From the NCBI GenBank assembly GCA_041741535.1, contig JBGSJV010000027.1:12837-76836 (forward strand): a stretch of 64,000 nt of DNA, in the 5' to 3' direction. The translations under genes and the position numbers were made by a program. Of the stretch, positions 1-64,000 are shown in pieces (position 1 is the stretch's first letter; the number at the start of each line of letters is the position of its first letter). The notes beneath the pieces are model-generated. The model did not search any database. It saw only the letters and a list, made by a program, of their open reading frames with translations, and had not been told where the DNA came from. Origin of the DNA: Pirellulaceae bacterium (lineage in GTDB: Bacteria; Planctomycetota; Planctomycetia; Pirellulales; Pirellulaceae).

Positions 1-241
1 CCCGATGCGGGTTTCGAGATGGGTCAAGCGTTTCGTTGCAACAAGTTGAACTAGGGGAAGGACGGCTCCTACGCTCACGTGGGCCGGCGAGGCTGGCGGC
101 AACGTTTTCCGTGATCGCCATCGCGGCAACGGCGTTTTTCAAGGGAACGCGTTTTTCGTAAGGCGGCTTTTTTCGGGGTATTGGCTCAAAGGCACCGACG
201 GGGTTCGGTTGGCTTGATTGTGTACTATTTCAAGGTATGAG

Positions 242-3200
242 ATGCCCAAACTAACTATTGATTTGCGGGTACGTGTGGAAGTGGCAGAAGAAACGGCCCA
301 ACCGGCTCGCTCGGTTTCCCGACATGCCAGGCCTGGCCTTTGGATGATTTGTTGGAGCTTGGTCGGTATTGGCACGCAGTGGATGTTGGCTGTTGGGTTG
401 GGCCAATCGCCGGAGACGGAGTTACTGACGGTCGCCGAGTCTTCCAAGTTTACGGCCACGAGCCGATTTGAGGACGTGGCCGCGTTCATTGATCGATGCG
501 ATCGCGAAGCAAATCACATCCAGCGGATCGATATCGGAGAAACGGTCGAAGGACGCCCGATCGTTGCGGCAGTGGTTGGAAATCCATTGCCGGCCGTGGA
601 GTCCACGGATCCGTCTATTGGCGGAATCGTTGTCGACGACAAACGGATCGTGTGTCTGTTGTTGGGCAACATACATTCGGGCGAATGCGCTGGGAAAGAA
701 GCCTTGTTGATGCTGCTTCGAGAATTGGGTCGGTCACCTGATTCGCCGTGGATGAAAGAGTTGGTCCTGATCTTTGTCCCCAACTACAACGCCGACGGCA
801 ACGAGCGGATCGGGGCTGGGCAATACCATCGTCCTGGGCAAATGGGGCCGGAAGCGGGGATGGGGCTCCGGGAAAACGCACAACAATTGGATCTGAATCG
901 CGACTTCATCAAGATGGAAGCGCCGGAAACTCGCGCGCTGGTGAAGCTGATGAACCAATACGATGTCGATGTGGTGATCGACATGCACACCACCAATGGT
1001 TCGAAGCATCGGTACGACTTGACCTACGACTTCCCCCATCACCCAGCGGTGTTCCCGGATATTCGACAGTATTTGGTGAGTGAACTGTTGCCCACGGTCA
1101 CCCAGCGAATGTCGGCCCAAGGGATCGAGACGTTTTATTATGGCAATTTTGATCGGCAGCAAACCGAGTGGCGTTCGTTTGGCTATGAAGGACGTTACTC
1201 GACCGAGCATGCGGGATTGAGCAATCGAATCGGCATTTTGTCCGAGGCGTACTCTTACGTAAGTTACGAACGTCGAATTATCGCGTCGCGCGAGTTTGTT
1301 CGAAACTGCCTGAACTACTTGAGTGAAAATCCGGAACGAGTTCGTCAGATCCGCACTCAAGCGGCAGCTTGGGGTGTCAATTCGTTTGAGAAAAATGAAC
1401 CGCTGGCGATGAGCGCCACGTTGGAAGCCTTTCCCGAAAAAGTGGTTGTAAAAGGCTATCGCAACGAAGCCCCCGAAGATATCACCGTTGGTTGGTTTGC
1501 CAATTTTCGTCCGGCCGAACGGGCGGTCATACCTTTGGCTTACGTGATCCCGGCAGAATTTAGTCAAGCGGTCGATCGGTTGGTGATGCAAGGGATTCAA
1601 GTGCAACAACTCACGACGCCGCTGCGCACGGAAGTGTTGATCGACCGGTGCGTGAAGATCACTCGGCCCGATCGGCCGTTTCAGGGCCATTTCACGACCG
1701 AGTTGGAATCGACGCGGCGCAGTGAAGTACGCGAATTACCCGCCAAGAGTTATTTGGTTCCCACCAATCAACCATTGGCTCGGTTGTTGGCCACGTTGTT
1801 GGAGCCAAACTCATCAGACAGTTTGTACACCTGGAACTTTTTCTCCGATCAAGTTAGCGAGGGGCAGGATTTACCAGTGCTGCGGATCGACGAACGAATC
1901 GAATGGCAAACAGCACCGGTCAAACGGATCGAGCCCAGCGAGTTATTAACGCTCGCAAAGATCGATGGCCCCGTCGGGCAAATCGACTTGCAGTCGTCGA
2001 TACTGACCGATCCGCAATGGTTGGACGAAGAACATTATTTATTGACTTGGAATTCGCGCCGGCAAAAAGTCAACGTCGTCACGGGTGCAATGATGCCGAC
2101 CGATGACGCGTTGCCCAGTCGTCGTGTCTTGGATGCGTTTCAGAAGTTCTTGGTGGAGCAACAGGCGGCAGCCTCCGAGCCCGAGCGGACAGACCTTCCG
2201 GAAATCAAGGTCCAGGAAGATCAATTGATCTATGCCCCCGATCGACTGGCGGTTCTCTTGCAACACGCGGACGACCTTTATTGTTTATCGGCCGGCAGCG
2301 ATCAAGTTCGCCGCTTGACTCGCGATGGAACTCGCAAACATTTGATCCACTTCTCGCCGGACAAATCCTGGGTGTCGTTCGTCAATGCGGAACACAACTT
2401 GTGTGTGGTGTCCGTAGAATCGGGCGAGCCGCGGATCTTGACGACGGACGGTTCGCCAAACGTGCTCAATGGACTGCTGGATTGGGTCTATCAAGAGGAA
2501 TTGTATGGTCGCGGCAATTACAAAGGGTATTGGTGGAACCCGCAGTCGACTCAAATTGCGTTTTTGCAATTGGATCAAACGGCAGTACCACGCTTCATCG
2601 TCGTCGATCAGTTGCCACTCAACAATGGAATGGAAACGTTGCCGTACCCAAAGGCGGGGGATCCCAACGCAACTGTCCGAGTTGGAGTCGTGACCTTGGA
2701 CGGCGAGCAAAAGTGGGCAAAATTTGCGGAACCATCAACAGATGTGGTCGTATCGGATGTTTCCTGGAACTCCGATGGCAGCTCGGTTTATTTTCAACTC
2801 CAGGATCGCCAGCAAACTTGGCTGGATCTGTGTCGACTGACACCCGACGGAGAGACTTCGGTAATTTTCCGTGACCAGACCGGCAGTTGGGTCGAATCGC
2901 CCGGTTCGCCCTATTGGTTGGCGGACGGCAGTTTTCTCTGGCTAAGTCCGCGAAGTGGTTGGCGTCAGATTTATCATCACACCAACGATGGCCAAGTAAA
3001 CGCGGTCACGCAGCCCGGAGTGGAAGTCCAACAGATTTTGGGAGTTTCTCCCGCTGGCGACCAAGTGTTCTTTTCGGCGTACCACCCTTCGCCAACGGAA
3101 CTTCACGTGCACCGAGTCACCATGTCGGGCGGCATGTTGCACCGGTTGACGTCACTGGGGGCATCACACAAAGTCACGTTCAATCGCTCCCATACGTACT

Positions 3201-4108
3201 TTATCGACGAGTACAGTTCGGTCACGATGCCTAAACGTATCGAACTGCGCAACAACGACGGTAAGCGAATCCGTGTCCTCGAAACGAGAAACGATGATCG
3301 GCTCAACTACCTAAAGTCAAACCCACCCGAATTGATTAAGGTTCCAACCAGTGACGGTGGTAGTTTGGATGCATACCTGATCCGACCCGCGGACTTCGAT
3401 TCCAACAAGAAGTATCCCGTTTTGTTTCATGTTTATTCCGGCCCCCAGGCCCCGCGCGTCAAGAACGAATTTGGCGGCAAGACGTATCTCTGGCATCAGT
3501 ACCTGGCACAACAAGGAATCTGTGTGTGGATCTGCGACAATCGGAGCGCCACGCGGGGAGCGTCGCAATTGGCGTGGCCAGTGCATCGCAATTTGGGTCA
3601 GCACGAATTGGCGGACATCCTAGAAGGCTACAACTGGCTCAAAGATCAACCTTGGGTCGACGACAAGCAAATTGGGATCTGGGGTTGGAGTTATGGCGGT
3701 TACATGACGGCCTACGCGTTGACTCATAGCAAGGTCTTCCAACTCGGAATCTCCGGCGCTCCTGTCACCGATTGGCGGAACTACGATTCCATTTACACGG
3801 AGCGTTACATGGGACTGCCCAGCGACAATCCGGAAGGCTACAAGCGTTCTTCCGTGGTCGAGGCAGCTGCCAACTTAAGCGGAGACTTGTTGCTGATCCA
3901 TGGCGGAATCGATGACAATGTCCACATCAACAATTCGATGCAATTGGTCAAGGCCTTGCAGGATTCCGGTGTGTCGTTTGAAATGATGGTCTATCCGGCA
4001 AACCGACATGCCGTCACTCGAGAGCAGCAAGTACGTCACATGCGTAAGTTGATGACCGATTTCTTGCTGAAGCGTTTTAAACCGGTGACGCGGGTAAGCG
4101 GCGAGTAG
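242..4108 (+). CDS. Secreted two-module peptidase: M14 zinc-carboxypeptidase-like domain fused to dipeptidyl-peptidase IV (S9B beta-propeller + alpha/beta hydrolase)
   Basis: 1296-aa ORF. The track start at 218 is TTG; the first ATG is at 242, and a hydrophobic leader begins at ATG 344. M14 motifs: HSGECAG, NADGNE, DLNRDF, DMHT. DPP-IV motif: DWVYQEELYG. S9 catalytic contexts: GWSYGGYM, IHGGIDDNVH, ANRHAV. Confidence 0.85.
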   Translation: MPKLTIDLRVRVEVAEETAQPARSVSRHARPGLWMICWSLVGIGTQWMLAVGLGQSPETELLTVAESSKFTATSRFEDVAAFIDRCDREANHIQRIDIGETVEGRPIVAAVVGNPLPAVESTDPSIGGIVVDDKRIVCLLLGNIHSGECAGKEALLMLLRELGRSPDSPWMKELVLIFVPNYNADGNERIGAGQYHRPGQMGPEAGMGLRENAQQLDLNRDFIKMEAPETRALVKLMNQYDVDVVIDMHTTNGSKHRYDLTYDFPHHPAVFPDIRQYLVSELLPTVTQRMSAQGIETFYYGNFDRQQTEWRSFGYEGRYSTEHAGLSNRIGILSEAYSYVSYERRIIASREFVRNCLNYLSENPERVRQIRTQAAAWGVNSFEKNEPLAMSATLEAFPEKVVVKGYRNEAPEDITVGWFANFRPAERAVIPLAYVIPAEFSQAVDRLVMQGIQVQQLTTPLRTEVLIDRCVKITRPDRPFQGHFTTELESTRRSEVRELPAKSYLVPTNQPLARLLATLLEPNSSDSLYTWNFFSDQVSEGQDLPVLRIDERIEWQTAPVKRIEPSELLTLAKIDGPVGQIDLQSSILTDPQWLDEEHYLLTWNSRRQKVNVVTGAMMPTDDALPSRRVLDAFQKFLVEQQAAASEPERTDLPEIKVQEDQLIYAPDRLAVLLQHADDLYCLSAGSDQVRRLTRDGTRKHLIHFSPDKSWVSFVNAEHNLCVVSVESGEPRILTTDGSPNVLNGLLDWVYQEELYGRGNYKGYWWNPQSTQIAFLQLDQTAVPRFIVVDQLPLNNGMETLPYPKAGDPNATVRVGVVTLDGEQKWAKFAEPSTDVVVSDVSWNSDGSSVYFQLQDRQQTWLDLCRLTPDGETSVIFRDQTGSWVESPGSPYWLADGSFLWLSPRSGWRQIYHHTNDGQVNAVTQPGVEVQQILGVSPAGDQVFFSAYHPSPTELHVHRVTMSGGMLHRLTSLGASHKVTFNRSHTYFIDEYSSVTMPKRIELRNNDGKRIRVLETRNDDRLNYLKSNPPELIKVPTSDGGSLDAYLIRPADFDSNKKYPVLFHVYSGPQAPRVKNEFGGKTYLWHQYLAQQGICVWICDNRSATRGASQLAWPVHRNLGQHELADILEGYNWLKDQPWVDDKQIGIWGWSYGGYMTAYALTHSKVFQLGISGAPVTDWRNYDSIYTERYMGLPSDNPEGYKRSSVVEAAANLSGDLLLIHGGIDDNVHINNSMQLVKALQDSGVSFEMMVYPANRHAVTREQQVRHMRKLMTDFLLKRFKPVTRVSGE

Positions 4109-4137
4109 GACCGAACGAGATAAGGAAGGTGAATGCC

Positions 4138-6378
4138 ATGCGAACTTGGAAGAACAACATCCGACGCGACTGCGTCGTCGGCGCGATGCTTGCGAGCAGC
4201 ATCCAATTATTAACCGGAGCAGATGTCACGGCGGACGAACCCAATACCTGCTCTTTAGCGCACACGAAATCAAGGAGTCAACACGTGTCACTTGTTTCAG
4301 CACCCCATACCGAGCCAACAACCACCCGAACCGCGGTTGATGACAACCCATTCTTCCAACCTAGTACATTGCCCTTTGGCGCACCGGACTTTACCAAAAT
4401 TACCGAGGCCCATTTTCGTCCGGCGTTCGACAAAGGCATGGCGGAGCAAATGGCGGAGATCTTGGCGATCGCCGAGTCGACCGATGTGCCAACCTTCGTC
4501 AACACCATTGAAGCGATGGAGCGATCCGGTGAAATCTTGAATCGCGTGCAACGAGTGTTCTCCAACTTGAGCTCCGCCCATACCAGCCCAGAGATCCAGA
4601 AGATTCAAGTCGAGTTGTCACCGAAACTGGCCGCTCATTCCGACAATATTTTGCTGAACGCCCGACTGTTCGCTCGCGTGAAGGCCCTATGGGATAAACG
4701 CGACAAGCTAGGGTTGGATTCGGAACAACAGCGACTGTTGAAAGAAACGTACGAACGTTTTGTGCGGGCAGGAGCACGACTGAATGCCGAGCAGCAAGGC
4801 CGGATTCGCGCAATCAACGAACGCTCGTCGACGTTGAGCACCGAATTCCAAAATAATTTGTTGGCCATCACCAAAGAACGATCTGTGTTGGTGGAAGACG
4901 TCGCCCAGTTGCAGGGCCTAAGTGCCGAGCAAATCGCTTCAGCCGCCCAGCAAGCGAAGGCCCGTGGAGCGGAAGGCAAGTACTTGCTGACCATCACGAA
5001 CACAACGCGACAACCGGTGCTGGCAAGTTTACAGAACCGAGAATTGCGGCAACGAGTGTGGGAGGCCTCGGCCTATCGAGGATTGGGACGTGACGGCGGA
5101 TTGGATAACCGCGCGATTGTCACGGAGTTAGCCAATTTGCGGGCCGAAAAAGCCAAGATCCTGGGCTATGCCAATCATGCAGCCTACGCGTTGGAACAGT
5201 CGATGGCGAAAGATCCAACGGCCGCCACGAAGATGTTAACGGACATGGTTCCCGCGGTGGTCGAAAAAGTTCAGGAAGAAACCGCCGCCATCGCCGAGTT
5301 GATGCAAGCCGACGGAATCAACGATGACGTCCAACCGTGGGATTGGGAATATTACGCGGAAAAGGTTCGGCAAAAGAAGTATGAATTGGACGATGCCGAA
5401 GTTCGGCAATATTTCCTGTTGGACAACGTGTTGACGAATGGTGTTTTCCACACCATGAACCGATTGTTTGGAGTGGAATTCAAAGAGCGATTCGACATTC
5501 CTGTCTATCATGAAGATGTGCGAGTCTTTGACGTGATCGACGCCGATGGCACTCCGATCGGTCTGTTCTATGCGGACTACTTCGAACGCGAGACCAAACG
5601 CGGTGGTGCGTGGATGAGTTCGTTTGTAAATCAGTCCGGGCTGCTAGGACAGAAGCCCGTGATCGTCAACGTGATGAACATCCCCAAACCGGCCGCTGGA
5701 GATCCCGCGTTGATCAGCTTTGATCATGCGTCGACGATGTTTCACGAGATGGGGCACGCGGTGCATGGGCTATTCTCTGATGTGAAATACCCATCACTGG
5801 CAGGCACTTCGGTTCCTCGAGATTTTGTGGAGTTTCCATCGACGTTTCAAGAAGACTTTGCGATCCATCCGGAAGTGCTCAAGAACTACGCGAAGCATCA
5901 TCAAACCGGCGCGGTATTACCACCGGAATTGCTGGAGCGCATGATTGCCGCCAAGACCTTCAATCAAGGCTACGACACCCTGGAGTATTTGTCGTCGGCC
6001 TTGCTGGATCTGGAGTGGCACTCCTTGTCGCCCAACCAAGCGCCCCAAGATATCGAGCAATTTGAAGCGGAAGCGCTGGCTCGCCGCGGTGTTCTGCTCA
6101 ATGCCGTTCCGCCGCGTTACAAAACCGCGTTTTTTGCCCACGTGTGGCCAGGTGGATATTCGGCTAGTTACTACGCGTACATGTGGAGCGAAGTTTTGGC
6201 CGCGGACAGTTTTGCGTGGGTCCGAGACAATCCGGGTTTATCGCGCGAAGCAGGCGATCGATTCCGCGCGACCGTATTGTCCCGGGGTGGAAGTGTCGAG
6301 CCAATGGATCAGTATCGCAACTTCATCGGACGTGAGCCGCAAGTTGATGGATTGTTGATACGTCGCGGCCTGAAGTAA
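4138..6378 (+). CDS. dcp: M3 family peptidyl-dipeptidase Dcp
   Basis: The N-terminus (NPFFQPSTLPFGAPDFTKITEAHFRPAFDKGM) closely resembles E. coli Dcp as recalled. Zn motif FHEMGHAVHG. AAGGAAGG lies 8 nt upstream of ATG 4138 (the track GTG at 4129 overlaps the SD). Signal-peptide-like N-terminus. Confidence 0.9.
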   Translation: MRTWKNNIRRDCVVGAMLASSIQLLTGADVTADEPNTCSLAHTKSRSQHVSLVSAPHTEPTTTRTAVDDNPFFQPSTLPFGAPDFTKITEAHFRPAFDKGMAEQMAEILAIAESTDVPTFVNTIEAMERSGEILNRVQRVFSNLSSAHTSPEIQKIQVELSPKLAAHSDNILLNARLFARVKALWDKRDKLGLDSEQQRLLKETYERFVRAGARLNAEQQGRIRAINERSSTLSTEFQNNLLAITKERSVLVEDVAQLQGLSAEQIASAAQQAKARGAEGKYLLTITNTTRQPVLASLQNRELRQRVWEASAYRGLGRDGGLDNRAIVTELANLRAEKAKILGYANHAAYALEQSMAKDPTAATKMLTDMVPAVVEKVQEETAAIAELMQADGINDDVQPWDWEYYAEKVRQKKYELDDAEVRQYFLLDNVLTNGVFHTMNRLFGVEFKERFDIPVYHEDVRVFDVIDADGTPIGLFYADYFERETKRGGAWMSSFVNQSGLLGQKPVIVNVMNIPKPAAGDPALISFDHASTMFHEMGHAVHGLFSDVKYPSLAGTSVPRDFVEFPSTFQEDFAIHPEVLKNYAKHHQTGAVLPPELLERMIAAKTFNQGYDTLEYLSSALLDLEWHSLSPNQAPQDIEQFEAEALARRGVLLNAVPPRYKTAFFAHVWPGGYSASYYAYMWSEVLAADSFAWVRDNPGLSREAGDRFRATVLSRGGSVEPMDQYRNFIGREPQVDGLLIRRGLK

Positions 6379-9300
6379 ATGTCCGGAAACCTGCGATTCG
6401 CCCTCTGGTTGTTCTTGATTTGGATCGGTGGTTCGGTAGCCATGGCTACCGAACCAGATCGCCCCAATATCTTGTGGATTACTAGCGAAGACAATGGTCC
6501 GGAACTGGGCTGTTATGGGGATCCCAGCGCATCGACTCCCCATCTGGATCGATTGGCTGCGGCGGGCATGCGTTATCAGCACTGTTGGTCGAACGCGCCG
6601 GTTTGTGCCCCGGCGCGAACCACCATCGTTTCCGGCATGTATCCAACCACCACAGGCTCGCAGCATATGCGAAGCAATGTGGAATGTTCGGCCGAAGTGG
6701 AATTCTTCCCGCGCGTCTTGCGGCGGGCCGGATACTATTGCTGCAACCGTTCCAAAGAAGACTACAACTTGCGACAATCGCCAGGCTTGTGGGACGATTC
6801 GAGCCCTCGAGCACATTGGCGGAATCGAGAACCCAATCAGCCATTTTTTGCCGTCGTGAATTTTACGACAACTCATGAAAGCCAAATTCGCTCGCGGCCA
6901 CATCAACCGGGCTTGGACCCGCAGCAAGTTTCGCTACCGCCATTTCATCCGGACTTGCCCGAAATCCGCCAGGACTGGGCGCAGTACTACGACAAGATCG
7001 CCGCAATGGATCAACAGGTGGGTGAACTGTTGGCCGAGTTGGAGCGGGATGGTTTGCGCGATGATACGATCATTTTCTACTTCGGCGATCACGGCACGGG
7101 CATGCCACGAGGCAAACGGTGGCTGTACGAAACCGGCTTGCGAGTGCCGCTTATTGTTTGGGCGCCGGAAAAGTATCGTGAGCTATTGGGCGAAGCCTAT
7201 CAACCGGGAGATTGCTCCGAACGGTTGGTGAGCTTCGTTGATTTGTTTCCAACGGTACTCAGTTTGTTGCGACTGCCCATACCACCGCAATTGGCTGGAA
7301 AAGCGTTCCTGGGGCCGAATACGGTGGCACAACGCGACTATCTGTTTGGCTTTCGTGATCGAATGGATGAGCGTTATGATCTCAGCCGCGCCGTGCGAGA
7401 TAAGCGATATTCGTATATTCGCAATTACATGCCGCAGCGAATCCAAGGACAGTTCTTGGAGTACATGTTCCAAACTCCAACCACGCGGGTTTGGAAGGCA
7501 GCGTTTGATAGTGGCCAATGCAATCACGCGCAAAGTCAATTTTGGTTGCCGAAAGTTAGCGAAGAACTTTACGACCTTGAGAATGACCCCTACCAACTTC
7601 ACAACTTGGTTGGGTCTGTGGAACATCACGATACGCTGCAGCGATTTCGCGGGACCTTGCGTCAACACTTGCTGGAAACTCGCGATCTTGGCTTTTTACC
7701 GGAATCCGAGATGTTGCGGCGGTCGGCGGACACGTCGCTGTTTGATTACGGTCGCCGGACGGAGGCCTATCCATTGGAGCGCATTCTCTCGGCTGCTGAA
7801 ATGGCGACTCGCTTGGATTTGGGTACAAAACAGGAACTGCGTGAGTTATTTGGCGATGTCGAACCAGCGGTTCGGTATTGGGCGGCGATTGGCCTGGTGT
7901 GGCGGGGACTGCAGGAGGACGATCCAGAGTTCGTTCGAGAAAGCTTGCCACTGTTTCAGTTTGTGCAGGCGAACGACGCGAGTCGACCAGTACGTGGAGC
8001 CGCAGGCGAGTGGATCGCGCGTATGACTCAAATTGCAGAACCGTCCGTCGCGGTTCAACACCGGGCATTGGCCATTGCGCGCATGGTCGATGACGCGACC
8101 GCTGAGGATACGAGTTATTTCGAGGCCGTTGAGTTGCTGAACTTCTTGGTCCACTGCGAGCCCACAGCGGCAGAGTTGAATGGACATTGGAACAAATTAT
8201 CACGTTTGAATCGAAGCGGCGAAGCCAGGGTCGAGTTCTACTTGCAGCGATTGTTGGAAGTGCTGCCCCGACAAATGAATGTCGTTGTCCTGGTGTCCGA
8301 TGATCAGCGTTGGGACTCGTTGGGCGCGGCCGGAAATCCGATTATCCAAACGCCCCATTTGGATCAGTTAGCGAGCCGCGGTGTCCACTTCAAAGAAGCG
8401 CGGGTCACAACCAGCATTTGTATGACCAGCCGCGCGTCAATCTTGACAGGGCAATACATGTCGCGACATGGCATCGATCGGTTTGGTTTGGAGATCACTC
8501 CCGAAGTGTTCCGCGAAACCTATCAAGGGCAGCTCTCGGGCGCTGGGTATTGGACGGGGTTTGTCGGCAAGTATGGCGTCGGAGCTCCGAGGGGAGAAGA
8601 CTTCGATTTTCTGCGTAACTACGGAGCAGTTCATTGGTTGGAGCGGGATGGAAAGCCGGTTCACGTGACGGAACAAAACCAACGTGACTCGCTCGAGTTC
8701 TTGCGGCAGCGACCCAAAGACAAACCCTTCCTGTTAAGTGTGTCATTCTTTGCAGGCCACGCCGAGGACGGTCACCCGGATCAATACCGGCCGCAAGCTT
8801 GGAGTGAAGGCATTTATAAAGACAAAGTCGTCCCCTCAGCTCGTTTTGCGGACCCACGATACTTATCCGCGCTTCCACCATTTTTGTCCGACGCCAAAAA
8901 TGAAGGCCGCGTACGTTTTGGCTGGCGATTCGAAACGGAAGCCCATTATCAACAATCGATGATCAACTACTACCGTCTGCTAACGGAAATGGACGCAGTG
9001 GTTGGGGACATTGTCGCAGAACTGCGTACTCAAGAAGTTGATGAAAATACGCTGATCGTTTTTGTGGGCGACAACGGATACTTTCACGGCGATCGCGGGT
9101 TGGCCGACAAATGGTATCCCTACGAACAGGCATTGCGAGTTCCATTGATTGTTTACGATCCACGCATGCCGGAATCCGAGCGAGGCCAGGTGAATTCGGT
9201 GCGGGCTCTTAACATCGACATTGCGCCGACCGTGATGTCCGCGGCTGGGCAACCGATTCCCGCGCGAGTCCAGGGTGTCGATTTGAGTGAGTTTTATTTG

Positions 9301-9561
9301 AAATCACCTCCGGCAAATCCACGTAGTTCGTTTTTGTACGAACACCCAACGATCACCAACCGAGATCGCATTCCCGCGTCGCAAGCGGTCATCAGCCAAG
9401 ACTTCAAATATGTTCGCTGGCCAGAATGGAACTTTGAGCAATTATTCGATTTGCGCAGCGATGATGAAGAAATCCACAACTTGGTCGATGAACCCAAACA
9501 CGCACAAGATGTCGCGCGATTGCGATTGGAATTGGATCGGCTTCTAGAACAGGCTCGCTGA
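6379..9561 (+). CDS. Tandem double sulfatase (two complete S1 sulfatase modules joined by a HEAT-like linker)
   Basis: Module 1 has PVCAPARTTIVSGMY (CxPxR) and LYDLENDPYQLHNL. The linker has HEAT-like VRYWAAIGL / RPVRGAAGEW. Module 2 has SICMTSRASILTGQY (CxTxR variant, 8419-8433) and LFDLRSDDEEIHNL. The ATG at 6379 directly abuts the dcp stop codon. Confidence 0.85.
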   Translation: MSGNLRFALWLFLIWIGGSVAMATEPDRPNILWITSEDNGPELGCYGDPSASTPHLDRLAAAGMRYQHCWSNAPVCAPARTTIVSGMYPTTTGSQHMRSNVECSAEVEFFPRVLRRAGYYCCNRSKEDYNLRQSPGLWDDSSPRAHWRNREPNQPFFAVVNFTTTHESQIRSRPHQPGLDPQQVSLPPFHPDLPEIRQDWAQYYDKIAAMDQQVGELLAELERDGLRDDTIIFYFGDHGTGMPRGKRWLYETGLRVPLIVWAPEKYRELLGEAYQPGDCSERLVSFVDLFPTVLSLLRLPIPPQLAGKAFLGPNTVAQRDYLFGFRDRMDERYDLSRAVRDKRYSYIRNYMPQRIQGQFLEYMFQTPTTRVWKAAFDSGQCNHAQSQFWLPKVSEELYDLENDPYQLHNLVGSVEHHDTLQRFRGTLRQHLLETRDLGFLPESEMLRRSADTSLFDYGRRTEAYPLERILSAAEMATRLDLGTKQELRELFGDVEPAVRYWAAIGLVWRGLQEDDPEFVRESLPLFQFVQANDASRPVRGAAGEWIARMTQIAEPSVAVQHRALAIARMVDDATAEDTSYFEAVELLNFLVHCEPTAAELNGHWNKLSRLNRSGEARVEFYLQRLLEVLPRQMNVVVLVSDDQRWDSLGAAGNPIIQTPHLDQLASRGVHFKEARVTTSICMTSRASILTGQYMSRHGIDRFGLEITPEVFRETYQGQLSGAGYWTGFVGKYGVGAPRGEDFDFLRNYGAVHWLERDGKPVHVTEQNQRDSLEFLRQRPKDKPFLLSVSFFAGHAEDGHPDQYRPQAWSEGIYKDKVVPSARFADPRYLSALPPFLSDAKNEGRVRFGWRFETEAHYQQSMINYYRLLTEMDAVVGDIVAELRTQEVDENTLIVFVGDNGYFHGDRGLADKWYPYEQALRVPLIVYDPRMPESERGQVNSVRALNIDIAPTVMSAAGQPIPARVQGVDLSEFYLKSPPANPRSSFLYEHPTITNRDRIPASQAVISQDFKYVRWPEWNFEQLFDLRSDDEEIHNLVDEPKHAQDVARLRLELDRLLEQAR

Positions 9562-9705
9562 AGGTCGGGGGTGGCCCGACCGTTGGCGATACGGACGGCT
9601 TGTGCAGTCTCGGACGTCGAACTACGATCTGAAGCAACGGCCGACGTCGTTGGGGAGTTTCAGTACCGTCACATTCATCCCCATTTTTGACAAGAAAGTC
9701 ACTTC

Positions 9706-11235
9706 ATGGTTCCCCGTTTCGTTCGAGGTTGGTTGGCTGCCATTTTGCTTGTCAGTTTTTCGTGGTCGCATCTTCCCGCTCTGGGAATGCAATCGGCCGA
9801 GTTCCAGGTCGTGGTTTGCAACGTGGAAAACCTGTTCGATGTCGATGGCACGGCATTGTTTGATGACTACAAACCGGAAGTTTACAAACCAGGGCACTTG
9901 CTGACGAAGCTACAAAATCACGCAAAAATTTTGGCCATGGTCAACGAGGGAGCTGGTCCCGATATTATCTTGTTTCAAGAGTTGGAAGCCGATCAAACGC
10001 CGGGCAGTCAGGCGTTCGATTTTGGTCAATTCCTCCAACAGTATGGGGATAAGAAGTTGGCAGACATGCTGGCCGCTCCAATCGCGGCCGACGTCAAAGA
10101 CTTGCCTGCAGCGGCCTTCTTGCTAAAAGCGCTGCAAGAGGAAGGTCTGGGGCAGTACCAAGTTGCGGTTGCCGAATATCGCCCCGACCCAACTGGCCGA
10201 GTTGTTGCGCACGTGAACGCCACGTTTTCGCGTTTTCCGATCAAAAAAGCCACGACACACCATACGCCTGGAGCTCGAGGCATTTTGGAAGTGGTCCACG
10301 ACGTCGAAGGTGCGATGTTGTACACCTACAACAATCATTGGAAGTCCGGTGCCTCGGACCCGGAGTCCGAACCGATTCGCGAAGGCAATGCTCGCGAATT
10401 GCGAAAACGATTGGACGTTGTACTGGCCAACGATCCCAACGCGGACATCGTGATCGGCGGAGACTTCAACTCGCAATACAACCAACGAGAGGCCTACCCC
10501 GACATGCGCACGACAGGCATTCAAGGAGTGCTGGGTTCGCAAGGTGATGAGGAAAAGATTCGCTCCTCCGGGGACCTTGTTTACAATCTCTGGTTCGAAT
10601 TACCCGAAGCAAAACGGGGCAGCGACGTTTACCAAGATCATTGGGGAACCTTGATGCAAATGATGGTGACGCGAGGTGTCTACGACAATCTGGGAATCCA
10701 ATACGTCGACAACAGCTTTGAGGCCGTGATTCACGAAGGGGTCAACGCTCAAATGGGGACTCGATTGCCGATTCGCTGGAATCAACTTGGTGATGCCGGT
10801 GGTGGATATTCCGATCACTTCCCGGTCGCTGCCAAGTTTCGCAAGGTCGCTGCCGCAACGGAACGTCAATGGTTGCCCCTAACCAATCCTGGCCGAGAAG
10901 CCAAATCTGCCGGGGCAAGTCGGTCCGTTGATTTCCGTGCCGTCAAATCCGCCAAGGTCCCAACCCTGCGCAAGTTTGCCACGGATCAAGAGATATGCGA
11001 TCCGCAAAACTTGGGGCATGTCTTTTTGATCGAAGGCCGAATTTCTGGCGAACGCCCGTTGCGGATCAAGATCTACGATCAGGAGTACGGTATTTGGGCG
11101 TTTGATGTCGAGATGCGAAAAAAGATCTACGATCGGTTGCAGGTCGGCAAAACGGTTCGCTTCTACGGTGAGATCAGCACTCACGAAGAGAAATGGCAGT
11201 TCGTCGTACGTGACTTGAGTTGGTTGGACGAATGA
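9706..11235 (+). CDS. Secreted endonuclease/exonuclease/phosphatase (EEP) family protein with a C-terminal OB-fold-like region
   Basis: Signal-like N-terminus. EEP motifs: ILFQELE, GGDFNSQYN, YSDHFPVAAKF. The C-terminal ~90 aa (VFLIEGRISGERPLRIKIYD...VRFYGEIS) is OB-like. Confidence 0.8.
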   Translation: MVPRFVRGWLAAILLVSFSWSHLPALGMQSAEFQVVVCNVENLFDVDGTALFDDYKPEVYKPGHLLTKLQNHAKILAMVNEGAGPDIILFQELEADQTPGSQAFDFGQFLQQYGDKKLADMLAAPIAADVKDLPAAAFLLKALQEEGLGQYQVAVAEYRPDPTGRVVAHVNATFSRFPIKKATTHHTPGARGILEVVHDVEGAMLYTYNNHWKSGASDPESEPIREGNARELRKRLDVVLANDPNADIVIGGDFNSQYNQREAYPDMRTTGIQGVLGSQGDEEKIRSSGDLVYNLWFELPEAKRGSDVYQDHWGTLMQMMVTRGVYDNLGIQYVDNSFEAVIHEGVNAQMGTRLPIRWNQLGDAGGGYSDHFPVAAKFRKVAAATERQWLPLTNPGREAKSAGASRSVDFRAVKSAKVPTLRKFATDQEICDPQNLGHVFLIEGRISGERPLRIKIYDQEYGIWAFDVEMRKKIYDRLQVGKTVRFYGEISTHEEKWQFVVRDLSWLDE

Positions 11236-11762
11236 CCAAGAGCGTGGAAGAACCCTCCAGTCCTCTGGAGTCTGAGAACTCGTACGAGCCTTGTGTTCAT
11301 GTCGTGTTGCATCAACCGGAGATCCCTCCCAACACGGGAAACATTGGTCGTACCTGCGTAGCGATTGGGGCCAAGTTGTGGCTGATTCGGCCGTTAGGTT
11401 TTGACATTAGCGAAAAGGCTCGACGCCGAGCGGGTTTGGACTATTGGTCCTATCTGCAATGGCAAGTTGTTGAAAATTGGAATGAACTGCTGGCGAATTT
11501 TTCGGCGCCCCGCTTGTGGTTGTTTACCAAAACGGCAACGCGTGCCTATACGGAGGTTTGTTATCAACCGGGCGATCTATTGGTGTTCGGCAAGGAGACC
11601 GCAGGGCTTCCGAAAGAACTATTGGAACGTTATGCGGAGCAATGTTTGCGTATCCCGATCCGACCTCAGGTGCGGAGTTTGAACCTGTCGTGCTCCGTGG
11701 GGGTAGCTACCTTTGAGGCCGTTCGCCAAATTCAGTTGCGTTCGGGTGGACTGGAATTGTAG
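11232..11762 (+). CDS. trmL: tRNA (cytidine/uridine-2'-O-)-methyltransferase TrmL (SpoU/TrmH family)
   Basis: VVLHQPEIPPNTGNIGRTCVAIGAKLWLIRPLGF and RSLNLSCSVGVATFEA are typical of TrmL/YibK. The ATG at 11232 overlaps the upstream TGA (ATGA). Confidence 0.85.
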   Translation: MTKSVEEPSSPLESENSYEPCVHVVLHQPEIPPNTGNIGRTCVAIGAKLWLIRPLGFDISEKARRRAGLDYWSYLQWQVVENWNELLANFSAPRLWLFTKTATRAYTEVCYQPGDLLVFGKETAGLPKELLERYAEQCLRIPIRPQVRSLNLSCSVGVATFEAVRQIQLRSGGLEL

Positions 11763-11873
11763 AGGGCGTTTAGCAAGTTTTCTCCACTGGGTCCTGAAAG
11801 GGATCCCACACACCAATCCCAATTTTTTGTGTATATTTACCGTTCGTCATCGAGCCATGGAGCGTCCAAACAA

Positions 11874-13292
11874 ATGGAGGAAGATCAACGAATCGGTGAG
11901 GCCATGGATCCGGTTCATGGCAAAGCAATCTCCCCGGATCAGTTGAGAGCGTGGGACGCGCAGCATTCCTGGCATCCATTCACTCCGATGCGGCAATACT
12001 TGGCCTCCGACCCGTTGATGATTGTGCAGGGACGCGGGGTTCAGCTCCAAGCCACGGACGGTCGCTGGTACATCGACGGCTGCTCGTCAATTTGGCTCAA
12101 CATCCACGGACATCGCCATCCGTATTTGAATGTCGCCATCCAGCGTCAATTAGAAAAAGTCGCGCACTCCACCCTGCTGGGGCAAGCAAACGTCCCAGCG
12201 ACGATCTTGGCAAAGCGATTGGTGGACGTCGCCCCACTTGGGCTGACCCGCTGCCATTTCTCGGACTGTGGGGCAACGGCCGTCGAGATCGCCGTGAAAA
12301 CGGCCATTCAGTATTGGTACAATTTAGGTCGCCCCGAAAAACGACAAATTGTCGGATTTGAAAACAACTATCATGGTGATACGTTGGGTGCCATGGCGGT
12401 CGCGCCCAGCGAACATTTTCACTCGCCGTTTCTATCATTACTTCCACCCAATCATCAGTTGCCGTATCCGATTTGCGCCGATCAACCGTTCCCCGACGTG
12501 GGATGCGAATGTGATCCGACGTATGGTCGACATTTGGAGAGCTTGCTTTCTAGTCAGGCCGATCGAATTGCGGCAGTCATCATCGAGCCGGTCCAAGGCG
12601 CCGGTGGGATCTTACCGGCTCCACCCGGATTTCTCCGATTGGTCAAAGACATTTGTACTCGGCACCAGGTGCTGCTGATTGTGGATGAAGTCGCGACGGG
12701 ATTTGGCCACGTTGGCGATTGGTTTGCCTGCACGCGCGAGCAAGTCGTGCCTGACCTGTTGTGTTTGGGCAAAGGTTTGTCGGGCGGGTACCTGCCAATC
12801 GCGGCGACGCTTTCAACCGAAGGCATCTACGAGGCGTTCTTGGGCGAAATTGCCGAACAGCGAACGTTGTATCATGGCCATTCGTTTGCGGGGAATCCTT
12901 TGGCCTGCGCCGTGAGCTTGGCGAGTTTGGATTTGATGCCGAGATTGCTCCAAGGATTGCCACCCAAGATCGAAATGCTCTCGCGGGGTCTGCAAGAATT
13001 GCGTGAACATCCACACGTCGGCGAAATCCGCCAACGAGGATTGATGGTCGGCGTGACCGTTGTACGGGATCGCGAAACGGGCGAACGGTTTCATTTCAGC
13101 GATCGAGCCGGCTACGTGGTGGCGGGACATGCGAGGGACCTGGGTTTGATCATCCGGCCGATTGGTGATGTTGTGATTGTGATGCCGCCACCGTGCATAT
13201 CGCTCGAAGAGCTTCAAATTTTGTTAGATCGCTTGTTGGAAGCCTTTCAGCGATCCATAGCCACTTGGGAACAATGTCATTCTCGGCGGTGA
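11874..13292 (+). CDS. bioA: Adenosylmethionine-8-amino-7-oxononanoate aminotransferase
   Basis: Class-III aminotransferase motifs: WHPFTPM, FSDCGATAVE, IIEPVQGAGG, DEVATGFG, LGKGLSGGYLP, HGHSFAGNPLACA. The start is uncertain (ATG 11874, ATG 11904 or the track GTG at 11829). Confidence 0.85.
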   Translation: MEEDQRIGEAMDPVHGKAISPDQLRAWDAQHSWHPFTPMRQYLASDPLMIVQGRGVQLQATDGRWYIDGCSSIWLNIHGHRHPYLNVAIQRQLEKVAHSTLLGQANVPATILAKRLVDVAPLGLTRCHFSDCGATAVEIAVKTAIQYWYNLGRPEKRQIVGFENNYHGDTLGAMAVAPSEHFHSPFLSLLPPNHQLPYPICADQPFPDVGCECDPTYGRHLESLLSSQADRIAAVIIEPVQGAGGILPAPPGFLRLVKDICTRHQVLLIVDEVATGFGHVGDWFACTREQVVPDLLCLGKGLSGGYLPIAATLSTEGIYEAFLGEIAEQRTLYHGHSFAGNPLACAVSLASLDLMPRLLQGLPPKIEMLSRGLQELREHPHVGEIRQRGLMVGVTVVRDRETGERFHFSDRAGYVVAGHARDLGLIIRPIGDVVIVMPPPCISLEELQILLDRLLEAFQRSIATWEQCHSRR

Positions 13293-13314
13293 ACACAACG
13301 GGAGACTTGGACAA

Positions 13315-14472
13315 ATGTTGTTGATTCCAATGGGACCGCTGGGCGAAGTCCACTACAAAGCCTATCTAACAAACATCGCCTGCGTCGTTGTGACGATTTT
13401 TTCGCTGATCGGATTTTTCAATAAGTCGTTTCTTGACGGCGCGAGCATGGACCTCACGACCATCCGGATGTTGGCGTGGTTTACGGCACCCTTGGTACAC
13501 GAAAACTTCTGGCAGTACCTTTTGAATCTCGTGTTCTTTTGGTTGATCGGTCAAGTGCTGGAAGGGCGGTTGGGGTTCTGGAAGTACTTCGGCACGATCT
13601 TAGTGATCGGATGGACCTTCATGATGACGGCCCAGTTTTTCTTCTTTTGGCTGGATGCCAAAGAAGTCACCTTGTTTGGGTATGTCCGTGGTCTCTTTGC
13701 CGTGAATTTTGGCCTTATCGTGGTCGCGTTGATCTATGTTTACGATCGTCAGATTTCGTTCTTGCTCCATCTCATTGTGTACCGGCGCCGATTTGGGATC
13801 AACATCATGTTCTTGTCGATGATGTACATGGTGGCAACCACAGGTGTGCTCGGTGCTTCTGGTCAGCTTTCCGAACTGATCCACTTTTTGGGCTTCTTGA
13901 TCGGACTATTTTTCGCGATCTTCTTGACCATGTCGGGCATTGTTCCCGAACAAGGGGCCAACTTGATCGAGCGGGTCTTTGAAAAGAAATTTGTTCGCCG
14001 CGAAATTGAATTGAATCCCAAGTCGGAAGTAGAACTTGAGGCGGAACTTGCCCAACAAGAACAAACCGAATGGGATGAGACGCTGCCCAATTTGATTCGA
14101 CTGGCGGAAGCTGGACGCTTTCCCGAACTCCATCAGCGAATGGCTCGGTTATTGGCCAACAATCGATTTGCGGTTTGGGATTCCGAGCTGTTGAGGAAGC
14201 TGATTCAAAGCTACACCAAAGCCAGCAACTGGGAGGAGGCCAATCGATACCTGTATATTTTCCAACAAGCATTCCCAGATCAATTGACCGTGCCGCTGCT
14301 GCTAAGCTGGACCCATGTGCAGCTGGAATTGGCACGACCACGCAGTGCCATGAGAACTCTGAAGTCGCTTGAGGGAGCTGCCGTTCGACCGGAACAAAAA
14401 GCGGTCTTTGTAAAGCTAGCGGAACGAGCCCGTGAGATGGTTAAAGCGGGGATACTGGAACCAGACGCGTAA
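13315..14472 (+). CDS. Rhomboid-family intramembrane serine protease with a C-terminal helical (TPR-like) domain
   Basis: Multi-TM protein. Rhomboid motifs: HENFWQYLLNLVFFWLIGQVLE, GASGQLSE (GxSG) and HFLGFLIGL. GGGAGA lies 10 nt upstream of the ATG. Confidence 0.75.
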   Translation: MLLIPMGPLGEVHYKAYLTNIACVVVTIFSLIGFFNKSFLDGASMDLTTIRMLAWFTAPLVHENFWQYLLNLVFFWLIGQVLEGRLGFWKYFGTILVIGWTFMMTAQFFFFWLDAKEVTLFGYVRGLFAVNFGLIVVALIYVYDRQISFLLHLIVYRRRFGINIMFLSMMYMVATTGVLGASGQLSELIHFLGFLIGLFFAIFLTMSGIVPEQGANLIERVFEKKFVRREIELNPKSEVELEAELAQQEQTEWDETLPNLIRLAEAGRFPELHQRMARLLANNRFAVWDSELLRKLIQSYTKASNWEEANRYLYIFQQAFPDQLTVPLLLSWTHVQLELARPRSAMRTLKSLEGAAVRPEQKAVFVKLAERAREMVKAGILEPDA

Positions 14473-15247
14473 TAAACATGCCGTGCCGATCTGGACAAAG
14501 CACGGGTAACCAAAACCAGTACCGTTCAACGAAGGACTTATTTCGCTTCCGAATCGCTCGGCGACGCAACGCTGGGCGAAATGGATAAACAATTGGGAAT
14601 AGCGGGTCCCCGCCCCAGCATTGCTCTGCGTCGCGGTTAAAACGCTGCTATACGGGATCTTATTTTTTGGCGAACCGATTCTGCGATTGCTGCGTATTAG
14701 GAACATCGTCAGCCATGCCCAGCGAAAGGCTAGTTATGTTCGTGAGAACATGGACTGCCCCCGGCCTCCTGCATAGGAGTAACTCGGGCAAACGCCGAGG
14801 GCATGAAGTGTGACGAGGTTCCGTTCGCAGAGCTTTGTACTCTGGGAATCGAGCCTAGGAAGCCGGTCGTCATTCGCGGGGTGGAAACACGCGTCGTGAT
14901 TGGCGGCAGCGAACAAGATGTTCTAACCCGGACAGGCTTAGGCCCTTAAAGTCTCGCCAATCGGAACCGACCTTACCGTTTGTTCCGACAGAGACCATCT
15001 TCCGGTAAAAAAGTGAAGGAAGTTGGCGTCATTTCTTCACTCTTGGCAAATTCATGATTTAACCTTTGGAGCTTCCATCGTCGCGTTGTACTTAGTCGCC
15101 GGGTTCTGGTCCTGAAGAAGGGTCAAACCGGGCAACGGTACGACGCACTCCAGCATCATCCTGAACCGACGCAATGTCTGGGTCCTGGCAAATTCCTGAA
15201 CGCCAGTGTCCGCATGGCCTGCGTCTGTACCCATCGGACGGTCCAGC

Positions 15248-17302
15248 ATGAACGTATGTCATTTGCCAGTAGGTTGTTGTCGACAATCGAATATCGCGGA
15301 CGCGAAATCGGCCCGCAAACCAGGTGCGAGTCACCGGTCAACGATTCATACCATTATTCTCACGTTGGCCTTGCTCACTCAGGGGCAAATGGCGGCAACA
15401 AGCGTTCTTGCTCAAGAAGACACGGCTGTTGGAAATCATCCATTCCGATCAGCCCCGACACAGGAATGGAATTCGCAAGTCCCTTTGCTGTTGCCCAGTG
15501 ACGAGGACGCGTCTGCATTACCTGAATGGAGTCAGATATCGCTGGTGTCGCGATTGAATGACGAGCGAACTTCCGGAGGATGGCGACCGGTCTCGTCGGG
15601 GAATGCTGCAACATTGGTTCCAGTGGCTGGAACGTCCGCCCCAGCCTTGGGCCAAGAGATCGAGTCGGCGATCACACAGTTGCGGAACGGTGCGAACGAC
15701 AGTTTGGCGCGAACAAACGCCACGCCCACACCTACGGTGGCAGACCTACCGGTGGGTAGCGAAACCGATCCTTGGGTGCAAACCGTGTTGGCCGAAGGTC
15801 AGCAGTTGGCCAATGGGGACCGATGGTCGGAAGCATTGACGATCTATCAAGCCGCGCTGCGCAAGGCACCTCACAGTGCCACTTTGCTCAAACAGCGTCA
15901 GACGGCTCGAATGCACGTCGACTTGCGAAATCGCTTGGCCGACAACAAGTATGTCCAATTCGCCCGGACGGATTCGGTCGAAATGGCCGCCGCTCACCTG
16001 AATGAGATCTTACTCAAGATCGAATTGAATCATTTGGAGCAGCCAAACTGGAGTGGGATCTTTCAACACGGGCTAAATTCGCTGTTGATCTCGTTGGAGG
16101 ACGCCGATTTTCAAGCCAAGTTTGTAAATTCGGCCATGGTGGTTCAAATCGCCGGAATCGTTGAACGCTATCGGGAGAGTTTGGCTTCGCTGCCCGTTCG
16201 TAACCATTCGGAGTTCGCTGGATTGGTTCGCGAATTAGCCAATCAAGCCCAACGCCAAATTGGTTTGGCGCCCAGTGTTGTCTTGCACGAGTTTGCCAGC
16301 ACTGCGGCTTCAGCGTTGGACACCTATAGCACGTTCTTGACCCCAGGTCACTTTGATGATCTGAACTCACAGATTCGCGGAAACTTCGTTGGGATCGGCG
16401 TCGAACTGCGAAGCAAGAAGGACCATCTGGAGATTGTCAAGGCAATCCCCGGCGGCCCAGCAGATCGAGCTAGAATTCGCGGCGGTGACAAGATGTTGGC
16501 CATCGAAGATCAAATGATCTCCGAGATCGGTGGTGACGCAGCGGCCGACTTGCTGCGAGGTGCCGATGGATCATTGGTCACGGTGGTTGTCGAAACCCCG
16601 GAAGGAAAACAATACCGGCTGAAACTGCAACGTGCTCGAGTGGAAATCCCCAGCATCGACGAAGTGAAGTTTGTGAATGCCGCTCAAGGGATTGGCTATA
16701 TCAAACTTTCGAACTTCCAAAAGAACACGCCAGCCGATTTTGACCGGGCCCTGCTGCAACTGCGACAAGGTGGTCTTCGCAGTCTGATCCTGGATTTGCG
16801 AGATAACCCAGGCGGGGCCTTGGACGCTGCCGTGGAAATTGTTGACCGTTTTATCGCTCGCGGAACCATTGTGAGTACGAAGGGGCGCAACTTGGCCGAG
16901 AACATGACGTACTCCGCTCAAGTCAGCGACGTTGGGCAATTGCCACTCACGATTTTGATCAATGAAAATTCGGCAAGTGCCAGCGAGATTCTGGCCGCCG
17001 CCATTGCCGACCATCAACGTGGGACGATCATCGGCCAGCGTTCCTTCGGCAAAGGTGTAGTCCAAACGATTTTCCCGCTGACGTCGGGCCGAGGCGGCAT
17101 TCGATTGACCACGGCGGAGTACTTTGGTCCATCCGGACGCCGCGTCGAAATGCAGGGCGTCTCGCCGGACTTCGTCGTCCAAAACACTGCCCGACCAGCA
17201 ATCGATTCCGCAGCCGTTACCGACGAATCTGGATCGCAGCCTGTCGAAACAGACGAAGTTTTGGAAGCCGCCATTCGACGTGCGACGAATCAGTTGCCGT
17301 AA
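15248..17302 (+). CDS. S41 carboxyl-terminal processing protease with PDZ domain
   Basis: PDZ segment: GIGVELRSKKDHLEIVKAIPGGPADRARIRGGDKMLAIE. S41 motifs: LILDLRDNPGG, INENSASASEILA, FGKGVVQ. ATG 15248 precedes a signal-like segment; the track start at 15206 is probably too long. Confidence 0.85.
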   Translation: MNVCHLPVGCCRQSNIADAKSARKPGASHRSTIHTIILTLALLTQGQMAATSVLAQEDTAVGNHPFRSAPTQEWNSQVPLLLPSDEDASALPEWSQISLVSRLNDERTSGGWRPVSSGNAATLVPVAGTSAPALGQEIESAITQLRNGANDSLARTNATPTPTVADLPVGSETDPWVQTVLAEGQQLANGDRWSEALTIYQAALRKAPHSATLLKQRQTARMHVDLRNRLADNKYVQFARTDSVEMAAAHLNEILLKIELNHLEQPNWSGIFQHGLNSLLISLEDADFQAKFVNSAMVVQIAGIVERYRESLASLPVRNHSEFAGLVRELANQAQRQIGLAPSVVLHEFASTAASALDTYSTFLTPGHFDDLNSQIRGNFVGIGVELRSKKDHLEIVKAIPGGPADRARIRGGDKMLAIEDQMISEIGGDAAADLLRGADGSLVTVVVETPEGKQYRLKLQRARVEIPSIDEVKFVNAAQGIGYIKLSNFQKNTPADFDRALLQLRQGGLRSLILDLRDNPGGALDAAVEIVDRFIARGTIVSTKGRNLAENMTYSAQVSDVGQLPLTILINENSASASEILAAAIADHQRGTIIGQRSFGKGVVQTIFPLTSGRGGIRLTTAEYFGPSGRRVEMQGVSPDFVVQNTARPAIDSAAVTDESGSQPVETDEVLEAAIRRATNQLP

Positions 17303-17427
17303 CAACTATAGATTTCCGCCCTAACTACTGAGAAATTGTGCTAGATTTAAGGTGCAAGTGCGTCTCGTGGATGTGGTCGTAGACACTGACCCCACGGAAT
17401 GTCGTTGTCATTTCGGAGTTCACAGCC

Positions 17428-18099
17428 ATGGCCAAGCCCCTTGCCGATCATTTTTCCGAAAGCCTCCGGGAACAAGGGGTGATTCCGGTGATCGTCTTGG
17501 ACCATGTCGCGGACGCCGTCCCATTGGCGGAAGCTCTGTCGGTTGGCGAATTGTCGGTATTGGAAATCACGCTTCGCAGCAGCGCGGGACTCGACTGCAT
17601 CGAAACGGTCTCGAAATACGATCGGTGGATGGTCGGTGCCGGCACGGTCTTGAACCGCGAGGATGCGCGACGTGCGATCGATTCAGGGGCACAGTTTATT
17701 GTGTCTCCGGGCCTGGATGAAGGAACCGTTGTCTATTGCCAAGATCGCAACATCCCCATTGTCCCTGGGGTCTGCACTCCCACCGAGGCTCAACGTGCGA
17801 TCAATATGGGATTGAGATTGGTGAAGTTTTTTCCGGCCGAAGCGTTTGGGGGTGTCGCCACGCTGAAGGCCCTGAAAGGTCCGTTTCCAAATTTGAAGTT
17901 CGTGCCGACGGGCGGAATTGCCCTGGAGAACATGGATTCTTATCTTGAACTGCCCAACGTGCTGGCAGTTGGTGGCAGTTGGATGGTCGCGCGTCCGCTG
18001 TTGGAGTCCAAGAACTTTGCTCAGATCGGGTCGTTGGCTCATTTCGCTCGCGAACGAGTCAAGAGCGCGCGGCACGAAGGATTAGGCAGTTTAGGTTGA
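17428..18099 (+). CDS. eda: KDPG / 4-hydroxy-2-oxoglutarate aldolase
   Basis: VIPVIVLD...LSVLEITLRS, VGAGTVLN, FIVSPG, KFFPAEAFGG, LKFVPTGGI. This is the classical Eda pattern. Confidence 0.9.
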   Translation: MAKPLADHFSESLREQGVIPVIVLDHVADAVPLAEALSVGELSVLEITLRSSAGLDCIETVSKYDRWMVGAGTVLNREDARRAIDSGAQFIVSPGLDEGTVVYCQDRNIPIVPGVCTPTEAQRAINMGLRLVKFFPAEAFGGVATLKALKGPFPNLKFVPTGGIALENMDSYLELPNVLAVGGSWMVARPLLESKNFAQIGSLAHFARERVKSARHEGLGSLG

Positions 18100-18112
18100 A
18101 GTTAACGATCGT

Positions 18113-18877
18113 ATGGTCCGATATTACGCGAAGTCGGATCAAAACTTCCCCCACACTGCGGTCTCTATGGAAACGACACTCCATCGCCAACTCAAGACAT
18201 TGTATGCAGCCCCTGGCGATCGTTTGGAGCAAGAACTGGGCAAGTATCGGATCGATGTGGCCAAGTCGGATTGTTTGGTCGAAGTCCAACATTCCAGCTT
18301 GAACGCCATTCGCGGCAAAGTCAGCGAGTTGTTGCTGCGGCACCGAGTCGTCGTGGTGAAACCGCTGGTCGTGAAAACGAGAATTGTGCGTTTGAATCGA
18401 AAAGGCGGACAAGTTGTCAGTCGCCGCTGGAGTCCCAAGCGAGGACAGATGATCGACTTGTTTGACGAGTTGATTTATTTTCGGGAGCTCTTTCCGCATC
18501 CAAACCTGACGCTTGAAATCCCATTGGTGCAAATCGAAGAGTGGCGTTTTCAAGGACATGGTCGACGGGTTCGCACGCGTATCAGCGATCATCAGGTTCA
18601 AGATCAACTGTTGTTGGGTGTGGAACAAACGGTGAAATTGAACCGCCCGACGGATCTCTGGAACATTGTGGCTCGGCCCGACCAATGTGAATTTTCCACG
18701 CAAGACTTGTCGAAACTCTGGCAAGTTCCTCGTTATCAAGCACAGAAGATTGCGTACACACTTCAGCACTGTGAAGCCATTGACCGAATTGGCAAATCGG
18801 GAAACTCGTGGGTCTATGGGTTGGCGCGGTCCAAGACGTCTACCGCAAAGCCGCTTTCTTTGCGAGTGGCGGGGTGA
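18113..18877 (+). CDS. Hypothetical protein, possible CoiA-like PD-(D/E)xK nuclease fold
   Basis: 254-aa ORF with an ATG start. YRIDV...LVEVQHSS resembles the D...E.Q.S signature of CoiA-like nucleases. The function is not established. Confidence 0.5.
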   Translation: MVRYYAKSDQNFPHTAVSMETTLHRQLKTLYAAPGDRLEQELGKYRIDVAKSDCLVEVQHSSLNAIRGKVSELLLRHRVVVVKPLVVKTRIVRLNRKGGQVVSRRWSPKRGQMIDLFDELIYFRELFPHPNLTLEIPLVQIEEWRFQGHGRRVRTRISDHQVQDQLLLGVEQTVKLNRPTDLWNIVARPDQCEFSTQDLSKLWQVPRYQAQKIAYTLQHCEAIDRIGKSGNSWVYGLARSKTSTAKPLSLRVAG

Positions 18878-19818
18878 ACGAACAAGGGCCGATCGGAGGC
18901 CGTTCCAGCATCGATTGGTCCGCCGTAGATTGGCGGTCTTTGGGCATCGCCACCCATCAGCACTTTCCCGAGATTTCTTCGACAAACGATGTGGCTCGCA
19001 GTACGACGGGAGCGTTGCCGCTAGATGCTTTCCCGTTGTTGATCACGTGCGAACGACAGACCCAGGGACGCGGTCGCAACGGTCGGCAATGGTGGCATCG
19101 TGAGGGCGGCTTGGCTTGCTCGATTGTCTTGCCGCTTCCTGCACAAGAACTCAACCATGCATCCGGGCTCAGCAACGCGGCCGGGCGCTTGGCGATTTGG
19201 ACCGCGATCTGCCTCCAAGAAACCGCCGCTCACTTTTTGCCCAATCAGGTTTGCCAAATCAAATGGCCCAACGACTTGATGATTGGAGATCGCAAAAACG
19301 CGGGAATTCTGATCGAATCCGTACCAACCGTTCCGCGCCAACCCTCCCACGCAACAAACGCGAACGACCCCGCCCAAAATCCGTCGTCGTTGGTTGTGGT
19401 TGGCATTGGCGTCAACATCAACAATCGATCGGTGTCCTCCGAACTACCCAGCACGGATTGGTTCAGTTGGGCCGAAACCAATCAAACATTTGCCGTACCC
19501 ATGGTCTTAGCCGATTTCTTGGCCCGATGGCTACCACGCATGGAAGGCTGGCCGCCTCCGATGTCGCTCCTCCAACCACGCTTTGCCGCGGTCGATTGGC
19601 TTCACGGGAAACGGCTGGAAGTTCTGGCGACGGGCGCATGGCAGATCTTGCCGAATGGCGACTTGGCAGTCGCTGACATGGACCAAGGCCAACATGAGCC
19701 ACAGACGTTTTTCGGCACCTATGCGGGAATCGACCCGCAAGGCTTCTTGCGAGTGTGCATCGACAATGGGGATCTGCGGATCTTTCCCAGTGTTCACCGA
19801 GTTCACGCGCTACCTTGA
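18874..19818 (+). CDS. birA: Biotin--[acetyl-CoA-carboxylase] ligase
   Basis: FPEISSTND and the RQTQGRGRNGRQWW motif (GRGRxGRxW); KWPNDLMIGDRKNAGILIE. The GTG at 18874 overlaps the upstream TGA (GTGA). The track start at 18808 would overlap the upstream gene by 70 nt. Confidence 0.8.
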   Translation: MNEQGPIGGRSSIDWSAVDWRSLGIATHQHFPEISSTNDVARSTTGALPLDAFPLLITCERQTQGRGRNGRQWWHREGGLACSIVLPLPAQELNHASGLSNAAGRLAIWTAICLQETAAHFLPNQVCQIKWPNDLMIGDRKNAGILIESVPTVPRQPSHATNANDPAQNPSSLVVVGIGVNINNRSVSSELPSTDWFSWAETNQTFAVPMVLADFLARWLPRMEGWPPPMSLLQPRFAAVDWLHGKRLEVLATGAWQILPNGDLAVADMDQGQHEPQTFFGTYAGIDPQGFLRVCIDNGDLRIFPSVHRVHALP

Positions 19819-19926
19819 TTTCTCTCACTCGGTATACCAAGATATCAGATCGATGCATTAGAACCGTTATTGATCTTGTTCCCGTTGCGCAACATCATGA
19901 ACGGCTTGGGTTGATAGGAACACGGC

Positions 19927-20244
19927 ATGGATCATGGCGCGAATGAGATTCAAAAAGAAGACGCGGCAACGGTCGTCAGGAATCAACGCCTTGGATTGAA
20001 GCTGTTTGCGGGCTATGCGATCATGTATTTTCTGTTCATTGTCTGCTGCATGACGTCGCCCGGATTGCTACAAGCGACGCCGTTGTGGGGAATCTCGAAC
20101 TCGGTGGTTTTTGGATTTGGTCTCATTTTTTTAGCGATTGCCATCGCTTTGATTTATGGATTGGCTTGTCGCGGTACGGGCGGTGTGTCGTCTCAATCCG
20201 TGCTTGGGACGCAACCGGACGCGACCTCGGAGTCCCATTCATGA
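19927..20244 (+). CDS. DUF485 (YjcH-like) membrane protein
   Basis: 105 aa with two TM helices, immediately upstream of and overlapping the acetate symporter gene. This is the conserved yjcH-actP arrangement. Confidence 0.75.
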   Translation: MDHGANEIQKEDAATVVRNQRLGLKLFAGYAIMYFLFIVCCMTSPGLLQATPLWGISNSVVFGFGLIFLAIAIALIYGLACRGTGGVSSQSVLGTQPDATSESHS

Positions 20245-21983
20245 TCTACGAAGTGAACTACACCGCCGTTACGGTGTTTACGCTTATTGTGGGCCTCACC
20301 CTTTGGCTCAGCGTTTATCTGGCGAAAAGCGCAACCAGTGCCTCGGGGTTTTTCGCGGCCAGTGGCGGCATCCATTGGTTCGTGAACGGAATCGCGTTCG
20401 CTGGCGACTATTTGTCGGCGGCATCGTTCTTGGGCATTTGCGGCATGATCGCGTTTTACGGCTATGATGGCTTTCTCTATTCGATTGGTTACTTAGCTGG
20501 ATGGATCGTGGCCCTGTTGGTCGTGGCCGAGCCCTTGAAACGACGCGGGAAATACACGTTTGCGGATGCCTTGGATTCCGCATTTCAGTCGCGGGCAATT
20601 CGTTTGTCGGCTTCGATGAGCACGTTGGTCGTGTCGGTCTTCTATTTGATTCCTCAGATGGTAGGCGCGGGCGCCTTGGTCCAACCGCTCTTTGGGTTGC
20701 CGCATTGGGTGGGCGTGACCATGGTTGGAGCCGTGGTCGTCGCCATCGTGATGACCGCCGGTATGGTCAGCACAACGTATGTTCAATTTCTCAAAGGTGG
20801 CTTGTTGGTTTTCTTCTCGTTGATTTTGACGATCCTGATCTTACAACGGGGTTTCACGGTTGTTCCCGAAAGCGAACGCGCCGCTCGGTTGGCCGACCAA
20901 GTTCGCGAAGAGACTCCTGACGGTCGCATCCTGATCAATGGCTTGCCCCAAGGTCGCGGTCCGGGAGAGACGGATCTGCGGCCGGTCGGGGAAGTTTTGG
21001 AATTGCCCAATGGTGCCACAGCGACAGGCCCCGTGGGACCACTCGAGTTTTTTCGAGTCCTACAAGGCAGTACGATTGCCCTCTGGCGTGGCAAAACGGT
21101 GGACAAGAAAACGACGTACACCGCGACTCCAACCGCTGGCACGGAGATCTTGCGACCAGGAAATCTTCCGGCCCTCAAGGGGATTCGCAGTGAGAAATGG
21201 GCGGACCGTTTGAATTTTGTCTCGTTGATGTTGGCTTTGTTTTGTGGCACCGCCGCCTTGCCCCATATCTTGATTCGTTATTATACGGTCAAGGATCAAG
21301 CCAGTGCTCGCAAGAGCACGATCGTTGGTATCGCCACGATCGGCTTCTTTTATATCTTGACCCTGTACTTGGGCATTGGTGCCATGACGAGTGGCGCGAT
21401 GGATGTGTCGGACAACAACATGGCGGCCCCGTTGTTGGCCCGGAGTTTCAGCAATTTGTTGTTTGCGTTGATTTCCGCCGTAGCCTTCACCACGGTCTTG
21501 GGGACCGTCAGTGGGTTGATTATCGCCGCCAGTGGAGCGGTCGCGCATGATGTGGTTCCAATCGTGACCGGCAAACCGTTAGACGATCGTTCGAAAATTC
21601 GGGTCGCCAAAATTTCAGCTCTGGTGGTTGGCTTGATCGCCATTGGCTTGGGGATCGCCTTTCAGAAAATGAATGTCAATTATTTGGTGGGTTGGGCGTT
21701 TAGTGTGGCCGCTTCGGCGAACCTACCCGCGTTGATCATGGTTTTGTTTTGGTCGAGGGCAACGTGGCAGGGAATCACCGCCTCGATCATGGTCGGAATG
21801 TTGTCGGCCTTGGCGTGGATTCTGTTGAGTGGTGACACGTTTAAAGATGTGTATGGCATGCCGGCCGATCAAAGCTGGATTCCCTTCAGTCAGCCGGGGA
21901 TTGTCACGATCCCTTTATCGTTCGTGACCCTGATCGTGGTCTCGCTGTTGACGAATAAACCCACCGAGCCAGTTCGCCGTTAG
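20241..21983 (+). CDS. actP: Cation/acetate symporter (SSF family)
   Basis: Multi-TM SSF protein (MIYEVNYTAV..., FFAASGGIHWFVNGIAFAGDYLSAASFLG). The ATG at 20241 overlaps the DUF485 stop (ATGA). The track start at 20085 lies inside the DUF485 gene. Confidence 0.85.
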   Translation: MIYEVNYTAVTVFTLIVGLTLWLSVYLAKSATSASGFFAASGGIHWFVNGIAFAGDYLSAASFLGICGMIAFYGYDGFLYSIGYLAGWIVALLVVAEPLKRRGKYTFADALDSAFQSRAIRLSASMSTLVVSVFYLIPQMVGAGALVQPLFGLPHWVGVTMVGAVVVAIVMTAGMVSTTYVQFLKGGLLVFFSLILTILILQRGFTVVPESERAARLADQVREETPDGRILINGLPQGRGPGETDLRPVGEVLELPNGATATGPVGPLEFFRVLQGSTIALWRGKTVDKKTTYTATPTAGTEILRPGNLPALKGIRSEKWADRLNFVSLMLALFCGTAALPHILIRYYTVKDQASARKSTIVGIATIGFFYILTLYLGIGAMTSGAMDVSDNNMAAPLLARSFSNLLFALISAVAFTTVLGTVSGLIIAASGAVAHDVVPIVTGKPLDDRSKIRVAKISALVVGLIAIGLGIAFQKMNVNYLVGWAFSVAASANLPALIMVLFWSRATWQGITASIMVGMLSALAWILLSGDTFKDVYGMPADQSWIPFSQPGIVTIPLSFVTLIVVSLLTNKPTEPVRR

Positions 21984-22020
21984 CGACCGTAGGCATTTTG
22001 CCCCGTGAGGATCGACAGCC

Positions 22021-23448
22021 ATGGATATTCTCCGTTTTGGGATGGGTCGACTTGGCCCGACAGCACTTTCGCATTGTCTTCTCTTATTCTTCGCCTGTGT
22101 CCTCGATGACCGTGTCCTCGATGACAGTGTCCTCGACGGCAGTGTCGCTTTGGCTCAGGAATCGCCGCAGACGTATCGAAGATTCGAGGTCTTGGATCAA
22201 GGTGATCGCGTGGCTTCCCTGAAGGTCACGGCCGAAGCGGTCGTCCCCCGTTGGGCTCAAGAGGTATCACAAGCGAAATACTCGTGGTCGACCGAGGTCA
22301 ACGCCACGCCGCGTTTTGAGTTACCTTTGGTCTTTGTCCTTCCGCCGGTCGAGCCGGATCAACCATTTGGAAATCACAACCATCAACCGTCACTTGCATG
22401 GTTGGACAATGGAGACTTGATCGCCATTTGGTATTCGACCAGTTCCGAATCAGGCACCGAACTCACGGTTCTGGCTTCCCGTTTGCGAGCGAATGCAGAT
22501 CAATGGGATCCCTCGAGTGAATTCTTTAAGGCCGAGCAGCGCAACATGCATGGGTCGGCGATCTTCCACGATGGTGCCGGCACCTTGTTTCACATCAACG
22601 GAATGGGGCCGTTGGGCGGTCGAGGCTGGGCGAAATTGGCGTTGTTACAACGAACCAGTCGTGACCATGGGGTCACGTGGAGCTCACCCCAAGCCATCGG
22701 TCCCGAGTACACGACGCGGCACCAGGTCATATCGGGAACGTTGCGAACTTCCGCCGGATATTTGATCCAATGTTGTGACGCGGACCCCGGACCAAACGGT
22801 GGCACGGCGATCCATGTGAGTCATGACGACGGCAAGACTTGGTCGGATGCGGGACGCGGAACCAAACCCGAATTTGTGAGCGGAGGCAACGGACTCGGCA
22901 CTGTGGCCGGCATTCACGCGTCGGTGGTCGAATTGGCCAATGGCAATCTCTTGGCATTGGGCCGAGGGGATTCGATCGACGGCCACATGCCGCAAAGTAT
23001 TTCACGCGACACGGGGAAGACGTGGGAATATAGCCCCAGTCCCTTTCCGCCGATTGGTGGTGGGCAACGCTTGATTTTGCGACGGCTAAACGAAGGCCCC
23101 TTATTGCTGGTTTCGTTCACGTCTGGCAATCGCACCGAGCCGGAAGCAAATCCGCAGTCATTTATTGACCAACTAGGCCAAACTTTCGCGGGAAATGGCA
23201 TGTATGCGGCGGTGTCGTTTGACGAAGGAGCCACTTGGCCGCTGCGCAAACTACTGACACCTGGATCCGGAAACTGGGATGGTGGTGCCCATACAAAAGA
23301 ATTCACTGCTTCGCCAACTCGCGCTGAACATGCGGGTTATTTGGCTTCCACGCAAACGCCCGACAACACCATTCACGTGATCAGTAGTCGCTTGCACTAC
23401 CAATTCAATCTCGCGTGGTTGGCAGAGGGTTACCACAGCTCGAAGTAA
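22021..23448 (+). CDS. BNR/Asp-box repeat glycoside hydrolase (sialidase-like), secreted
   Basis: Four Asp-boxes (SxDxGxTW): SRDHGVTWS, SHDDGKTWS, SRDTGKTWE, SFDEGATWP. Signal-like N-terminus. Confidence 0.75.
   Translation: MDILRFGMGRLGPTALSHCLLLFFACVLDDRVLDDSVLDGSVALAQESPQTYRRFEVLDQGDRVASLKVTAEAVVPRWAQEVSQAKYSWSTEVNATPRFELPLVFVLPPVEPDQPFGNHNHQPSLAWLDNGDLIAIWYSTSSESGTELTVLASRLRANADQWDPSSEFFKAEQRNMHGSAIFHDGAGTLFHINGMGPLGGRGWAKLALLQRTSRDHGVTWSSPQAIGPEYTTRHQVISGTLRTSAGYLIQCCDADPGPNGGTAIHVSHDDGKTWSDAGRGTKPEFVSGGNGLGTVAGIHASVVELANGNLLALGRGDSIDGHMPQSISRDTGKTWEYSPSPFPPIGGGQRLILRRLNEGPLLLVSFTSGNRTEPEANPQSFIDQLGQTFAGNGMYAAVSFDEGATWPLRKLLTPGSGNWDGGAHTKEFTASPTRAEHAGYLASTQTPDNTIHVISSRLHYQFNLAWLAEGYHSSK
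22097..22148 (+). repeat. 15-bp tandem repeat, about 3.4 copies (gtgtcctcgatgacc / ...aca / gtgtcctcgacggca)
   Basis: Read directly from the sequence. It encodes VLDDR-VLDDS-VLDGS-V just after the signal peptide of the BNR protein. Confidence 0.9.
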
Positions 23449-23586
23449 TTGTCATTTCTGGCCCCAGCCGAGCTCACTTTGGTTGAGCCAAGGATAGGTC
23501 GCGATCACCGGCTGGCCGGTCCCGAGCCGTTGTCGGTCATGTTATGGGCGTGCGAACTGCGGACGTCTGGCGAACAGATTCCGACA

Positions 23587-23862
23587 ATGGACGAGGGGGA
23601 ACCACCCCAGGTTGTTGAGAGCGTTGGCGGCGACAATCCTTCGTCGGATGTAGAAGCAAGTTATCTCTGCGATGCGTGTGGCGAAGAGATCATCATTCCG
23701 TTGGATTTGACGGCAGGATCGTATCAGACGTATGTGGAGGACTGCCCCGTCTGCTGCCGCGCCAACGTCATCAAAGTCCAACTAGACCCCAACGGCACCC
23801 TCCAAGCCTGGGCAGAACCAGAACGGGACCACGGTAGTTTGCGACGTTTTTGCTTGCAATAA
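23587..23862 (+). CDS. CPXCG-motif cysteine-rich protein
   Basis: YLCDACGEEIIIPLDLTAGSYQTYVEDCPVCCRANVIKV matches the CPXCG-family pattern. The ATG at 23587 is the likely start within the longer track ORF. Confidence 0.7.
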   Translation: MDEGEPPQVVESVGGDNPSSDVEASYLCDACGEEIIIPLDLTAGSYQTYVEDCPVCCRANVIKVQLDPNGTLQAWAEPERDHGSLRRFCLQ

Positions 23863-23936
23863 TGAAAAATCGCGGAAATCTGTTAAAATGAGTACAATCA
23901 GGCCGAAAAGCGAGATCATTTGACGAGCGATTTCAT

Positions 23937-23965
23937 TTGACAAGAAAGACAATAGATCATATGAT
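23937..23965 (+). promoter_or_regulatory. Sigma70-like promoter TTGACA-17 nt-TATGAT for the 24001-26754 operon
   Basis: TTGACA at 23937-23942 and TATGAT at 23960-23965, about 35 nt upstream of ATG 24001. A direct repeat tcatttgac x2 lies just upstream. Confidence 0.55.
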
Positions 23966-23970
23966 CTATT
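23951..23970. promoter_or_regulatory. Perfect 20-bp palindrome aatagatcatatgatctatt (candidate operator)
   Basis: The sequence is exactly self-complementary when read directly. It overlaps the predicted -10 box. Confidence 0.6.
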
Positions 23971-24000
23971 CATGCTATACCATTTCGTGAGAGCAGGCAG

Positions 24001-24375
24001 ATGGGAGATGAACTTGAGGAAATACGCCACCAACTGGTGGTTCTTTGCCAGCGCAAGGGGGCGCGCAAAAGCGAGTGGTCGATCAATTGCCCGACGGAAT
24101 GGCAACCCACCACAGTTATCGAGCCGCAAACTGGCTTGCCGTTTACCGACGCGGGTGCTTGGGAATTTGTCGCTGAGAAGCTTAGAGACGGCTTGGAGCT
24201 AGAGACGGTTCAACTTGAAAGGCCGCCAGGTTCGATTGGCTATGTCTTGAAGATCCCGCTTGGCGACAGGAAGTTGTACGTGAAGTTACAGCTAGGGGCC
24301 GGAAAGGTCGTGGGCCGCAGTTTTCATTACAGCACAGAAACGAACCGCCCGTCTAAGGAGATTAAGAATGAATGA
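24001..24375 (+). CDS. Small protein, possible MqsR-like (RelE-fold) toxin
   Basis: 124 aa. The stop overlaps the start of the downstream MqsA-like gene by 8 nt. The C-terminal LYVKLQLGAGKVVGRSFH resembles MqsR VYLKITVIHDVLIVSFKEK (recalled). The gene order matches mqsR-mqsA. Confidence 0.4.
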   Translation: MGDELEEIRHQLVVLCQRKGARKSEWSINCPTEWQPTTVIEPQTGLPFTDAGAWEFVAEKLRDGLELETVQLERPPGSIGYVLKIPLGDRKLYVKLQLGAGKVVGRSFHYSTETNRPSKEIKNE

Positions 24376-24940
24376 TTCCAGCGAGATAATATTCCCAGCA
24401 ATCGATTGTCCTTCATGCAGTTCAGGGAATGTTCGGTCACGCTTTGTCGACACGTCGTTTCCATATGGGCAAGGCGAATCGGCGGTCTTGCTTCCAGTCA
24501 CGCTTCAAGCATTTAGCTGCCTAGACTGTGGGCTCGAGTATGTTGACGATAGCGCCGAGGAATTAAAGCACGACGCGGTTTGTCGGCATATGGGCGTCTT
24601 CACTCCAGCGGAAGTTGAGTCAGTCCGTAACGCCATTGGCATGACTCGGGCGAAGTTCGCAGAGTTAACGAAGATTGGCGAGGCGACTTTAGGACGATGG
24701 GAACGTGGCGCACTGATTCAGAATTCCGCATATGACCAGTTCCTTTACTTGCTTAAATTTTCCGACAATGTAGTTCGTTTACTTAATCGCGAACTGCTAC
24801 AAAAATCTGGGAACCTGCCAACTGGATCAAGCATGGAAGAAGTGCAGTCCAAGTTTAGAGGCTTGGTTAAATCGGAAAGACTGGGCGCTGCGGTAAAAAA
24901 CGCTGCCACTTTTCGTTTGCATGATCCGGAAGCTGCATAG
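24368..24940 (+). CDS. MqsA-family antitoxin-like protein (N-terminal CxxC...CxxC zinc finger + XRE-type HTH)
   Basis: CPSCSSG...CLDCG zinc ribbon followed by an HTH (IGMTRAKFAELTKIGEATLGRWERGALIQNSAYDQFLYLL). This is the same architecture as MqsA/YgiT. Confidence 0.7.
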   Translation: MNDSSEIIFPAIDCPSCSSGNVRSRFVDTSFPYGQGESAVLLPVTLQAFSCLDCGLEYVDDSAEELKHDAVCRHMGVFTPAEVESVRNAIGMTRAKFAELTKIGEATLGRWERGALIQNSAYDQFLYLLKFSDNVVRLLNRELLQKSGNLPTGSSMEEVQSKFRGLVKSERLGAAVKNAATFRLHDPEAA

Positions 24941-24942
24941 CC

Positions 24943-26754
24943 ATGTACATAACAACGTTCTACTCATTCAAGGGCGGCGTCGGCCGGACATTTGCACTTG
25001 TAAATGTCGCAACAGCCCTGGCACGAGCCGGTCGCACGGTATTAATCGTCGACTTTGATCTCGAGGCGCCCGGATTGCAGACCTTTGCGGAGCTCAAGCC
25101 CAAGAAGCCGTCCAAAGGAGTTGTTGAATTTGTGTCCGACTACATAGCAGCCGGTAGCACCGCAGACGTCCGCGATTATGTATACGAAACCAAGGGTGTT
25201 GCGGCTAATGGAGGTAGATTGTGGGTGATGCCCGCTGGAACGGGCGATGGCAACTATCGACGGCAATTGTCCAATATTCACTGGCAAACGCTATATGCCG
25301 AGCAAAACGGGTATTTGATGATGGAAGATCTAAAGGCGCAATGGGAAGACGCCTTTGCACCGGATTACGTTTTCATCGATTCTCGAACTGGGCACACGGA
25401 CGTCGAGGGCATATGTACGAGACAATTACCGGACGCTGTTGTTTTGCTTTTTTTTCCCAACGAGCAAAATCTTGCTGGGCTGGCGGAGGTCGTCGAGGAC
25501 ATTCGGAGTGATCGGTCGCGTACTGACAGGTTGCCGAAGCTACACTTCGTAGTTTCAAACGTCCCCGAACTCGATGATGAAGATGATGTATTAAAAGGAA
25601 GTTTACAACGTTTTCGAAAATCGCTTCGATTTACCTCGCATAATACGATTCGGCATTACCCTAGCCTAGCGTTGGTTGACCAGTGCATTTTCGTGCTTAA
25701 TCGACCAAAGAGTCGATTGACCAAGGAGTATTTGAAACTCAAAGACACCATTATTCTGCACAACATGCGCGACCGCGAGGCAGCCATTGATTACCTACGA
25801 CAAGGAATTCGTCCCTACGGTTTTCGCTTTGAAAGTACGAAGCAAGATCTCGAACGGCGACTAGAAGAAATTCGATCATACCATCCGAACGATGGCGAAA
25901 TACTGTTCTTTATCGCATTGCTTCGCCGATCCGAGGGCAGGACTGACGAGGCCCTCCAATTGTTGGATAAGGCTATTGATAACGGATTTGAGCAAGGGAA
26001 AGTCTTTCTGGAGCGGGCTGCAGGGCGACTCTATACGGGCGATCGGTCTGGCGCGGCGGAAGATGCGCTTCATGCACTTGGGCTATCCAATTTATCTGAC
26101 ACGGAAGTTGCCAAGGCAGCGAGACTACTGGGAATGGCAGAAGAAAATCGCTTGGATGCCGTTTGGGAATGTGCGGCATTGCGAGAAATCCCAGTCGTAC
26201 AACGCGGCCCAATTGTTCAAGCTCTAATGCGGTTTCGAAGAGGACTTCCGTCTGCAATAAAAATTCTTGAATTCGAGATTGACCAGTGTAGTTCGCACAA
26301 AGGAAACGCCAAAAGTCTTTTATCGCTATGCTTGATTGGTGACGGACGTTTCGAGGAGGCATTGCAACACCTCGGTGTCAAACATGAGTGTTTGTCAAAA
26401 TCTAACATTTCCGATCGATTCAATTTCGCCATGAGCACATGGGCAAAGTCAAATGCAAAGCCTGACGAGCTGCTAAATGAGCTTGGCAAATACTTCGAGC
26501 GAGGTAGCGAAGATGTTCCGGGTGATGCAAATTACCCGCAATGTTGTGCCTTAGTATTTGCTGCGATAGGCAATCGCGACGAGGCAATCAAGCACGCACT
26601 GGAAGCGAAAAGGCGAATCGAGAAATCTGGGGAGATGGCGTTTAGTTGCTGGCGGTATTTAAACGCTCTCCCAAAAGACTTCTCGGAAGACTGCGATGCC
26701 ATCATAGAGTTTGCGAAGTCTGGGAATCCGATGCCCAAGTTTATTGCGAACTAA
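24943..26754 (+). CDS. KGGVGR-motif ParA/MinD-like ATPase fused to a C-terminal TPR-like repeat domain
   Basis: Deviant Walker A FYSFKGGVGRTF, then VLIVDFDLEAPGL, YVFIDSRTGHTD. The C-terminal ~320 aa are helical repeats. The ATG lies 2 nt after the upstream stop. Confidence 0.8.
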   Translation: MYITTFYSFKGGVGRTFALVNVATALARAGRTVLIVDFDLEAPGLQTFAELKPKKPSKGVVEFVSDYIAAGSTADVRDYVYETKGVAANGGRLWVMPAGTGDGNYRRQLSNIHWQTLYAEQNGYLMMEDLKAQWEDAFAPDYVFIDSRTGHTDVEGICTRQLPDAVVLLFFPNEQNLAGLAEVVEDIRSDRSRTDRLPKLHFVVSNVPELDDEDDVLKGSLQRFRKSLRFTSHNTIRHYPSLALVDQCIFVLNRPKSRLTKEYLKLKDTIILHNMRDREAAIDYLRQGIRPYGFRFESTKQDLERRLEEIRSYHPNDGEILFFIALLRRSEGRTDEALQLLDKAIDNGFEQGKVFLERAAGRLYTGDRSGAAEDALHALGLSNLSDTEVAKAARLLGMAEENRLDAVWECAALREIPVVQRGPIVQALMRFRRGLPSAIKILEFEIDQCSSHKGNAKSLLSLCLIGDGRFEEALQHLGVKHECLSKSNISDRFNFAMSTWAKSNAKPDELLNELGKYFERGSEDVPGDANYPQCCALVFAAIGNRDEAIKHALEAKRRIEKSGEMAFSCWRYLNALPKDFSEDCDAIIEFAKSGNPMPKFIAN

Positions 26755-27171
26755 ATAGAAATTCCCTCAGACGTTCGGTCGGTTGCTTGCTTTAAATTGA
26801 ACTGAAGATCTACACCAACGCCAGCCCCATCTGCGAAAAACTCGGGCCAAACAGTGACAGATACGTATATGGCTCACCCGCCCACGACTGAAGTTTCGGC
26901 GCAGAGAGATTCGCGACAGCGTCGGTCATTCGGCGACAGACGGGCAATTAGAAATGGCCACGGATGAAGCGAAAAAACAGTTCAATGACTTCGGTACCAG
27001 AAGCTTGTCGCAACGAACCAAACCAACTAGAATCCTTCACGTTGGACTCTCCAACTGCACGAACCGTTGCGTCCACAGTACTCGAAACCTCCGACCGTGC
27101 GACAATCGCACGACAGGAGTCCACTCTTTAAGATTTAACACTTTTTGGGACGCTTCCACCAAGAATCGACT

Positions 27172-28308
27172 TTAATTAGAAGCGAGTCCGAGATCGCCAT
27201 CGCCATATATCAGGACAAGACGTTTTCCACGACTCTTTGACATCCGCATGGCCTCGTTCGCATGTATCGTCAGCTCTTCAAAGTTGTTGGCTTGAGAGGG
27301 ATAACTTGCAATGCCACCGCTTATCGTGATTCTACGCATTCCGTTTTCGGTCGTAAAACCCTGTTCGGCGACGTTCTTCGCGAGGCGGTCTAAAAGGAGC
27401 TTCGCCTCTGAACCCTCCGTATTCTTGAATACCATCAGAAACTCATCGCCGCTACGATGGTATACCACGGCGCGATGTTCTAGTTCCGATACAAGCGTAT
27501 CAGCAAGTTGGCGAATTACATTGTCAGTTGCATCATGACCAATCTCGGTATTCAATGCCTTTAGATCGTCCATGTCAATGAAAGCCACAGAGAGCGGTTG
27601 CCGTGGGTTCTCTAAGTATTGAAGCGAGTCCCGCTCAAACTGGGTTAGGTCAGGAAGACCAGTCAGCTGATTTCTGCTTACGGGCTCGGAGTCAGACTCC
27701 ATGAGCTCAATTGCGATTCGCTTGTCCAATTCATGAATAATCTGACTGTGCAACTGCCACACTGCGGAATGGTGCGAGTAACTAGACTCCTCGGAATGAA
27801 ATTGAGCAAAGAGGGATCGCGTTGAAGTCGCCGCCTCACGCAACCCAGCGGAGGTCAAATTGAGCAAGATAGCTTTCAGTGTGTCTTGGGGTAGGTTATT
27901 TGGTTCGGTCATAAGGGACCAAACGGAAATCAACCGACCGGCTTCGTACAACACTGTACCCACGCCTTCGAGCGATGCTTCAGCGAATTCGGCCACCGCC
28001 GTTGTGACTTCGGCCGCTTCAGCCATGGTCTCTTCGAACAGTTGTTCCACTTGTTGCTGGGATTTAACCACGCCCATGCGAATACTGACAACAGCGAAGT
28101 TAATCTTTTCCAGCTTTTCAACCAAACTGGCGGCCGTACGCGCGGGCATCAACCGTTTGGCGGCCGCCTTCACCGGGTAGACAGCTCTTCCCATATCCGT
28201 GTACGGACTTGATTGCCCAAATGGACCCAATAAAGCCTCTATCGTCGGCCGTATCTGATGCGTGTAGAACCCGAGATTGAACGCAGCTCTATGTCGATGC
28301 GCATCCAC
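27172..28308 (-). CDS. GGDEF-family nucleotide cyclase (SGDEF variant) with an uncharacterised ~200-aa helical N-terminal domain
   Basis: QLTGLPDLTQF, FIDMDDLKALNTEIGHDATD, YHRSGDEFLMVF, ITISGGIAS, ANEAMRMSKSRGK. No RxxD I-site upstream of SGDEF. GTG start with GGAGGAG 5 nt upstream. Confidence 0.8.
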   Translation of the reverse strand: MDAHRHRAAFNLGFYTHQIRPTIEALLGPFGQSSPYTDMGRAVYPVKAAAKRLMPARTAASLVEKLEKINFAVVSIRMGVVKSQQQVEQLFEETMAEAAEVTTAVAEFAEASLEGVGTVLYEAGRLISVWSLMTEPNNLPQDTLKAILLNLTSAGLREAATSTRSLFAQFHSEESSYSHHSAVWQLHSQIIHELDKRIAIELMESDSEPVSRNQLTGLPDLTQFERDSLQYLENPRQPLSVAFIDMDDLKALNTEIGHDATDNVIRQLADTLVSELEHRAVVYHRSGDEFLMVFKNTEGSEAKLLLDRLAKNVAEQGFTTENGMRRITISGGIASYPSQANNFEELTIHANEAMRMSKSRGKRLVLIYGDGDLGLASN

Positions 28309-29046
28309 TTTTTACTCCTCCAAACTCTCACCGCGTGAGGGTAACGCCCATTAGACTCTAACTGTCCCATAAACAAACAGTATATAAGCGCCGGAAGCGT
28401 CCCCAAAATTTTAAAAGCATAAAAAATGGTCTCCCTCCGTGCGATAATCGCACGGTCGGAAGTATCAGGTTTTTTGACAACGGTTGACGCCGTTGAGGAG
28501 ACCACCGCGAAAGATCTTAGCTTGTTTGGTTCTTTGGGGCAAGCTTCGGGTAATGAATCCGTTGAAATGTTTCTCATATTGATAAGCAACTATATCCGTT
28601 CGCTCATCTGCTACTACCTTCGGAAGTTACGGAGTCGCGACGAATTGTCGAAGTACGTGGAAATGTTTTGGCCTCAACGGTACTTCTGGTCGGAGCTTGC
28701 AGGTCGACCTTTTCCGATTCGGTGCTGGCGGTATATGTGGCAAGTGCCTGTGCGTTGGCGGTGCTACTGGTACGGAGCTGACAATTACGAAAGGCGACAA
28801 ATAGAACCGTACAAAGAGCCTGAAGAGCCACGAGAAAAAGATAACACCGAATAAACTACGCTTTTGCACTTGTTCTTTGGATCCGTCCCCCATTAATGGA
28901 CGCAGGCTTGGTTTCTGGGTATCATCTGCGTTGGTAAGCATTGGTCTATTGCCACAGTTATATGGCACTGTGGTGGGACGAGCAGGGATTTTGTACTTTC
29001 AGAATAGCTTTACAGGGCCGACGTAAGTCGATACGGAAATCAGGGA

Positions 29047-31617
29047 ATGGCACAGGAACTTCTGGGCAAGCACGCCGCGTCTGCCGCTTCAACCAGCAAA
29101 CGAGCCGATCGGCTGACGCTGCCTCGGCTGGAACGCAAACTGTTCGAGGCCTGCGATATTCTCCGCGGCAATATGGATGCCTCGGAGTACAAAGAGTTTA
29201 TCTTCGGCATGTTGTTCCTCAAGCGACTGAGCGATCAATTCACGGCCGATCGCGAAAAACTGATTGCCGAATACCATAGCAAAGGACTCAAGCAAGCTCT
29301 GATCGAGAAGCAACTCGACAATCCCGACAAGTACGACTTCTTCGTACCGCTCCAAGCCCGCTGGAGTGCCCAGGACGAAAAGGGCCGCAACATCGGGATC
29401 GCCCACCTCAAAACGGCCGTTGGCTCCGGACTCAACAAGGCCCTGGCGGCGATCGAAGATGCCAATCCCAACACGCTGCAAGACGTGCTCAAAGGGATCA
29501 ACTTCAATCGCAAGGTCGGCCAGCGGTCGATGGACGATGATACCTTGGTGGCATTCATCCAGCACTTCAACGACATCTCCCTCTCCAACGACGACTTCGA
29601 GTTCCCCGATCTGCTAGGGGCGGCCTACGAATACCTGATCAAGTACTTCGCCGACAGTGCCGGAAAAAAAGGGGGCGAGTTTTACACTCCGGCCGAAGTG
29701 GTCCGGATGATGGTCCAGTTGATCGGGCCCAAAGAAGGCATGAGCATCTACGACCCGTGTGCCGGTTCGGCGGGGATGCTGATTCAGGCCAAGCAGTTCG
29801 TCCAAGAAACGGGCGGTGATTCTCGCAATCTGGAACTCGCGGGGCAAGAACTCAACGGCGGCACGTGGGCGATCTGCAAGATGAACCTGCTGCTGCACGG
29901 CGTTCGCAGTGCCGATGTTCGCCAAGGTTGCACACTGAAAGAACCCCAGCACTTGGACAAAAACGGCGAAATCCGCCGCTTCGACCGGGTGATCGCCAAT
30001 CCGCCCGTCTCGCAGAACTACGTTCGCAGCGGGATGCAGTTCGCCGAACGCTTCCACACCTTCATGCCCGAGAGCGGCAAGAAGGCTGACCTGATGTTCG
30101 TGCAGCACATGGTCGCCTCGCTCAAGAGCGATGGACGCATGGCCGTGGTCATGCCGCACGGCGTCCTGTTCCGTGGTGGCGAAGAAAAGGCTTGCCGTCA
30201 GAAGTTCATCAAGGACGGCAATCTGGAAGCGGTCATCGGCTTGCCTGCCGGCCTGTTCTACGGCACGGGCATTCCGGCCTGCGTGCTGGTTATCAACAAG
30301 AACGAATCGGCCAAGCGCAAGAGCGTGTTGTTCATCAACGCCGACCGGGAATACAAGGAAGGCAAGAACCAGAATTCGCTGCGGCCCGAAGACATCGAGA
30401 AGATCACCCACGTCTATCAAAAACGGCTCAGCGTGCCGAAATACTCCCGTGAAGTTCCGGTCGAGGAACTGGAGCGGGAGGAATTCAATCTCAACATCCG
30501 CCGCTACGTCGATAACAGCCCGCCCCCGGAACCACACGATGTTCGGGCACATCTGCACGGCGGCATTCCGGTCAGCGAAATCACCCTGCTGACTTCCTAC
30601 TTCGACAACTACGCCGGACTGCGGTTGCTGTTGTTCAAAGATCGGGACGCCAAATACAGCGACTTCGCAACTGGCGTCGGCTCGAAGGAGAACATCAAAA
30701 CGCGAGTCGAATCGGCACCAGGCCTTCAAGCCAAACATGCTGAGTTCCATAAGTCGCTCGATGCGTGGTGGACCGGCAATGTCAAACGCCTCGAAAAACT
30801 CCCCGAGACACAAAACGTCTTTGAGTTTCGTCGGCAGTGCATCGATGGGTTGTCGAAGGCATTGGTGCCGCACAACCTGCTCGATGTGTATCAGGCTCGT
30901 GGTGCCGTGGCTGCTTACATCAAGTCGCTGGATAGCGATCTCAAGTCGATAGCGGCCAGTGGTTGGGGGCCGGAACTGATCCCCGACGACGAAATCCTCC
31001 AGTCCCAATTCCCCGAAGTGCTGGAGCAGATCGAGCAAGAGACGGCTCGCATCGCCGAACTCGAAGGGTTGTTTGCCGCCGTCAGTGGTGGCGACGAAGA
31101 AGAGGGCGAAGTCGAGGTCGATGCCGAGAACGGCGTGCTGCCCAAGTCGTTGGTCAAATCGCTCAAGGAAGAAAAGAAGAACCTGGGGGGCGAAATCAAA
31201 GAGGCCAAGAAGCGGGCCAAGAACGAAGGGCGAAGTGGCGTACCTGCCGAAGTTGTTGGCTGGGAGAAACGGATCGAAGAAATCGACGCTCAACTCGCCC
31301 GGCATGTGGCCTTGGATGACGAACTCAAGACGATCAAGACCCACATTCGGGAAGTGGAGAAGCAGAGGGACACCCTTATCGCCTCTGCCCGTGCCAAGAT
31401 CACCGAGACCGAGGCGAAGAAGCTGATCCTGGCCCGGTTCAAGCGGCTATTGACCGAGCAATTCGACGGCTACCTGCGACAGTACCAGCGAGCGTTCATT
31501 ACCGCCGTCGAGAACCTGTGGTCCAAGTACGCCGTGACCACGAAACAGATTCTCGCCGAGCGGGATCGGGAAGCGGCCCAACTCAACGCATTTTTTAAGG
31601 AGTTGGGGTATGAGTGA
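29047..31617 (+). CDS. hsdM: Type I restriction-modification methyltransferase subunit M with a ~330-aa C-terminal coiled-coil extension
   Basis: The N-terminus [36 protein letters not shown] is typical of HsdM. AdoMet motif [12 protein letters not shown]; catalytic VIANPPV. The C-terminal part is charged and coiled-coil-like. Confidence 0.9.
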
Positions 31618-32986
31618 AGTTCTCACCGGTGCGTCAAATCGCTTTCCGGCTGACTGGAGTACCTTTTCTGTCGGTGAAGCTTTCGAGATGCAATTGGGCA
31701 AGATGTTGAGCAAAGCGTTCAAGATTGGAAAAACGCCGAAGCCGTATCTCGCAAACAAGAATGTCCAATGGGACCGAGTTGACCTCAGCAGTTTGGAGAC
31801 AATGGACTTCACTGAAGCTGAGCGAGAAAAGTTCTCATTGTTGCCGGGTGATCTTCTTGTCTGTGAAGGTGGCGAGATTGGTCGCACTGCGATGTGGCAC
31901 GGCGAAATGACGAATTGCTACTTCCAAAAGGCGATACATCGGCTTCGACCACGAACCAACGACGTACTACCCGAGTACATGCTTCGCTACATGCGATTGG
32001 CAGCTACGAACGGGTGGCTCGTCGATTTTATGTCGCAGTCGAGCATTGCTCATCTCACCCGTGAACAATTTGCACGAGTTCCAATCGGTATCCCCCGGCC
32101 ACCCCAGCAACGCAAGATCGCTCGGATTCTGACGACGGTAGACAACCTGATCGAGAAGACCGAGGCCCTGATTGCCAAGTATCAGGCGATCAAGCAGGGG
32201 ATGATGCACGACCTGTTCACACGTGGCGTGGACGAACACGGCCACCTGCGGCCCCCATACGAAGAAGCCCCCGAACTTTACAAACAGTCCGAGTTGGGTT
32301 GGATTCCGAAGGAGTGGGAGGTTTGTCGTGTCGATGAAGTCGGTTCGGTTAAGCTCGGTCGGCAGAGATCACCAAAACACCAGTCGGGAAGGTTCACCAC
32401 ACCTTACCTCCGAGTCGCCAACGTATTTGATGGGTTCATTGACTACTCCGACGTGCTTGAAATGGACTTCACGCCAAGGGAAAAGGAAACCTATTCGTTA
32501 CTGCCCGGCGACATTCTTCTGAATGAAGGACAAAGCCTGGAACTCGTGGGGCGATCCGCTATCTACGAAGGCGAACCGCATCGCTTTTGTTTTCAGAACA
32601 CGTTGATCCGGTTTCGTCCGTACACACCGCATGACGTCCGTTTCTGCCGTGGTATTTTCAAATACTACATCGACATCGGCCGATTCATGACAATCGCACG
32701 CCAAACGACCTCAGTTGCTCATCTTGGTGCAGATCGGCTGGCAAAACTGGCCTTCCCTTGTCCACATTCTGATGAACAGCATCGGATAGCCAACGCTCTA
32801 CTCCAACACGAGAAGCGATGCGACCTTGATCAAGCTTACATGAACAATCTGTTGCAAACAAAAACCGGCCTCATGCAGGACCTGCTTACCGGCAAGGTCC
32901 GGGTGAAGGTGGACGAAGAGGAGGATGACGGTAAAGCGGCGGATGCGAAAGGACAGATTGAAGATGTCTCAACAAAGGTTAGTTAG
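31610..32986 (+). CDS. hsdS: Type I R-M specificity subunit S (two target-recognition domains)
   Basis: The start overlaps the hsdM stop (ATGAGTGA). Two TRD halves are each followed by a conserved helix ([37 protein letters not shown]; ...[17 protein letters not shown]). Confidence 0.9.
32861..32930 (+). repeat. hsdS 3' conserved segment, copy 1 of a ~70-bp direct repeat (copy 2 at 33835-33904)
   Basis: Hand alignment gives 60/70 identical nucleotides. Both copies encode [18 protein letters not shown]. Confidence 0.8.
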
Positions 32987-33104
32987 TGAGTGCTGCCGCA
33001 CGAGCGCACACTGTGTGCTTTGCCGCTGGTTTTTCTGTGGCTGCGAAGAGTTCGGCTGGAGGCACCACTTGCGTGGTGCTAAGTACAGCCCGTTTCTGTA
33101 TTTA

Positions 33105-33788
33105 ATGAGTTGCCTGTTTTGGGTTCTTCGCCGCCTCTCGTTGGTGGAATATCTCAAACCCTGCCTACGGCAGTGGATTTGGCATTCGAAACAAACACCC
33201 GCCACCTTCACCGACCTCTACATTTTCGCTTGGTTCGCTGTGGCGATTTCGGCTGCATGGTGGCACAACGAGCCTCCGAACTGGCTCTACACGGCTTGGG
33301 CGTTGTTTATGGTAGTGCAAATCGTGCAAACGACCTTTTACCACAACCTATGGCGAAAAGTGATCGGAAAGAATCGCTTGGTTTACAGCCACGGACGGAA
33401 CCTGCTCATTGGACTCCTGAACTATTTTGAAATCACTTGGCTCTTTGGCGTGCTTTACTGGTGGAATCGTCATGCCGGTTTCGACAGTTGCCTTAAAAGC
33501 GTATGGCAGGCGATTTACTTTTCATTCGTCACTGGTGCCACAATCGGTTACGGAGATATCACGCCTTCGAAGAGTGATCTCGGTTTCGTTCATGCATTGG
33601 TGGTGGTTCAATCGCTTGTTTCAATCACTATGCTAACGATTATAATCGGCCATGCGATCGGAGCCTTAGGGAGCCTCGATGACACGACTTCGGCGAAAGA
33701 GAAGCGACGACAAAAGGAACAAGAGCAGGATGAATTCGCGAAAGCGATCGCCGATAAGATTCGTCCGGGAGATCATCCAGATGTCTGA
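33105..33788 (+). CDS. Potassium-channel-like membrane protein (Ion_trans_2 type pore)
   Basis: Selectivity-filter signature FVTGATIGYGDITP, flanked by pore and inner helices, with additional TM helices upstream. The start is uncertain (ATG 33105, ATG 32964 or the track start at 32925, which overlaps hsdS). Confidence 0.7.
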   Translation: MSCLFWVLRRLSLVEYLKPCLRQWIWHSKQTPATFTDLYIFAWFAVAISAAWWHNEPPNWLYTAWALFMVVQIVQTTFYHNLWRKVIGKNRLVYSHGRNLLIGLLNYFEITWLFGVLYWWNRHAGFDSCLKSVWQAIYFSFVTGATIGYGDITPSKSDLGFVHALVVVQSLVSITMLTIIIGHAIGALGSLDDTTSAKEKRRQKEQEQDEFAKAIADKIRPGDHPDV

Positions 33789-33918
33789 ATACTCCTTGCT
33801 TAATAAGCCGTTTCACACTATTTGTGCCAAGGACAAAACCGGCCTCATGCAAGACCTTCTCACCGGCAAGGTGCGTGTGAAGACGGACGAAGACGAGGAG
33901 GTCGCCGCCCATGCCTAA
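33781..33918 (+). pseudogene. 45-codon chimeric relic: hsdR-like 5' end (MSEYSLLNKPF) joined to an hsdS 3' end ([27 protein letters not shown])
   Basis: The first 11 codons resemble the intact hsdR start VSEYSFVEKPF at 36650. The last ~28 codons duplicate the hsdS C-terminus. Its stop overlaps ATG 33911 of the next gene, as a genuine hsdS stop would. Confidence 0.6.
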
Positions 33919-34783
33919 ACTCCAGCAACGTCCCTTCTCGATCACGATCTTCGTGCCGGATGGCGATCCCGACAGCCTGCGATTGGTGGAGAAGTCCAAC
34001 TGGACAGGCATCGGTGTCGTCTTCAATCGCACGAACTACAAACAGGTCGTGATCCAAGAGGAGTTCAACAAGACCGGCGTCTACGTGCTGGTCGGTTCGT
34101 CCGAAGGGAGTGGCCTGCCGACGATCTACATCGGCGAAGGTGATCCGGTCAAAGATCGATTGAACCAGCATTACAGCAAGAAGGATTTCTGGGATTGGGC
34201 CGTGTTCTTCGTGACGAAGGACAACAGCCTGAACAAGGCTCACGTCCAGCATCTTGAAGCTCGTTTGCTGGAACTGGCCCACGCCGCCAAGCAATGCAAG
34301 TTGGATAATACGCAGAAACCTCTGGCACCGACGCTCTCCAAGTCGCAAACCGCCGACGTGGAGAGTTTCCTGCTCGACGTGCTGAGCATCTTCCCGCTCT
34401 TGGGCTTGAGCGTCTTCGAAAAAACGGAGACATCGGCCCGACAAAGTGAAATGCTGTTTATCAACGCGAAGGGAATCAAGGCAACCGGTTACGAAGACCC
34501 CAAAGGATTCGTCGTCCTCAAGGGCTCGCAGGCCGTAAAAGAGGAGACCAATACCATTCCAACCTACGTAACGACCTTGCGTAAAGACTTGATCGGACAA
34601 GGGGTCCTGGTTGACGACGGATCGGTATGGAAGTTTATGCAGGATCAAGTGTTTACGTCTCCATCAAGTGCGGCGGCAGTCGTTCAAGGGCGATCATCCA
34701 ATGGACGAGATGACTGGAAGAACAAGGATGGAAAAACACTGAAGCAGATACAGGAATCCACCGCAATGGAGGTCAAAGAATGA
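33911..34783 (+). CDS. GIY-YIG nuclease family protein with C-terminal DUF4357-like domain
   Basis: GVYVLVG...TIYIGEGDPVKDRLNQH...HLEARLLELA (GIY-YIG). C-terminal FVVLKGSQA...FTSPSSAAAVVQGRSSNGRDDWK (DUF4357 pattern). Confidence 0.8.
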   Translation: MPKLQQRPFSITIFVPDGDPDSLRLVEKSNWTGIGVVFNRTNYKQVVIQEEFNKTGVYVLVGSSEGSGLPTIYIGEGDPVKDRLNQHYSKKDFWDWAVFFVTKDNSLNKAHVQHLEARLLELAHAAKQCKLDNTQKPLAPTLSKSQTADVESFLLDVLSIFPLLGLSVFEKTETSARQSEMLFINAKGIKATGYEDPKGFVVLKGSQAVKEETNTIPTYVTTLRKDLIGQGVLVDDGSVWKFMQDQVFTSPSSAAAVVQGRSSNGRDDWKNKDGKTLKQIQESTAMEVKE

Positions 34784-36471
34784 CGCTTCTTGACCTAGAG
34801 AAAATGTTGACCGAGTTCATGTTGCTCCCCGCTGAAACAGAGTGGATTGAGTTCAAAGAAGCAAAGGCGAACATCGACTTTGATGAACTGGGGCGGTACT
34901 TTTCAGCGCTAAGCAATGAAGCAAACTTAAAATCACAGACCTCTGGTTGGTTGGTATTGGGCATCTCTAACAAACCTCCACGGCAGATTGTCGGTTCGAA
35001 TTACCGACTTCAAGCTCCTGGTTTGGACAAACTAAAGGGCGAGATCGCGAAGCATACGAACCATCAAAGCACTTTTCAGGATATTCATGTTGTTAACCAT
35101 GCTGAGGGAAGAGTTGTTCTGTTTCAAATCCCACCAGCTCCTCGTGGTATTCCAACGGAGTGGAACGGGAAAGTTTATGGCAGACATGGTGAATCGATCA
35201 GCACACTTAGCTTGCAAGAGATTGACCAAATACGACAACAGGTTGTACGGGAAGATTGGTCAGCTCAAATCTGTATCGGCGCTTCGGAAATCGATCTTGA
35301 TCCCAAGGCATTGGCGTTTGTTCGCCAGGAATACAAAACGAAGAATCCAGGATTGGCTGCCGAGGTCGATTCCTGGAGCGATGTAACGCTTCTCAACAAG
35401 GCCAAGCTCACTATCGACGGAAAAATCACTCGTGCAGCGATCATCCTTCTCGGTAAACCCGAATCCGATCACCACCTACCAAACTGCCACCCGCAGCTAA
35501 CGTGGATCCTTAAGGACAAAGATGGGTTTGAACGTGACTACAAGCACTTTTCGCCCCCCTTGTTATTGGCCGTCGATGCTCTATTGACCAACGTACGAAA
35601 CCTAACCTGCCGAGTACTGCCCTGGGGGACTCTATTCCCTGTTGAGGTTTTGCAATACGATTTCTGGGTTCTTAGAGAGGCACTTCACAACGCAATCGCG
35701 CATCAAGACTATTCGATCAGTGGTCGTATCAATGTTGTCGAATTTGAAGATCGATTAGTGATTGCGAACCACGGCTCTTTTCTGCCTGGCGATGTCGAGT
35801 CCGTCATTCGTCGCGATGCTCCGATGAGCATCTATCGCAATGGCTTTTTGGCTCAGGCGATGGTGAATCTGGGGATGATCGATACGATTGGCAGTGGGAT
35901 CAAACGCATTTTTCTCACACAGAAGAAGCGGTCGTTCCCGATGCCTGATTATGATCTCTCGAATGCAATTGAGGTCAAGGTGGTCGTTAGGAACTCGGTA
36001 CTCGACGAAAAGTATACGAAAATGTTGCTTGCTAGAACCGAACTTGGCTTGTGGGACGTCATCGCTTTGGACAAGGTTCAAAAAGGGTTGAAGCTGAGTG
36101 ATGCGGAGTTTAAGTCATTGAAGCGGCAGAGGCTAGTCGAAGGCAGGAGGACTAACCTATTCGTATCAGCCGAGGTTGCGAAAGCGACCGATACTGTCGA
36201 AGACTATTTGGTCAAGAGAGGGATCGACCGGGACTATTGCAAAAAAATGGTTTGCGATCTTTTGAAACAAAAGGGAGAGGCTCGGCGAGAGGATATTGAC
36301 AATCTATTACGAAAAAAGTTGTCAGATGCTCTTTCCGAAGATCAAAAATCGAACTTTATTCGGAACCTGATCCAGGAGATGAAAAAGGAAGGGTTGGTCG
36401 TCCGCATCGGTTCGAGTACCGGGAAAAACGCGGGCTGGCAATTGTCTAGAAGCCCAGAAAATCAGGAGTAA
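34780..36471 (+). CDS. AlbA_2 (Schlafen-like divergent AAA) + HATPase_c_4 + winged-helix protein
   Basis: ETEWIEFKEAK, ALSNEANL...GWLVLGIS, YGRHGESISTLSLQEI (AlbA_2). REALHNAIAHQDYSISGRINVVEFEDRLVIANHGSF (HATPase_c_4). The ATG overlaps the upstream TGA (ATGA). Confidence 0.8.
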   Translation: MTLLDLEKMLTEFMLLPAETEWIEFKEAKANIDFDELGRYFSALSNEANLKSQTSGWLVLGISNKPPRQIVGSNYRLQAPGLDKLKGEIAKHTNHQSTFQDIHVVNHAEGRVVLFQIPPAPRGIPTEWNGKVYGRHGESISTLSLQEIDQIRQQVVREDWSAQICIGASEIDLDPKALAFVRQEYKTKNPGLAAEVDSWSDVTLLNKAKLTIDGKITRAAIILLGKPESDHHLPNCHPQLTWILKDKDGFERDYKHFSPPLLLAVDALLTNVRNLTCRVLPWGTLFPVEVLQYDFWVLREALHNAIAHQDYSISGRINVVEFEDRLVIANHGSFLPGDVESVIRRDAPMSIYRNGFLAQAMVNLGMIDTIGSGIKRIFLTQKKRSFPMPDYDLSNAIEVKVVVRNSVLDEKYTKMLLARTELGLWDVIALDKVQKGLKLSDAEFKSLKRQRLVEGRRTNLFVSAEVAKATDTVEDYLVKRGIDRDYCKKMVCDLLKQKGEARREDIDNLLRKKLSDALSEDQKSNFIRNLIQEMKKEGLVVRIGSSTGKNAGWQLSRSPENQE

Positions 36472-36480
36472 AAACGGTGC

Positions 36481-36578
36481 ATTTAGACAATCCAAGAAAT
36501 CCGGAGCTAAGTAAACCCTTGGCTGGCAAGAGTTTGCGATTGTCTAGTTTTTTGCAAATCGCCTTGTATTTAGACAAT
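36481..36578. repeat. Three copies of a TAGACAAT-core motif upstream of hsdR
   Basis: atttagacaat at 36481-36491 and 36568-36578 (direct). attgtctag at 36539-47 is the inverted copy. Confidence 0.7.
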
Positions 36579-36649
36579 GGATTTATCCTGAGCCGACGCC
36601 GATTCTACTCCCAAATGTGGCATTTCTTGGCAGGAAGGGAGTCGTAGAG

Positions 36650-39600
36650 GTGTCCGAATACTCCTTCGTCGAGAAACCGTTCCTCGATCAGCTCGCCGCC
36701 CTTGACTGGACGGTGGTCGACCAGGGGCCGGGCATTCCTACCGATCCAACCAAGAGCCTGCGGGCCAGCTTTCGGGAAGTGACCCTGCGGGATGTGTTCA
36801 ACCAAGCTGTTCGTGCGATCAACACCACCCCCGATGGCCAAACGTGGCTTACGGACAAGCAACTCGACGACCTGCACGATGATCTGTTCGGTCACTCGGG
36901 CCGCAGTTTGGTCGAGAACAATGAAGCCGTTCTCAAGCTGCTGTTCCGCTCCCAGGTCGATGCCAATGAATTGACCGGCGAGCAGTACCCGAACGTCAAG
37001 CTGATCGACTTCGAGCATCCCGAACGCAACCAGTTCCACGCCGTCAACCAGTTTCGCATCGACACACCGGGAGCGACCAAGGGCTTCATCATTCCCGACA
37101 TCGTGCTGTTCGTGAACGGTTTGCCGTTGGCCGTGATCGAGTGCAAGGAAGCCAACGTCTTCACGTCGAACCCGATGTTCGAGGCGTTCCAGCAGTTGAT
37201 GCGGTACAGCGACCAGCGGGAGGAGACGAAGCAATCGGGCTTGCGAGAAGGCGAGCCAAGGCTGTTCTTCACCAATCAACTGCTGATCCGCACCAGCGGC
37301 GAGCAGGCCGACATCGGTACGATCACTTCGACCGACGAAGAGTTCTTCTTCCCCTGGCGAGACATTTATCCCGAGAAGTATCGCACCGTCACCCCACCGC
37401 TGGGCAAAGTGCGTCCCCAGGAAACATTGATCCAGGGCGTGCTGCCCAAGGAAACGCTGCTCGACTTGATTCGCACCTGCTCGATCTTCATGGATGTCGG
37501 CAAGGTGCGGGCCAAGGTGGTCGCTCGCTATCAGCAGTACCGGGCCGTCTGCAAGATCATCGACCGGCTCCGTAAGGGGAAGACACCCAACGACCGATCC
37601 GGCGTCATCTGGCACACGCAGGGTTCGGGCAAATCGCTGACGATGGTCTTTGTGATCCGCAAGCTGCGAATGTGCGACGACCTGAAGGATTACAAGGTCT
37701 GCCTCGTCAACGACCGCACCGATCTGGAAGACCAGCTTGGGGACACGGCGGCACTGACTGGCGAGAAGGTCACGTTCATCACCAGTTCCCACGACCTGAA
37801 GCAGAAGCTCGCCACGGGCTCGTCGAATCTGAACATGGTGATGCTGCACAAGTTCAACGAGAACCCGAACCGTGATGTGCCGGATTATCTGCAAGACGTG
37901 ATCGATCTGCCGAAATACGAATCGTTCGGGATGGTGAACGACTCCGAGCGAATCCTGCTGATGATCGACGAGGCCCATCGCTCGCAATCCGGCGACCTGG
38001 GCGACAACCTGTTCGAGGCGTTCCCCCAGGCTACCCGGCTCGCCTTCACCGGCACCCCGTTGATCGTGGTGAAGGACAAGAAGAAGACGGTCGAGCGATT
38101 CGGCAAGTACATCGACAAGTACCGGCTACAAGATGCGGTCGATGACGGCGTGACCGTGCAGATTCTCTATGAAGGGAAGACGGCGGATTCGGCTATGTCG
38201 CACAAGTCGGACTTCGACGAGAAGGTGAATCAACTGGCCGAGCAGCATGTCGCTAGCCAGATGCGAAAGGCCGAGAACGTCGAGACGCTGCGGCGGATCG
38301 CCAGCCGGGAGAACCGGAAGTTCGACGACTTGGTGAAGGAGCGAACGGCGGACGAAATCCTGGCCCTCAAGAAGAAGTGGGGAACCAGCGACGATCTGTT
38401 CGAGGCCGAGCCACGGATCAAGGAGATCGCCAGCGACCTGGTGGGGCATTTCATCGCCAACATCCTGCCCAACGGCTTCAAGGCCCAGGTGGTTTGTTCG
38501 TCGAAGTTGGCAGCGGTGCGGTACAAGAAGTTTATCGACGAGGCCGTGGCCGAGCGACTGGCTGCCGAGATGGCAAAGCCGCCAAGGCCGACGATTGGAA
38601 TACCCTACGCAAGACCTGTTGCGAGCGGCGACATCCTCGCTGCCGTCCCTAAGGCTGAGTTGACACTTGTTGCGGAACATGTCGAGAACGAATCAAGCAC
38701 TTATCGCGACGATGAACTCTGCAAACGGATTGGTATTTTGAAGTCGGTCGTCGTCGTCTCTTCTGAAGGCACCAACGAGCGGGCGATCATTACGCAGGCT
38801 CGCAAACATGCGGCGGAAGTCAATGCGGTCGAGAACTTCAAGAAGAAGTTCGACTACGCCGACCCGGACAAGACCAATACGGGCATCGCCTTCCTGGTCG
38901 TTTGTGACATGTTGCTCACCGGCTTTGATGCTCCGATTGAGCAAGTGATGTACATCGACAAGCGGGTGAAAGATCACAACCTGCTGCAAACCATCGCCCG
39001 AGTGAACCGGATCGCCAAGGGGAAGACACGAGGCTACATCGTCGATTACATCGGGTTGACCGATCACTTGAAGAATGCCCTGTCGATCTATTCCGCCGAT
39101 GACAAAAAAGATGTCGAAGGGACGCTGACCGACATCACTGGCGAATTGCCCGTCCTGGAAGCCCGCTATCGGCGGTTGCTCAATCTGTTCATCGATAGCG
39201 GCGTAGCCGACATCGAGAACTTCGTACAGCAGAAGATCAAAGACACCGCCCATGAACTGGCCGTGCTGGAGAAGTCGATTCGGTGCATGGAAGACTTGGC
39301 TCAGCGAGCCAATTTCGAGGTCTTCCTGAAGAAGTTCTTGCAGAGCATGGACATCATCCTGCCCAATGCCGAGGCGTTCCCGTACCGCATTCCCGCCAAG
39401 CGATTTGGCTTCCTGCTGGTGAAGATCAAGGAACGCTACAAGGATGATTCGCTCGGCATCTCCGGGGCCGGTGAGAAGGTGCGGAAGCTGATCGACGAGC
39501 ATCTGGTTAGCTTGGGCATTAACCCCAAGATCCCACCTGTCGAATTGTTCTCACCGAACTTCGTGCAGCAGGTAAATAAAAACACGTCACCGCAGGCCAA

Positions 39601-40099
39601 GGCCAGCGAGATGGAACATGCGATCCGCAAGCACTGCAAGGTTCACTTTGATGAAGACCCGGTGCTTTATGAATCGCTGAGCGAGAAGCTGGAGGCATTG
39701 ATCCAGAAGTACAAAGACAATTGGGACTTGTTGAGTCAGCATCTCTTCGATTTACGAAAAGAGGCCGAGGCCGGGCGGCAGGACGATCCCGAAGGCGTCA
39801 GCAAGAAGGCGGCACCGTTCTATGACCTGATCGGCAAGATCGCCTTCGGCAAGGGTGGCATCCCAGAGGAACATGGCGAGCAGGCCAAGCAACTGGTGAT
39901 CGCTCTGCTGAGCAAGCTGCATCGCACGATTGGGATCATTAACTTTTGGGGCAATCTGCCCGAAGTGGCGAAGTTACGGGGCGAGCTATCGGACCTTCTG
40001 GTTGAGTCGGGCCTTGATGCCATCGCCGACAAGAGCGACAAGATTGTGACCGAGATCACCGCCCTGGCAAAAATTCGAGAGAAGGACATTCTTGAATGA
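36650..40099 (+). CDS. hsdR: Type I restriction endonuclease subunit R (SF2 helicase/translocase + nuclease)
   Basis: N-terminus SEYSFVEKPFLDQL; PD-(D/E)xK region IPDIVLFVNGLPLAVIECK; Walker A HTQGSGKSLTM; DEAH box MIDEAHRSQ; motif VI QTIARVNR. The GTG at 36650 has GGGAG 8 nt upstream (the track start at 36617 is probably too long). Confidence 0.9.
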   Translation: MSEYSFVEKPFLDQLAALDWTVVDQGPGIPTDPTKSLRASFREVTLRDVFNQAVRAINTTPDGQTWLTDKQLDDLHDDLFGHSGRSLVENNEAVLKLLFRSQVDANELTGEQYPNVKLIDFEHPERNQFHAVNQFRIDTPGATKGFIIPDIVLFVNGLPLAVIECKEANVFTSNPMFEAFQQLMRYSDQREETKQSGLREGEPRLFFTNQLLIRTSGEQADIGTITSTDEEFFFPWRDIYPEKYRTVTPPLGKVRPQETLIQGVLPKETLLDLIRTCSIFMDVGKVRAKVVARYQQYRAVCKIIDRLRKGKTPNDRSGVIWHTQGSGKSLTMVFVIRKLRMCDDLKDYKVCLVNDRTDLEDQLGDTAALTGEKVTFITSSHDLKQKLATGSSNLNMVMLHKFNENPNRDVPDYLQDVIDLPKYESFGMVNDSERILLMIDEAHRSQSGDLGDNLFEAFPQATRLAFTGTPLIVVKDKKKTVERFGKYIDKYRLQDAVDDGVTVQILYEGKTADSAMSHKSDFDEKVNQLAEQHVASQMRKAENVETLRRIASRENRKFDDLVKERTADEILALKKKWGTSDDLFEAEPRIKEIASDLVGHFIANILPNGFKAQVVCSSKLAAVRYKKFIDEAVAERLAAEMAKPPRPTIGIPYARPVASGDILAAVPKAELTLVAEHVENESSTYRDDELCKRIGILKSVVVVSSEGTNERAIITQARKHAAEVNAVENFKKKFDYADPDKTNTGIAFLVVCDMLLTGFDAPIEQVMYIDKRVKDHNLLQTIARVNRIAKGKTRGYIVDYIGLTDHLKNALSIYSADDKKDVEGTLTDITGELPVLEARYRRLLNLFIDSGVADIENFVQQKIKDTAHELAVLEKSIRCMEDLAQRANFEVFLKKFLQSMDIILPNAEAFPYRIPAKRFGFLLVKIKERYKDDSLGISGAGEKVRKLIDEHLVSLGINPKIPPVELFSPNFVQQVNKNTSPQAKASEMEHAIRKHCKVHFDEDPVLYESLSEKLEALIQKYKDNWDLLSQHLFDLRKEAEAGRQDDPEGVSKKAAPFYDLIGKIAFGKGGIPEEHGEQAKQLVIALLSKLHRTIGIINFWGNLPEVAKLRGELSDLLVESGLDAIADKSDKIVTEITALAKIREKDILE

Positions 40100-40788
40100 T
40101 TCGCACTTATCGTGACATCCGGTACACGCTCAAGAGGAGCAAACGCAAAACCGCCAGTTTGTACGTGGAGCGGGACGGCCAGATCACGCTGATTGCTCCC
40201 GAAGAATTGTCCGTCCCGCAAATTGAGAAAGTGCTGGAGGAGAAACGCCGCTGGATTTACAAAAACTTGGCCGAATGGCATGACCTGAACGCCACCCGCA
40301 TCGAACGGCAGTTCGTGAGTGGTGAAGGGTTCTTGTACCTCGGTCGGTCCTATCGGTTAAAGTTCGTGCCGAAGCAGGAGGAGCCGTTACTGCTGAAGGA
40401 CGGATACTTTTGCTTACGGGCTGATCTGCGACCTGCGGCCAAGGCCGTTGCCGCCTTCAAGGATTTCTACCGAGACAAAGGGCTAGTGCGGATCAACGAG
40501 CGGGTGGACTTCTTCAAGGCCCGCATGGATGTCGAACCGCGATCCGTCAAGATCCTGGACCTGAAGAATCGTTGGGCCTCTTGGACGCCAGGAGGCAATC
40601 TCAACTTCCATTGGAAGTGTATGATGTCCCCAACGAAGATTCTGGATTACATCGTGGTCCATGAACTCGCCCACCTAATTTTCCCCGATCACTCAGCGAA
40701 GTTCTGGAGCGAAGTCGATAAGCTGCTGCCCGACTTTACCGAACGAAAAGAATGGCTACGCGTGCATGGAGCGGGGATGGATTTGTAA
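40096..40788 (+). CDS. DUF45/YgjP-like (M48-type) metallopeptidase commonly linked to hsdR
   Basis: NRWASWTPGGNLNFHWKCMMSPTKILDYIVVHELAHLIFPDHSAKFW (HExxH). The ATG overlaps the hsdR stop (ATGA). Confidence 0.8.
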   Translation: MIRTYRDIRYTLKRSKRKTASLYVERDGQITLIAPEELSVPQIEKVLEEKRRWIYKNLAEWHDLNATRIERQFVSGEGFLYLGRSYRLKFVPKQEEPLLLKDGYFCLRADLRPAAKAVAAFKDFYRDKGLVRINERVDFFKARMDVEPRSVKILDLKNRWASWTPGGNLNFHWKCMMSPTKILDYIVVHELAHLIFPDHSAKFWSEVDKLLPDFTERKEWLRVHGAGMDL

Positions 40789-40886
40789 TTGGAGCGCAGG
40801 GGCCGATGTTCGGAACGTGAGGCAAACATATTTTCCCGAACGACTTCGTTGGCCATCCCCCAGCTTGCCGCAAATGGTTGGAGCCT

Positions 40887-40980
40887 CAGATTTGGCGATG
40901 TTTATTTGAAATACCGCGCCAAATCTAGGTTTTGAAGAGCAGATTTGGCGAATTATCGAGAAACGATTTCGCCAAATCAG
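40887..40980. repeat. Four alternating-orientation copies of the motif AGATTTGGCG (two inverted pairs with ~19-nt spacers)
   Basis: Plus-strand copies at 40888-40897 and 40941-40950. Minus-strand copies (cgccaaatct / cgccaaatc) at 40917-40926 and 40970-40978. Confidence 0.8.
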
Positions 40981-41173
40981 CAGAGCGAGAACCAACGGTC
41001 GCAAGAATCCGAATCCCAATCCATTGGGACCGAGCATGCCTAGCCGGATTGGTTCTAGCTTGCCCTCGCCGTTATGAGGGTGAGGAGAGCGTACCTTGGG
41101 AAAAAGGGAACTGGGGGACAGACCTGACACACCCTGTTTTAGGTGTCGTAGGTTAAGCAATTCCAAGAGAGCA

Positions 41174-41203
41174 TGGGAATGACAGGAATCGAACCTGCAC
41201 TCC
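41174..41203 (-). other. tRNA 3'-half remnant (T-arm + 3' acceptor strand); candidate att core of an integrative element
   Basis: The reverse complement ggagtGCAGGTTCGATTCCTGTCATTCCCa has a canonical T-stem/loop (GTTCGATTC) and a 7-nt acceptor strand. No matching 5' acceptor strand, D-arm or anticodon arm can be folded upstream. Confidence 0.55.
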
Positions 41204-42068
41204 TTAAGGAACTAGATCCTAAAAATAGAGCGAAATCACGATTCCAACCCGTTTTTTCTCGTGTCGAATCCATTATAGCATCGGTTTTTAGCATTGCAAA
41301 CTGACGCACAAAAACGCATTGAATATCCGTATCGTTTTTAACCTCGGCTAGCAAATTCCGTAACTACGGATTTTGCGCAGACAGCAACCATCACTTGGTG
41401 CGACAGTCGATGGCGGCGGTCGGGTGAAGCGGAACCCGGACATTCGCGATTCCAAACTGCTGTACTCGCTCGACACGCACGCATGAGAGAACCAACCGGA
41501 CACAGCGAATTGGACGGGGTGCGTGCAACTGGAGCACGCGGCCTGCGAAAGACGAGAGAACCACACGGGCGGACGCAGTGGACAACGCCACCGTTTGGCA
41601 AGGACTCATGAGCCAAGCCTATCTGATTGTTCCCTCCCGCAATGCCACCGGAAATCGATCCAGACCCCCACCCCATACCGACGGGACTCCTCGGGATATC
41701 CCGCCAGACGGAAACACAACTTTGACTTGCGGTATCGGGGCGATCATTGAGGGACCTCGATTAGTAGACACCGAATAGCAGGTGGACGATTCGGTGTTTG
41801 ACGGCCGAACGGCATTTCATAGTTGCAATTAGCCGACGTCCTTCAGTTATCAGTTAGTGATTGTGTGGATACCGCCACCTCCACCAAACCGAACCGAACC
41901 GCCGATCTCTGCCTCGCCGATCTCTGCGAATCCGAATTCGGCCAGTCTCGCGATCTCACCGCCCCGACAACCCCCGACGCGTCCCAACCCCCACATGCCT
42001 GTGGTGGACGCTTACAAAGGAATACCCGACAATTACAGGGAACGCCCCAACATGTAAGGAGCTGACCA

Positions 42069-42626
42069 ATGTCCGAAGGTAAGACGACCATTCTGGTCGA
42101 GAGCTGGTTAAAACCCCTGCAAAACCCGGATTCCGATCAAGGTCGGCAGGCACGCAATGAGCTGATTGAGCATTCGCATCGACGGATGAAAGCGATGTGT
42201 CACAAGATGTTCTTTTCGTCGTTGAAGAGTAGCGGGGTCGTCGACTGGGAGGACGTCTACCAGGAGGCGGCACTAAAACTCTGGAAAGCTCTGGCTGATG
42301 CAAAACCTGACAGTGTCCGACAATACTTCGGACTCGCGACGAAAAAAATTCAAGAAGTCTCAAAGGACATGTGTCGCAAATACGTGCGAGATCTACCCGA
42401 ATTGACGGCCGCGGATGCATCGCACAGTCCGGTGACTGCTGCCATGTGGACCGAATTTCATGAGAAGGTGAAAGCGCTAGATGATGACTTGCGTGAAACC
42501 TTTGAGCTCTTGTGGTATCACGGATTGACTCAAAAAGAAGCGGCAGCGATTCTGGAGGTGGACGAGTCCACGGTCAAACGCCGCTACGGTCGAGCCAAAG
42601 AGAAGATGGTCGACTTCGTTTTGTGA
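42069..42626 (+). CDS. ECF-type sigma-70 family RNA polymerase sigma factor
   Basis: The region 2-like segment (VDWEDVYQEAALKLWKAL) and the region 4 HTH (LTQKEAAAILEVDESTVKRRYGRAKEKM) are recognisable. AAGGAG lies 8 nt upstream of the ATG. Confidence 0.75.
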   Translation: MSEGKTTILVESWLKPLQNPDSDQGRQARNELIEHSHRRMKAMCHKMFFSSLKSSGVVDWEDVYQEAALKLWKALADAKPDSVRQYFGLATKKIQEVSKDMCRKYVRDLPELTAADASHSPVTAAMWTEFHEKVKALDDDLRETFELLWYHGLTQKEAAAILEVDESTVKRRYGRAKEKMVDFVL

Positions 42627-42789
42627 TGCAACATCCTTCGAAAAAATGCTGCCGTGAACAAAACGCTGCCCGCAAATTGAAACGGCCATCGCTATAACAA
42701 TTGAAGCGTCGCGAGTTTCCGAGGGGAAAGGCGGGGTTTAGAGGCGTTACATATGTCCGCGCGGTTCTGTTGATGCAGGGAGTTGTTCT

Positions 42790-45700
42790 ATGTTTGAAAA
42801 TGAGAAACCCGATTCTTTGTCTGATTTGTGGGAATTGCGTCAAAAACAGAATGCTCCCCCAACGTCGTCGGATATGAATGGCGGATCGCCGGAATCAGAA
42901 CCGCAGGTAGTGGAGCGTGCGGCCAAACGAAAATTGTTCGACAGCGTGTTTGGACCCGATCTGGACACCATCCCGAACCGGCCCGACGAGATCGGTGAGT
43001 TCTGCAACGGCCGCTACAAAGTCGAAGCATTATTTGACGAAGGGGGCCTCGGGGCGCTTTATTTGGCACGCGATACAGAGTTGGGGCGATTGGTTATTGT
43101 GAAAGCGATTCGCGCCTCCCATTCGGACGACCACGACAGCCAACGACAATTCGTCAACGAGGCCGCGATTACCGGCCAATTGGAACACCCCGGAATCGTG
43201 CCAATTTACGGTTTCGGCCGTGACCAACACCGGCGACCGTATTACACAATGCAGAAGATCAAAGGAACGAAACTGAGCGAGGAGATCCGTCAATTTCATG
43301 AGCATCGCGCCAACGACGGTGGACACATCAAAGCGTTCCAAAGGCTGCTGGAAGATTTTCGATCTGTCTGTTTGACCATTCATTTCGCACATAGCAGGAA
43401 TGTAATCCACCGAGATATCAAGCCTGATAACATCATGGTGGGCAAGTTCGGCGAGGTACTGGTCATCGACTGGGGTCTGGCAAAGCAGATTTCGGCGACG
43501 GATAGTCTCTCGGCGCCTGCTCGCGATATGCCACAGGTCGACGAATTTGAGCCGATTGCAGTTCCCAATGCTTTTCAGACCCGTCACGGGGCGGTCAAGG
43601 GCTCACCGATTTATATGAGCCCCGAACAAAGCGAAGGCAGCACGGCGAAAATCGGGCCGGCCAGCGACATCTATGGACTGGGCGCGACCCTGTACCAAGT
43701 AGTCACGGGTCGCCCGCCGTTTGAGGGCTCGAGTCAAGAGGTCCTGTTGCAAGTCAAAGAGGGGAAAGTGAGGCCGCCCAGTCAAGTTGCAGCCGACGTT
43801 CCTTTGGCGCTCGAGGCAATCTGCTTGAAAGCCATGCAACGCGATCCAGATCAGCGTTACCAAACGGCCAAGGATCTAGCGGAAGACGTCGAATGCTTCC
43901 TGGCTGGCGAGCCCGTCAGTGCGTACAACGAACCTTGGACCGACACAGTCCAGCGTTGGGGGCGACGGAATAAAACTCTGGTCGCGAGCACCATAACATT
44001 CTTTATGGTGGTTTTAGTGGCTTTGGTAAGCACTTCAGTGTTGTTGACCAAGTATAACGCTGACCTGTTCATCGCGAAAAATGCAGCAGAAACGGCAACG
44101 ACGGCGGAACAGCAGCGAGCGAACGAACTCGAAAAATCGCTGTATGTCAACCAAATCATGCTCGCCCAAGCCGCTTGGAATGAACCTGACTTGCATCGGA
44201 CGTCCGACATTCTGGACGCTACCACACTCGGCCGAAGATCACTGGAATGGAACTATGCGAAACGACTCGTTACGCGAGTCAACGATCTGGCATGGAACCA
44301 GCCGCCGGCGATTGAGCCAACCTGGATTAATAGTTTGACTTCAAGTGCAAATGGAGCCTGGTTGATGGCGACCTTCGAGCAAGAGAGTGCCTTCGAACCT
44401 GGAAAGTTTCACGAACCAATCAAGGTGATTCCAACAACCGACAATGTCTCTCGCGTTCCAAAGCTCTCCTTGATTAGTTTGGCGGCAACATTTGGGGTTC
44501 CGGCCCAGATTCTCTGTTTTAGCCCGAGCGGCGACGAAGTACTGTGCCGAGTGCCCAGCGAGAATGGCGGCACTGAACGACAATACCGTCTCGCACTCGT
44601 GGGAATCCAAACGGGACAAGCCATCTGGCAAACCGAACCACTGACCGACGACAGCACCAGCATCTTCAAGGCAGGCTTTCTGATGCCAGAACCAATTGCC
44701 GATCCATTGAAATCTCCGCAGGTTGGGGAGTCGCCCGATCGTCAGTCAGGATCGCAGATCGTCGTTATGACAGACCCGCAAGTAATATCTCCAGAGCTGG
44801 GGACAACTGGCCGCGTCGCTCGAATAGAATTTCGCGATGCGCTTACCGGAGGGTTTCTAAAGACATTCGAAACTAATACCAATATTGTTGCTGAGCGAGC
44901 GTGCTTCAGTCCCAATGGGCAGCGAATCGCGTTGATGGACATGCTGAACGTTACGGTGTTTTCGGTCATCGCTGACGATTCTCCCCAAACGCTGACCGGG
45001 GACAACGGGTTCTTCTTCTGCGATGTAGCGTTTAGTCCTGACGCATCACTCATGGCGACGGCCAGTGCCGATCATGCCGTACGGATCTGGGATGCGGTCA
45101 GCGGTAGTTCGATCCAGGTACTATGGGGAATGCGCAAGCGGGTTCGTTGCCTGGCGTTTGATCCAAGCGGGAATAGGATTGCCGCGTGTGGCGAAGAAGG
45201 CGCTATCCGTATTTGGGATCTGAAGGACGGAAAACTGTTGAACGTACTGCCTACGAAAGATACGGAAACATATACGATCACATTTAGTCACGATGGCTCC
45301 CAGATTTACTCTGGAGGCAGCGACGGAGTCATTCGCCATTACGACTTGGATGAACCTCCCGTTGCCAGGACCATTCAGCACGAAAACCGTGTGTCCCAAG
45401 TTCAATTAAACTCTCAGGGGGACACGATAGCGGCGATCATCGGATGGGCAGAAAACAGTAAAGTATGTGTCTATGATCGGCAAAGTGCGCGGCTTAAGTT
45501 CGAGACTGACCTGTACGATGCTCGTTATCCGTCGGAAGCACTCTTTGTCGGTGATATTGACTTCAGTCCCGATGGGAAAACGCTGGCGATCGGTGGTGAC
45601 AATGTTGTGCATCTGGTGGATGCAGATACCGGGGCCAAACGCTGGGAGCACCGAGGTCTGGAAGGTCGGTTGAAATTCACTTCCGATGGGAGACATCTGA

Positions 45701-46494
45701 TCGCATCGCGAAAAAGGCGTTTTTTCATTCAGGTGATCAAGGAAGAAGCACTGTTGGATCGAGTTCTCGGAGCCGAAGCGAAAGAAGTCATTGGAGAGGT
45801 TGTGCAGAATTGGGAAGAACGGACACTCGATAAGAGGTTGTGGTACGATGATGGAGACGAAAAGATCTTGCAGTACTTAGCGAAGGACCCTGGCAACGAA
45901 CAACTGATTGCATTGATCACCAGTAATGCTCGAAGTGCACAGGTGACTGTAGACGTCTCCGCCGGGAAAATCCAAAAGGTGCTCGATTGCGACGCCGTTT
46001 TTGGCAACGCAATTGCACTTCATCCGAGTTTGCCAGTCATCGCTGTCGCCGAAAACGACAGAGTCAGCTTGCGGGATATCGATTCGGGTAAGTCCTTGTC
46101 TCAGCTTGAAATAGGCGTGGAACGACCGACACACCTGGCATTCAGTCCAGACGGCAACCGTTTGGTCCTCTCATCTGAATGGGAAAGCACCGTGGCGGTT
46201 GTCGACATTGAGAGTGGAACAGCGGCCTTTCGTCTCGTCGGGCATGTCGGTGGTGTCATGCATGCAAGTTTTTCGTTTGATGGCAAGCGTATTCTGACTT
46301 GTGCGACCGATGGAAAACTTCGGATTTGGGATGCTGACAGCGCGACTCTGTTATGGGTCATCGATGAATCTCAAATGCCACTGAACTCATTGTCGGTCAG
46401 TAGCGATGGCCACTACCTAGTGGCTGGAAGCGGCCAGCGCAATGGAGTCGGCGGCGGATCAATCTTGTTATGGGACTTGGAACCGGAGAAATAG
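42790..46494 (+). CDS. Ser/Thr protein kinase - TM helix - WD40 beta-propeller protein
   Basis: GGLGALYLARD, VIVKAI, HRDIKPDNIMV, DWGLAK, GSPIYMSPEQ. TM helix LVASTITFFMVVLVALVSTSVLL. WD40-like repeats: AVRIWDAVSG, AIRIWDLKDG, VIRHYDLDE, LRIWDADSA. Confidence 0.9.
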   Translation: MFENEKPDSLSDLWELRQKQNAPPTSSDMNGGSPESEPQVVERAAKRKLFDSVFGPDLDTIPNRPDEIGEFCNGRYKVEALFDEGGLGALYLARDTELGRLVIVKAIRASHSDDHDSQRQFVNEAAITGQLEHPGIVPIYGFGRDQHRRPYYTMQKIKGTKLSEEIRQFHEHRANDGGHIKAFQRLLEDFRSVCLTIHFAHSRNVIHRDIKPDNIMVGKFGEVLVIDWGLAKQISATDSLSAPARDMPQVDEFEPIAVPNAFQTRHGAVKGSPIYMSPEQSEGSTAKIGPASDIYGLGATLYQVVTGRPPFEGSSQEVLLQVKEGKVRPPSQVAADVPLALEAICLKAMQRDPDQRYQTAKDLAEDVECFLAGEPVSAYNEPWTDTVQRWGRRNKTLVASTITFFMVVLVALVSTSVLLTKYNADLFIAKNAAETATTAEQQRANELEKSLYVNQIMLAQAAWNEPDLHRTSDILDATTLGRRSLEWNYAKRLVTRVNDLAWNQPPAIEPTWINSLTSSANGAWLMATFEQESAFEPGKFHEPIKVIPTTDNVSRVPKLSLISLAATFGVPAQILCFSPSGDEVLCRVPSENGGTERQYRLALVGIQTGQAIWQTEPLTDDSTSIFKAGFLMPEPIADPLKSPQVGESPDRQSGSQIVVMTDPQVISPELGTTGRVARIEFRDALTGGFLKTFETNTNIVAERACFSPNGQRIALMDMLNVTVFSVIADDSPQTLTGDNGFFFCDVAFSPDASLMATASADHAVRIWDAVSGSSIQVLWGMRKRVRCLAFDPSGNRIAACGEEGAIRIWDLKDGKLLNVLPTKDTETYTITFSHDGSQIYSGGSDGVIRHYDLDEPPVARTIQHENRVSQVQLNSQGDTIAAIIGWAENSKVCVYDRQSARLKFETDLYDARYPSEALFVGDIDFSPDGKTLAIGGDNVVHLVDADTGAKRWEHRGLEGRLKFTSDGRHLIASRKRRFFIQVIKEEALLDRVLGAEAKEVIGEVVQNWEERTLDKRLWYDDGDEKILQYLAKDPGNEQLIALITSNARSAQVTVDVSAGKIQKVLDCDAVFGNAIALHPSLPVIAVAENDRVSLRDIDSGKSLSQLEIGVERPTHLAFSPDGNRLVLSSEWESTVAVVDIESGTAAFRLVGHVGGVMHASFSFDGKRILTCATDGKLRIWDADSATLLWVIDESQMPLNSLSVSSDGHYLVAGSGQRNGVGGGSILLWDLEPEK

Positions 46495-46652
46495 GTGCAA
46501 ATAGCTCTCTGGCACCGCTCAAAAAGGAGCGTACCGGTTCGGGCAGTACACGAACCAAATATTTCTGCCCCAAATTGGCGGCCCGGTTCGCTTGTTCCAT
46601 GGAGCGGGGGCTTTCAAACTAGCCAGACCACCTTTTTCACAGGAACAACGCC

Positions 46653-47162
46653 ATGTACAGTAAACCCCGTTTTATTCTAGCTGCGGTTATTCTGATCGCG
46701 TCGATATCGACAATATCGACCTCGAGGGCAGACGACTTCGTAGTTGATGACAATACCTACGCGGCGATTGCGTACTCTCAGGCGACCGGACGTTACGGAT
46801 ACGCCTACGACTATCGTTCGCGAAAGTCGGCAGAACAAGCCGCCGTTCGCAATTGCAAAGCGGACGATGCCAAGGCAGTTTGTTGGGTAAATGCTGGATG
46901 GTGTGCCCTGGCCTTGGGAGATGATCAAAAGTGTTATGGTACAGGCTACACTTATGGTAATGGAGCGACACACAGCGAGGCGAGCCGCCAAGCTGTCTTC
47001 GATTGCCAGAAACGAACGACGGGAGCCCATGTAGCCGTATTCCTGCTTTCCGATGGACAACTCGTTTTTACTGTCAACAGCGATGAGTCGAACACGAAGC
47101 AGGTCGAAGAATCGGTGAAAGCTGACCCTGTACCGTCTTCAGGCAGTCCACAGTCGAAGTGA
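46653..47162 (+). CDS. Secreted DUF4189 domain protein
   Basis: Signal peptide, then YAAIAYSQATGRYGYAYDYRSRKSAEQAAVRNCK...CALALG...YGTGYTYG...EASRQAVFDC, which is the DUF4189 pattern. Confidence 0.7.
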   Translation: MYSKPRFILAAVILIASISTISTSRADDFVVDDNTYAAIAYSQATGRYGYAYDYRSRKSAEQAAVRNCKADDAKAVCWVNAGWCALALGDDQKCYGTGYTYGNGATHSEASRQAVFDCQKRTTGAHVAVFLLSDGQLVFTVNSDESNTKQVEESVKADPVPSSGSPQSK

Positions 47163-47324
47163 CGATCTGGGAATCGGACCCCATGCGTTAGCTGGAGGTT
47201 GCAACCCGATCGGGTACAATCAAACGTGACTTCATATTCGTCAAAGCAAAATATGCTGTGGATTTGCTCCTGCAGCAGTCGATTGCGTTTGGAATACACT
47301 TCTTTGTCTAAGTGCGAGTGCGAC

Positions 47325-50300
47325 ATGTACAAGAGAAAAACTGATCGCGACGATGCACGGCGCGAACTCCAGAGAATCCTGCTTGACGAAGAAGCCGACG
47401 ACCCAACCGCGCCGCCGAATGCCCTGTTATCATCAACGGCATACTATATCTTGCCAGAATTCTCAAATCTCGTTCCACGACTCCGCACGATCGTCGCTGC
47501 ACATTCCGACCGCAACCTGCGGATTCGCGCTGCCGAAGCATTGGTGTTGTGGGGAGAGCCGAGCGGTAATTCACTTGCGATGTTGATTGATTTCCTGAGT
47601 TCCAACTTTCGGCGAGAAGAACGCATCGCTGCCATTCAGGCGTTAGGACACATTGGTCCTCCCGCTGCTTGCGCGATTCAGCCGCTGGTCCAGTTGTTGA
47701 GTGATGGCGACGCCGAGATTCGATCCACCAGCCTCCAATCATTGCTGTTGATCCGACCGGAACCTGACCCAGCCGGGCGTCTGGTCGATTTCCTATTCAA
47801 GCAAGAACTCGATGCCAATGAAGCGATCCGCCTACTTGTGGCTATGGGGAGACCAGTTGTGAAGCAACTCACGCAAAAATTGGAGTTGGAACGAAACGAG
47901 GATCGACATCTTGCGATCAACGCTCTCTCGCAGATTGGTTGGGCGCCGCCGGATGCGATTGCGACTATTTTGGCGTCGTTTCAGTTCGAATACTGCTGGA
48001 ATTCACTACTTGATCGGGGGCGATTATTTGCTCCTGATCGGCGAATGGAGAGTTTTTTCTGGTTCGATCAACCAGAGGTCGCGATGGCACATGCCATTCA
48101 CCATCCGGAGGTCTTAGTCCGCCGACCGGTGACGTCAATGCTAGCCCATTGGTACGCGCCCCAACAAGCGGATCTGTTACCTGCACTGCTGTCCTCAGCG
48201 CAGGATGTTGATCATGAAGTTCGTCAGAATTCGGTACGATCATTGATCCGATGGGCACATCGTGAACCGTCACATTGGGAGCCGATTTTGCCGCTTCTGC
48301 TGCAGGCTGTCCGAGATTCGTCGGTTCTCGTGCGTCGCAATGTCCTCGAGAATCTCTATTTAATGAAGGAACGACCTTCGGATCGTGATGCGTTGTTGGA
48401 GGTATTGTCAGACGTTGATCCCGATGATCGGTTGCGATCCGATGCCGACACCGAACGGCGGGCTCTTGCCCTCGATTTTGATGCCCGCATTCAAGATCTG
48501 ATCGATGCAGTCAAAACATCCGTAGAATTGGATGAGAGTGCGGTCAGTCACCTACGAAGGCTGGGACCGGCAGCTAGGGCTGCCATGCCATGCCTTGTTG
48601 CGCGCTTGGGGCAAGAAACAGATTCCCGCTATCGTAGCAGGCTGGGATATGCGATCGCGGCAATTAATCCTCAACTGGCGATCATCCGTGACCTGTTGGA
48701 CGACGACGACCCAGAAGTTCGGTTCTTGACGCTTGCTGGTTTGCAATCATCGGGGCAGCCATTGGATGAGCTAAAGCCACTGATTCTTATTCGCCGTTCA
48801 GACGACGATGCTTCAGTGCGGCACGAAGCGGCGACGCTGTTGTGGTCGTTGGACCAGGACGTTGCACCTTATCTGAGGGTACTCGTTGACATAATGCAAC
48901 AACAACCGCTTTATACGTGCAAAGTTCGAGTACTATTCAATGGTGCACCACTCGATTGCTTGCGTGACGATTGTTGGCCTGAGGTGACGGACGAACTCCT
49001 CAAGCTAGCGCATTCCAATACTGCGGCAATCGCTCAAATCGCGTTGATTCTTGAGGAAGATAAACGACAGAGCTTGCACATGCTGCGACTGAACTGGGAG
49101 TTGTTCCATAACGTCAGCATCGTCTCAGACGTTGCTCGTGGCTTGGGCGGTGATTTTCATCATTGTATTGCAAGTGCCGAATTGCTGCATCGCATCGGTT
49201 GTCAAGCTACTGCCGCAGTACCCGAACTACGCGGTCAACTCGGTGCAGATTACTATTTGTACCGACTTCATGCTCTGCAAGTGCTCCAGCAGATCGGGCC
49301 TGCCGCTGAAATGGCTCTGGGCGATGTCGTCCATGTCTTGAATTGGGGCACAACGAACGCAGCAAACGATGAAGAAGGATTTTGCGAAGACGCAGTGCGA
49401 GCTGAAGCCGCAAGTACAATCGGCTGTATTGTACCTGAACTGAGCGACCTCGTACCGATTCTGAAGTTGATCGCTGGCAATCCATACGTACGCTCGACCC
49501 TGGCGCGTGTTGCTGAGACCGATTCCGTTGAGGTGGTGAAATCGATGTTGTTGGCGCTCGCGAAACGTCACAGCATTGCGCCCTCAATGACTAATACGAC
49601 AGACAGCAAGCAGCAGCCGACAGTGTGTGCGATGGATGTCGAAGAATTGGTCCGTACGCTGCAAGATGAACAATCGGCACATCGCAATGGCGCAGCACTC
49701 GCTTTGGCAAATCTGGGGCCAGCGGCTGCCATGGCGATACCGCACCTCGCATTCCTGTTGAGTGAATCCCAATCGACTGCCTTGCGCGACACCGTGATCG
49801 TTGCGCTGGGACGTTTTGGAGCCGCCGCTGTTGCGCCACTCCAAGAGTTGATTGGACACAGTGATTGGATCGTGCGACTGGAAGCAGCGGAGGCATTGCA
49901 CCGCACAGAAGCTGTGCCAGAGTTTGAATTGCCTTCGATCCTGGCGCTGCTCGACAACGTCGATGGCAGTGATCCTATGTGTCACCAACGACAACTTGCT
50001 CCCGTAACGTTTCGACGAATTCTCAATCAGATATTCAACTTAGTCAATTCTCCTCTTAGCGAACACATATTAAGTGACGCATCGCGGCGGCTGCTGGGTC
50101 CGTTCAGCATGCTCATCCAGGCTCGGGGTTGGCATCTGCGCGACTGCGCAATTGGCAACCTGGGTCGCTTCGGTCGTAAAGCAGAGCCTCTCGTGCCCCT
50201 AGTACTGGACGCCTTGCATGATTCAGATTGGTTGGTGCGACAGGCAGCGCTCTACACCATAGAAAAGATTGCGACACCCACCACGGAAGTCATTGCGGCG

Positions 50301-50390
50301 CTCCAGCGCACGTCGAATGACCCTTTTGACGCCGTGCGTGACCTGGCAATTTCGATTGTTCAGGAATGGGGTCCCCTTGTATCGGATTGA
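47325..50390 (+). CDS. Large HEAT-repeat protein
   Basis: Many PBS-lyase/HEAT-like units: NLRIRAAEAL, DAEIRSTSLQSL, DHEVRQNSVRSL, DPEVRFLTLAGL, DASVRHEAATLL, DWIVRLEAAEAL, DWLVRQAALYTI. The start is uncertain (ATG 47325 or the track start at 47199). Confidence 0.75.
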   Translation: MYKRKTDRDDARRELQRILLDEEADDPTAPPNALLSSTAYYILPEFSNLVPRLRTIVAAHSDRNLRIRAAEALVLWGEPSGNSLAMLIDFLSSNFRREERIAAIQALGHIGPPAACAIQPLVQLLSDGDAEIRSTSLQSLLLIRPEPDPAGRLVDFLFKQELDANEAIRLLVAMGRPVVKQLTQKLELERNEDRHLAINALSQIGWAPPDAIATILASFQFEYCWNSLLDRGRLFAPDRRMESFFWFDQPEVAMAHAIHHPEVLVRRPVTSMLAHWYAPQQADLLPALLSSAQDVDHEVRQNSVRSLIRWAHREPSHWEPILPLLLQAVRDSSVLVRRNVLENLYLMKERPSDRDALLEVLSDVDPDDRLRSDADTERRALALDFDARIQDLIDAVKTSVELDESAVSHLRRLGPAARAAMPCLVARLGQETDSRYRSRLGYAIAAINPQLAIIRDLLDDDDPEVRFLTLAGLQSSGQPLDELKPLILIRRSDDDASVRHEAATLLWSLDQDVAPYLRVLVDIMQQQPLYTCKVRVLFNGAPLDCLRDDCWPEVTDELLKLAHSNTAAIAQIALILEEDKRQSLHMLRLNWELFHNVSIVSDVARGLGGDFHHCIASAELLHRIGCQATAAVPELRGQLGADYYLYRLHALQVLQQIGPAAEMALGDVVHVLNWGTTNAANDEEGFCEDAVRAEAASTIGCIVPELSDLVPILKLIAGNPYVRSTLARVAETDSVEVVKSMLLALAKRHSIAPSMTNTTDSKQQPTVCAMDVEELVRTLQDEQSAHRNGAALALANLGPAAAMAIPHLAFLLSESQSTALRDTVIVALGRFGAAAVAPLQELIGHSDWIVRLEAAEALHRTEAVPEFELPSILALLDNVDGSDPMCHQRQLAPVTFRRILNQIFNLVNSPLSEHILSDASRRLLGPFSMLIQARGWHLRDCAIGNLGRFGRKAEPLVPLVLDALHDSDWLVRQAALYTIEKIATPTTEVIAALQRTSNDPFDAVRDLAISIVQEWGPLVSD

Positions 50391-50518
50391 AGAACTCTCA
50401 TTCGTCTGACTTCGGTGGCACCGAGGCCAAGAGGTTTTAGCAGCTTCGGACAACCCAATCAATTCATTAAGGCAGAGTTAGCAGGACACCCGTTCAGAAC
50501 GGTGTAGGAGAAAAACGT

Positions 50519-51745
50519 ATGAACAATGGAACGAGAAGAGAGCTCGAAGACGCAATTCGCCATCTATCGGATAGAGACGAGCGAACTCGACAAAGTGCGA
50601 TCGCATTATTTAGGTCTGATCCCAACGAAAGTTTGCGGTACTTGATCGAGAGTCTTCAAACCAATCCAAACTTTCGCTGGAAGACTTTGTGTGCCTTTCG
50701 CTACTTAGATGGAAACCTAGTGACCGCGTTGCCAGTTGTGCTGCCCCATCTGCACGACGAACACCGCCTTTGCCGCATCGCGGCAGTCGAAATCATTATG
50801 CAAATGGGGACAGACGCAAAGGCCGCAGTGCCGGAACTGATCAAGTTATTGGATGTAAAGGATCAGGAGTTCAAAGCACTTGCCCTAAAGGGTCTAGTTA
50901 AAATCGGTCTTACTCCGACGGATACGGCAGGGATCGCTCCGCTGGGCAAAATACTCGGCAAAGAAATCTGCAAAGATAAGCCGAACCGAGAGGTCATTGG
51001 CAGCGTGTCAGCTTTGCTGCGTGCAATTGGTCCAAGTTCCATACCGACATTCGTCAGTTGCTTGCGTAAGGCGACACGCTCTTCAATGTTCCTGGACGAT
51101 GAATACGATGAATGGTCTTTTGAACCCGTGTTCGAAGCACTTCAAGGATTGCTACCCAAGTCGAAAAATGCAGCTAAACAACTGATTAGTCTGCTTGAGT
51201 TAACCGGGTCACCACTGGGATTTCGGGAGAACGTCTTGTTTGCGCTGAGTAGTGTTGGCCCGACCGATGTTGATCGCGTGGTGCGTTCATTCATTGAGCT
51301 TGGAACACATATCGATATCGCGTGTGAGAGGTCACATCTGGCTTTGTTCGGCGCGTTATTCAGAATTGGCCCGGCCGCCATACCAACTCTGCTTAGGATT
51401 CTTCGCTGTCACGACGATACCCAAAGCGTTTTTGCTGCACAAGTTCTGGGTACTTACAACAACGACCCATACCCATGTGAAGTAAGCGAAGAATTGAGTC
51501 AAGCAGCGAAAGCGACAATACCTGCATTGATTGCGGCATTTCAAGCAGGCGGACGGGAGTTGAAGGAAGCCTGCGTAGATGCCTTAGGTACGATGGCTGC
51601 AGAATCCAAAGACGCTGTAAAAATCCTGATCGCTGCTGTCGATGACCCTAGTATTAATGGAAAAAGCGGACTTACACAAACAGGCGGTCAAGAGACAGCC
51701 CTTCGCGCACTGGAGTCAATATTGAACGATCGATCGCGAAGATGA
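50519..51745 (+). CDS. HEAT-repeat protein
   Basis: DERTRQSAIALF, EHRLCRIAAVEII, AVPELIKLLD, and other repeats. AGGAGA lies 8 nt upstream of the ATG. Confidence 0.75.
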   Translation: MNNGTRRELEDAIRHLSDRDERTRQSAIALFRSDPNESLRYLIESLQTNPNFRWKTLCAFRYLDGNLVTALPVVLPHLHDEHRLCRIAAVEIIMQMGTDAKAAVPELIKLLDVKDQEFKALALKGLVKIGLTPTDTAGIAPLGKILGKEICKDKPNREVIGSVSALLRAIGPSSIPTFVSCLRKATRSSMFLDDEYDEWSFEPVFEALQGLLPKSKNAAKQLISLLELTGSPLGFRENVLFALSSVGPTDVDRVVRSFIELGTHIDIACERSHLALFGALFRIGPAAIPTLLRILRCHDDTQSVFAAQVLGTYNNDPYPCEVSEELSQAAKATIPALIAAFQAGGRELKEACVDALGTMAAESKDAVKILIAAVDDPSINGKSGLTQTGGQETALRALESILNDRSRR

Positions 51746-52129
51746 ACCTGAGATGATTTCGAATCCGAGGGTTGATCCAAATAGTAAAGATCGCTGCCCC
51801 AATCTTGACCATCCTTCCGTTTAATTCTTGTGGATAAACTCGGTGGAACCGGAATTGAAAAAACGAAAACGGACTATCGATTGCCGAACTAACCTCCACG
51901 CCCCCCCTCAAGCCGCTGAATCCCAGAGAGTCGGCAATAATCGGCAATGCCTGTCGATCTGAACTCCCCGATTTGCGATTTGATGCCCCCAAATCCTCTC
52001 TTGCACCGCTCCCCTTATTGGATGCTGAAATCATCAGCAGTGAATCAGAGTTGCCAAGCAGCGAGCCAGAAGGTTTTCACGCCGATTTTACGGAATCGAG
52101 CTGAAACCGATTGAAGGGAATTCCTCAAC

Positions 52130-53452
52130 ATGCTTCCAATAAAACTGGACGTGGCTAAGTTTGCGTACGTTTGTCGACGGTTTCCTCTGGCCGCGGGCTG
52201 GTCGGCCATAATTGGGGCCCTAGCAAATCGATTTGTCAATATCGGGAGGCAACTTTGGAACAAGACCCCGCTGACGCTCACTGGCGCTTTTGCGATACCG
52301 CTTTTGATTTGGCTGGCAGCTTCGATCGGTCTAGGAAGGCAAGATCGCGTTGTCCTTTCCATCGCGGCGATTGGACTTGCTTGGATCTGCTTGGCGATGT
52401 TGACGGTGAGTGTGGCCGCCATTTGGATCTGGTTTCGGAAACACAAAGGCCCCGCGAACACAATCTCGCTGAATGCTGGCGAGTCCGCATTTACTGGTTT
52501 CACGGTTTCGCGATTTCCGTGGGGAATTTTCCTTCAAATTCGCATCGAATGGATCAATCCTCGCGGTGTTGAAATTTCGTTGGATCCTCAGGGAGGCCAG
52601 TTGTTGGAACGAGCCACTGCGGTGCAGCGAACGTTGGTCGAACGAGTTGTGCGCCGCATACACATCGGCGATCCATTTGGGCTGGTCGCGGTTTGCGTTG
52701 ACTTGGTTGCCGATCAACGCATTGTCGTTTTACCTACTTCAGGCGAAATAGCGCGATTTCCAACCACGTTTTTCAACAATCCAACCGATGTGACACCGCA
52801 CCCAAGTGGCAATTCTGAAGGTGATTTGGCGGAATTTCGCCGTTATGGAGCAGGCGATCCACTCAAACGAATTGTATGGAAAGCCTTTGCCAGAACTCGG
52901 CAAGTGATCGTACGAAATCCCGAAAAAGCAAATTCACCCACAACGAAACGACATATGTACTTTGTCGCGGGCGCTGGCGACGAGGCGACGGCCAGTATTG
53001 CACGAGGAGTGCTCGAGCATCAAACGAGGGAAGATTTTCTGTTTGCCGCCGACGGTTCGGAATCACCAATTTCTACAGTCACCGAAGGGCTCGAATACCT
53101 TGCCAGGTCTGAGCAATTCCGTGAACAAGGAGCCGAAGGGCTCGAACGATTTTTCAAGATAATGGAACCAGGTGCGTCTTGCTGCGTGCTGTTCCTCCCG
53201 CTGCAAGCTGGTACCTGGGTCGATCGCGTTGTCGATCAGCTCTACCGCTCCTCGGTTCAGTGCCAGGTCATCATCGGAACGGACGGAATCACAGAGCGAT
53301 GCCCGTCATTTGCGAGTCGTTTGGTGTGGAAATGTCGTCCAGTCTGGCCAGACAAAAATCACGTTCGACAAATTCATGATCGCGTTGCAGCAACCGGAGC
53401 CTCCGTCTGCGTCGTTGACCGGAGCACGGGGGAACAGCTTGATTTTGGTTGA
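52130..53452 (+). CDS. DUF58 domain protein (vWA-like partner of MoxR ATPases), N-terminal TM helices
   Basis: DUF58 signature LAEFRRYGAGDPLKRIVWKAFARTRQVIV. Two N-terminal TM segments. Confidence 0.8.
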   Translation: MLPIKLDVAKFAYVCRRFPLAAGWSAIIGALANRFVNIGRQLWNKTPLTLTGAFAIPLLIWLAASIGLGRQDRVVLSIAAIGLAWICLAMLTVSVAAIWIWFRKHKGPANTISLNAGESAFTGFTVSRFPWGIFLQIRIEWINPRGVEISLDPQGGQLLERATAVQRTLVERVVRRIHIGDPFGLVAVCVDLVADQRIVVLPTSGEIARFPTTFFNNPTDVTPHPSGNSEGDLAEFRRYGAGDPLKRIVWKAFARTRQVIVRNPEKANSPTTKRHMYFVAGAGDEATASIARGVLEHQTREDFLFAADGSESPISTVTEGLEYLARSEQFREQGAEGLERFFKIMEPGASCCVLFLPLQAGTWVDRVVDQLYRSSVQCQVIIGTDGITERCPSFASRLVWKCRPVWPDKNHVRQIHDRVAATGASVCVVDRSTGEQLDFG

Positions 53453-53536
53453 ATCTCAAGTCCTAACGATCGTCAAGGCCGCTGTGCGCGTACGAATTCA
53501 GCTCCGCGAACGGACAACAAGTAAAGGGAACTTTCG

Positions 53537-55804
53537 ATGATACCGCATGAGAATGTAAATGGCGCCACGGCTCGTTTTGACAACGAACCGTTCAGCTTGG
53601 TTGCGATTCGAATGTGTTGCTACTGGATCGGCGTGCTGCTGATTGTTGGCCCGCTTTCGTCTGGGTTCGGAATCGTCGGTGCGATGGCCGCTGTAACCGC
53701 CGGAATGTTTGCCGCAAATTACCTAAAATCTCGCGAAGTTCGCACGGTGATCGTTGTCCTGGGTTGCCTCGCTGTCGTCGCTTGTAGCCAGTGCTCAATT
53801 CCGCAACTAGTCGTACGATGGTTGGTTGCGTGGGTGGGAATCACTGCAACGGTGGGCGCAACTGATGCGTTGATGTTCGGATTGCTGGCTTTCGGTATCA
53901 CCATCTTAGTGCGGACACTAGCCGCAACATCAGCGGTCTTGCGACTGTGTGAAGTGATCTGCTTGACAGCGCCTGTCGTGCAACTATTCGCAGGCCATCG
54001 CGACATGCGTCTTGGGCAACCAAGGTTCTTGACGGACTGGGCCCTCAGTCGTGGTTTCGACCCCCACACGCTCCTATTGGGTGTAGGCGTCATTACGACG
54101 ATTGGGATAGCAATTCTGCTTCTACCTCGACAACGGTTGAGTCAATCGGCCGGCGCCATAGTGATTTTTCTAGTTTTCTCAGTCGTCGGGTACCAGGCGT
54201 TAGGTGTCCTATTATCCAGGGGTGATTTGACGCATTTTAGCGGTAGCACCCGCGACAATGATCAGAACGACAAGTCACACAATTCGACACCAGCAAAGGA
54301 AGCATCGCCAAACAATAAATCTTCGCGCCCTGAAGAACAGCATGTCAAGTCGTCGAACGACTCCTCATCCGATCCAGACGAAATGCCTTTTGTACCCAAT
54401 CCTAATCCGCGACCATCCACTCCAGTGGGCGTGGTAACGTTGAGTGATGACTACTCCCCCGGCGAACGAGTTTGGCATTTTCGCACGGCAGCCCTTAGCC
54501 AGTACAACGGGCAGCGTTTTGTCGTTGCAGCGGCTTCACAAGTAGACGAGGACATACCTCATGGCTTTCCCGCCGAGCGGGTCGAGTTGCCCGGAGCAAG
54601 CTCAGCGGAAGATGTCACACAGGTAGTACGAACAACGGTCGGTTTGTTGAGTGCTCAGTCACGACCGCTGTGCCTTGTCAGTCCACAGGTCATTGAGCCG
54701 TATCGAGAAAGCCATTCGAAGCTCTTCGTCTCGAGTTACCGAGTGGAGTCTCGCGTTCCCAAAACCAACGTTTCAGAATTCGGTTATCTGGTTGGGATGG
54801 TAAAGTTGGCCGCTGGTTCACCAAGTTGGAATGATCAAACGAAAGAGCATTACCTTGCAGGGCCCGAAGACCCTCGCTATGCCGAACTGGCGGCACAAAT
54901 CATGGCTGAGAGTGTCGAGCTAGAAAAAATCATGCCCGAGTATCGCGAGTCGGCCTACCTCAAGGCGCTTTGCGTTCGTCGTTGGCTCGAAAAGAACATG
55001 ACCTATACGATGAAGCCGGGGCATGCGCCGGACGCCAATCCGGTGGCTGAATTCCTGTTCGGTAATCGACGAGGGTACTGCGTCCATGTGGCGCACGCGA
55101 TGGCAAGTTTGCTGCGGACGCTGGGCGTTCCGGCTCGTGTCGCGACTGGATTTGCCGTCAAAACTGAGAATGTATCGACAAAAACCTCGCTTACCATTCA
55201 ATCCACCGACGCTCATGCTTGGGCGGAAATTTATCTAACTGGGATTGGTTGGATTCCAGTCGATGCCTCATTGGAAAACGTCGATTCAGATGTACCAACC
55301 TCCGATCCCTTTGATGCATCCACAGCATTGCATTTGGCAAATGAGCTGCGCGGCTCAAACGCCCCTGGTCAGAACGAATCGTCAGACCTTGCCGCGCGGG
55401 TGGGCTACTTTGGGCGACGTTTCCTTATGACCGCACTTGTTCTTGTCCTATGCGGGCCCTACCTGGTCAAAATTTGGAGACGGTTGGCGCCACACATCGC
55501 TTCAAGGCAGACACTGCACCGCCTCTGTTACCGCACCGTCCTCGACCGGTTGGCGGAAGTCGGCTTACACCGCAGAGCGGGTGAAACACGGGAAGAGTTT
55601 TCCGAACGAGTGGCCCCGTGGGCGCCCCAATTGCCCGATTTCACCCAGGCACACGAGCGTTACGCCGGCGGAGCCAACGTCGCAACAGAATACGACTGGC
55701 GTTTTCTGCAGCGTGTGATTGAGAAGCAACTTTCCACGAGCTTCTCGCTACGAAGGCGACTGATCGGCCTTTTGCATCCTCTGAGTTGGACCAAGGTTCA
55801 TTGA
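53537..55804 (+). CDS. TgpA-like membrane transglutaminase (multi-TM N-terminus, transglutaminase core, C-terminal TM + DUF4129-like tail)
   Basis: Cys-His-Asp core contexts: GNRRGYCVHVAHAMASLLRTLGVPARVATGF, DAHAWAEIYLTGIGWIPVDAS. About six TM helices at the N-terminus. Confidence 0.85.
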   Translation: MIPHENVNGATARFDNEPFSLVAIRMCCYWIGVLLIVGPLSSGFGIVGAMAAVTAGMFAANYLKSREVRTVIVVLGCLAVVACSQCSIPQLVVRWLVAWVGITATVGATDALMFGLLAFGITILVRTLAATSAVLRLCEVICLTAPVVQLFAGHRDMRLGQPRFLTDWALSRGFDPHTLLLGVGVITTIGIAILLLPRQRLSQSAGAIVIFLVFSVVGYQALGVLLSRGDLTHFSGSTRDNDQNDKSHNSTPAKEASPNNKSSRPEEQHVKSSNDSSSDPDEMPFVPNPNPRPSTPVGVVTLSDDYSPGERVWHFRTAALSQYNGQRFVVAAASQVDEDIPHGFPAERVELPGASSAEDVTQVVRTTVGLLSAQSRPLCLVSPQVIEPYRESHSKLFVSSYRVESRVPKTNVSEFGYLVGMVKLAAGSPSWNDQTKEHYLAGPEDPRYAELAAQIMAESVELEKIMPEYRESAYLKALCVRRWLEKNMTYTMKPGHAPDANPVAEFLFGNRRGYCVHVAHAMASLLRTLGVPARVATGFAVKTENVSTKTSLTIQSTDAHAWAEIYLTGIGWIPVDASLENVDSDVPTSDPFDASTALHLANELRGSNAPGQNESSDLAARVGYFGRRFLMTALVLVLCGPYLVKIWRRLAPHIASRQTLHRLCYRTVLDRLAEVGLHRRAGETREEFSERVAPWAPQLPDFTQAHERYAGGANVATEYDWRFLQRVIEKQLSTSFSLRRRLIGLLHPLSWTKVH

Positions 55805-55923
55805 CATTATCGTGAGTCTTTTCAGGAATTTGCGTCGTGCAGTTGCCCCATCATCGCCAGTTCCTTCGCTTATATAGATGAGTCGAAATCGTGTTTCACC
55901 CTTCAAATTGGAGAAAACTGTAA

Positions 55924-57045
55924 ATGTCTGCATGCACACCAATGATTCGCGATCGCATTGCAAACTGCGACGAAACGGATTCGCGCACGCCCGTGGGCGG
56001 CAAGAGTGATCAAGAGTTGTTTGCCACAGATCACGAGCTCTCCAGCAATGATGTTCGCCAAGCCGCAACCGTCGAAAGTTTAGAAGACGCCAAAGCACTT
56101 GCAACCAATCTCGGCAACCTCTGCCGTGAAGCCGTTCGTGGGCGCGAAGACGTGATCGAGCTTGTCCTGATCGCTATGCTGGCAGATGGCCACGTATTGC
56201 TAGAGGATCATCCGGGCTCGGGCAAGACAACTCTAGCCAAGGCACTCGGTTCGGCAATTGACGCGGGAGTAACCGCCAGCCAAATATCGTCGTTTCGCCG
56301 GATTCAATTCACGCCCGATCTGCTCCCATCCGATGTGACCGGAACCACGGTATTCGATGGCGAAGCTAACCGATTCGATTTTCATCCGGGCCCGGTTTTC
56401 GCCAACATCGTGTTAGGCGATGAAATCAATCGTACCGGCCCCAAAGTCCAAGCGGCCTTGCTCGAGGCGATGGCTGAGAAGCAAGTAACGGTCGATAATC
56501 ACACCTATCAGCTCGATCCGCTGTTTTTCGTTTTGGCAACACAGAACCCCTTGGATCTGAATGGCACCTATCCCTTGCCGGTGGCTCAACTCGACCGTTT
56601 TTTGTTCAAGATCAAGATGAATCACTTGTCGCGCGAAAGCGAATTGGAGATTCTTGCCAGTCGTGGAAATGGTTGCCAACGATCCACGACTTGGAAAGTC
56701 AGCCCGGCAACGATTGTTGCCGCTCGAGATGTCATTCGCAAGCAAGTGCATATCGCGCCGGTGATTCATGAGTGCCTAGTCGATATTTCATTGGCGATGC
56801 GTGCGGACCGCCGAGTTGCGCAGGGCGTTTCCACCCGCTGTCTGGTGCTGGCCATCGACGCGCTAAAATCACGAGCAGCTTTGCATGGACGAGACTTTGT
56901 GTCGCCACGAGACGTCAAGGCGCTCGCATGCCCGCTGTTCAGTCACCGACTGCAACTAAAATCGGCTGGAGTCGATCCAGACCAGATCGTCGTCGAGTGC
57001 TCGTTACCGGTGATCGAATCGACGATTCGCAAGTCAATGAAATAA
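55924..57045 (+). CDS. MoxR-family AAA+ ATPase
   Basis: Walker A HPGSGKTTLAKALG; RIQFTPDLLPSDVTGT; Walker B/sensor VLGDEINRTGPKVQAALLEAMAEKQVTV; FFVLATQNP. GGAGAA upstream of the ATG. Confidence 0.9.
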   Translation: MSACTPMIRDRIANCDETDSRTPVGGKSDQELFATDHELSSNDVRQAATVESLEDAKALATNLGNLCREAVRGREDVIELVLIAMLADGHVLLEDHPGSGKTTLAKALGSAIDAGVTASQISSFRRIQFTPDLLPSDVTGTTVFDGEANRFDFHPGPVFANIVLGDEINRTGPKVQAALLEAMAEKQVTVDNHTYQLDPLFFVLATQNPLDLNGTYPLPVAQLDRFLFKIKMNHLSRESELEILASRGNGCQRSTTWKVSPATIVAARDVIRKQVHIAPVIHECLVDISLAMRADRRVAQGVSTRCLVLAIDALKSRAALHGRDFVSPRDVKALACPLFSHRLQLKSAGVDPDQIVVECSLPVIESTIRKSMK

Positions 57046-57082
57046 CGAATCATCACGGCTCTAAAATGAAAGAGGAATTCTC

Positions 57083-59182
57083 ATGATGCGGTCGAAATTC
57101 GTGCGTCCGATATTGCTCCTGCTCGTGTTACCCATTGCCGTCGTTTGTGTTTGGTTCGTAAGCCGAATCATGGGCGGAACGGATGTTTCAGAGCTTTACC
57201 CACCTGCCGCTTTTGCTCCAGTCCCACAGGATTTCCCCAGGATCATTGCTTTATTAGAAGCCCCGTCCAAGTCCAACGAAGTTGAATGGAAGGCCTACGT
57301 GGAGCAATTTGAGGCGATCAATGAGTACTTGATGAATTCGGGAGCAGCGCAACGGTCCACTGACGAGGAGCGAGAGGTAATTCATGCTGATATCAAACGG
57401 GAGTTCGCAAAATCGCGAGAACGTGCGACTCATATTCTATCAAAAAACCTTGATTCAATACCAGCTCTGATTGCATTAGCTAGGGCGGAGGCGTTTGGCG
57501 ACGGAAACCTGCCTCAGGGGCTCTTCTTAATCCGCCAAGCTCGTCGCATCTGCGAATCGCGTGGAATTGCCAACTCAGCGGATGCAGATGCCCGCGAATG
57601 GTATTTGCGGATAATGCACCAAGAATACGATATGTTGGGTCGACTCGACCGACGACTAGAGCAACTGGAAGTTGTGAATCGCATGGAGTCGATTTACGAA
57701 CCATTGCCAGTGCTAAAAGTCTGGCCGCTAATCAAGCTTAAGAAATATGACGAAGCTGCGGAGGCAACTCGGTTGGCAGACGAGACGGGACGATTCGCAG
57801 CGACGGTCTTAAACGCTCGCTGTGCGATGGCGTGGGAAATGCAACAAAGAAACGAGGCGTATGATGCAGGCTCAGCGATGATCGAGGCGCACGGCGATAG
57901 CCCGGTGCATTGGAAGAATCATGGCGAAGCCGCCTTGGGCGTTTTTCGTTTTGACGAAGCGGAGAAGGCTTTTCTGAAGTCCACCACATTGAGTCAAACG
58001 GGACTCTCTAGCACTGCCTACAATGATTTAACGGTTCTGTACCTTCAACAAGGTCGTATAGCGGAGGCAATCGACGCGATCAAGAACGCCAACCGACAGC
58101 GGGCCAGTCGAGAACCGAGCAACTTGCAACAAGACCAAGCGACAACGGACTTGTCCAAAGCGATGTTGATGATAGTCTTGGGACGGGGAGATGATGCGAT
58201 TCGTCACGCGCGCTCGGCTTATGAACTGCCCGATCGAGGTGGCAATACAAGCGAAGACGCCAGCGTCCTGAGGCTCAGTTGCGCATTGGGATACGCAGCG
58301 GCATTGCGATTACAGCGTGAACAGCAATATGAAGCTGCAAATTCGTCACTGCTGCCCACACTGAATTTCGATGTTTTGCTTTTCGACCACAAGTCCCGCA
58401 ATCTAACCGACGTGCAGCTACTCTGCAGCACTCTCCGTCCGCACCTTGGTGGTGGACCGGGAATCAGCAAGGGCATTCCTTCCTGGCTACGCGTTTCTGT
58501 AATACAATTTTTCCCGCCAGTTATCGCTGCTGAGGCGGTCCGTCAAGTTCGCGAAGTGGAAGACCATCCGCTAGCGATCCCCTATCTCGATGCGATTGAA
58601 GCCGAAGTCTGTCTGCGTCTGGGAGACTATGAGACAGCGTCCTCGCTGGCGAAACAGTCACTTGAGCAACTGCCTGCTCAAGGGGAAAAGCTTTTATGCG
58701 GTCGAGTTGCACTGGTTGGTGCCCAAGCCGCGTTTCTTTCCGGGGATGTCTCTTCGGCATGGCCACTATTTCAACGAGCACTACAAGATTTTCCTACAGC
58801 CTTTCGCCTGCTGGGCGTCGCATTGCCTGTTCGAATTGAGCATGATGAGCAAAAGGGCTCCGCGTTATTAGCTAGAGCTGTCGGCCGGTCCCGCCGCTTT
58901 CGACCAGACGCGAGTGGTTTTGTGTTCACATTCAATCAGGGCGACGGAATGGTTGATTGCAATCTAACAAGCCCCAATGGTTCACAAATCTTCGCGGAAT
59001 CGATTAAACTTGTTGATGGCGAGCCCGATGCGATTGGCCAAGCGCTCGAACGTATTCACGATCGCTTGCTCGCGCCTGCAATCGACCTGACGCAGTCCGA
59101 CATGAGTTCGCTTGACGGTTCGCCCATTGCCGCCCGCAGTCGCGAAATGATTGATCATTTACTGAAACCTAAATCGCCTTAG
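57083..59182 (+). CDS. Membrane-anchored TPR-repeat protein
   Basis: N-terminal TM helix FVRPILLLLVLPIAVVCVWFV. TPR-like helical repeats throughout (e.g. AYNDLTVLYLQQGRIAEAIDAIKNA). AGAGGA upstream of the ATG. Confidence 0.7.
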   Translation: MMRSKFVRPILLLLVLPIAVVCVWFVSRIMGGTDVSELYPPAAFAPVPQDFPRIIALLEAPSKSNEVEWKAYVEQFEAINEYLMNSGAAQRSTDEEREVIHADIKREFAKSRERATHILSKNLDSIPALIALARAEAFGDGNLPQGLFLIRQARRICESRGIANSADADAREWYLRIMHQEYDMLGRLDRRLEQLEVVNRMESIYEPLPVLKVWPLIKLKKYDEAAEATRLADETGRFAATVLNARCAMAWEMQQRNEAYDAGSAMIEAHGDSPVHWKNHGEAALGVFRFDEAEKAFLKSTTLSQTGLSSTAYNDLTVLYLQQGRIAEAIDAIKNANRQRASREPSNLQQDQATTDLSKAMLMIVLGRGDDAIRHARSAYELPDRGGNTSEDASVLRLSCALGYAAALRLQREQQYEAANSSLLPTLNFDVLLFDHKSRNLTDVQLLCSTLRPHLGGGPGISKGIPSWLRVSVIQFFPPVIAAEAVRQVREVEDHPLAIPYLDAIEAEVCLRLGDYETASSLAKQSLEQLPAQGEKLLCGRVALVGAQAAFLSGDVSSAWPLFQRALQDFPTAFRLLGVALPVRIEHDEQKGSALLARAVGRSRRFRPDASGFVFTFNQGDGMVDCNLTSPNGSQIFAESIKLVDGEPDAIGQALERIHDRLLAPAIDLTQSDMSSLDGSPIAARSREMIDHLLKPKSP

Positions 59183-59253
59183 AATGGGTCGAGCGTTTCG
59201 AATAATTGCGCTGGCGCAATCTATTGCGTTCTCCCAAGAAGCGGAATATTTAC

Positions 59254-62200
59254 ATGGATTCGGATGAACTCGACGAAGATTTCCTTTCCTTTTCTTTCTC
59301 GAAAGAGTCGACTTCGAGCATTGAAGAATCGCATGTTCCCGGCAATTTTCATGAGCAATTAGGCATCCGGATTCAACCTACCTCTGCTGAGGAAATTCGG
59401 CGGGGATCGACGGGCGAGGTGCAAACAGATCGATTTTTTTCAGCCGATCGAAAGAGCTTTCATCCAAAAGGGCTGTTTAGCGAGAAGATCTTCGGACTCA
59501 CATCGGATTGGAAACATTCGAAAATCACTGCGCAGTCGCCGGTCGGTCATATTGAGTTGCCAGTCCCGATCGTGCATCCTCTTTTTCAAAGCGGACTTGC
59601 AGGTCAAGCGGTTCGTGCAGTGCTGGGGCTCACGGAAGCAGAACTCGATCAACTGTTAAAGGGTCGGGGGTGCATCGTCACCGAACCCATGGACTCCGGC
59701 TGGTCATGCGGAGCTATCGTAACCGTTGACGCGTACCAAACAGCCGCCAAGAAGTATGGGGCAGAATTGGCCCCTTTGTACCAAGCCGAGGCTGTTCGTT
59801 GGTTGATGGGGCGAGCCACGTTGGATGCGTCGATCGCACGCGCCAAACTCGTTTCTCCTGACAACAGCGGAGTTGTAAGACTAATTCGCAAATGGTTCGA
59901 GAGGGGGCGTAGACTCGATTCGGTGATACTCGACGTTCTCCCCGTCATTCCACCGGCGATGCGTGCGATGCAACGCACATCATCGGGCGAGCTGCGACGA
60001 CACGATCTCACCTGCTTGTACCAAAAAGTGGTTCGCCGATGCGGTCGAATTCGAAAGCTAGTCAAACTTGACGCTCCCTCGGTGATCTTAAGGAATGAGG
60101 CTCGATTGTTGCATGAGGCCGTCGAAAATTTGCTCGTGAAGCCGTCGAAGGCCGATGAATACAAATCCAAATCGCGGCGGTTTATGCCGCTTCTGCAAAC
60201 TCTACAAGAATCGCATACTCCACTGTGCGAAGAGGGACGCACGAAGACGTGGAAGAATTCATTGCGACTGCCTGCATCGCCCAATCCCAGACTGCGAATC
60301 ACTCAGTGCGGCCTACCGCGAACAGCAGCGACGTTGGAAATGCTGGCGCCAATTTGGCTGGCACATTGCAAACAGATCGGACTTGATCCGAGTCTTGCGG
60401 AATGGCAATTACGACATCCGACGGCATCGGTGTGGGAAGTGATCGCGTTGCAACTCCCCTGGCACGCCGTCTTGTTGAGACACGAAGCCCGTCGCAGCCA
60501 ATCGTCGCTACAGGCCTTTCAACCCAAGCTGGTGGACGGCAGAGCCATACAGCTTTCGCCGCTTGCACTTGGTGCCCTACGTGATGGTTCGATCCAAGAG
60601 GACGTATCGGTCTTTCTGCTCCAATCGCGATCGGCGTGCAGCCAAGCTTTGGTTGAGATGTTAGCAGATCAATGCCGCAACTCGGCCAGTGGTAAGCTTG
60701 CCTATCAACCAACCTTGGATATGGTAACGGGCTGCTTTTTAATGACACGCGATCCATTGCCGATTTCTGAGGGTTTGTCACGCAGACCACTTCACTTGGG
60801 TGCAATGGCGTTTCGCACGATGGCCGAAGTGCAGAGTGCATTGGACCAACGCGTGGTATCGTGGAATTCACCGATTTTGTTTTATCCCGATCGACGCACG
60901 TTCGCCGAACAACCGCTGTGCGAAAAAGTCTGTGCCCACCGTCAACGGATCGGGACGACTCCCGGTCGCGTGATCTTCAACGATTTCTTCCCTTTAGAAT
61001 TGCCATTCGTCAACTACCAGGTCACGGAAAACTCTTTCGGCGACCAACTGGAAGCGACTCACGCAATCATCGGCGCGACCCGCACACGCCAACTGATTGA
61101 CGCCCTGCAAGCGACTGCACTTGCCGTGCTAACGCAATCCGGTCTCAGCATCTCGATCTCGGATTTGGCACCTCCACGAAGGAAGCCAGCCATCCTCGAT
61201 GAAACAAACAAGCAGATCGTTAAATTGAAGAGGTATTATGATCGAGGAATTATCTGTTCAATGGAACGACTTAATCAAACCTACGATGCTTGGACGAATG
61301 CATCGAAGATCCTAAATCAGGAAATAGCAGTTCAGTTGTCAAGTGAGAGTAAGAATCCTACCTCGCTATTTGCGGCTGTGGCCCACACTACAAGCATGAC
61401 TTGGGTACAACACCTATGCGGCATGTTCGGTATAGTCCTGCCGCCCGATCGCAGAATTCACGAAGTAGCCGTTACCTCCAACTGGGGAGAAGGCTTGAGC
61501 GTCAGAGAATATTGGCAGGTTGCACTACAGACGCGGCACTTCACCATCGATGAATGCAAACGGACTGAAGACGCGGAGCAGATCACACGAACTTTGTTGA
61601 GTGCTTTGCAAGACGTCACCATTACCGTAGCCGATTGCGGAACGACCGAGGGAATCGAAAGGAGTAGCTCCGCTGACAAGAGCCTATCCGAAGCTTTAAT
61701 TGACCGAATCAGTTGCGAAGCGATTGTCAACCCAATCAACGGTGAGCCGCTCGTACAAGTTGGGGAACGGATCACGGCGGAAATCGTTCAAGGATTGGCT
61801 TCGCTCAACGTTCAGAAACTGCGTGTGCGTAGCCCTGCGACATGTGATTCCGAGCGAGGCATTTGCCAACAATGTTATGGTCGCAACCAATCGACGGGGG
61901 AATTGACTGAAATAGGCACATCGGTCGGTGTGAATGCCGCGTACGCCCTCGGGGAGTACGCCCACCATTTGCTGAATTGGTATAAGATTCGGGAATACCG
62001 AGCACCGCGGTTTGGATGGGTGAATGGAACAGAGCGTGCCGATTGCTCAGGGAATATTCAGTTCCAACTGCCGAGGACGGTTCGCAAACAAGATGGACGA
62101 ATTGTCGCACTGCAGCCTGGCAAAATATTAATACGAGATCGATATCGAATCCTGCAAGAGATCGCCGTTCCAGTTGGCGCCGAGGTTCTTGTCCGTAACG

Positions 62201-63354
62201 AAGCGGAAGTACGTCGCGATGACGAGATTTGTAAGTGGAATACAAATGGAATACCCCTGATCGCGGAAAACGCCGGCTCGATCATACTCCGTGATTTTGT
62301 TCCGGGAGATAATTGTCGATATTCGGATGACTCCGATACCAACAAGTTCGTCACATCTGATCTGACACGAGGGACATTGCGGCCGCGTGTCTTGATCCTC
62401 AATGCGGCCGGGCAACCGATCGAAGCGCATTACCTGGCTGACCATTCCGTTGTTGAGGTGGTTGACGGCCAGTCGGTGGCCGCGGGAGACATGCTCGCCC
62501 TGCAGCTCAATCGTTCGTCTCTATTGGAGGATCGCGCGTCAGAGGCTCAGACGGTATTTGGTTGGGAATTACAAGAATTGCTGGAAGCAGGTCCGACTCA
62601 TGAAACGGCGGTCTTGGCACCCTGCGACAGCGTCGTTTCTTCTGTTGAGCGAAAGGGAGAGCATCGAAAAGTTGTATTGCAAAATGTAGACCGCGAGGAA
62701 TTTGAATTTGTGTTGTCACGAAACGCCCATTTGCAAGTGATCGTTGGAGACGCGGTTAAACCAGGCGATCCGCTGACGGATTCTAGGCAAATCAACCCTA
62801 ACGATATCTTTCGTATCTTAGGGGTGGAGGCAGGTATTCTGTATCTGTTGGGAAGGCTTTCTCGATTGTTTGTAAAAAATCAAATCTCGATAGACAGCAA
62901 GCATATGGAGCTTGTGATTGGCAGGATGCTTTCCCGCGTCAAAATCGATCACCCAGGTGACACCGATTTTGTCGCAGGCGAGGTGATCGAACGCATCGAT
63001 TGGCGGAGAGAGAACGACCGGATTAACCAGTTTGTCCGCATCGCGTCTTCCGAGGCCTCCAAATCTACTGTTGATCAGATTGTTCGACGCGAGGCTTACG
63101 AACTTCTCGCCCGCGAACTGACTTCGCAGAACCAGGCGCCCCCAACCGTACGACGCTCGCGTCCGGCGAGGGCAGCGGCGCAGTTGACGAGTATTCAACA
63201 CCTTGTGAACCCGCACAAACAAGGACGGCGCTCAGGCGAATTCGACGTCGACGTTTTGGCCCGACTCGTGTTGGCTGGGGATGTCAGCTCCATAAACCGA
63301 TTAATAGATCTGATTGTGCGAACCAGCAATGGTGGTACGCGTTGCCGTCCATAA
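59254..63354 (+). CDS. Full-length RNA polymerase beta-prime (RpoC) paralog lacking the catalytic NADFDGD triad and N-terminal Zn ribbon (predicted pseudo-enzyme)
   Basis: Collinear RpoC landmarks: FHPKGLFSEKIFG, VGHIELPVPIVHP, VLPVIPPAMRA, ILRNEARLLHEAVENLL, RITQCGLP, LQAFQPKLVDGRAIQLSPL, ADCGTTEG + CDSERGICQQCYG, KHMELVIGRMLSRVKI. The catalytic loop reads RDGSIQE (60580-60600). The ATG at 59254 is the likely start within the track ORF that begins at 59206. Confidence 0.85.
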   Translation: MDSDELDEDFLSFSFSKESTSSIEESHVPGNFHEQLGIRIQPTSAEEIRRGSTGEVQTDRFFSADRKSFHPKGLFSEKIFGLTSDWKHSKITAQSPVGHIELPVPIVHPLFQSGLAGQAVRAVLGLTEAELDQLLKGRGCIVTEPMDSGWSCGAIVTVDAYQTAAKKYGAELAPLYQAEAVRWLMGRATLDASIARAKLVSPDNSGVVRLIRKWFERGRRLDSVILDVLPVIPPAMRAMQRTSSGELRRHDLTCLYQKVVRRCGRIRKLVKLDAPSVILRNEARLLHEAVENLLVKPSKADEYKSKSRRFMPLLQTLQESHTPLCEEGRTKTWKNSLRLPASPNPRLRITQCGLPRTAATLEMLAPIWLAHCKQIGLDPSLAEWQLRHPTASVWEVIALQLPWHAVLLRHEARRSQSSLQAFQPKLVDGRAIQLSPLALGALRDGSIQEDVSVFLLQSRSACSQALVEMLADQCRNSASGKLAYQPTLDMVTGCFLMTRDPLPISEGLSRRPLHLGAMAFRTMAEVQSALDQRVVSWNSPILFYPDRRTFAEQPLCEKVCAHRQRIGTTPGRVIFNDFFPLELPFVNYQVTENSFGDQLEATHAIIGATRTRQLIDALQATALAVLTQSGLSISISDLAPPRRKPAILDETNKQIVKLKRYYDRGIICSMERLNQTYDAWTNASKILNQEIAVQLSSESKNPTSLFAAVAHTTSMTWVQHLCGMFGIVLPPDRRIHEVAVTSNWGEGLSVREYWQVALQTRHFTIDECKRTEDAEQITRTLLSALQDVTITVADCGTTEGIERSSSADKSLSEALIDRISCEAIVNPINGEPLVQVGERITAEIVQGLASLNVQKLRVRSPATCDSERGICQQCYGRNQSTGELTEIGTSVGVNAAYALGEYAHHLLNWYKIREYRAPRFGWVNGTERADCSGNIQFQLPRTVRKQDGRIVALQPGKILIRDRYRILQEIAVPVGAEVLVRNEAEVRRDDEICKWNTNGIPLIAENAGSIILRDFVPGDNCRYSDDSDTNKFVTSDLTRGTLRPRVLILNAAGQPIEAHYLADHSVVEVVDGQSVAAGDMLALQLNRSSLLEDRASEAQTVFGWELQELLEAGPTHETAVLAPCDSVVSSVERKGEHRKVVLQNVDREEFEFVLSRNAHLQVIVGDAVKPGDPLTDSRQINPNDIFRILGVEAGILYLLGRLSRLFVKNQISIDSKHMELVIGRMLSRVKIDHPGDTDFVAGEVIERIDWRRENDRINQFVRIASSEASKSTVDQIVRREAYELLARELTSQNQAPPTVRRSRPARAAAQLTSIQHLVNPHKQGRRSGEFDVDVLARLVLAGDVSSINRLIDLIVRTSNGGTRCRP

Positions 63355-63400
63355 CGCATCGAATTCTGGAGTGGGGTCTGTCGTTGCCGCTCTACCTGCT

Positions 63401-63450
63401 CGGGCTCGCTCTGTTGACGAAGTTGAGCCCGCGTCTATGATAGACGTTTT
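63401..63450 (+). terminator. Possible terminator region between convergent genes (two hairpins, the second followed by TTTT)
   Basis: cgggctc-17 nt-gagcccg (63401-63431), then cgtcta-tga-tagacg-tttt (63432-63450). The stems are short, so the signal is weak. Confidence 0.3.
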
Positions 63451-63493
63451 CTCAATTGTATGGCGCCCTCGAACCTGCACTTGGGAAGGTTTG

Positions 63494-64000
63494 CTATGGT
63501 GGAGACAATTTAGGGCGGGTTTGTAACGGCGCATCTCGCAACGAGCGTTGGCCTGTTCCGACTGGAATCAATCGGCCGAGCATCACGTTGGAATTGAGAC
63601 TACCGAGGTCGTCGGACTGACCTGCCAAGGCCGCATTAGCGAGGACCGCTCGCAAATCTCGATAGCTCGCTTCGGTCAGAAAACTGCCGCGACCGACGCC
63701 CGCTATGGTTATTCCCTGAAGCATAACCTTGCCGACAGCAGGTCTAGCCGGAGTGGACTCTGCAGGTCGTCCACCATTCTGACCAATATTCTGATTGACC
63801 TGTTCCAATTCTGTGGCCGAAACCAGTTCGCCAACTTGCAGACTCGAGTCGCCGCAATGTGTTACGCGGCGTAGTTGCCATAGTTCGTTATTCACACCGC
63901 GCAGCATTGATCTTTCGATGACGGTACCTATGACAAGGTGCGAATCGCCGGAGTCGATGATTTTGGCGCGACTAAACATACGGGAAATGACCAGTTCGAT
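63494..64000 (-). CDS. C-terminal part of a second RNA polymerase beta-prime-like gene (continues beyond the window)
   Basis: IELVISRMFSRAKIIDSGDS..., GITIAGVGRGSFLTEASYRDLRAVLANAALAGQSDDLGSLNSNVMLGRLIPVGTG aligns with the RpoC C-terminal regions. The reading frame is open to the window edge. Whether it is the housekeeping gene is unresolved. Confidence 0.7.
   Translation of the reverse strand: MELVISRMFSRAKIIDSGDSHLVIGTVIERSMLRGVNNELWQLRRVTHCGDSSLQVGELVSATELEQVNQNIGQNGGRPAESTPARPAVGKVMLQGITIAGVGRGSFLTEASYRDLRAVLANAALAGQSDDLGSLNSNVMLGRLIPVGTGQRSLRDAPLQTRPKLSPP

What the first reader, a model, noticed from the sequence alone, without database searches (positions are those of the whole stretch)
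24001..26754. Translationally coupled operon: MqsR-like, MqsA-like Zn-finger/HTH, and KGGVGR ParA-like ATPase with TPR domain
Seen in sequence:
- Three ORFs are tightly packed. Genes 1 and 2 overlap by 8 nt, and genes 2 and 3 are separated by 2 nt. They follow a single promoter/operator.
- Gene 2 has the MqsA architecture (CxxC...CxxC ribbon + XRE HTH).
- Gene 1 is small and sits upstream as mqsR does, with a C-terminus reminiscent of MqsR. This similarity is weak and rests on a recalled sequence.
- Gene 3 is a 603-aa SIMIBI ATPase with the deviant Walker A KGGVGR and DFDLEAPG, fused to ~320 aa of TPR-like repeats. This domain logic resembles NTPase + repeat-sensor proteins of conflict systems.

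Inference: the operon is a tripartite toxin-antitoxin or defence module in which the ATPase-TPR protein senses or regulates. I am not aware of a described MqsRA + KGGVGR-TPR system.
Basis: partly seen in the sequence, partly recalled or inferred. Interest (0 to 1): 0.7.

Follow-up and report, generated by a model that had tools for sequence, protein, structure and literature searches.

The report
Conserved three-gene toxin-antitoxin-like ATPase module
Three tightly packed genes (an unknown small protein, an MqsA-type repressor/antitoxin and an unusual MinD/ParA-type ATPase with a helical-repeat tail) form a self-contained operon that recurs unchanged in bacteria of more than ten phyla. It looks like an undescribed three-part toxin-antitoxin or defence module, but the small protein cannot be shown to be MqsR.

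Summary
There are three co-directional ORFs: g1 24001-24375, g2 24368-24940 and g3 24943-26754. They overlap by 8 nt and are separated by 2 nt, and they lie behind one sigma-70-like promoter.

- **Operator:** the promoter's -10 lies inside a perfect 20-bp palindrome.
- **g2:** it is a genuine MqsA-family protein with a zinc ribbon and an XRE HTH. It also has a roughly 50-aa C-terminal tail that E. coli MqsA lacks.
- **g3:** it has a MinD/ParA fold with an invariant KGGVGR P-loop, in which Arg replaces the catalytic Lys. A TPR-like solenoid follows.
- **g1:** it is a new family. It has no HMM, profile-profile or fold match to MqsR/RelE or to anything else. Only a 12-column resemblance in the C-terminal hairpin was found.

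The three genes are a unit. Of 80 loci found through g3, from more than ten phyla, all 80 carry g2 and 75 carry g1 in the same order. The other five carry a different small gene in the first slot. No fourth gene is conserved. The operator core ATCATATGAT lies upstream of g1 in 66 of 69 loci.

The best reading is an autoregulated three-component toxin-antitoxin-like module, analogous to toxin-antitoxin-chaperone (TAC) systems. In this reading the ATPase-TPR protein acts on the antitoxin's conserved tail. Toxicity, the protein contacts and any defence role are inferred, not shown. I found no description of this triad in the literature I could search.

The parts
23937..23965 (+). Predicted sigma-70-type promoter: -35 TTGACA (23937-23942), 17-nt spacer, -10 TATGAT (23960-23965).
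   Evidence: 11 of 12 consensus matches, the best site in 23400-27400. Sequence read.
23951..23970 (.). Operator: perfect 20-bp palindrome AATAGATCAT|ATGATCTATT. Its core ATCATATGAT (23956-23965) overlaps the -10.
   Evidence: inverted repeat I3, 100% complementary; the core (<=1 mismatch) lies within 160 nt upstream of g1 in 66 of 69 homologous loci (40 exact), against 10 matches in 770 kb elsewhere in the same loci. It is the only exact copy in the 64-kb window.
23909..23942 (+). Two 17-nt direct repeats, AGCGAGATCATTTGACG and AGCGATTTCATTTGACA. They contain degenerate operator-like half-sites and may form a second, weaker operator about 43 nt upstream of the main one.
   Evidence: families D1 and D2. 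In many homologous loci a second ATCATATGAT-like site lies about 41-42 or about 52 nt upstream of the first.
24001..24375 (+). g1: 124-aa protein of a previously unannotated family (slot 1, the putative toxin or effector). Predicted fold: two helices followed by a 4-stranded beta-meander. Invariant residues include K95 and G105-R-S-F-H-Y110 in the C-terminal hairpin.
   Evidence: 502 clusters at 50% identity. No family, PDB or fold match.
24368..24940 (+). g2: 190-aa MqsA-family zinc-ribbon + XRE-HTH protein (putative repressor/antitoxin). Ribbon cysteines C14, C17, C51, C54 lie at 24407-24529. The HTH (residues about 78-140) lies at 24599-24787.
   Evidence: TIGR03830, 60.0 bits against cut-off 61.8. 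(PF15731, 28.3 against 30). (family profile matches solved E. coli MqsA 3gn5 over residues 3-131, E 1.9e-5). (invariant cysteines).
24788..24937 (+). C-terminal extension of g2 (residues about 141-190). A variable linker is followed by a conserved terminal motif F163-R-x-L ... R..Q..F182-x-L184-R. E. coli MqsA (131 aa) has no such extension. It is the putative docking element for g3.
   Evidence: F163, F182 and L184 conserved in >=90% of 61 sequences. The motif is retained even in the divergent 'type C' loci.
24943..25812 (+). g3 N-terminal domain (residues 1-about 290): MinD/ParA-fold SIMIBI NTPase with the variant P-loop K10-G-G-V-G-R15-T16 (24970-24990), switch I D37-F-D39 and Walker B D146.
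   Evidence: NF047398, 177 bits, cut-off 90. (K10, G11-G14, R15, D37, D39, D146 invariant in 66 sequences). (Foldseek: MinD 1hyq TM 0.77, Soj 8jmj 0.74, ParA 3ea0 0.76). (g3 6-40 aligns with E. coli MinD 3q9l 7-41, so R15 takes the place of MinD K16).
25840..26754 (+). g3 C-terminal domain (residues about 300-603): TPR-like alpha-solenoid with family-specific conserved motifs (FNYAMAEW about 493-500, ANYxQC 529-534, FSCWRY 567-572, D583).
   Evidence: conserved columns. (TPR profile hits 303-475, including the chaperedoxin/YbbN TPR domain 313-473). (all-helical, pLDDT >90, one small beta-hairpin at 566-575). (consensus TPR superhelix 8chy).

Best explanation
This is an autoregulated, self-contained three-component toxin-antitoxin-like (conflict) module.

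**Proposed mechanism**
1. g2 is an MqsA-family protein. As a dimer it binds the palindromic operator ATCATATGAT, which overlaps the -10, and represses the operon.
2. The zinc-ribbon N-domain of g2 binds and neutralises g1. g1 is a small protein of a new fold family. Its invariant basic and aromatic residues (Y93, K95, Q97, R106, H109, Y110) lie on the C-terminal beta-hairpin and are predicted to form the active or binding surface of the effector, most likely one that targets RNA or translation.
3. g3 is the third component. Its MinD/ParA-type domain retains the signature lysine needed for an ATP-sandwich dimer but has Arg in place of the P-loop lysine, so it is probably a nucleotide-dependent dimerisation switch with slow or no hydrolysis.
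4. The TPR-like domain of g3 docks on the conserved aromatic C-terminal tail of g2. Through this contact g3 controls whether the antitoxin is available, stable or DNA-bound.
5. This parallels SecB-type chaperones, which control antitoxins through a C-terminal ChAD tail in TAC systems such as MqsRAC and HigBAC.
6. A stress signal, ATP depletion or a phage product that perturbs g3 would then free g1.

**Shown by computation:** the gene arrangement, family and fold assignments of g2 and g3, conservation of the triad, conservation of the operator, and the exchangeability of slot 1.

**Inferred:** repression by g2, toxicity of g1, the g1-g2 and g2-tail-g3 contacts, the direction of control by g3, and any trigger.
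For: **The triad is a unit**
- Of 80 g3-anchored loci from at least ten phyla, 80 have g2 directly upstream and 75 have g1 upstream of g2, all on the same strand.
- All six g1-anchored contexts show the triad.
- No other flanking gene family occurs in more than 6 of 83 loci.
- The pairwise-identity matrices of the three proteins correlate, rho 0.75-0.80.

**g2 is MqsA-family**
- Searches support the assignment. NCBI's pipeline names its plasmid homologues 'type II TA system antitoxin MqsA family protein'.

**Autoregulation**
- The palindrome covers the -10 in the window.
- The core is present in 66 of 69 loci against a background of about 0.002 per 170 nt.
- In 'type C' loci the HTH of g2 is divergent and the operator palindrome changes with it.

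**Modular, effector-like slot 1**
- Five planctomycete loci keep g2 and g3 but carry a distant g1 relative (type B) or an unrelated small protein (type C). The N-domain of g2 diverges in step, while its tail motif is retained.
- The toxin-first order and the translational coupling resemble mqsRA and higBA (established knowledge).

**Tail and third gene**
- g2 has a roughly 50-aa extension with nearly invariant F163, F182 and L184.
- TAC antitoxins, including a Vibrio MqsA (ChAD residues 136-176), depend on the third gene through such a tail (PMC5105189).
- MqsRAC defends against phage T2 (PMC9519451).
- The HigC chaperone recognises aromatic patterns in ChAD and in a phage protein (bioRxiv 10.1101/2024.02.24.581848).

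**g3 as a switch**
- It has a MinD/ParA fold, and the nucleotide-site residues are invariant with R15 replacing Lys.
- KGGVGR domains occur in other conflict-type genes: a TIR fusion next to a patatin-like protein and the untested PADLOC candidate PDC-M28.

**Signs of horizontal acquisition**
- GC content drops to 0.50 at 24-28 kb, against 0.53-0.55 around it.
- Flanks differ between genomes.
- IS-disrupted, decayed copies exist (L008 and L054).
Against: - g1 shows no detectable relationship to any toxin family or fold. Calling it a toxin rests only on position and analogy.
- One locus (L085) has an intact g1 next to frameshifted g2 and g3. If that is real rather than long-read sequencing error, g1 would not be lethal on its own.
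- Immediate neighbours in 58 other loci (L001-L062) are mainly metabolic or housekeeping genes with no enrichment of defence families.
- The module is absent from 50,697 phage records and is full-length in only 5 of 72,556 plasmids.
- None of the three proteins hits a validated defence or TA-toxin model in PADLOC.
- The C-terminal domain of g3 is fairly conserved (motifs invariant across phyla), unlike typical fast-evolving phage sensors.
- No protein-protein contact was tested, because no multimer prediction was available.
- An Arg-for-Lys P-loop could mean the ATPase is inactive and purely structural.
Confidence: 0.5

Rival explanations
1. The triad is a non-toxic regulatory switch. It is a transcription-factor module in which g2 is a repressor, and its DNA binding is tuned by a small co-regulator (g1) and a nucleotide-dependent MinD/ParA-type partner (g3). 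A precedent is the MinD-type ATPase FleN, which modulates FleQ. The module would couple expression of itself, and possibly of distant targets, to cellular nucleotide status without killing or arresting the cell.
For: - g1 has no toxin signature.
- The operator is strongly conserved.
- FleN-type antiactivators are among the sequence relatives of the g3 P-loop region.
- Neighbours are mostly housekeeping genes.
- L085 has an intact g1 beside broken g2 and g3.
Against: - Only one exact operator exists in the 64-kb window, so no regulon is visible.
- There is no conserved neighbouring target gene.
- The patchy distribution across phyla, the variable insertion sites and the IS-decayed copies fit a selfish or accessory module better than a core regulator.
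- Slot 1 is swapped for unrelated small proteins while g2 and g3 persist, which is typical of effector exchange.
Confidence: 0.2
2. g3 is the effector and g1 an adaptor or sensor. In this reading the MinD/ParA-like ATPase is the growth-arresting component once activated, for example by coating the nucleoid or disturbing division-site placement. g2 represses or sequesters it, and g1 modulates that complex.
For: - Kaur et al. (eLife 2020, PMC7159879) list predicted-inactive MinD/ParA-like domains among effector domains of conflict systems.
- g3 is the constant, most conserved component (N-domain mean pairwise identity 0.61).
- Slot 1 is replaceable.
Against: - The order 'small gene, then MqsA-type gene' and the zinc-ribbon N-domain of g2 match toxin-antitoxin pairing with the upstream gene.
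- A 600-aa protein with a peptide-binding-type TPR domain looks more like a regulator or sensor than a toxin.
- In other KGGVGR proteins the enzymatic effector is a separate fused domain such as TIR. This suggests the ATPase is the regulatory part.
Confidence: 0.12
3. The triad is a partition or stability cassette. g3 would act as a ParA-type motor, g2 as its centromere-binding adaptor on the ATCATATGAT repeats, and g1 as an accessory factor. Together they would stabilise a mobile element.
For: - ParA/MinD fold.
- Repeated operator sites are often spaced about 41-52 nt apart.
- The module occurs on a 23-kb Massilia plasmid next to the replication initiator gene.
- Small ParA partners with Arg-rich tails are known (established knowledge).
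Against: - Nearly all copies are chromosomal, between housekeeping genes, with no conserved mobile-element genes.
- Full-length copies occur in only 5 of 72,556 plasmids.
- The P-loop lysine needed for ParA ATPase cycling is replaced by Arg.
- There are only one or two binding sites rather than a centromere array.
- A TPR domain is not a feature of partition ATPases.
Confidence: 0.05
4. The arrangement is an ordinary MqsR/MqsA pair that merely happens to sit next to an unrelated ParA-like gene.
For: g2 is MqsA-family. A short C-terminal resemblance of g1 to MqsR exists.
Against: - g3 accompanies g2 in 80 of 80 loci across phyla with gaps of 0-15 nt.
- g1 fails every MqsR test.
- g2 carries a conserved tail that canonical MqsA lacks.
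Confidence: 0.02

Closest known systems
MqsR/MqsA type II toxin-antitoxin system (E. coli ygiU-ygiT; structures 3HI2, 3GN5, 3O9X)
   Same: - A small gene lies upstream of, and is translationally coupled to, a zinc-ribbon + XRE-HTH protein.
- The g2 family profile aligns with solved MqsA over its whole length.
- There is a palindromic operator in the module's own promoter.
- A C-terminal hairpin pattern Y-x-K ... S-F-(K/H) is shared by eye between MqsR and g1.
   Different: - g1 is not detectably homologous to MqsR by HMM, hhalign or Foldseek.
- The operator sequence is ATCATATGAT, not the ACCT-N-AGGT type known for E. coli MqsA (own knowledge).
- g2 has an extra conserved roughly 50-aa tail.
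- An obligatory third gene is present.
Toxin-antitoxin-chaperone (TAC) systems: MqsRAC, HigBAC, CmdTAC (PMC5105189, PMC9519451, bioRxiv 10.1101/2024.02.24.581848)
   Same: - Three genes lie in the order toxin, antitoxin, third factor.
- The antitoxin, which can be MqsA-family, carries a C-terminal extension beyond the core fold that ties it to the third protein.
- Aromatic residues are key in that extension. F163 and F182 are nearly invariant here.
   Different: - The third protein here is a 600-aa KGGVGR MinD/ParA-type NTPase with a TPR-like domain, not a SecB-like chaperone. No SecB family hit was found.
- The tail motif is conserved across phyla, whereas ChAD sequences are reported to be dissimilar between systems.
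- The function of the third protein here is untested.
KGGVGR-motif variant AAA ATPase domain proteins (NCBIfam NF047398), including PADLOC candidate PDC-M28B and TIR fusions
   Same: - The g3 N-domain is a member (177 bits, cut-off 90).
- It matches PDC-M28B at 7e-36 over the ATPase domain.
- Other members sit in conflict-type contexts.
   Different: - PDC-M28 is a different cassette (179 aa + 438 aa + 491 aa). Its partners are unrelated to g1 and g2, with no hits, and its ATPase has an N-terminal extension and no TPR domain.
- PDC-M28 is itself an untested candidate.
MinD/ParA/Soj/FleN SIMIBI ATPases
   Same: - Fold match (TM 0.74-0.77).
- The signature lysine, DxD switch I and Walker B aspartate are conserved.
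- There is precedent for this class regulating DNA-binding proteins, such as FleN-FleQ and ParA autorepression (own knowledge).
   Different: - The P-loop Lys is replaced by an invariant Arg.
- There is no membrane-targeting helix, ParB or MinE partner.
- A roughly 300-aa TPR-like domain is fused.
- Sequence similarity to canonical members is limited to the first 40-60 residues.

Membership tests
MqsR toxin family (Pfam PF15723) - for g1 | Match to the family HMM | tested here: not met
   No Pfam or NCBIfam hit for g1 at E<=1. None of the 37 family members hits PF15723 or any toxin family at E<=1.
MqsR toxin family (Pfam PF15723) - for g1 | Profile-profile homology to an MqsR alignment | tested here: not met
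   hhalign of A1 against A3 (26 MqsR sequences seeded with the verified 3HI2_B sequence): probability 0.5%, E 0.12, 12 columns aligned.
MqsR toxin family (Pfam PF15723) - for g1 | RelE/MqsR-type fold | tested here: not met
   The AF2 model has pLDDT 87.6. Foldseek against PDB found no hit at E<=0.001; the best hits are de novo NTF2-like designs with TM about 0.35, and no RelE/MqsR/YoeB structure is in the top 50. BFVD also gave nothing. The topology (helices followed by a 4-strand meander) is not incompatible with such a fold, but no match was detected.
MqsR toxin family (Pfam PF15723) - for g1 | Catalytic residues equivalent to MqsR K56, Q68, Y81, K96 (own knowledge of the literature) | tested here: inconclusive
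   By eye, g1 Y93-x-K95 ... S107-F108-H109 parallels MqsR Y81-x-K83 ... S94-F95-K96, and these positions are invariant or >=90% conserved in both alignments. The alignment is not statistically supported.
MqsR toxin family (Pfam PF15723) - for g1 | Encoded directly upstream of, and coupled to, an MqsA-family gene | tested here: met
   8-nt overlap in the window. The same order is seen in 75 of 80 loci.
MqsR toxin family (Pfam PF15723) - for g1 | Toxicity / ribosome-independent mRNA cleavage | not testable with these tools
   Requires expression and RNA-cleavage assays.
MqsA antitoxin family (TIGR03830 / PF15731) - for g2 | Score above the curated HMM cut-off | tested here: inconclusive
   TIGR03830 scores 60.0 bits against 61.8. 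PF15731 scores 28.3 against 30. Both are full-length matches just under threshold. PGAP names plasmid homologues MqsA-family.
MqsA antitoxin family (TIGR03830 / PF15731) - for g2 | N-terminal CxxC...CxxC zinc ribbon followed by an XRE-type HTH | tested here: met
   C14, C17, C51 and C54 are invariant in 61 sequences. HTH_3 and HTH_31 hits cover residues 85-138. The family profile aligns with solved MqsA 3gn5 residues 3-131 at E 1.9e-5.
MqsA antitoxin family (TIGR03830 / PF15731) - for g2 | Palindromic operator in its own promoter (autoregulation) | tested here: met
   There is a perfect palindrome over the -10, and its core is conserved in 66 of 69 loci. Binding itself was not tested.
MqsA antitoxin family (TIGR03830 / PF15731) - for g2 | Binds and neutralises the upstream toxin | not testable with these tools
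   Only indirect evidence is available: g2 divergence tracks the identity of the slot-1 protein.
KGGVGR-motif variant AAA ATPase (NCBIfam NF047398) - for g3 | HMM above cut-off and the KGGVGR motif | tested here: met
   177.3 bits against cut-off 90 over residues 2-187. K10-G-G-V-G-R15 is invariant in 66 homologues.
Canonical ParA/MinD partition or positioning ATPases - for g3 | Deviant Walker A KGGxxK[ST] with the P-loop lysine | tested here: not met
   R15 occupies the position of MinD K16 (alignment with 3q9l) and is invariant. The signature K10 is present.
Canonical ParA/MinD partition or positioning ATPases - for g3 | MinD/ParA fold | tested here: met
   Foldseek: 1hyq TM 0.77, 8jmj 0.74, 3ea0 0.76, 6riq 0.75.
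Canonical ParA/MinD partition or positioning ATPases - for g3 | Cognate ParB/MinE-type partner and centromere or membrane-targeting element | tested here: not met
   No ParB or MinE gene is conserved nearby. The C-terminus is a TPR-like domain, not an amphipathic helix. Only one or two operator sites are present.
Toxin-antitoxin-chaperone (TAC) systems | Third gene encodes a SecB-like chaperone | tested here: not met
   g3 has no SecB family hit; its hits are to MinD/ParA and TPR families.
Toxin-antitoxin-chaperone (TAC) systems | Antitoxin carries a C-terminal extension beyond the antitoxin core, with gene order T-A-third gene | tested here: met
   g2 residues about 141-190 lie beyond the MqsA core and end in a conserved terminal motif. 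The order is conserved.
PADLOC candidate PDC-M28 | All three cassette proteins (A, B, C) present | tested here: not met
   Only the ATPase domain of g3 matches PDC-M28B, and g1 and g2 match no PDC-M28 model. An example cassette has different partner proteins.
STAND NTPase + TPR sensor proteins (e.g. Avs/AVAST-like) | STAND-class (NACHT/NB-ARC) NTPase domain | tested here: not met
   The NTPase is SIMIBI-class with a MinD/ParA fold. The TPR-S hit is weak (E 3.8e-4, below cut-off).

The most novel reading that the evidence does not exclude
The triad founds a widespread, undescribed class of three-component toxin-antitoxin or immune modules with three unusual features:
- a toxin of a new fold (the g1 family, with at least two alternative slot-1 effectors);
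- neutralisation by an MqsA-type repressor;
- gating by a naturally Lys-to-Arg 'locked' MinD/ParA-type NTPase, which reads cellular nucleotide status or a phage or stress ligand through its TPR-like domain and holds the antitoxin by its conserved aromatic C-terminal tail.

In effect this would be an ATPase-based, non-chaperone counterpart of TAC systems. More generally, KGGVGR ATPases would be a regulatory NTPase module of bacterial conflict systems.
Probability: 0.35. Interest if true: 0.75.

Novelty: new variant of a known kind. Interest (0 to 1): 0.62.

Why it matters
If the module works as proposed, it would add three things to toxin-antitoxin and phage-defence biology.
- **A new effector family.** g1 forms about 500 clusters at 50% identity, and none is annotated.
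- **A new way to control an antitoxin.** A MinD/ParA-type nucleotide switch with a peptide-binding repeat domain would take the place of a protease or a SecB chaperone.
- **A role for the KGGVGR ATPase domain.** The domain is catalogued but functionally uncharacterised, and it also occurs fused to TIR domains and in an untested defence candidate.

The module is easy to test. It has three short genes and a defined 10-bp operator. It is present in cultivable bacteria such as Paraburkholderia, Pandoraea pneumonica, Colwellia marinimaniae, Pyxidicoccus/Corallococcus and Rhizobium.

A natural Lys-to-Arg substitution in a P-loop, invariant across phyla, is also of interest for how SIMIBI NTPases work.

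Tried and rejected
- **Genome scan with the g1 alignment:** it failed because no stretch was conserved enough. I anchored on g3 instead and checked g1-anchored contexts separately.
- **g1 as MqsR/RelE-like:** tested by Pfam, NCBIfam, PADLOC and PHROG scans, a scan of 37 family members, PDB sequence and profile searches, hhalign against MqsR and Foldseek against PDB and BFVD. All were negative, so the MqsR label was rejected.
- **Alternative slot-1 proteins:** they have no Pfam family either.
- **A conserved fourth gene:** none was found.
- **Defence-island association across genomes:** a first neighbour scan was too large. A reduced set of 116 neighbour proteins showed no defence enrichment.
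- **Membership of PDC-M28:** rejected.
- **Phage origin:** no matches.
- **Plasmid partition role:** judged unlikely.
- **Structured RNA near the operon:** no Rfam match in 23000-29500. The 183-nt inverted-repeat arms do not fold better than shuffles.
- **Literature:** searches for KGGVGR, PDC-M28 and MqsA + ParA/TPR combinations found no description of the triad.
- **Domain-level correlations:** these were meant to pinpoint which part of g2 co-evolves with g1 or g3, but they were uninformative because all were similar.

Full report
**1. What is in the sequence**

The g1/g2 junction reads ATGAATGA, so the two genes overlap by 8 nt. An AAGGAG lies 6 nt before the g2 start. The g2 stop TAG is followed by CC and then the g3 ATG.

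Upstream lies the best sigma-70-like site of the region, TTGACA-17-TATGAT at 23937-23965, matching 11 of 12 consensus positions. Its -10 sits inside a perfect 20-bp palindrome, AATAGATCAT|ATGATCTATT, at 23951-23970. Two 17-nt direct repeats with degenerate half-sites lie just upstream at 23909-23942.

GC content falls to about 0.50 across 24-28 kb, against 0.53-0.55 around it. The closest g3 relative with a source name (81% identity) comes from a Pirellulaceae MAG, so the window is probably planctomycete.

**2. The three proteins**

*g2* is an MqsA-family protein.
- TIGR03830 scores 60.0 bits (cut-off 61.8) over residues 14-135. PF15731 scores 28.3 bits (cut-off 30).
- A profile of 61 family members matches the solved E. 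coli MqsA (3gn5) from residue 3 to 131 at E 1.9e-5. Its HTH is closest to HigA-2.
- The four ribbon cysteines (C14, C17, C51, C54) are invariant.
- Unlike the 131-aa E. coli MqsA, g2 continues for about 50 more residues. A variable linker is followed by a conserved terminal motif, F163-R-x-L ... R..Q..F182-x-L184-R.

*g3* has two domains.
- The N-terminal domain scores 177 bits against NF047398, 'KGGVGR-motif variant AAA ATPase' (cut-off 90).
- The AlphaFold model is confident (pLDDT 89.9).
- Its first approximately 290 residues superpose on MinD, Soj and ParA with TM 0.74-0.77. The remainder is a TPR-like solenoid.
- In 66 homologues K10, G11-G14, R15, D37, D39 and D146 are invariant.
- Alignment with E. 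coli MinD (3q9l, g3 6-40 against MinD 7-41) puts R15 at the position of the P-loop lysine K16. The signature lysine and the switch I aspartates are kept.
- The C-terminal domain is less conserved (mean pairwise identity 0.32 against 0.61 for the N-domain). It nevertheless carries family-specific invariant motifs: FNYAMAEW, ANYxQC and FSCWRY.

*g1* matches nothing.
- No Pfam, NCBIfam, PADLOC or PHROG family matches it. None matches any of the 37 aligned family members, the window protein included.
- There is no PDB sequence hit, alone or as a profile.
- It does have a real family: 51 relatives by word-indexed search and 502 clusters at 50% identity in 1.84 billion representatives. Every one of the 150 listed representatives is under 200 aa, most of them 85-150 aa.
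- The alignment shows an invariant C-terminal G-R-S-F-H-Y plus K95; Y93 and Q97 are nearly invariant.
- The model is confident (pLDDT 87.6): helix 2-17, a long conserved loop, helix 50-62, then four beta-strands.
- Foldseek found no hit at E<=0.001 in PDB or BFVD. The best hits were de novo NTF2-like designs at TM about 0.35, and no RelE/MqsR-type structure appeared in the top 50.
- I verified my recalled MqsR sequence against 3HI2_B, built an MqsR family alignment and ran hhalign. The result was probability 0.5%, E 0.12, with 12 aligned columns (LYVKLQLGAGK against VYLKITVIHDV).
- By eye the C-terminal hairpins share Y-x-K ... S-F-(K/H), which includes positions that are catalytic in MqsR (own knowledge). 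This remains a lead, not a result.

**3. Is it a system?**

Anchoring on g1, all six contexts examined carry g1, an MqsA-like gene and a roughly 610-aa CbiA/ParA gene in that order. They include Corallococcus interemptor and several long MAG contigs. The flanks differ: acetolactate synthase small subunit and leucyl-tRNA synthetase domains in one, release factor and a class II aminoacyl-tRNA synthetase in another.

The 80 best loci come from:
- Planctomycetota
- Acidobacteriota
- Binatia
- Latescibacterota
- Spirochaetia
- Alpha-, Beta- and Gammaproteobacteria
- Myxococcota
- Gemmatimonas
- Bacteroidetes

All but one (L083, cut at the contig end) match essentially the whole query. All 80 have a g2 homologue directly upstream on the same strand, and 75 have a g1 homologue upstream of that.

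No other flanking gene family occurs in more than 6 of 83 loci. The immediate neighbours of 58 loci (L001-L062) are mainly metabolic or housekeeping genes, with no defence enrichment. Pairwise identities of the three proteins across 73 loci correlate at rho 0.75-0.80, so the genes travel together. Full-length copies are rare on plasmids (5 of 72,556 records) and absent from phage records.

**4. The operator**

The core ATCATATGAT, with at most one mismatch, occurs within 160 nt upstream of g1 in 66 of 69 loci. It is exact in 40 of them. It often occurs twice, about 41-42 or about 52 nt apart. Elsewhere in the same loci there are only 10 matches in 770 kb. In the window it is the only exact copy in 64 kb. 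A DNA target conserved across phyla, overlapping the -10, is strong indirect evidence that g2 autoregulates the operon.

**5. The exceptions are informative**

The five loci without g1 are all planctomycete and carry another small ORF in the same slot.
- *Type B* (L059, L079) ends in 'IYIKLKI...VHIMSFH'. It is a distant g1 relative (17 bits against the g1 HMM) and keeps the operator.
- *Type C* (L032, L069, L076) is unrelated by sequence. Its g2 is much more divergent (E 1e-6 to 1e-8, against 1e-21 to 1e-43 in the g1-bearing loci). Its promoter carries a different palindrome of the TTGAC-N5-6-GTCAA type. Even so, an aromatic C-terminal tail motif in g2 and g3 itself are retained.

So the N-domain and HTH of g2 change together with the slot-1 protein and the operator, while the tail stays with g3. 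This suggests that the g2 N-domain contacts slot 1 and the g2 tail contacts g3.

Two loci are decayed by IS insertion. In L008 g1 is truncated and its GRSFHY motif is lost. In L054 an IS lies between g2 and g3. One locus (L085) has an intact g1 beside multiply frameshifted g2 and g3. This may be long-read sequencing error. If it is real, it argues against a lethal g1.

**6. Mechanism**

I commit to a three-component toxin-antitoxin-like module.
- g2 represses the promoter and neutralises g1 through its zinc-ribbon domain, as MqsA does with MqsR.
- g1 is the effector.
- g3 is a nucleotide-dependent dimerisation switch. It keeps the signature lysine, but Arg replaces the P-loop Lys. In ParA/MinD proteins a Lys-to-Arg change typically allows binding but cripples hydrolysis (own knowledge).
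- The TPR-like domain of g3 holds the aromatic C-terminal tail of g2 and so controls the antitoxin.

The closest precedent is the toxin-antitoxin-chaperone class.
- A C-terminal ChAD extension makes the antitoxin dependent on the third gene. This includes a Vibrio MqsA with ChAD at residues 136-176 (PMC5105189).
- MqsRAC protects against phage T2 (PMC9519451).
- The HigC chaperone senses a phage tail protein through the same aromatic pattern it reads in ChAD (bioRxiv 10.1101/2024.02.24.581848).

Here the third protein is not SecB-like, so this is an analogy of logic, not membership. The KGGVGR domain also appears fused to TIR next to a patatin-like protein. It also occurs in PADLOC's untested three-gene candidate PDC-M28, which supports a regulatory role in conflict systems. 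Kaur et al. noted predicted-inactive MinD/ParA-like domains in conflict systems (PMC7159879).

Toxicity, the protein contacts, the sign of g3's effect and any trigger are all inference. I put confidence in this explanation at 0.5.

**7. Rivals**

- A non-toxic regulatory switch (0.2).
- g3 as the effector with g1 as adaptor (0.12).
- A partition or stability cassette (0.05).
- Chance adjacency of an ordinary MqsRA pair and a ParA gene (0.02, contradicted by the conservation data).

**8. Known or new**

Individual pieces are catalogued: the MqsA family, NF047398 and PGAP product names. g1 is unannotated. Searches of the held literature for KGGVGR, PDC-M28 and MqsA + ParA/TPR combinations found no description of the triad. 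Tripartite TA modules built on MqsA-type antitoxins are a known kind, but this one has a new slot-1 family and a new class of third component. I therefore rate it a new variant of a known kind, with interest 0.62.

Noticed in passing
window 26975-27157 and 28393-28572: A pair of roughly 183-nt inverted repeats (73% identity) brackets the GGDEF diguanylate-cyclase gene (27172-28308, minus strand) immediately downstream of g3. Only these two copies occur in the window. There is no Rfam match, and the arms fold no better than shuffled sequence. This could be a cassette boundary, a MITE-like element or a regulatory element.
   Followed up: partly
window 29047-36471: A defence-type cluster lies 2.3 kb downstream of the triad. 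It comprises type I R-M hsdM (29047-31617) and hsdS (31610-32986), an ion-channel-like ORF (32925-33788), a DUF4357/RAMA protein (33911-34783) and a Schlafen AlbA_2 + HATPase_c_4 protein (34780-36471). GC content is again low (0.50) at 34-36 kb. No hsdR was looked for.
   Followed up: partly
window 23449-23862: A 137-aa ORF with a Cys-rich CPXCG domain (PF14255) ends about 140 nt before g1. It is not conserved next to the triad in other genomes.
   Followed up: partly
L032 443-805, L069 4051-4398, L076 1188-1583; L059 279-650, L079 4232-4426: Two alternative small proteins occupy slot 1 in planctomycete versions of the module. Type C ends in 'HYDFRF..IYIETVLD...TVTVVNMH', has no detectable family and has its own TTGAC-N5-6-GTCAA-type operator. 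Type B is a remote g1 relative that keeps S-F-H but not G-R or Y. Their wider distribution was not surveyed.
   Followed up: partly
L089 3989-6193 (Sinorhizobium chiapasense plasmid NZ_CP133151.1): A 734-aa protein has an N-terminal KGGVGR-type ATPase domain fused to a TIR domain (residues 324-445). It sits next to an 874-aa patatin-like protein and another TIR gene, an apparent immune locus that uses the same ATPase module.
   Followed up: partly
L090 2566-5896 (Enterobacter bugandensis plasmid NZ_CP039454.1) and L091 2691-5939 (Pantoea agglomerans plasmid): Other KGGVGR-ATPase cassettes lie beside tyrosine recombinases. One has 179 aa + 438 aa + 491 aa, which fits the PADLOC candidate PDC-M28. 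The other has 150 aa + 928 aa. All partner proteins lack a Pfam family.
   Followed up: partly
L008 3131-4997 and L054 2387-4971: These are decayed copies of the module. In L008 an IS3-like transposase truncates g1, which is then fused in frame to g2 with the GRSFHY motif lost. In L054 an IS lies between g2 and g3, and g1 is frameshifted.
   Followed up: no
L085 4001-6700: g1 is intact, but g2 and g3 are split over several reading frames. This is either long-read assembly error or a natural case of g1 surviving without its partners. The question bears on whether g1 is toxic.
   Followed up: partly

What the first reader, a model, noticed from the sequence alone, without database searches (positions are those of the whole stretch)
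42069..63354. Ten co-directional genes link a sigma/kinase pair, HEAT/TPR scaffolds and a MoxR-DUF58-transglutaminase triad to the dead beta-prime
Seen in sequence: all ten ORFs from 42069 to 63354 are on the + strand, with no opposite-strand genes between them. Gaps are 37-384 nt and most genes have their own SD-like sequence. The order is ECF sigma, STK-TM-WD40, secreted DUF4189, HEAT (about 1020 aa), HEAT (408 aa), DUF58, TgpA-like transglutaminase, MoxR, TM-TPR, pseudo-beta-prime.

Established knowledge: MoxR/DUF58/TgpA is a recurrent triad, and ECF sigma/STK pairing is known in Planctomycetes.

Inference: I know of no description of these modules combined with repeat scaffolds and an inactive RNAP subunit. 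One speculative reading is a transcription-targeting regulatory or conflict system in which the beta-prime mimic binds the sigma factor or core subunits, under kinase and AAA+ chaperone control.
Basis: inference. Interest (0 to 1): 0.8.

Follow-up and report, generated by a model that had tools for sequence, protein, structure and literature searches.

The report
Dead RNA-polymerase subunit copies beside sigma/kinase genes
A planctomycete genome carries two catalytically dead copies of the largest RNA-polymerase subunit next to a sigma factor, a receptor kinase, repeat scaffolds and a chaperone module; related genomes repeat parts of this pairing, which points to an undescribed way of controlling or guarding transcription.

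Summary
The ten + strand ORFs and their domain calls are real. Their shared direction is not special, because 34 of 39 ORFs in the window are on +.

The region is not one conserved ten-gene unit. Related loci show three layers:
- **A conserved quartet.** DUF58-like, TgpA-like transglutaminase, MoxR ATPase and TM-TPR are adjacent in the same order in all 7 intact loci; short contigs cut off part of it in two.
- **A sigma/kinase pair.** An ECF sigma lies within 10 kb of the quartet in all 4 loci with enough flank. The kinase-TM-WD40 gene accompanies it in 3 of them.
- **A dead beta-prime.** It follows the quartet only in the window and one relative. It has a full beta-prime fold but has lost the Mg site, bridge helix, trigger loop, switch 2 and the first zinc finger. 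It keeps the clamp helices and is under purifying selection (dN/dS about 0.24).

That second family sits after sigma, kinase-WD40 and HEAT genes in an unrelated 413-kb contig.

Across six dead-beta-prime loci, ECF sigma occurs in 4, kinase-WD40 in 3, HEAT in 4, and vWA or AAA+ in 4. DUF4189 is not conserved. I found no literature on such paralogs.

My best guess is a polymerase-core mimic that binds the sigma factor. An immune decoy is a serious rival.

The parts
42069..42626 (+). ECF sigma factor, 185 aa. Regions 2 and 4 are present and the sigma-2.2 motif is DWED (DAED-like).
   Evidence: Pfam and NCBIfam hits. Orthologues are 79% identical in L001 and 66% in L002; L003 is a 33-35% relative. 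Motif alignment.
42790..46494 (+). Receptor-type Ser/Thr kinase, 1234 aa. Layout: N-terminal kinase, one TM helix, C-terminal WD40 propellers.
   Evidence: Pkinase and WD40 hits. TM at 401-419. The catalytic Lys, HRD and DWG motifs are present. 50% identical to the L001 kinase, 31-32% to L003 and 39% (kinase part) to L019.
46653..47162 (+). Small secreted DUF4189 protein, 169 aa. Probably not part of the system.
   Evidence: Pfam DUF4189 at 2.7e-15. Signal-like N-terminus. No counterpart in any related locus.
47199..50390 (+). Large HEAT-repeat protein. The ORF is 1063 aa from a TTG start; the true start may lie downstream.
   Evidence: HEAT_2 at 2.3e-44. No orthologue in L001-L006. Repeat-level similarity only to the L019 and L007 HEAT proteins.
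50519..51745 (+). HEAT-repeat protein, 408 aa.
   Evidence: HEAT_2 at 2.6e-12. No orthologue in related loci.
52130..53452 (+). DUF58-like membrane-anchored protein, 440 aa, with two N-terminal TM helices. First gene of the conserved quartet.
   Evidence: Weak DUF58 hit plus signature motif. TM helices. Homologues in L001, L002, L003 and L005 at 32-53%. A 384-nt gap lies upstream.
53537..55804 (+). TgpA-like transglutaminase, 755 aa. It has 6+1 TM helices, Transglut_core with Cys-His-Asp, and DUF4129.
   Evidence: Pfam hits. TM helices and catalytic motifs GYCVH, DAHAW and PVDA. Conserved in all quartet loci.
55924..57045 (+). MoxR-class AAA+ ATPase, 373 aa.
   Evidence: AAA_3 at 1.3e-56 and AAA_lid_2. 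Walker A HPGSGKT and Walker B VLGDE. 61-81% identical across quartet loci.
57083..59182 (+). N-terminally membrane-anchored TPR scaffold, 699 aa. It is the marker gene of the quartet.
   Evidence: The family has only 12 proteins among 5.8 billion. In every intact locus the gene follows MoxR directly. The AF2 model has pLDDT 84 and shows a TPR superhelix plus a small C-terminal alpha/beta domain.
59254..63354 (+). Catalytically dead beta-prime paralogue, family 1, 1366 aa.
   Evidence: HMMER match to PDB beta-prime at E 9e-125 over residues 94-1257. Foldseek E 3e-76, TM 0.57. NADFDGD is replaced by RDGSIQE. Zn finger 1, switch 2, bridge helix, trigger loop and region H are lost; clamp helices and Zn2 are kept. 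dN/dS is about 0.24 against the L018 copy.
63494..64000 (-). 3' end (168 codons plus stop) of a second beta-prime paralogue, family 2. It is convergent with the first and cut by the window end.
   Evidence: Translation and tblastn. 62% identical to the C-terminus of P0176 (site GVEFSGE), against 38% or less for genuine beta-prime.

Best explanation
The region is a composite signalling locus, not a ten-gene operon.

**Shown**
- An ECF sigma factor is paired with a membrane-spanning Ser/Thr kinase. The kinase keeps its catalytic residues. Its WD40 propellers lie beyond the single TM helix, so they are presumably periplasmic.
- A conserved four-gene membrane module is present: DUF58-like, TgpA-like transglutaminase, MoxR AAA+ ATPase and TM-TPR.
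- Two full-length but catalytically dead paralogues of RNA polymerase beta-prime lie tail to tail at the 3' end.
- The dead copies keep the beta-prime architecture, the second zinc site and the basic clamp-helix hairpin. They have lost every catalytic and nucleic-acid-holding element.

**Inferred mechanism**
- The kinase senses an envelope or extracellular cue and controls the sigma factor by phosphorylation, as in the EcfP/PknT and EcfK/PknS systems.
- The dead beta-prime acts as a non-catalytic mimic of the polymerase core. It docks the sigma factor through its clamp helices, where the sigma's DWED motif would meet the basic helix. In effect it is the anti-sigma or sigma-holding partner that these kinase-linked sigma loci otherwise lack.
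- The MoxR/DUF58 pair may remodel or release such complexes at the membrane.
- The quartet is a separate, older module that this sigma/kinase pair accompanies. The dead beta-prime is a lineage-specific addition.
For: **Anatomy.**

**The dead copy keeps a beta-prime fold.** HMMER E 9e-125, AF2 model plus Foldseek TM 0.57.

**Loss of function is selective.**
- Only 171 of 415 invariant beta-prime positions are kept.
- Retention is lowest in region H (0.12), rudder/switch 2 (0.21), Zn1 (0.23), the lid (0.25), the bridge helix (0.29) and the trigger-loop C-terminal part with the jaw (0.32).
- Retention is highest in Zn2 (0.86). The clamp helices score 0.58 in the window copy, and R275, E295 and A302 are kept in E. 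coli numbering.

**The gene is functional.** It is under purifying selection: pN 0.17, pS 0.50.

**Sigma linkage.**
- The sigma keeps a DAED-like DWED motif, which contacts basic beta-prime residues according to PMC8999054.
- No anti-sigma domain was found in these loci.
- Kinase-linked ECF groups typically lack anti-sigma factors (PMC7826278).

**Recurrence.**
- L001 keeps sigma, kinase, quartet and dead beta-prime despite rearrangement.
- In L009 an ECF sigma is divergently adjacent to a family-1 copy.
- In L019 the order is sigma, kinase-WD40, HEAT, small gene, family-2 copy.
- An ECF sigma lies within 10 kb of the quartet in all four loci with enough flank; the kinase accompanies it in three.
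Against: - L007 and L008 carry family-1 copies with no sigma gene within 10 kb.
- L002 and L003 have sigma (and, in L003, the kinase) plus the quartet but no dead beta-prime. The copy is therefore dispensable for the core module.
- Planctomycetes average about 40 ECF sigma genes per genome (PMC7826278) and are rich in kinases and HEAT proteins. With only about five independent loci, chance adjacency is not excluded.
- A protein of 1366 aa is a costly anti-sigma.
- Zn finger 1, the lid and region H are degraded. From my own knowledge, these also touch sigma in the holoenzyme.
- Neighbours such as TIR, LRR, caspase, CHAT and trypsin genes, and an adjacent type I restriction-modification block, fit a conflict role better.
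- No shared ECF-type promoter motif was found.
- No interaction was modelled or measured.
Confidence: 0.35

Rival explanations
1. This is an immune or conflict system. The dead beta-prime is a decoy of the host polymerase that baits phage proteins targeting beta-prime or sigma, or it is an effector released on infection. The kinase, the MoxR/vWA remodeller, proteases and TIR or LRR partners would transmit or execute the response.
For: - The window cluster follows a type I restriction-modification block with Schlafen/AlbA_2 and DUF4357 genes.
- In L007 the family-1 copy is followed by a dead beta-prime fused to LRR repeats, with NADAR, toxin-antitoxin and giant TPR genes around it.
- L008 has a TIR protein two genes away plus a HEAT-vWA protein and an AAA+ ATPase.
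- L019 has trypsin-like and VIT-vWA genes next door.
- L003 and L006 put caspase genes in the slot after the TPR gene, and TPR-CHAT genes flank L001 and L003.
- The dead beta-prime is the fastest-evolving gene of the cluster: 42% identity against 50-81% for its neighbours.
- MoxR-vWA systems with caspase, trypsin, TPR, HEAT and propeller parts are proposed conflict systems in planctomycetes (PMC7159879).
Against: - PADLOC models hit only the generic kinase domain, plus one HEAT/ARM and one AAA+ (TRIP13) model weakly.
- The caspase and DUF4384 proteins carry signal peptides while the dead beta-prime does not, so the 'same slot' argument mixes compartments.
- No relatives occur in phage or plasmid collections.
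- The associated domain families are abundant in planctomycete genomes anyway.
- PMC7159879 mentions no RNA polymerase or sigma component.
Confidence: 0.25
2. The genes are neighbours without a shared function. A kinase-linked ECF sigma pair, a MoxR-DUF58-transglutaminase-TPR envelope module, HEAT proteins and beta-prime paralogues simply lie side by side in a strongly + biased region.
For: - Co-direction is a window-wide property.
- There are no operon signals beyond chance.
- DUF4189 and the HEAT genes are not conserved as orthologues.
- The quartet occurs with unrelated downstream genes such as PIN toxin-antitoxin or MsrA.
- Family-1 copies occur without the quartet.
- ECF sigma genes are frequent in the phylum.
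Against: - Sigma, kinase, quartet and dead beta-prime stay together in L001 although the order and strand of the sigma/kinase pair changed and all flanking genes differ.
- A sigma lies within 10 kb of the quartet in 4 of 4 informative loci.
- An independent dead-beta-prime family repeats the sigma / kinase-WD40 / HEAT context, and L009 repeats the sigma adjacency.
- By my rough estimate, taking a 10-15% chance of an ECF sigma within 10 kb, 4 of 6 loci is unlikely.
Confidence: 0.2
3. The dead beta-prime replaces the genuine subunit in a fraction of polymerase cores. The resulting inert polymerase, possibly with the ECF sigma, sits on promoters or titrates beta, alpha and omega. This would dampen transcription during stress or dormancy.
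For: - The whole 1200-residue beta-prime architecture, not just the clamp helices, is preserved under purifying selection.
- The Zn2/clamp and dock/funnel regions are the best conserved.
- Two different dead paralogues sit together in the window and in L007.
Against: - Region H is almost erased in family 1, with retention of 0.12.
- Switch 2, the rudder and the lid are degraded, so stable DNA loading is doubtful.
- No dead beta paralogue or other core-subunit gene is present in any locus.
Confidence: 0.1
4. The beta-prime-like ORF is a decaying duplicate (pseudogene) with no function.
For: All catalytic motifs are lost. The family is very rare: only two of its members turned up among 5.8 billion protein clusters.
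Against: - Intact ORFs of 1149-1366 codons are kept in six lineages at 32-69% identity.
- dN/dS is about 0.24.
- Family-specific motifs are conserved.
- The predicted fold is confident outside the degraded loops.
Confidence: 0.02

Closest known systems
Bacterial RNA polymerase beta-prime subunit (RpoC, TIGR02386)
   Same: Collinear homology over about 1160 residues. Same fold (Foldseek TM 0.57 to E. coli beta-prime). Second zinc site, clamp-helix hairpin, dock/funnel and a sandwich-barrel insertion are retained.
   Different: Scores 502 bits against the family cut-off of 963.5. The Mg-binding NADFDGD motif, NRAPTLHR, switch 2, bridge-helix signature, trigger loop, Zn finger 1 and region H are lost. 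Identity to any genuine beta-prime is only 28-30%. The gene is not next to rpoB. It cannot be the working subunit.
Ser/Thr-kinase-regulated ECF sigma factors (EcfP-PknT and EcfK-PknS of group ECF43; planctomycetal groups ECF59-62 and ECF217)
   Same: An ECF sigma is encoded next to a transmembrane Hanks-type kinase, with no anti-sigma gene.
   Different: The window sigma keeps an acidic DWED motif where ECF43 members have a phosphorylatable STTA-type motif, so it is not ECF43-like. No described group includes a beta-prime paralogue in its neighbourhood. Group assignment was not tested.
MoxR-DUF58-TgpA triads, including the Bifidobacterium PFNA cluster (kinase, FN3, MoxR, DUF58, transglutaminase) and Bat-type MoxR/DUF58/TPR operons
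   Same: Adjacent MoxR AAA_3 ATPase, DUF58-type protein and multi-TM transglutaminase. A TPR partner and a linked Ser/Thr kinase also have precedents (PMC8430577, PMC6803598).
   Different: There is no FN3 gene and no BatA/BatB-type vWA membrane proteins. The TPR partner belongs to a family of only 12 proteins. The linkage to an ECF sigma and to dead beta-prime genes is not part of those descriptions.
MoxR-vWA 'ternary' conflict systems of multicellular bacteria (Kaur, Burroughs, Iyer and Aravind 2020, PMC7159879)
   Same: A MoxR ATPase with a vWA-type partner, accompanied by TPR, HEAT or beta-propeller scaffolds and by caspase or trypsin peptidases in related loci. Such systems occur in planctomycetes.
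   Different: The defining third components (VMAP, iSTAND, FtsH pair or the propeller protein) were not identified here. The MoxR matches the classical AAA_3 model far better than the ternary-system model (1.3e-56 against 3.1e-10). That paper mentions no sigma factor or RNA polymerase.
Paralogue-derived mimics and inhibitors of the transcription machinery: archaeal TFS4 (PMC9501531 was listed but not read), Thermus Gfh1, and the sigma-mimic PhyR in partner switching (PMC8999054)
   Same: The logic is shared: an inactive copy of a transcription component, or a mimic of one, is used to regulate the genuine machinery.
   Different: Those are small factors or domains. Here the copy is the entire largest core subunit. 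There is no experimental evidence for this one. The comparison is by analogy, largely from my own knowledge.

Membership tests
RNA polymerase beta-prime (RpoC, TIGR02386) | Whole-protein score at or above the curated cut-off | tested here: not met
   502.4 bits against a cut-off of 963.5.
RNA polymerase beta-prime (RpoC, TIGR02386) | Mg-chelating NADFDGD aspartate triad | tested here: not met
   The motif is RDGSIQE in the window copy (D460G, D462I, D464E). It is also degenerate in L001, P0133, P0134 and P0135.
RNA polymerase beta-prime (RpoC, TIGR02386) | Bridge helix, trigger loop and switch 2 signatures | tested here: not met
   All three are replaced by unrelated sequence. Retention of invariant residues is 0.21-0.39 for family 1 (0.21-0.42 in the window copy).
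RNA polymerase beta-prime (RpoC, TIGR02386) | Overall beta-prime fold, with clamp helices and the second zinc site | tested here: met
   HMMER E 9e-125 over residues 94-1257. Foldseek E 3e-76, TM 0.57. RSPATC...C..CYG is kept.
MoxR-DUF58-TgpA triad | MoxR-class AAA_3 ATPase with intact Walker A and Walker B motifs | tested here: met
   AAA_3 at 1.3e-56. HPGSGKT and VLGDE motifs.
MoxR-DUF58-TgpA triad | DUF58 protein | tested here: inconclusive
   Pfam gives 16.3 bits against a cut-off of 23.4, and only profile positions 1-34 match. The signature motif and two N-terminal TM helices are present.
MoxR-DUF58-TgpA triad | Multi-TM transglutaminase with a Cys-His-Asp core and DUF4129 | tested here: met
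   Transglut_core at 3.2e-25 and DUF4129 at 3.2e-06. 6+1 TM helices and catalytic motifs.
ECF43-type phosphorylation-dependent sigma factors | Adjacent Ser/Thr kinase and no anti-sigma gene | tested here: met
   The kinase gene lies 163 nt downstream. No anti-sigma domain is present in the flanking ORFs.
ECF43-type phosphorylation-dependent sigma factors | Loss of the acidic DAED motif in sigma region 2.2, replaced by Ser/Thr | tested here: not met
   The window, L001 and L002 sigmas carry DWED. Only the L019 sigma (RVSD) and the L009 sigma (EETV) deviate.
Planctomycetal kinase-linked ECF groups (ECF59-62, ECF217) | Placement in one of these groups by the ECF classification models | not testable with these tools
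   No ECF group models were available. Only general sigma-70/ECF models were scanned.
MoxR-vWA ternary conflict systems (PMC7159879) | A system-specific third component (VMAP, iSTAND, double FtsH or the propeller protein) next to MoxR and vWA | tested here: inconclusive
   No such component was recognised by Pfam or PADLOC. The bpMoxR model hits at 3.1e-10 but far below AAA_3. VMAP and iSTAND profiles were not available.
Bifidobacterium PFNA cluster | An FN3-domain gene between the kinase and MoxR/DUF58/transglutaminase | tested here: not met
   No FN3 hit in any of the ten proteins.
Known anti-sigma factors | A recognised anti-sigma domain (for example ZAS or RskA-type) | tested here: not met
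   No anti-sigma Pfam or NCBIfam family hits the dead beta-prime or its neighbours. The proposed role is 'works like', not membership.

The most novel reading that the evidence does not exclude
Planctomycetes have evolved at least two families of full-length, catalytically dead RNA-polymerase beta-prime paralogues that act as mimics of the polymerase core. They would either hold ECF sigma factors under kinase and AAA+ control, which would be a new class of anti-sigma or sigma chaperone. Or they would serve as baits that detect phage proteins aimed at the host polymerase. The LRR-fused version in L007 would be an 'integrated decoy' in the style of plant immune receptors.
Probability: 0.4. Interest if true: 0.9.

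Novelty: categorically new. Interest (0 to 1): 0.8.

Why it matters
Beta-prime is among the most conserved proteins in biology. From my own knowledge it is treated as a single-copy marker gene. I found no report of a bacterial, catalytically dead, full-length copy of it.

Here such copies are shown to be real and to form more than one family. One copy is shown to be under purifying selection. They sit repeatedly beside ECF sigma factors, receptor kinases, HEAT scaffolds and AAA+/vWA remodellers.

- **If they bind sigma factors**, they would fill a known gap. Kinase-linked ECF sigma factors that keep their core-binding motif have no known means of being held inactive, because no anti-sigma factor is encoded with them. 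This would add 'core mimicry' to the known ways of regulating sigma factors.
- **If they are decoys**, they would be the first case, to my knowledge, of a bacterial immune bait built from the polymerase itself.

There is also a practical point. Such paralogues can confuse rpoC-based phylogenetic marker sets and genome-completeness estimates.

Tried and rejected
1. **Shared ECF-type promoter.** I compared the regions upstream of the sigma, kinase and DUF58-like genes in the window, L001 and L002. GGAACC-containing matches appeared, but at inconsistent spacing and at the rate expected by chance: about one 11-mer match with one mismatch per region pair. The sigma-70 promoter and terminator scans were below their shuffled controls.
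2. **Rfam scan of 40-64 kb.** Nothing found.
3. **First genome-contig scan, with the TPR alignment.** No confirmed locus. The source genome is therefore not among the species representatives.
4. **Metagenome scan with a family-specific N-terminal alignment.** It returned only genuine rpoC and short phage-like N-terminal beta-prime ORFs from gut and rumen samples.
5. **Extending the source contig.** Look-up of the window protein P0001 failed, so the sequence beyond 64000 could not be read.
6. **Last word-indexed protein search, with a five-sequence family profile.** It did not recover P0133-P0135. Their loci were reached directly instead.
7. **Phage or plasmid origin.** Only mis-filed genuine rpoC at about 26% identity.
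9. **PADLOC scan.** Apart from two weak hits (a HEAT/ARM model on HEAT1, TRIP13 on MoxR), only generic kinase matches.
10. **The 'variable effector slot after TPR' idea** (dead beta-prime in some loci, caspases in others). I weakened it because the caspases carry signal peptides and the dead beta-prime does not.
11. **The pseudogene reading.** Rejected by dN/dS.

Full report
**1. The observation**

The ten ORFs lie on the + strand at the stated coordinates.
- ECF sigma at 42069-42626.
- Pkinase plus WD40 at 42790-46494.
- DUF4189 at 46653-47162.
- HEAT at 47199-50390 and at 50519-51745.
- A weak DUF58 match at 52130-53452.
- Transglut_core plus DUF4129 at 53537-55804.
- AAA_3 MoxR at 55924-57045.
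- TPR at 57083-59182.
- A beta-prime homologue at 59206/59254-63354.

Hydropathy and motif checks add detail.
- The kinase has its catalytic Lys, HRD and DWG motifs. One TM helix lies at 401-419, followed by the WD40 part.
- The DUF58-like protein has two N-terminal TM helices.
- The transglutaminase has 6+1 TM helices and an intact Cys-His-Asp triad.
- MoxR has Walker A and Walker B motifs.
- The TPR protein has an N-terminal membrane anchor.
- The beta-prime-like protein has an acidic N-terminus with no signal peptide.

Co-direction is not distinctive. A greedy tiling puts 34 of 39 window ORFs on the + strand, and GC skew is positive along the whole window. Promoter-like and terminator-like sites are no more frequent than in shuffled sequence, and Rfam finds nothing. 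Strand and spacing therefore do not establish an operon. The only structural hint is that the gaps from the DUF58-like gene to the beta-prime-like gene are short (37-119 nt) and are preceded by a 384-nt gap.

**2. The beta-prime-like protein is a dead but maintained paralogue**

It aligns with solved beta-prime chains over residues 94-1257 at E 9e-125. An AlphaFold model of residues 75-1274 has a mean pLDDT of 71.5. It matches E. coli beta-prime with Foldseek E 3e-76 and TM 0.57.

I aligned it with 116 genuine beta-prime sequences.
- It keeps only 171 of the 415 positions that are at least 95% conserved.
- NADFDGD reads RDGSIQE, corresponding to D460G, D462I and D464E.
- The first zinc finger is deleted.
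- NRAPTLHR, the switch-2 GKQGRFR segment, the bridge-helix signature, the trigger loop and C-terminal region H are all replaced.

Retention differs by region in family 1.
- Lowest: region H (0.12), rudder/switch 2 (0.21), Zn1 (0.23), the lid (0.25), the bridge helix (0.29) and the trigger-loop C-terminal part with the jaw (0.32).
- Highest: the second zinc site (0.86) and dock/funnel (0.58).
- The clamp helices score 0.58 in the window copy, with the equivalents of R275, E295 and A302 and the run of basic residues kept.
- The structure model predicts the clamp-helix hairpin and a long bridge-like helix. Its confidence drops exactly at the lid, rudder/switch 2, the former catalytic loop and the trigger loop.

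The gene is not decaying. Against a 69%-identical copy in a Rhodopirellula sp. MAG (L018), pN is 0.17 and pS is 0.50, which gives dN/dS of about 0.24.

**3. How rare it is, and the second paralogue**

A word-indexed search of 5.8 billion protein clusters found only the window protein and one relative at 42% identity. Everything else was genuine beta-prime at 30% identity or less.

An exhaustive profile search of 1.84 billion representatives added three more family members, P0133, P0134 and P0135, at 479-534 bits. The next hits were at 372 bits. None of the three has the catalytic motif or the first zinc finger.

In that same list, 18 of the 148 best representatives lack NADFDGD. One group among them carries G[VL]EF[NS]GE at the site (P0176, P0144, P0267). 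P0172, which clusters with them by similarity, reads DIIFEGE.

The window itself holds a member of this second family. On the − strand, 63494-64000 encodes the last 168 codons of a beta-prime-like protein that runs off the window. This fragment is 62% identical to the C-terminus of P0176 and at most 38% identical to genuine beta-prime.

Phage and plasmid collections hold no relatives, only genuine rpoC at about 26% identity. Four literature searches found no description of dead bacterial beta-prime paralogues.

**4. Neighbourhood tests**

*Seeded on the dead beta-prime, family 1.*
- **L001** (42% identity). The order is DUF58-like, transglutaminase, MoxR, TPR, a 144-aa gene, the dead beta-prime and a 163-aa gene. 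The kinase-WD40 and ECF sigma genes then follow on the opposite strand.
  - The seven shared genes are 42-81% identical to the window's.
  - DUF4189 and both HEAT genes are absent, and the outer flanks differ.
- **L007.** The family-1 gene is followed directly by an 1814-aa dead beta-prime fused to LRR repeats. NADAR, a metallophosphatase, small HEAT proteins, a toxin-antitoxin pair and giant TPR genes lie around it. There is no sigma and no MoxR within 10 kb.
- **L008.** A TIR protein lies two genes away, together with a 1488-aa HEAT-vWA protein and an AAA+ ATPase.
- **L009.** An ECF sigma is divergently adjacent. An M48 peptidase and three AIM24 genes follow.

*Seeded on family 2.*
- **L019** (413-kb contig). 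The order is ECF sigma (divergent), kinase-WD40, a 735-aa HEAT protein, a 159-aa gene and the dead beta-prime. A trypsin-like gene and a VIT-vWA gene come next.
- Its kinase is 39% identical to the window kinase over the kinase part. Its sigma is 26% identical. Its HEAT protein is similar only at the repeat level.

*Seeded on the TPR protein.* Its family has 12 members in the 5.8-billion-cluster collection.
- The DUF58-like / transglutaminase / MoxR / TPR genes are adjacent in the same order in every intact locus. On the two shortest contigs the quartet is cut off at its 5' end: the DUF58-like gene is incomplete in the JGI contig, and only the end of the gene before MoxR is left in L006. An eighth contig, L004, is a fragmented assembly.
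- An ECF sigma lies within 10 kb in all four loci with enough flank: the window, L001, L002 and L003. The kinase-WD40 gene accompanies it in three.
- The gene after TPR varies:
  - a dead beta-prime in the window and, after a small inserted gene, in L001;
  - signal-peptide DUF4384-caspase genes in L003 and L006;
  - unrelated genes in L002, L005 and the JGI contig.

*Counts.* Across the six dead-beta-prime loci, ECF sigma appears in 4, kinase-WD40 in 3, HEAT proteins in 4, and vWA/DUF58 and/or AAA+ genes in 4. In the window the sigma lies about 17 kb from the dead beta-prime, so it is counted through the quartet.

Planctomycetes average about 40 ECF sigma genes per genome (PMC7826278). I estimate the chance of one falling within 10 kb at roughly 10-15% per locus. 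On that estimate the recurrence is suggestive. It is not proof, because only about five loci are independent.

**5. What it most likely is**

The locus combines three things:
- a kinase-linked ECF sigma pair;
- an older, conserved membrane-associated MoxR module;
- lineage-specific dead beta-prime paralogues.

The sigma keeps an acidic DWED motif at the position where ECF sigma factors contact basic residues of beta-prime. No anti-sigma gene is present. Kinase-linked ECF groups are known to lack anti-sigma factors, and how those that keep the acidic motif are held in check is unknown (PMC8999054 and PMC7826278).

The selective retention of the clamp helices on a fold that is otherwise stripped of activity therefore suggests a polymerase-core mimic. 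It would dock the sigma factor, with the kinase and perhaps the MoxR/DUF58 remodeller controlling capture or release. I give this a probability of 0.35. Every binding step is inferred.

The main rival (0.25) is an immune or conflict role, with the dead subunit as decoy or effector. The evidence for it is:
- the adjacent type I restriction-modification / Schlafen block;
- the LRR fusion, TIR, caspase, CHAT and trypsin neighbours;
- the fast divergence of the dead copy;
- the resemblance to MoxR-vWA conflict systems (PMC7159879).

Against it:
- PADLOC gave no system-specific match.
- The exported caspases and the cytoplasmic dead subunit sit in different compartments.

The other readings are chance juxtaposition (0.2), an inert 'pseudo-core' polymerase (0.1) and a plain pseudogene (0.02, contradicted).

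**6. Comparison with what is known**

- It is not a member of the working RpoC family. It fails the score cut-off, the catalytic triad, the bridge helix and the trigger loop.
- The sigma is not ECF43-like, because its acidic motif is retained.
- The MoxR and transglutaminase genes meet the triad definition. The DUF58 call is below threshold but carries the signature motif.
- The PFNA cluster of bifidobacteria shows that kinase plus MoxR/DUF58/transglutaminase linkage has precedent, but its FN3 gene is absent here.
- The ternary conflict systems share parts, but their defining third components were not recognised.
- The nearest conceptual analogues are small paralogue-derived regulators of the polymerase (TFS4, Gfh1) and sigma mimicry by PhyR. 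None of them involves a whole core subunit. Those comparisons rest largely on my own knowledge.

**7. Verdict**

The sigma/kinase pair, the MoxR module and the dead beta-prime are linked in two rearranged loci. The sigma / kinase / HEAT / dead-beta-prime theme recurs with an independent family.
- The ten genes are not one conserved system, and DUF4189 does not belong.
- The underlying object is two families of dead beta-prime paralogues with recurrent sigma/kinase/scaffold/AAA+ company. One copy was tested and is under purifying selection. The object appears undescribed and would surprise transcription specialists.
- Interest 0.8.

Noticed in passing
window 63494-64000 (− strand): The 3' end of a second beta-prime-like gene, convergent with the first and cut by the window end. 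It is 62% identical to P0176 (dead site GVEFSGE) and at most 38% identical to genuine beta-prime.
   Followed up: yes
window 29047-40788 (+ strand): A type I restriction-modification system (HsdM, HsdS, HsdR) interleaved with an ion-channel-like gene, DUF4357/RAMA and a Schlafen AlbA_2/HATPase_c_4 protein, followed by a YgjP metallopeptidase. This defence-island-like block lies directly upstream of the sigma gene.
   Followed up: partly
window 24368-28308: An MqsA-like HTH protein and a ParA/CbiA-TPR protein on +, and a GGDEF cyclase on −, which is one of the few − strand genes. GC drops to about 0.50 at 24-28 kb and again at 34-36 kb. This may mark acquired DNA.
   Followed up: no
L001 9446-9880: A 144-aa gene inserted between the TPR gene and the dead beta-prime carries an HCEMGLSRS motif, the signature of Cys-based protein phosphatases. 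It has a weak DSPc hit and is absent from the window.
   Followed up: partly
L007 10001-19499: Two dead beta-prime genes lie in tandem. The second (1814 aa, site DIIFEGE) is fused to C-terminal LRR repeats. NADAR, a metallophosphatase, small HEAT proteins and a DUF433/DUF5615 pair lie nearby.
   Followed up: partly
L008 6138-16105: A TIR-domain protein (764 aa) lies two genes from a family-1 dead beta-prime. A 1488-aa HEAT-vWA protein and an AAA+ ATPase lie downstream.
   Followed up: no
L003 12267-16210; L006 4038-7137; L002 1-1289: Signal-peptide DUF4384-caspase (Peptidase_C14) genes occupy the position after the TPR gene in L003 and L006. A homologous DUF4384 gene sits beside the sigma gene in L002.
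   Followed up: partly
proteins P0136, P0150, P0153, P0170, P0253, P0274, P0279 (representative search): Further beta-prime homologues with degenerate catalytic motifs, for example DAGFNGE, NTELGGD and DADFDGA. In all, 18 of the 148 best representatives lack NADFDGD, which suggests several independent dead lineages. Some could be sequencing or assembly errors.
   Followed up: partly
L010, L012, L013, L015-L017 (human gut and other JGI metagenome contigs): ORFs of up to about 460 aa (several cut by the ends of their contigs) that resemble the N-terminus of beta-prime and have no zinc finger. They are probably split polymerase subunits of phages and are unrelated to the planctomycete families.
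   Followed up: no
window 57083-59182 (TPR protein): The model shows a TPR superhelix plus a small C-terminal alpha/beta domain (residues 581-662). The two closest copies (window and L001) share an identical C-terminal peptide, DLTQSDMSSLDGSPIAAR. Only generic TPR matches appear in the PDB.
   Followed up: partly
L004 (ENA contig_65983): A copy of the quartet region is broken into many short ORFs, including fragments of transglutaminase, the AAA lid, TPR and a kinase. It looks like a frameshift-rich long-read assembly rather than real decay.
   Followed up: no

Follow-up and report, generated by a model that had tools for sequence, protein, structure and literature searches.

The 64-kb window analysed here (the whole stretch of DNA, 64,000 nucleotides, from a Pirellulaceae bacterium) encodes a full-length β′-like protein, P0001, from which, judging by its sequence, every residue needed to make RNA is gone. 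P0001 is nevertheless held by selection as a non-catalytic protein, and does not have the marks of a decaying pseudogene. In textbooks, the large subunits of cellular RNA polymerase are near-invariant enzymes encoded in single copy; a full-length β′ that selection maintains without its chemistry would count as a pseudoenzyme within the central transcription machinery. Coordinates are collected in Table 1.

The ORF opens with an ATG at 59254 and runs on the plus strand for 1366 codons, with no internal stop, to 63354; an alternative TTG start lies in frame at 59206. Its translation is identical to the database protein P0001. In a phmmer search, aa 110-1273 matched the Xanthomonas β′ 6j9e_D (E 9.6e-125), and a Pfam scan detected Rpb1 domains 1, 3 and 5, with no match for domains 2 (active site) and 4. 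The AF2 monomer model, which is moderately confident (pLDDT 72.8, pTM 0.42), was used for the structure-based comparison with RpoC that the first-pass annotation had proposed, and Foldseek matched it to the E. coli β′ fold with an E-value of 3.7e-73 and a probability of 1.00. Together with a MAFFT alignment of P0001 and six canonical β′ sequences, on which the motif checks were made along with a position check, these results bear out the earlier description of an uninterrupted ORF of about 1366 codons collinear with β′. Identity to canonical β′ is 28-30%, and only 33-41% of the conserved β′ positions are kept. P0001 scores 502.5 bits on the NCBIfam rpoC equivalog TIGR02386, below the cut-off of 963.5, which the canonical Pirellulaceae β′ P0290 passes with 1733.5 bits. 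Because of this failure and the lack of rpoB-rpoC context (no rpoB was found within the 64-kb window or at any related locus examined), it is very unlikely that the genome has no rpoC besides P0001.

Several structural parts of β′ are retained in P0001 and in its full-length relatives, hereafter class 1. The second Zn site keeps 13/13 conserved positions in P0001 and 12-13 across five class-1 proteins; its four cysteines (C795, C864, C871 and C874), already recognized in the first reading, are complete in every class-1 member and in every member of a second dead class described below. This site is required for β′ folding and assembly. The TTxGR motif is kept at 6/6 conserved positions, the rim helices at 10-12 of 15 and the DPBB strands at 6-9 of 14 (class 1). 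QCGLP is present, and the alignment agrees with the earlier count of 48 aa from RRF to QCGLP, the spacing of canonical β′. The clamp helices keep 17 of 32 conserved positions (class-1 range 10-17), and the basic residues of the first helix are mostly conserved. The σ70-binding hot spots of E. coli β′ (R275, R293 and E295) have their counterparts in P0001 and not in P0002, P0130 or P0132. The retained hairpin length and basic residues favour a role in sigma binding, and this variation across the class-1 family counts against it.

Table 1. Positions of the features discussed, counted from the first nucleotide of the window
Feature	Coordinates	Strand	Basis or remark
ECF sigma, Ser/Thr kinase-WD40, DUF4189 protein, two HEAT-repeat proteins	42069..51745	+	sigma, kinase and HEAT genes recur elsewhere
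ECF sigma	42069..42626	+	relatives recur beside other dead β′ paralogs
Ser/Thr kinase-WD40	42790..46494	+	relatives recur beside other dead β′ paralogs
Upstream block: DUF58-like, transglutaminase/DUF4129, MoxR AAA+, TPR protein	52130..59182	+	syntenic in L001
Class-1 dead β′ paralog P0001, 1366 aa	59254..63354	+	ORF, homology, alignment, fold search
Zn-ribbon deletion site, DWK/HSK junction	59506..59523	+	24-column alignment gap, no Cys
Lid and clamp-helix hairpin, aa 228-296	59935..60141	+	no indels; two helices predicted
Switch 2 position, sequence now TPLCEEGRTKTWKNSLRLPA	60217..60276	+	alignment; 4/26 conserved positions kept
DPBB / former active centre, aa 372-530	60367..60843	+	alignment; lowest pN
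Bridge-helix position	61510..61614	+	consensus lost, 10/31 conserved positions; 36-residue helix predicted
Second Zn site: DCGT (C795), CDSERGICQQC (C864, C871, C874)	61633..61875	+	alignment
Trigger-loop N-terminal arm, QSIGEPGTQLTMRTFH -> YALGEYAHHLLNWYK	61936..61986	+	alignment
C-terminal region	63037..63354	+	trace of planctomycete-specific insertion; region H lost
Class-2 dead β′ paralog P0278 (1408 aa), 3' end, last 168 codons	63494..64000	-	runs past window end

The elements that serve catalysis and nucleic-acid handling are lost. RDGSIQE (60580-60600) aligns in register with NADFDGD, with D444 opposite the Ala and E449 opposite the third Asp, so that 0/3 of the Mg-binding aspartates are present, as the first-pass annotation had proposed, and a DxDxD appears in the catalytic loop in none of the alignments. 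The Asp triad was sought in all six class-1 sequences and is absent from 6/6. RHEARRSQSS (60478-60507) stands in the MAFFT alignment where β′ has NRAPTLHRLG, also as first read. The deletion of the N-terminal Cys4 Zn ribbon is confirmed, with 0-1 of 15 conserved positions kept in class 1. The switch 2 stretch, previously flagged as altered, is indeed replaced by the sequence given in Table 1; the model is weak around it (pLDDT <50 at aa 297-334), and the rudder has gone with it. The bridge helix and trigger loop had been called unrecognisable: this holds for their consensus, but the bridge-helix position still has a long predicted helix. The trigger loop keeps 9/23 and 5/17 conserved positions, in a region where the model is again weak (pLDDT <50 at aa 906-923), and the F-loop consensus is likewise lost. 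Region H (SFQETT...GRLIPAGTG), whose GRLIPAGTG block had likewise been called unrecognisable, keeps 6/37. That P0001 remains an enzyme, catalysing nucleotidyl transfer or some other reaction with different acidic residues (e.g. D444, E449/D450), is highly improbable. Conservation in the protein is highest in the re-modelled loop region, and two adjacent acidic residues occupy the third-Asp position in 4/5 class-1 proteins; yet P0131 is without this pair, DxDxD is in register in no member, model confidence at the loop is low, and the NRAPTLHR, trigger-loop, bridge-helix, F-loop and switch 2 elements are all lost.

Six class-1 sequences are intact and free of frameshifts: P0001, P0002, P0130-P0132 and L007, the full-length relatives of P0001 coming from five other independent assemblies. 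Over 699 codons compared with the closest ortholog, from a Rhodopirellula MAG, dN/dS is 0.24; pN falls to 0.06 in aa 372-471, where the degenerate loop is identical. Against a second ortholog, 42% identical, pN is 0.39 and pS 0.75 (saturated), with the lowest pN (0.29) in aa 419-528. The former active-site region is thus the most constrained part of P0001 in both comparisons, and the class-1 comparisons indicate purifying selection; nothing in them points to diversifying selection. These data support the first-pass view of a maintained β′ paralog unable to polymerise RNA, for which orthologs under purifying selection had been put forward as a test. We consider it hardly credible that the ORF is a decaying pseudogene or an error of assembly or annotation. 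Such an explanation could account for the extreme rarity of P0001 relatives in databases and for the faster evolution of P0001, which is 42% identical to its ortholog where neighbouring genes are 53-81% identical to theirs. It is opposed by this dN/dS, by the intact relatives, by GC and GC3 values in line with those of the neighbouring genes, and by a stop-free run whose chance probability is about 2e-26 at this base composition.

The best canonical matches of P0001 are planctomycete β′ proteins, and an insertion specific to planctomycetes, located between DKHIE and the C-terminal motifs, is also found in P0001. This common lineage-specific insertion marks the gene, evidently, as an ancient copy of the housekeeping rpoC of planctomycetes.

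Class 1 has no special relationship to viral β′: the viral β′-like genes retrieved score 3-7 times higher with canonical β′ than with class 1. No IMG/VR viral locus exceeds 100 bits with P0001 or about 115 bits with P0130, whereas nearly all viral loci that match canonical β′ at all do so with about 190-390 bits. A viral relative of P0278 was looked for and not found.

New in this analysis are a second dead β′ gene at 63494 on the minus strand, a recurring adjacency of the two classes, at least 28 β′-like cluster representatives without the Asp triad, and recurring neighbours. The second gene encodes P0278, a class-2 paralog that lost its active site independently of P0001; it has GVEFNGE in place of NADFDGD and SYRDLR in place of SFQETT, and scores 853.8 bits on TIGR02386, again below 963.5. 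In the window the P0001 and P0278 genes are tail-to-tail; at L004 a class-1 and a class-2 gene stand in tandem, 55 nt apart. The two classes share only 25-27% identity, and for this reason their adjacency is not the product of a recent tandem copy. In the literature searched, we found no description of proteins like P0001 or of class-2 paralogs; names for these proteins are absent from the sources searched, the sole named class-2 relative, P0163, being a 'hypothetical protein'.

Upstream of P0001, a co-directional block from DUF58 to TPR ends 71 nt before the gene. The ECF sigma, described as adjacent in the first-pass annotation, instead lies 16.6 kb upstream. ECF sigmas related to one another are encoded in the window and at L001, L005 and L087; three of these loci also carry Ser/Thr kinase-WD40 genes, and HEAT and MoxR/vWA-type genes are found at 4/7 loci. 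No single neighbour is shared by all class-1 loci, and the MoxR block is present only in the window and L001. The sigma co-occurrence has a roughly estimated P of about 0.02, with two of the loci orthologous. Planctomycete genomes contain many ECF sigma, kinase, HEAT, TPR and WD40 genes, and therefore some chance co-occurrence is expected.

Other neighbours raise the idea that P0001 is a decoy or guard, a β′ mimic that baits RNAP-targeting proteins of phages or competitors and signals to associated effector or signalling genes. CHAT-TPR, NPHP3-type TPR and MoxR/vWA genes are nearby, a TIR protein adjoins class-1 P0132, one class-2 paralog has a fused C-terminal LRR domain, and planctomycetes carry MoxR-vWA ternary conflict systems (PMC7159879). 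However, RNA polymerase is unmentioned in that paper, the neighbours vary by locus and belong to domain types common in planctomycetes, and selection is purifying, not diversifying. PADLOC gave no match for P0001, P0278, DUF58, TGase or TPR, and only a weak generic AAA+ match for MoxR. We regard such a role as unlikely.

Since P0001 keeps the β′ architecture and has shed the elements that handle Mg2+, NTPs, RNA and template DNA, it is most likely a β′-shaped binding scaffold, not an enzyme. We lean towards a non-catalytic β′-derived scaffold whose action depends on binding to σ, β or the second paralog. P0001 would bind partners that normally dock on β′, candidates being an ECF-type sigma, via the clamp helices, and/or β, and it would probably work jointly with the neighbouring class-2 dead paralog. 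Transcription components would thereby be sequestered or modulated within an ECF sigma and Ser/Thr kinase circuit. A review describes kinase-linked ECF groups of Planctomycetes without anti-sigmas, and contacts of sigma region 2.2 with basic residues of β′ (PMC8999054). Being the most constrained part of P0001, the re-modelled surface of the former active centre (aa 372-530) is the likeliest new functional site. The decoy or adaptor role for sigma, beta or nucleic acid suggested in the first reading is plausible; its nucleic-acid version looks the least likely, given the loss of switch 2, the rudder, the Zn ribbon and region H.

Two further features count against this reading. With region H, the switch regions and the Zn ribbon missing, assembly with β and ω could be impaired, and 1366 aa under constraint over their full length are more than a sigma trap needs. 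One particular form of the scaffold idea is a dead core enzyme, in which P0001 would replace β′ in α2β(ω) and the inert polymerase would hold promoters or titrate sigma and core subunits. Nearly gap-free collinearity with β′ over the whole length, retention of Zn2, the DPBB strands, QCGLP and TTxGR, and an AF2 monomer that, like β′, does not form a compact globule by itself (its low pTM) are consistent with this. The small share of conserved β′ positions kept, the missing region H, switch regions and Zn ribbon, the absence of a rpoB paralog nearby and the cost of a dominant-negative core make it doubtful.

Planctomycetes have very large repertoires of ECF sigmas and Ser/Thr kinases. It is possible, and we propose it only tentatively, that they keep at least two ancient, repeatedly adjacent dead β′ classes that form non-transcribing polymerase-like complexes or sigma traps. 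If true, kinase-linked ECF sigma regulons would be subject to a further, so far unrecognised level of transcription control, exerted by pseudo-polymerase subunits. P0001 is not a one-off, given the second dead class beside it and about two dozen more triad-less clusters, and the family offers a handle on how planctomycetes partition or restrain polymerase components. It may also help to separate the parts of β′ required for fold and assembly from those required for catalysis, evolution having acted as mutagenesis.

Compared with RpoC of Pirellulales and other Planctomycetia, P0001 has the same domain order from the N-terminus to region G, and shares Zn2, the DPBB strands, the lid and clamp helices, the rim helices, the jaw and the C-terminal insertion; it differs in lacking the Asp triad, the Zn ribbon, switch 2, NRAPTLHR, region H and the bridge-helix and trigger-loop consensus, and in its location outside the rpoB-rpoC operon. 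The class-2 paralogs (P0278, P0163, P0145, P0134, P0143 and others) are likewise triad-less planctomycete rpoC duplicates, adjoin class 1 in two genomes and have similar neighbourhoods, but they are nearer to canonical β′ (36-53% identity) and retain the Zn ribbon and, in part, switch 2 and region H. The isolated β′ clamp-helix fragment is a sigma-binding module; like it and like anti-sigma factors, P0001 offers a hairpin with a basic face, near kinase-linked ECF sigmas of a type without anti-sigmas, whereas P0001 is a full-length β′ scaffold instead of a small anti-sigma domain, with hot-spot residues that are variable in its family. YonO and the polymerases of crAss-like and jumbo phages are highly diverged but active β′ homologs. 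These phage and selfish-element proteins are, like P0001, diverged two-barrel polymerases without several bacterial β′ elements; unlike P0001, they retain the DxDxD metal site and transcribe.

The paralog encoded in the window, P0001, is a full-length homolog of bacterial β′ that lacks the catalytic apparatus. At this base composition, a stop-free run as long as its ORF would arise by chance with a probability of about 2e-26; an in-frame TTG lies upstream of the ORF start, at 59206. Residues 110-1273 of P0001 match Xanthomonas β′ in phmmer with an E value of 9.6e-125, and β′ homology spans nearly the entire length of the protein. Pfam Rpb1 domains 1, 3 and 5 were detected, and no match was found in P0001 to domain 2, which contains the active site, or to domain 4. 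The structures closest to an AlphaFold2 model of residues 30-1190 (mean pLDDT 72.8, pTM 0.42) are β′ chains in solved polymerase structures (Foldseek E 3.7e-73, probability 1.00). Global TM-scores for the model are low, at 0.26, since a chain modelled by itself does not take up the arrangement it has within the enzyme, and the evidence was taken from the local fold match alone. P0001 scores 502.5 bits, below the NCBI TIGR02386 rpoC equivalog cut-off of 963.5 bits, as compared with 1733.5 bits for a canonical Pirellulaceae β′. The sources searched give P0001 no name.

The first-pass annotation had described a β′ whose functional motifs are gone, and alignment with six canonical β′ sequences bears out this description. 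The N-terminal Zn ribbon is deleted (around 59494-59560), the catalytic loop NADFDGD reads RDGSIQE at 60580-60600, switch 2 and NRAPTLHR are replaced, and the consensus of the bridge helix, trigger loop and region H is lost, while the second Zn site retains all four Cys. Retention was counted in five class-1 proteins, the group to which P0001 belongs, at reference positions conserved in at least 90% of 71 canonical β′. These proteins retain 33-41% of all conserved positions, distributed over the elements as listed in the table. Apart from the Zn-ribbon deletion, indels are nearly absent from the alignment of class-1 and canonical β′. At the position of the bridge helix, a 36-residue helix is still predicted by AlphaFold2, and model confidence falls at the former rudder/switch 2, at the catalytic loop and at the tip of the trigger loop. 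The two-metal mechanism makes the known route of RNA synthesis impossible when no Asp of the catalytic triad is in register. The elements contacting NTP, RNA and template are likewise missing from P0001, and residual or novel enzymatic activity of the class-1 paralog is unlikely. Judged from its sequence, P0001 is predicted to be incapable of making RNA by the known mechanism.

Features of the P0001 region and conserved β′ positions kept in class-1 proteins
Feature	Window coordinates	Strand	Remarks
ECF sigma gene	42069-42626	+	upstream of the P0001 gene, beyond the MoxR block
DUF58-like, transglutaminase/DUF4129, MoxR and TPR protein genes		+	co-directional block ending 71 nt before the P0001 gene
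Class-1 β′ paralog ORF	59254-63354	+	1366 codons, no internal stop; product identical to P0001
P0278 gene, C-terminal 168 codons	63494-64000	-	runs past the window end; convergent with the P0001 gene, 139-nt gap
Zn2			13/13 kept in P0001; 12-13 in the others
TTxGR			6/6 kept in all five class-1 proteins
Rim helices			10-12/15 kept in five class-1 proteins
DPBB strands			6-9/14 kept in five class-1 proteins
Clamp helices			10-17/32 kept in five class-1 proteins
Catalytic loop			0-5/15 kept in five class-1 proteins
Zn ribbon			0-1/15 kept in five class-1 proteins
Switch 2			2-7/26 kept in five class-1 proteins
Bridge helix			3-10/31 kept in five class-1 proteins
Region H			4-6/37 kept in five class-1 proteins

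Class 1 is rare: a collection of 15 billion proteins and a set with one genome per GTDB species together gave six sequences. In a word-indexed search of 5.8 billion proteins, P0002 from a Logan assembly (42% identity) was the sole close relative. P0130, P0131 and P0132, with scores of 762-699 bits against at most 478 for canonical β′, came from an exhaustive HMMER search of 1.84 billion cluster representatives. When one genome per GTDB species was scanned with the class-1 alignment, canonical rpoC swamped the results through the CQxCY pattern and the one true match was L007, a 2.1-kb contig of a Rhodopirellula sp. MAG that is 69-70% identical. A scan of JGI metagenomes with a class-1-specific N-terminal pattern yielded no true class-1 member. 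Each of the six class-1 sequences is intact and lacks the triad. Between P0001 and L007, dS is 0.81 and dN 0.19, giving a dN/dS of 0.24; P0001 is thus under purifying selection. The first-pass view of a gene that is maintained rather than decaying agrees with the intact orthologs and this ratio, and the data contradict a reading of the ORF as a pseudogene or an artefact. Constraint on P0001 is strongest in the former active-centre region: pN reaches its minimum of 0.06 against L007 at residues 372-471, the degenerate loop being identical in both, and its minimum against P0002 at residues 419-528 (overall pN 0.39, with pS saturated at 0.75). This argues for a new function of the former active-centre surface rather than drift. 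P0001 diverges faster than its neighbour genes (42% identity versus 53-81%).

P0001 originates from planctomycete rpoC. Between DKHIE and SFQETT, 40 residues are inserted in the canonical β′ of Pirellulaceae, Blastopirellula and Thermoguttaceae, making this spacing 120 residues as compared with 79-80 in other phyla. Paralogs of class 2, a second group lacking the triad, show the insertion signature and the exact planctomycete spacing; in class 1 the insertion is present in a shortened form. The top-scoring canonical β′ for class 1 is planctomycete. The planctomycete insertion and scores rule out acquisition from phages or other phyla, and a viral origin was rejected since viral β′-like genes sharing two short N-terminal motifs are far nearer to canonical β′ than to class 1. 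Many large IMG/VR contigs (L094-L173) encode β′-like genes with FH[PS]xGL[FC]S and GHIELPxP; several contigs carry two copies. These viral genes are much nearer to canonical β′ than to the dead paralogs. Taken together, the insertion, the best planctomycete scores and the position of the viral genes indicate that the class-1 gene arose by duplication of the housekeeping rpoC of planctomycetes.

P0001 has a second dead paralog as its neighbour. The convergent gene at the window end belongs to P0278, a class-2 protein of 1408 residues encoded on the same 94,983-bp contig; its 168-residue fragment, used as a query, did not return the full-length protein. P0278 has the Zn ribbon, NADFDGD has become GVEFNGE and SFQETT has become SYRDLR, the bridge helix and trigger loop are degenerate, and its score of 853.8 bits is also under the rpoC equivalog cut-off. 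Its orthologs are P0145 and P0163 (61% identical, from a Planctomycetaceae MAG), the latter annotated as 'hypothetical protein'. In another genome (L004, 10001-19499), the gene for P0143, a triad-less β′ (DIIFEGE) fused at its C-terminus to about 350 residues of leucine-rich repeats, begins 55 nt after that for class-1 P0130. This fusion and a TIR neighbour hint that the class-1 paralog might act as a decoy or guard towards proteins that target the polymerase, but PADLOC gave no support for membership of the P0001 locus in a known defence system. Classes 1 and 2 are only 25-27% identical, and orientation and class-2 subtype differ between the two genomes in which they are adjacent. The adjacency is therefore no recent tandem duplication, and suggests that the two classes have long been linked or are functionally coupled.

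The triad is missing in 28 of the 152 β′-like sequences examined, mostly cluster representatives from the HMMER search of 1.84 billion (P0130-P0277). A neighbour-joining tree has long branches and was read for grouping alone, without branching order. The majority of the 28 are nearest planctomycete β′, and a few apparently come from other phyla. P0161, P0189, P0198 and P0276 are nearer non-planctomycete β′, and in P0161 and P0276 the C-terminal spacing is also short; phyla beyond planctomycetes may thus have dead β′ paralogs.

The block of genes preceding P0001 is also found upstream of P0002 in L001, and is absent from L004, L005 and L006, three further loci with dead paralogs. A Ser/Thr kinase-WD40 protein, a DUF4189 protein and two HEAT proteins accompany the ECF sigma upstream in the window. 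This sigma/kinase pair is conserved in L001 (79% and 50% identity), 0.7-5 kb downstream of P0002. A related set of sigma, kinase-WD40 and HEAT genes lies upstream of class-2 P0163 in L087, and a related ECF sigma divergently adjoins class-1 P0131 in L005. Four of the seven loci have MoxR/AAA+ or vWA-type genes. None of the neighbours is shared by all loci, and planctomycetes have many genes of these types; their association with dead β′ paralogs is suggestive only. Scans for sigma-70-type promoters and terminators around the P0001 gene remained at background level.

Several other features of these loci were recorded. In the window (42069-46494), the ECF sigma has 185 residues, with the σ2.2 motif DWED after a Ser-rich stretch, and the kinase-WD40 protein directly downstream has 1234. 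In both L001 (21375-21938) and L004 (7367-7918), a NADAR-domain protein is encoded no more than a few kb away from the class-1 paralog, the two copies being 69% identical; the window contains none. L001 also has a 144-residue ORF without family matches (9446-9880) between the TPR gene and the β′ paralog, with no counterpart in the 71-nt gap of the window. A type I restriction-modification system (HsdM, HsdS, HsdR) occupies 29047-40099, a region of locally uneven GC (0.50-0.56), with genes for an ion-channel protein, a DUF4357 protein and a Schlafen/AlbA_2 ATPase between HsdS and HsdR. At 218-4108, a 1296-residue ORF combines M14 carboxypeptidase, DPP-IV N-terminal and S9 peptidase domains; an M3 peptidase and a double sulfatase are encoded next.

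Several planctomycete ECF groups are paired with Ser/Thr kinases and not with anti-sigmas, and sigma region 2.2 contacts basic residues of β′ (PMC8999054). In class 1, the clamp-helix hairpin is unchanged in length and most basic residues of its first helix are kept. The clamp-helix positions that we take to be the σ70 hot spots vary among class-1 members. We infer that P0001 is a non-catalytic, β′-shaped scaffold. In the reading we prefer, the class-1 protein would bind partners that normally dock on β′, namely an ECF sigma, β or both, probably working together with the class-2 protein, and transcription components could be sequestered or modulated as a result. A special case of this scaffold, a dead core enzyme fully assembled around the class-1 paralog, seems less likely to us.

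No description of bacterial rpoC paralogs without an active site, of inactive β′ or of pseudoenzyme polymerase subunits was found in the full text searched. We classify the P0001 family as a pseudoenzyme form of β′.
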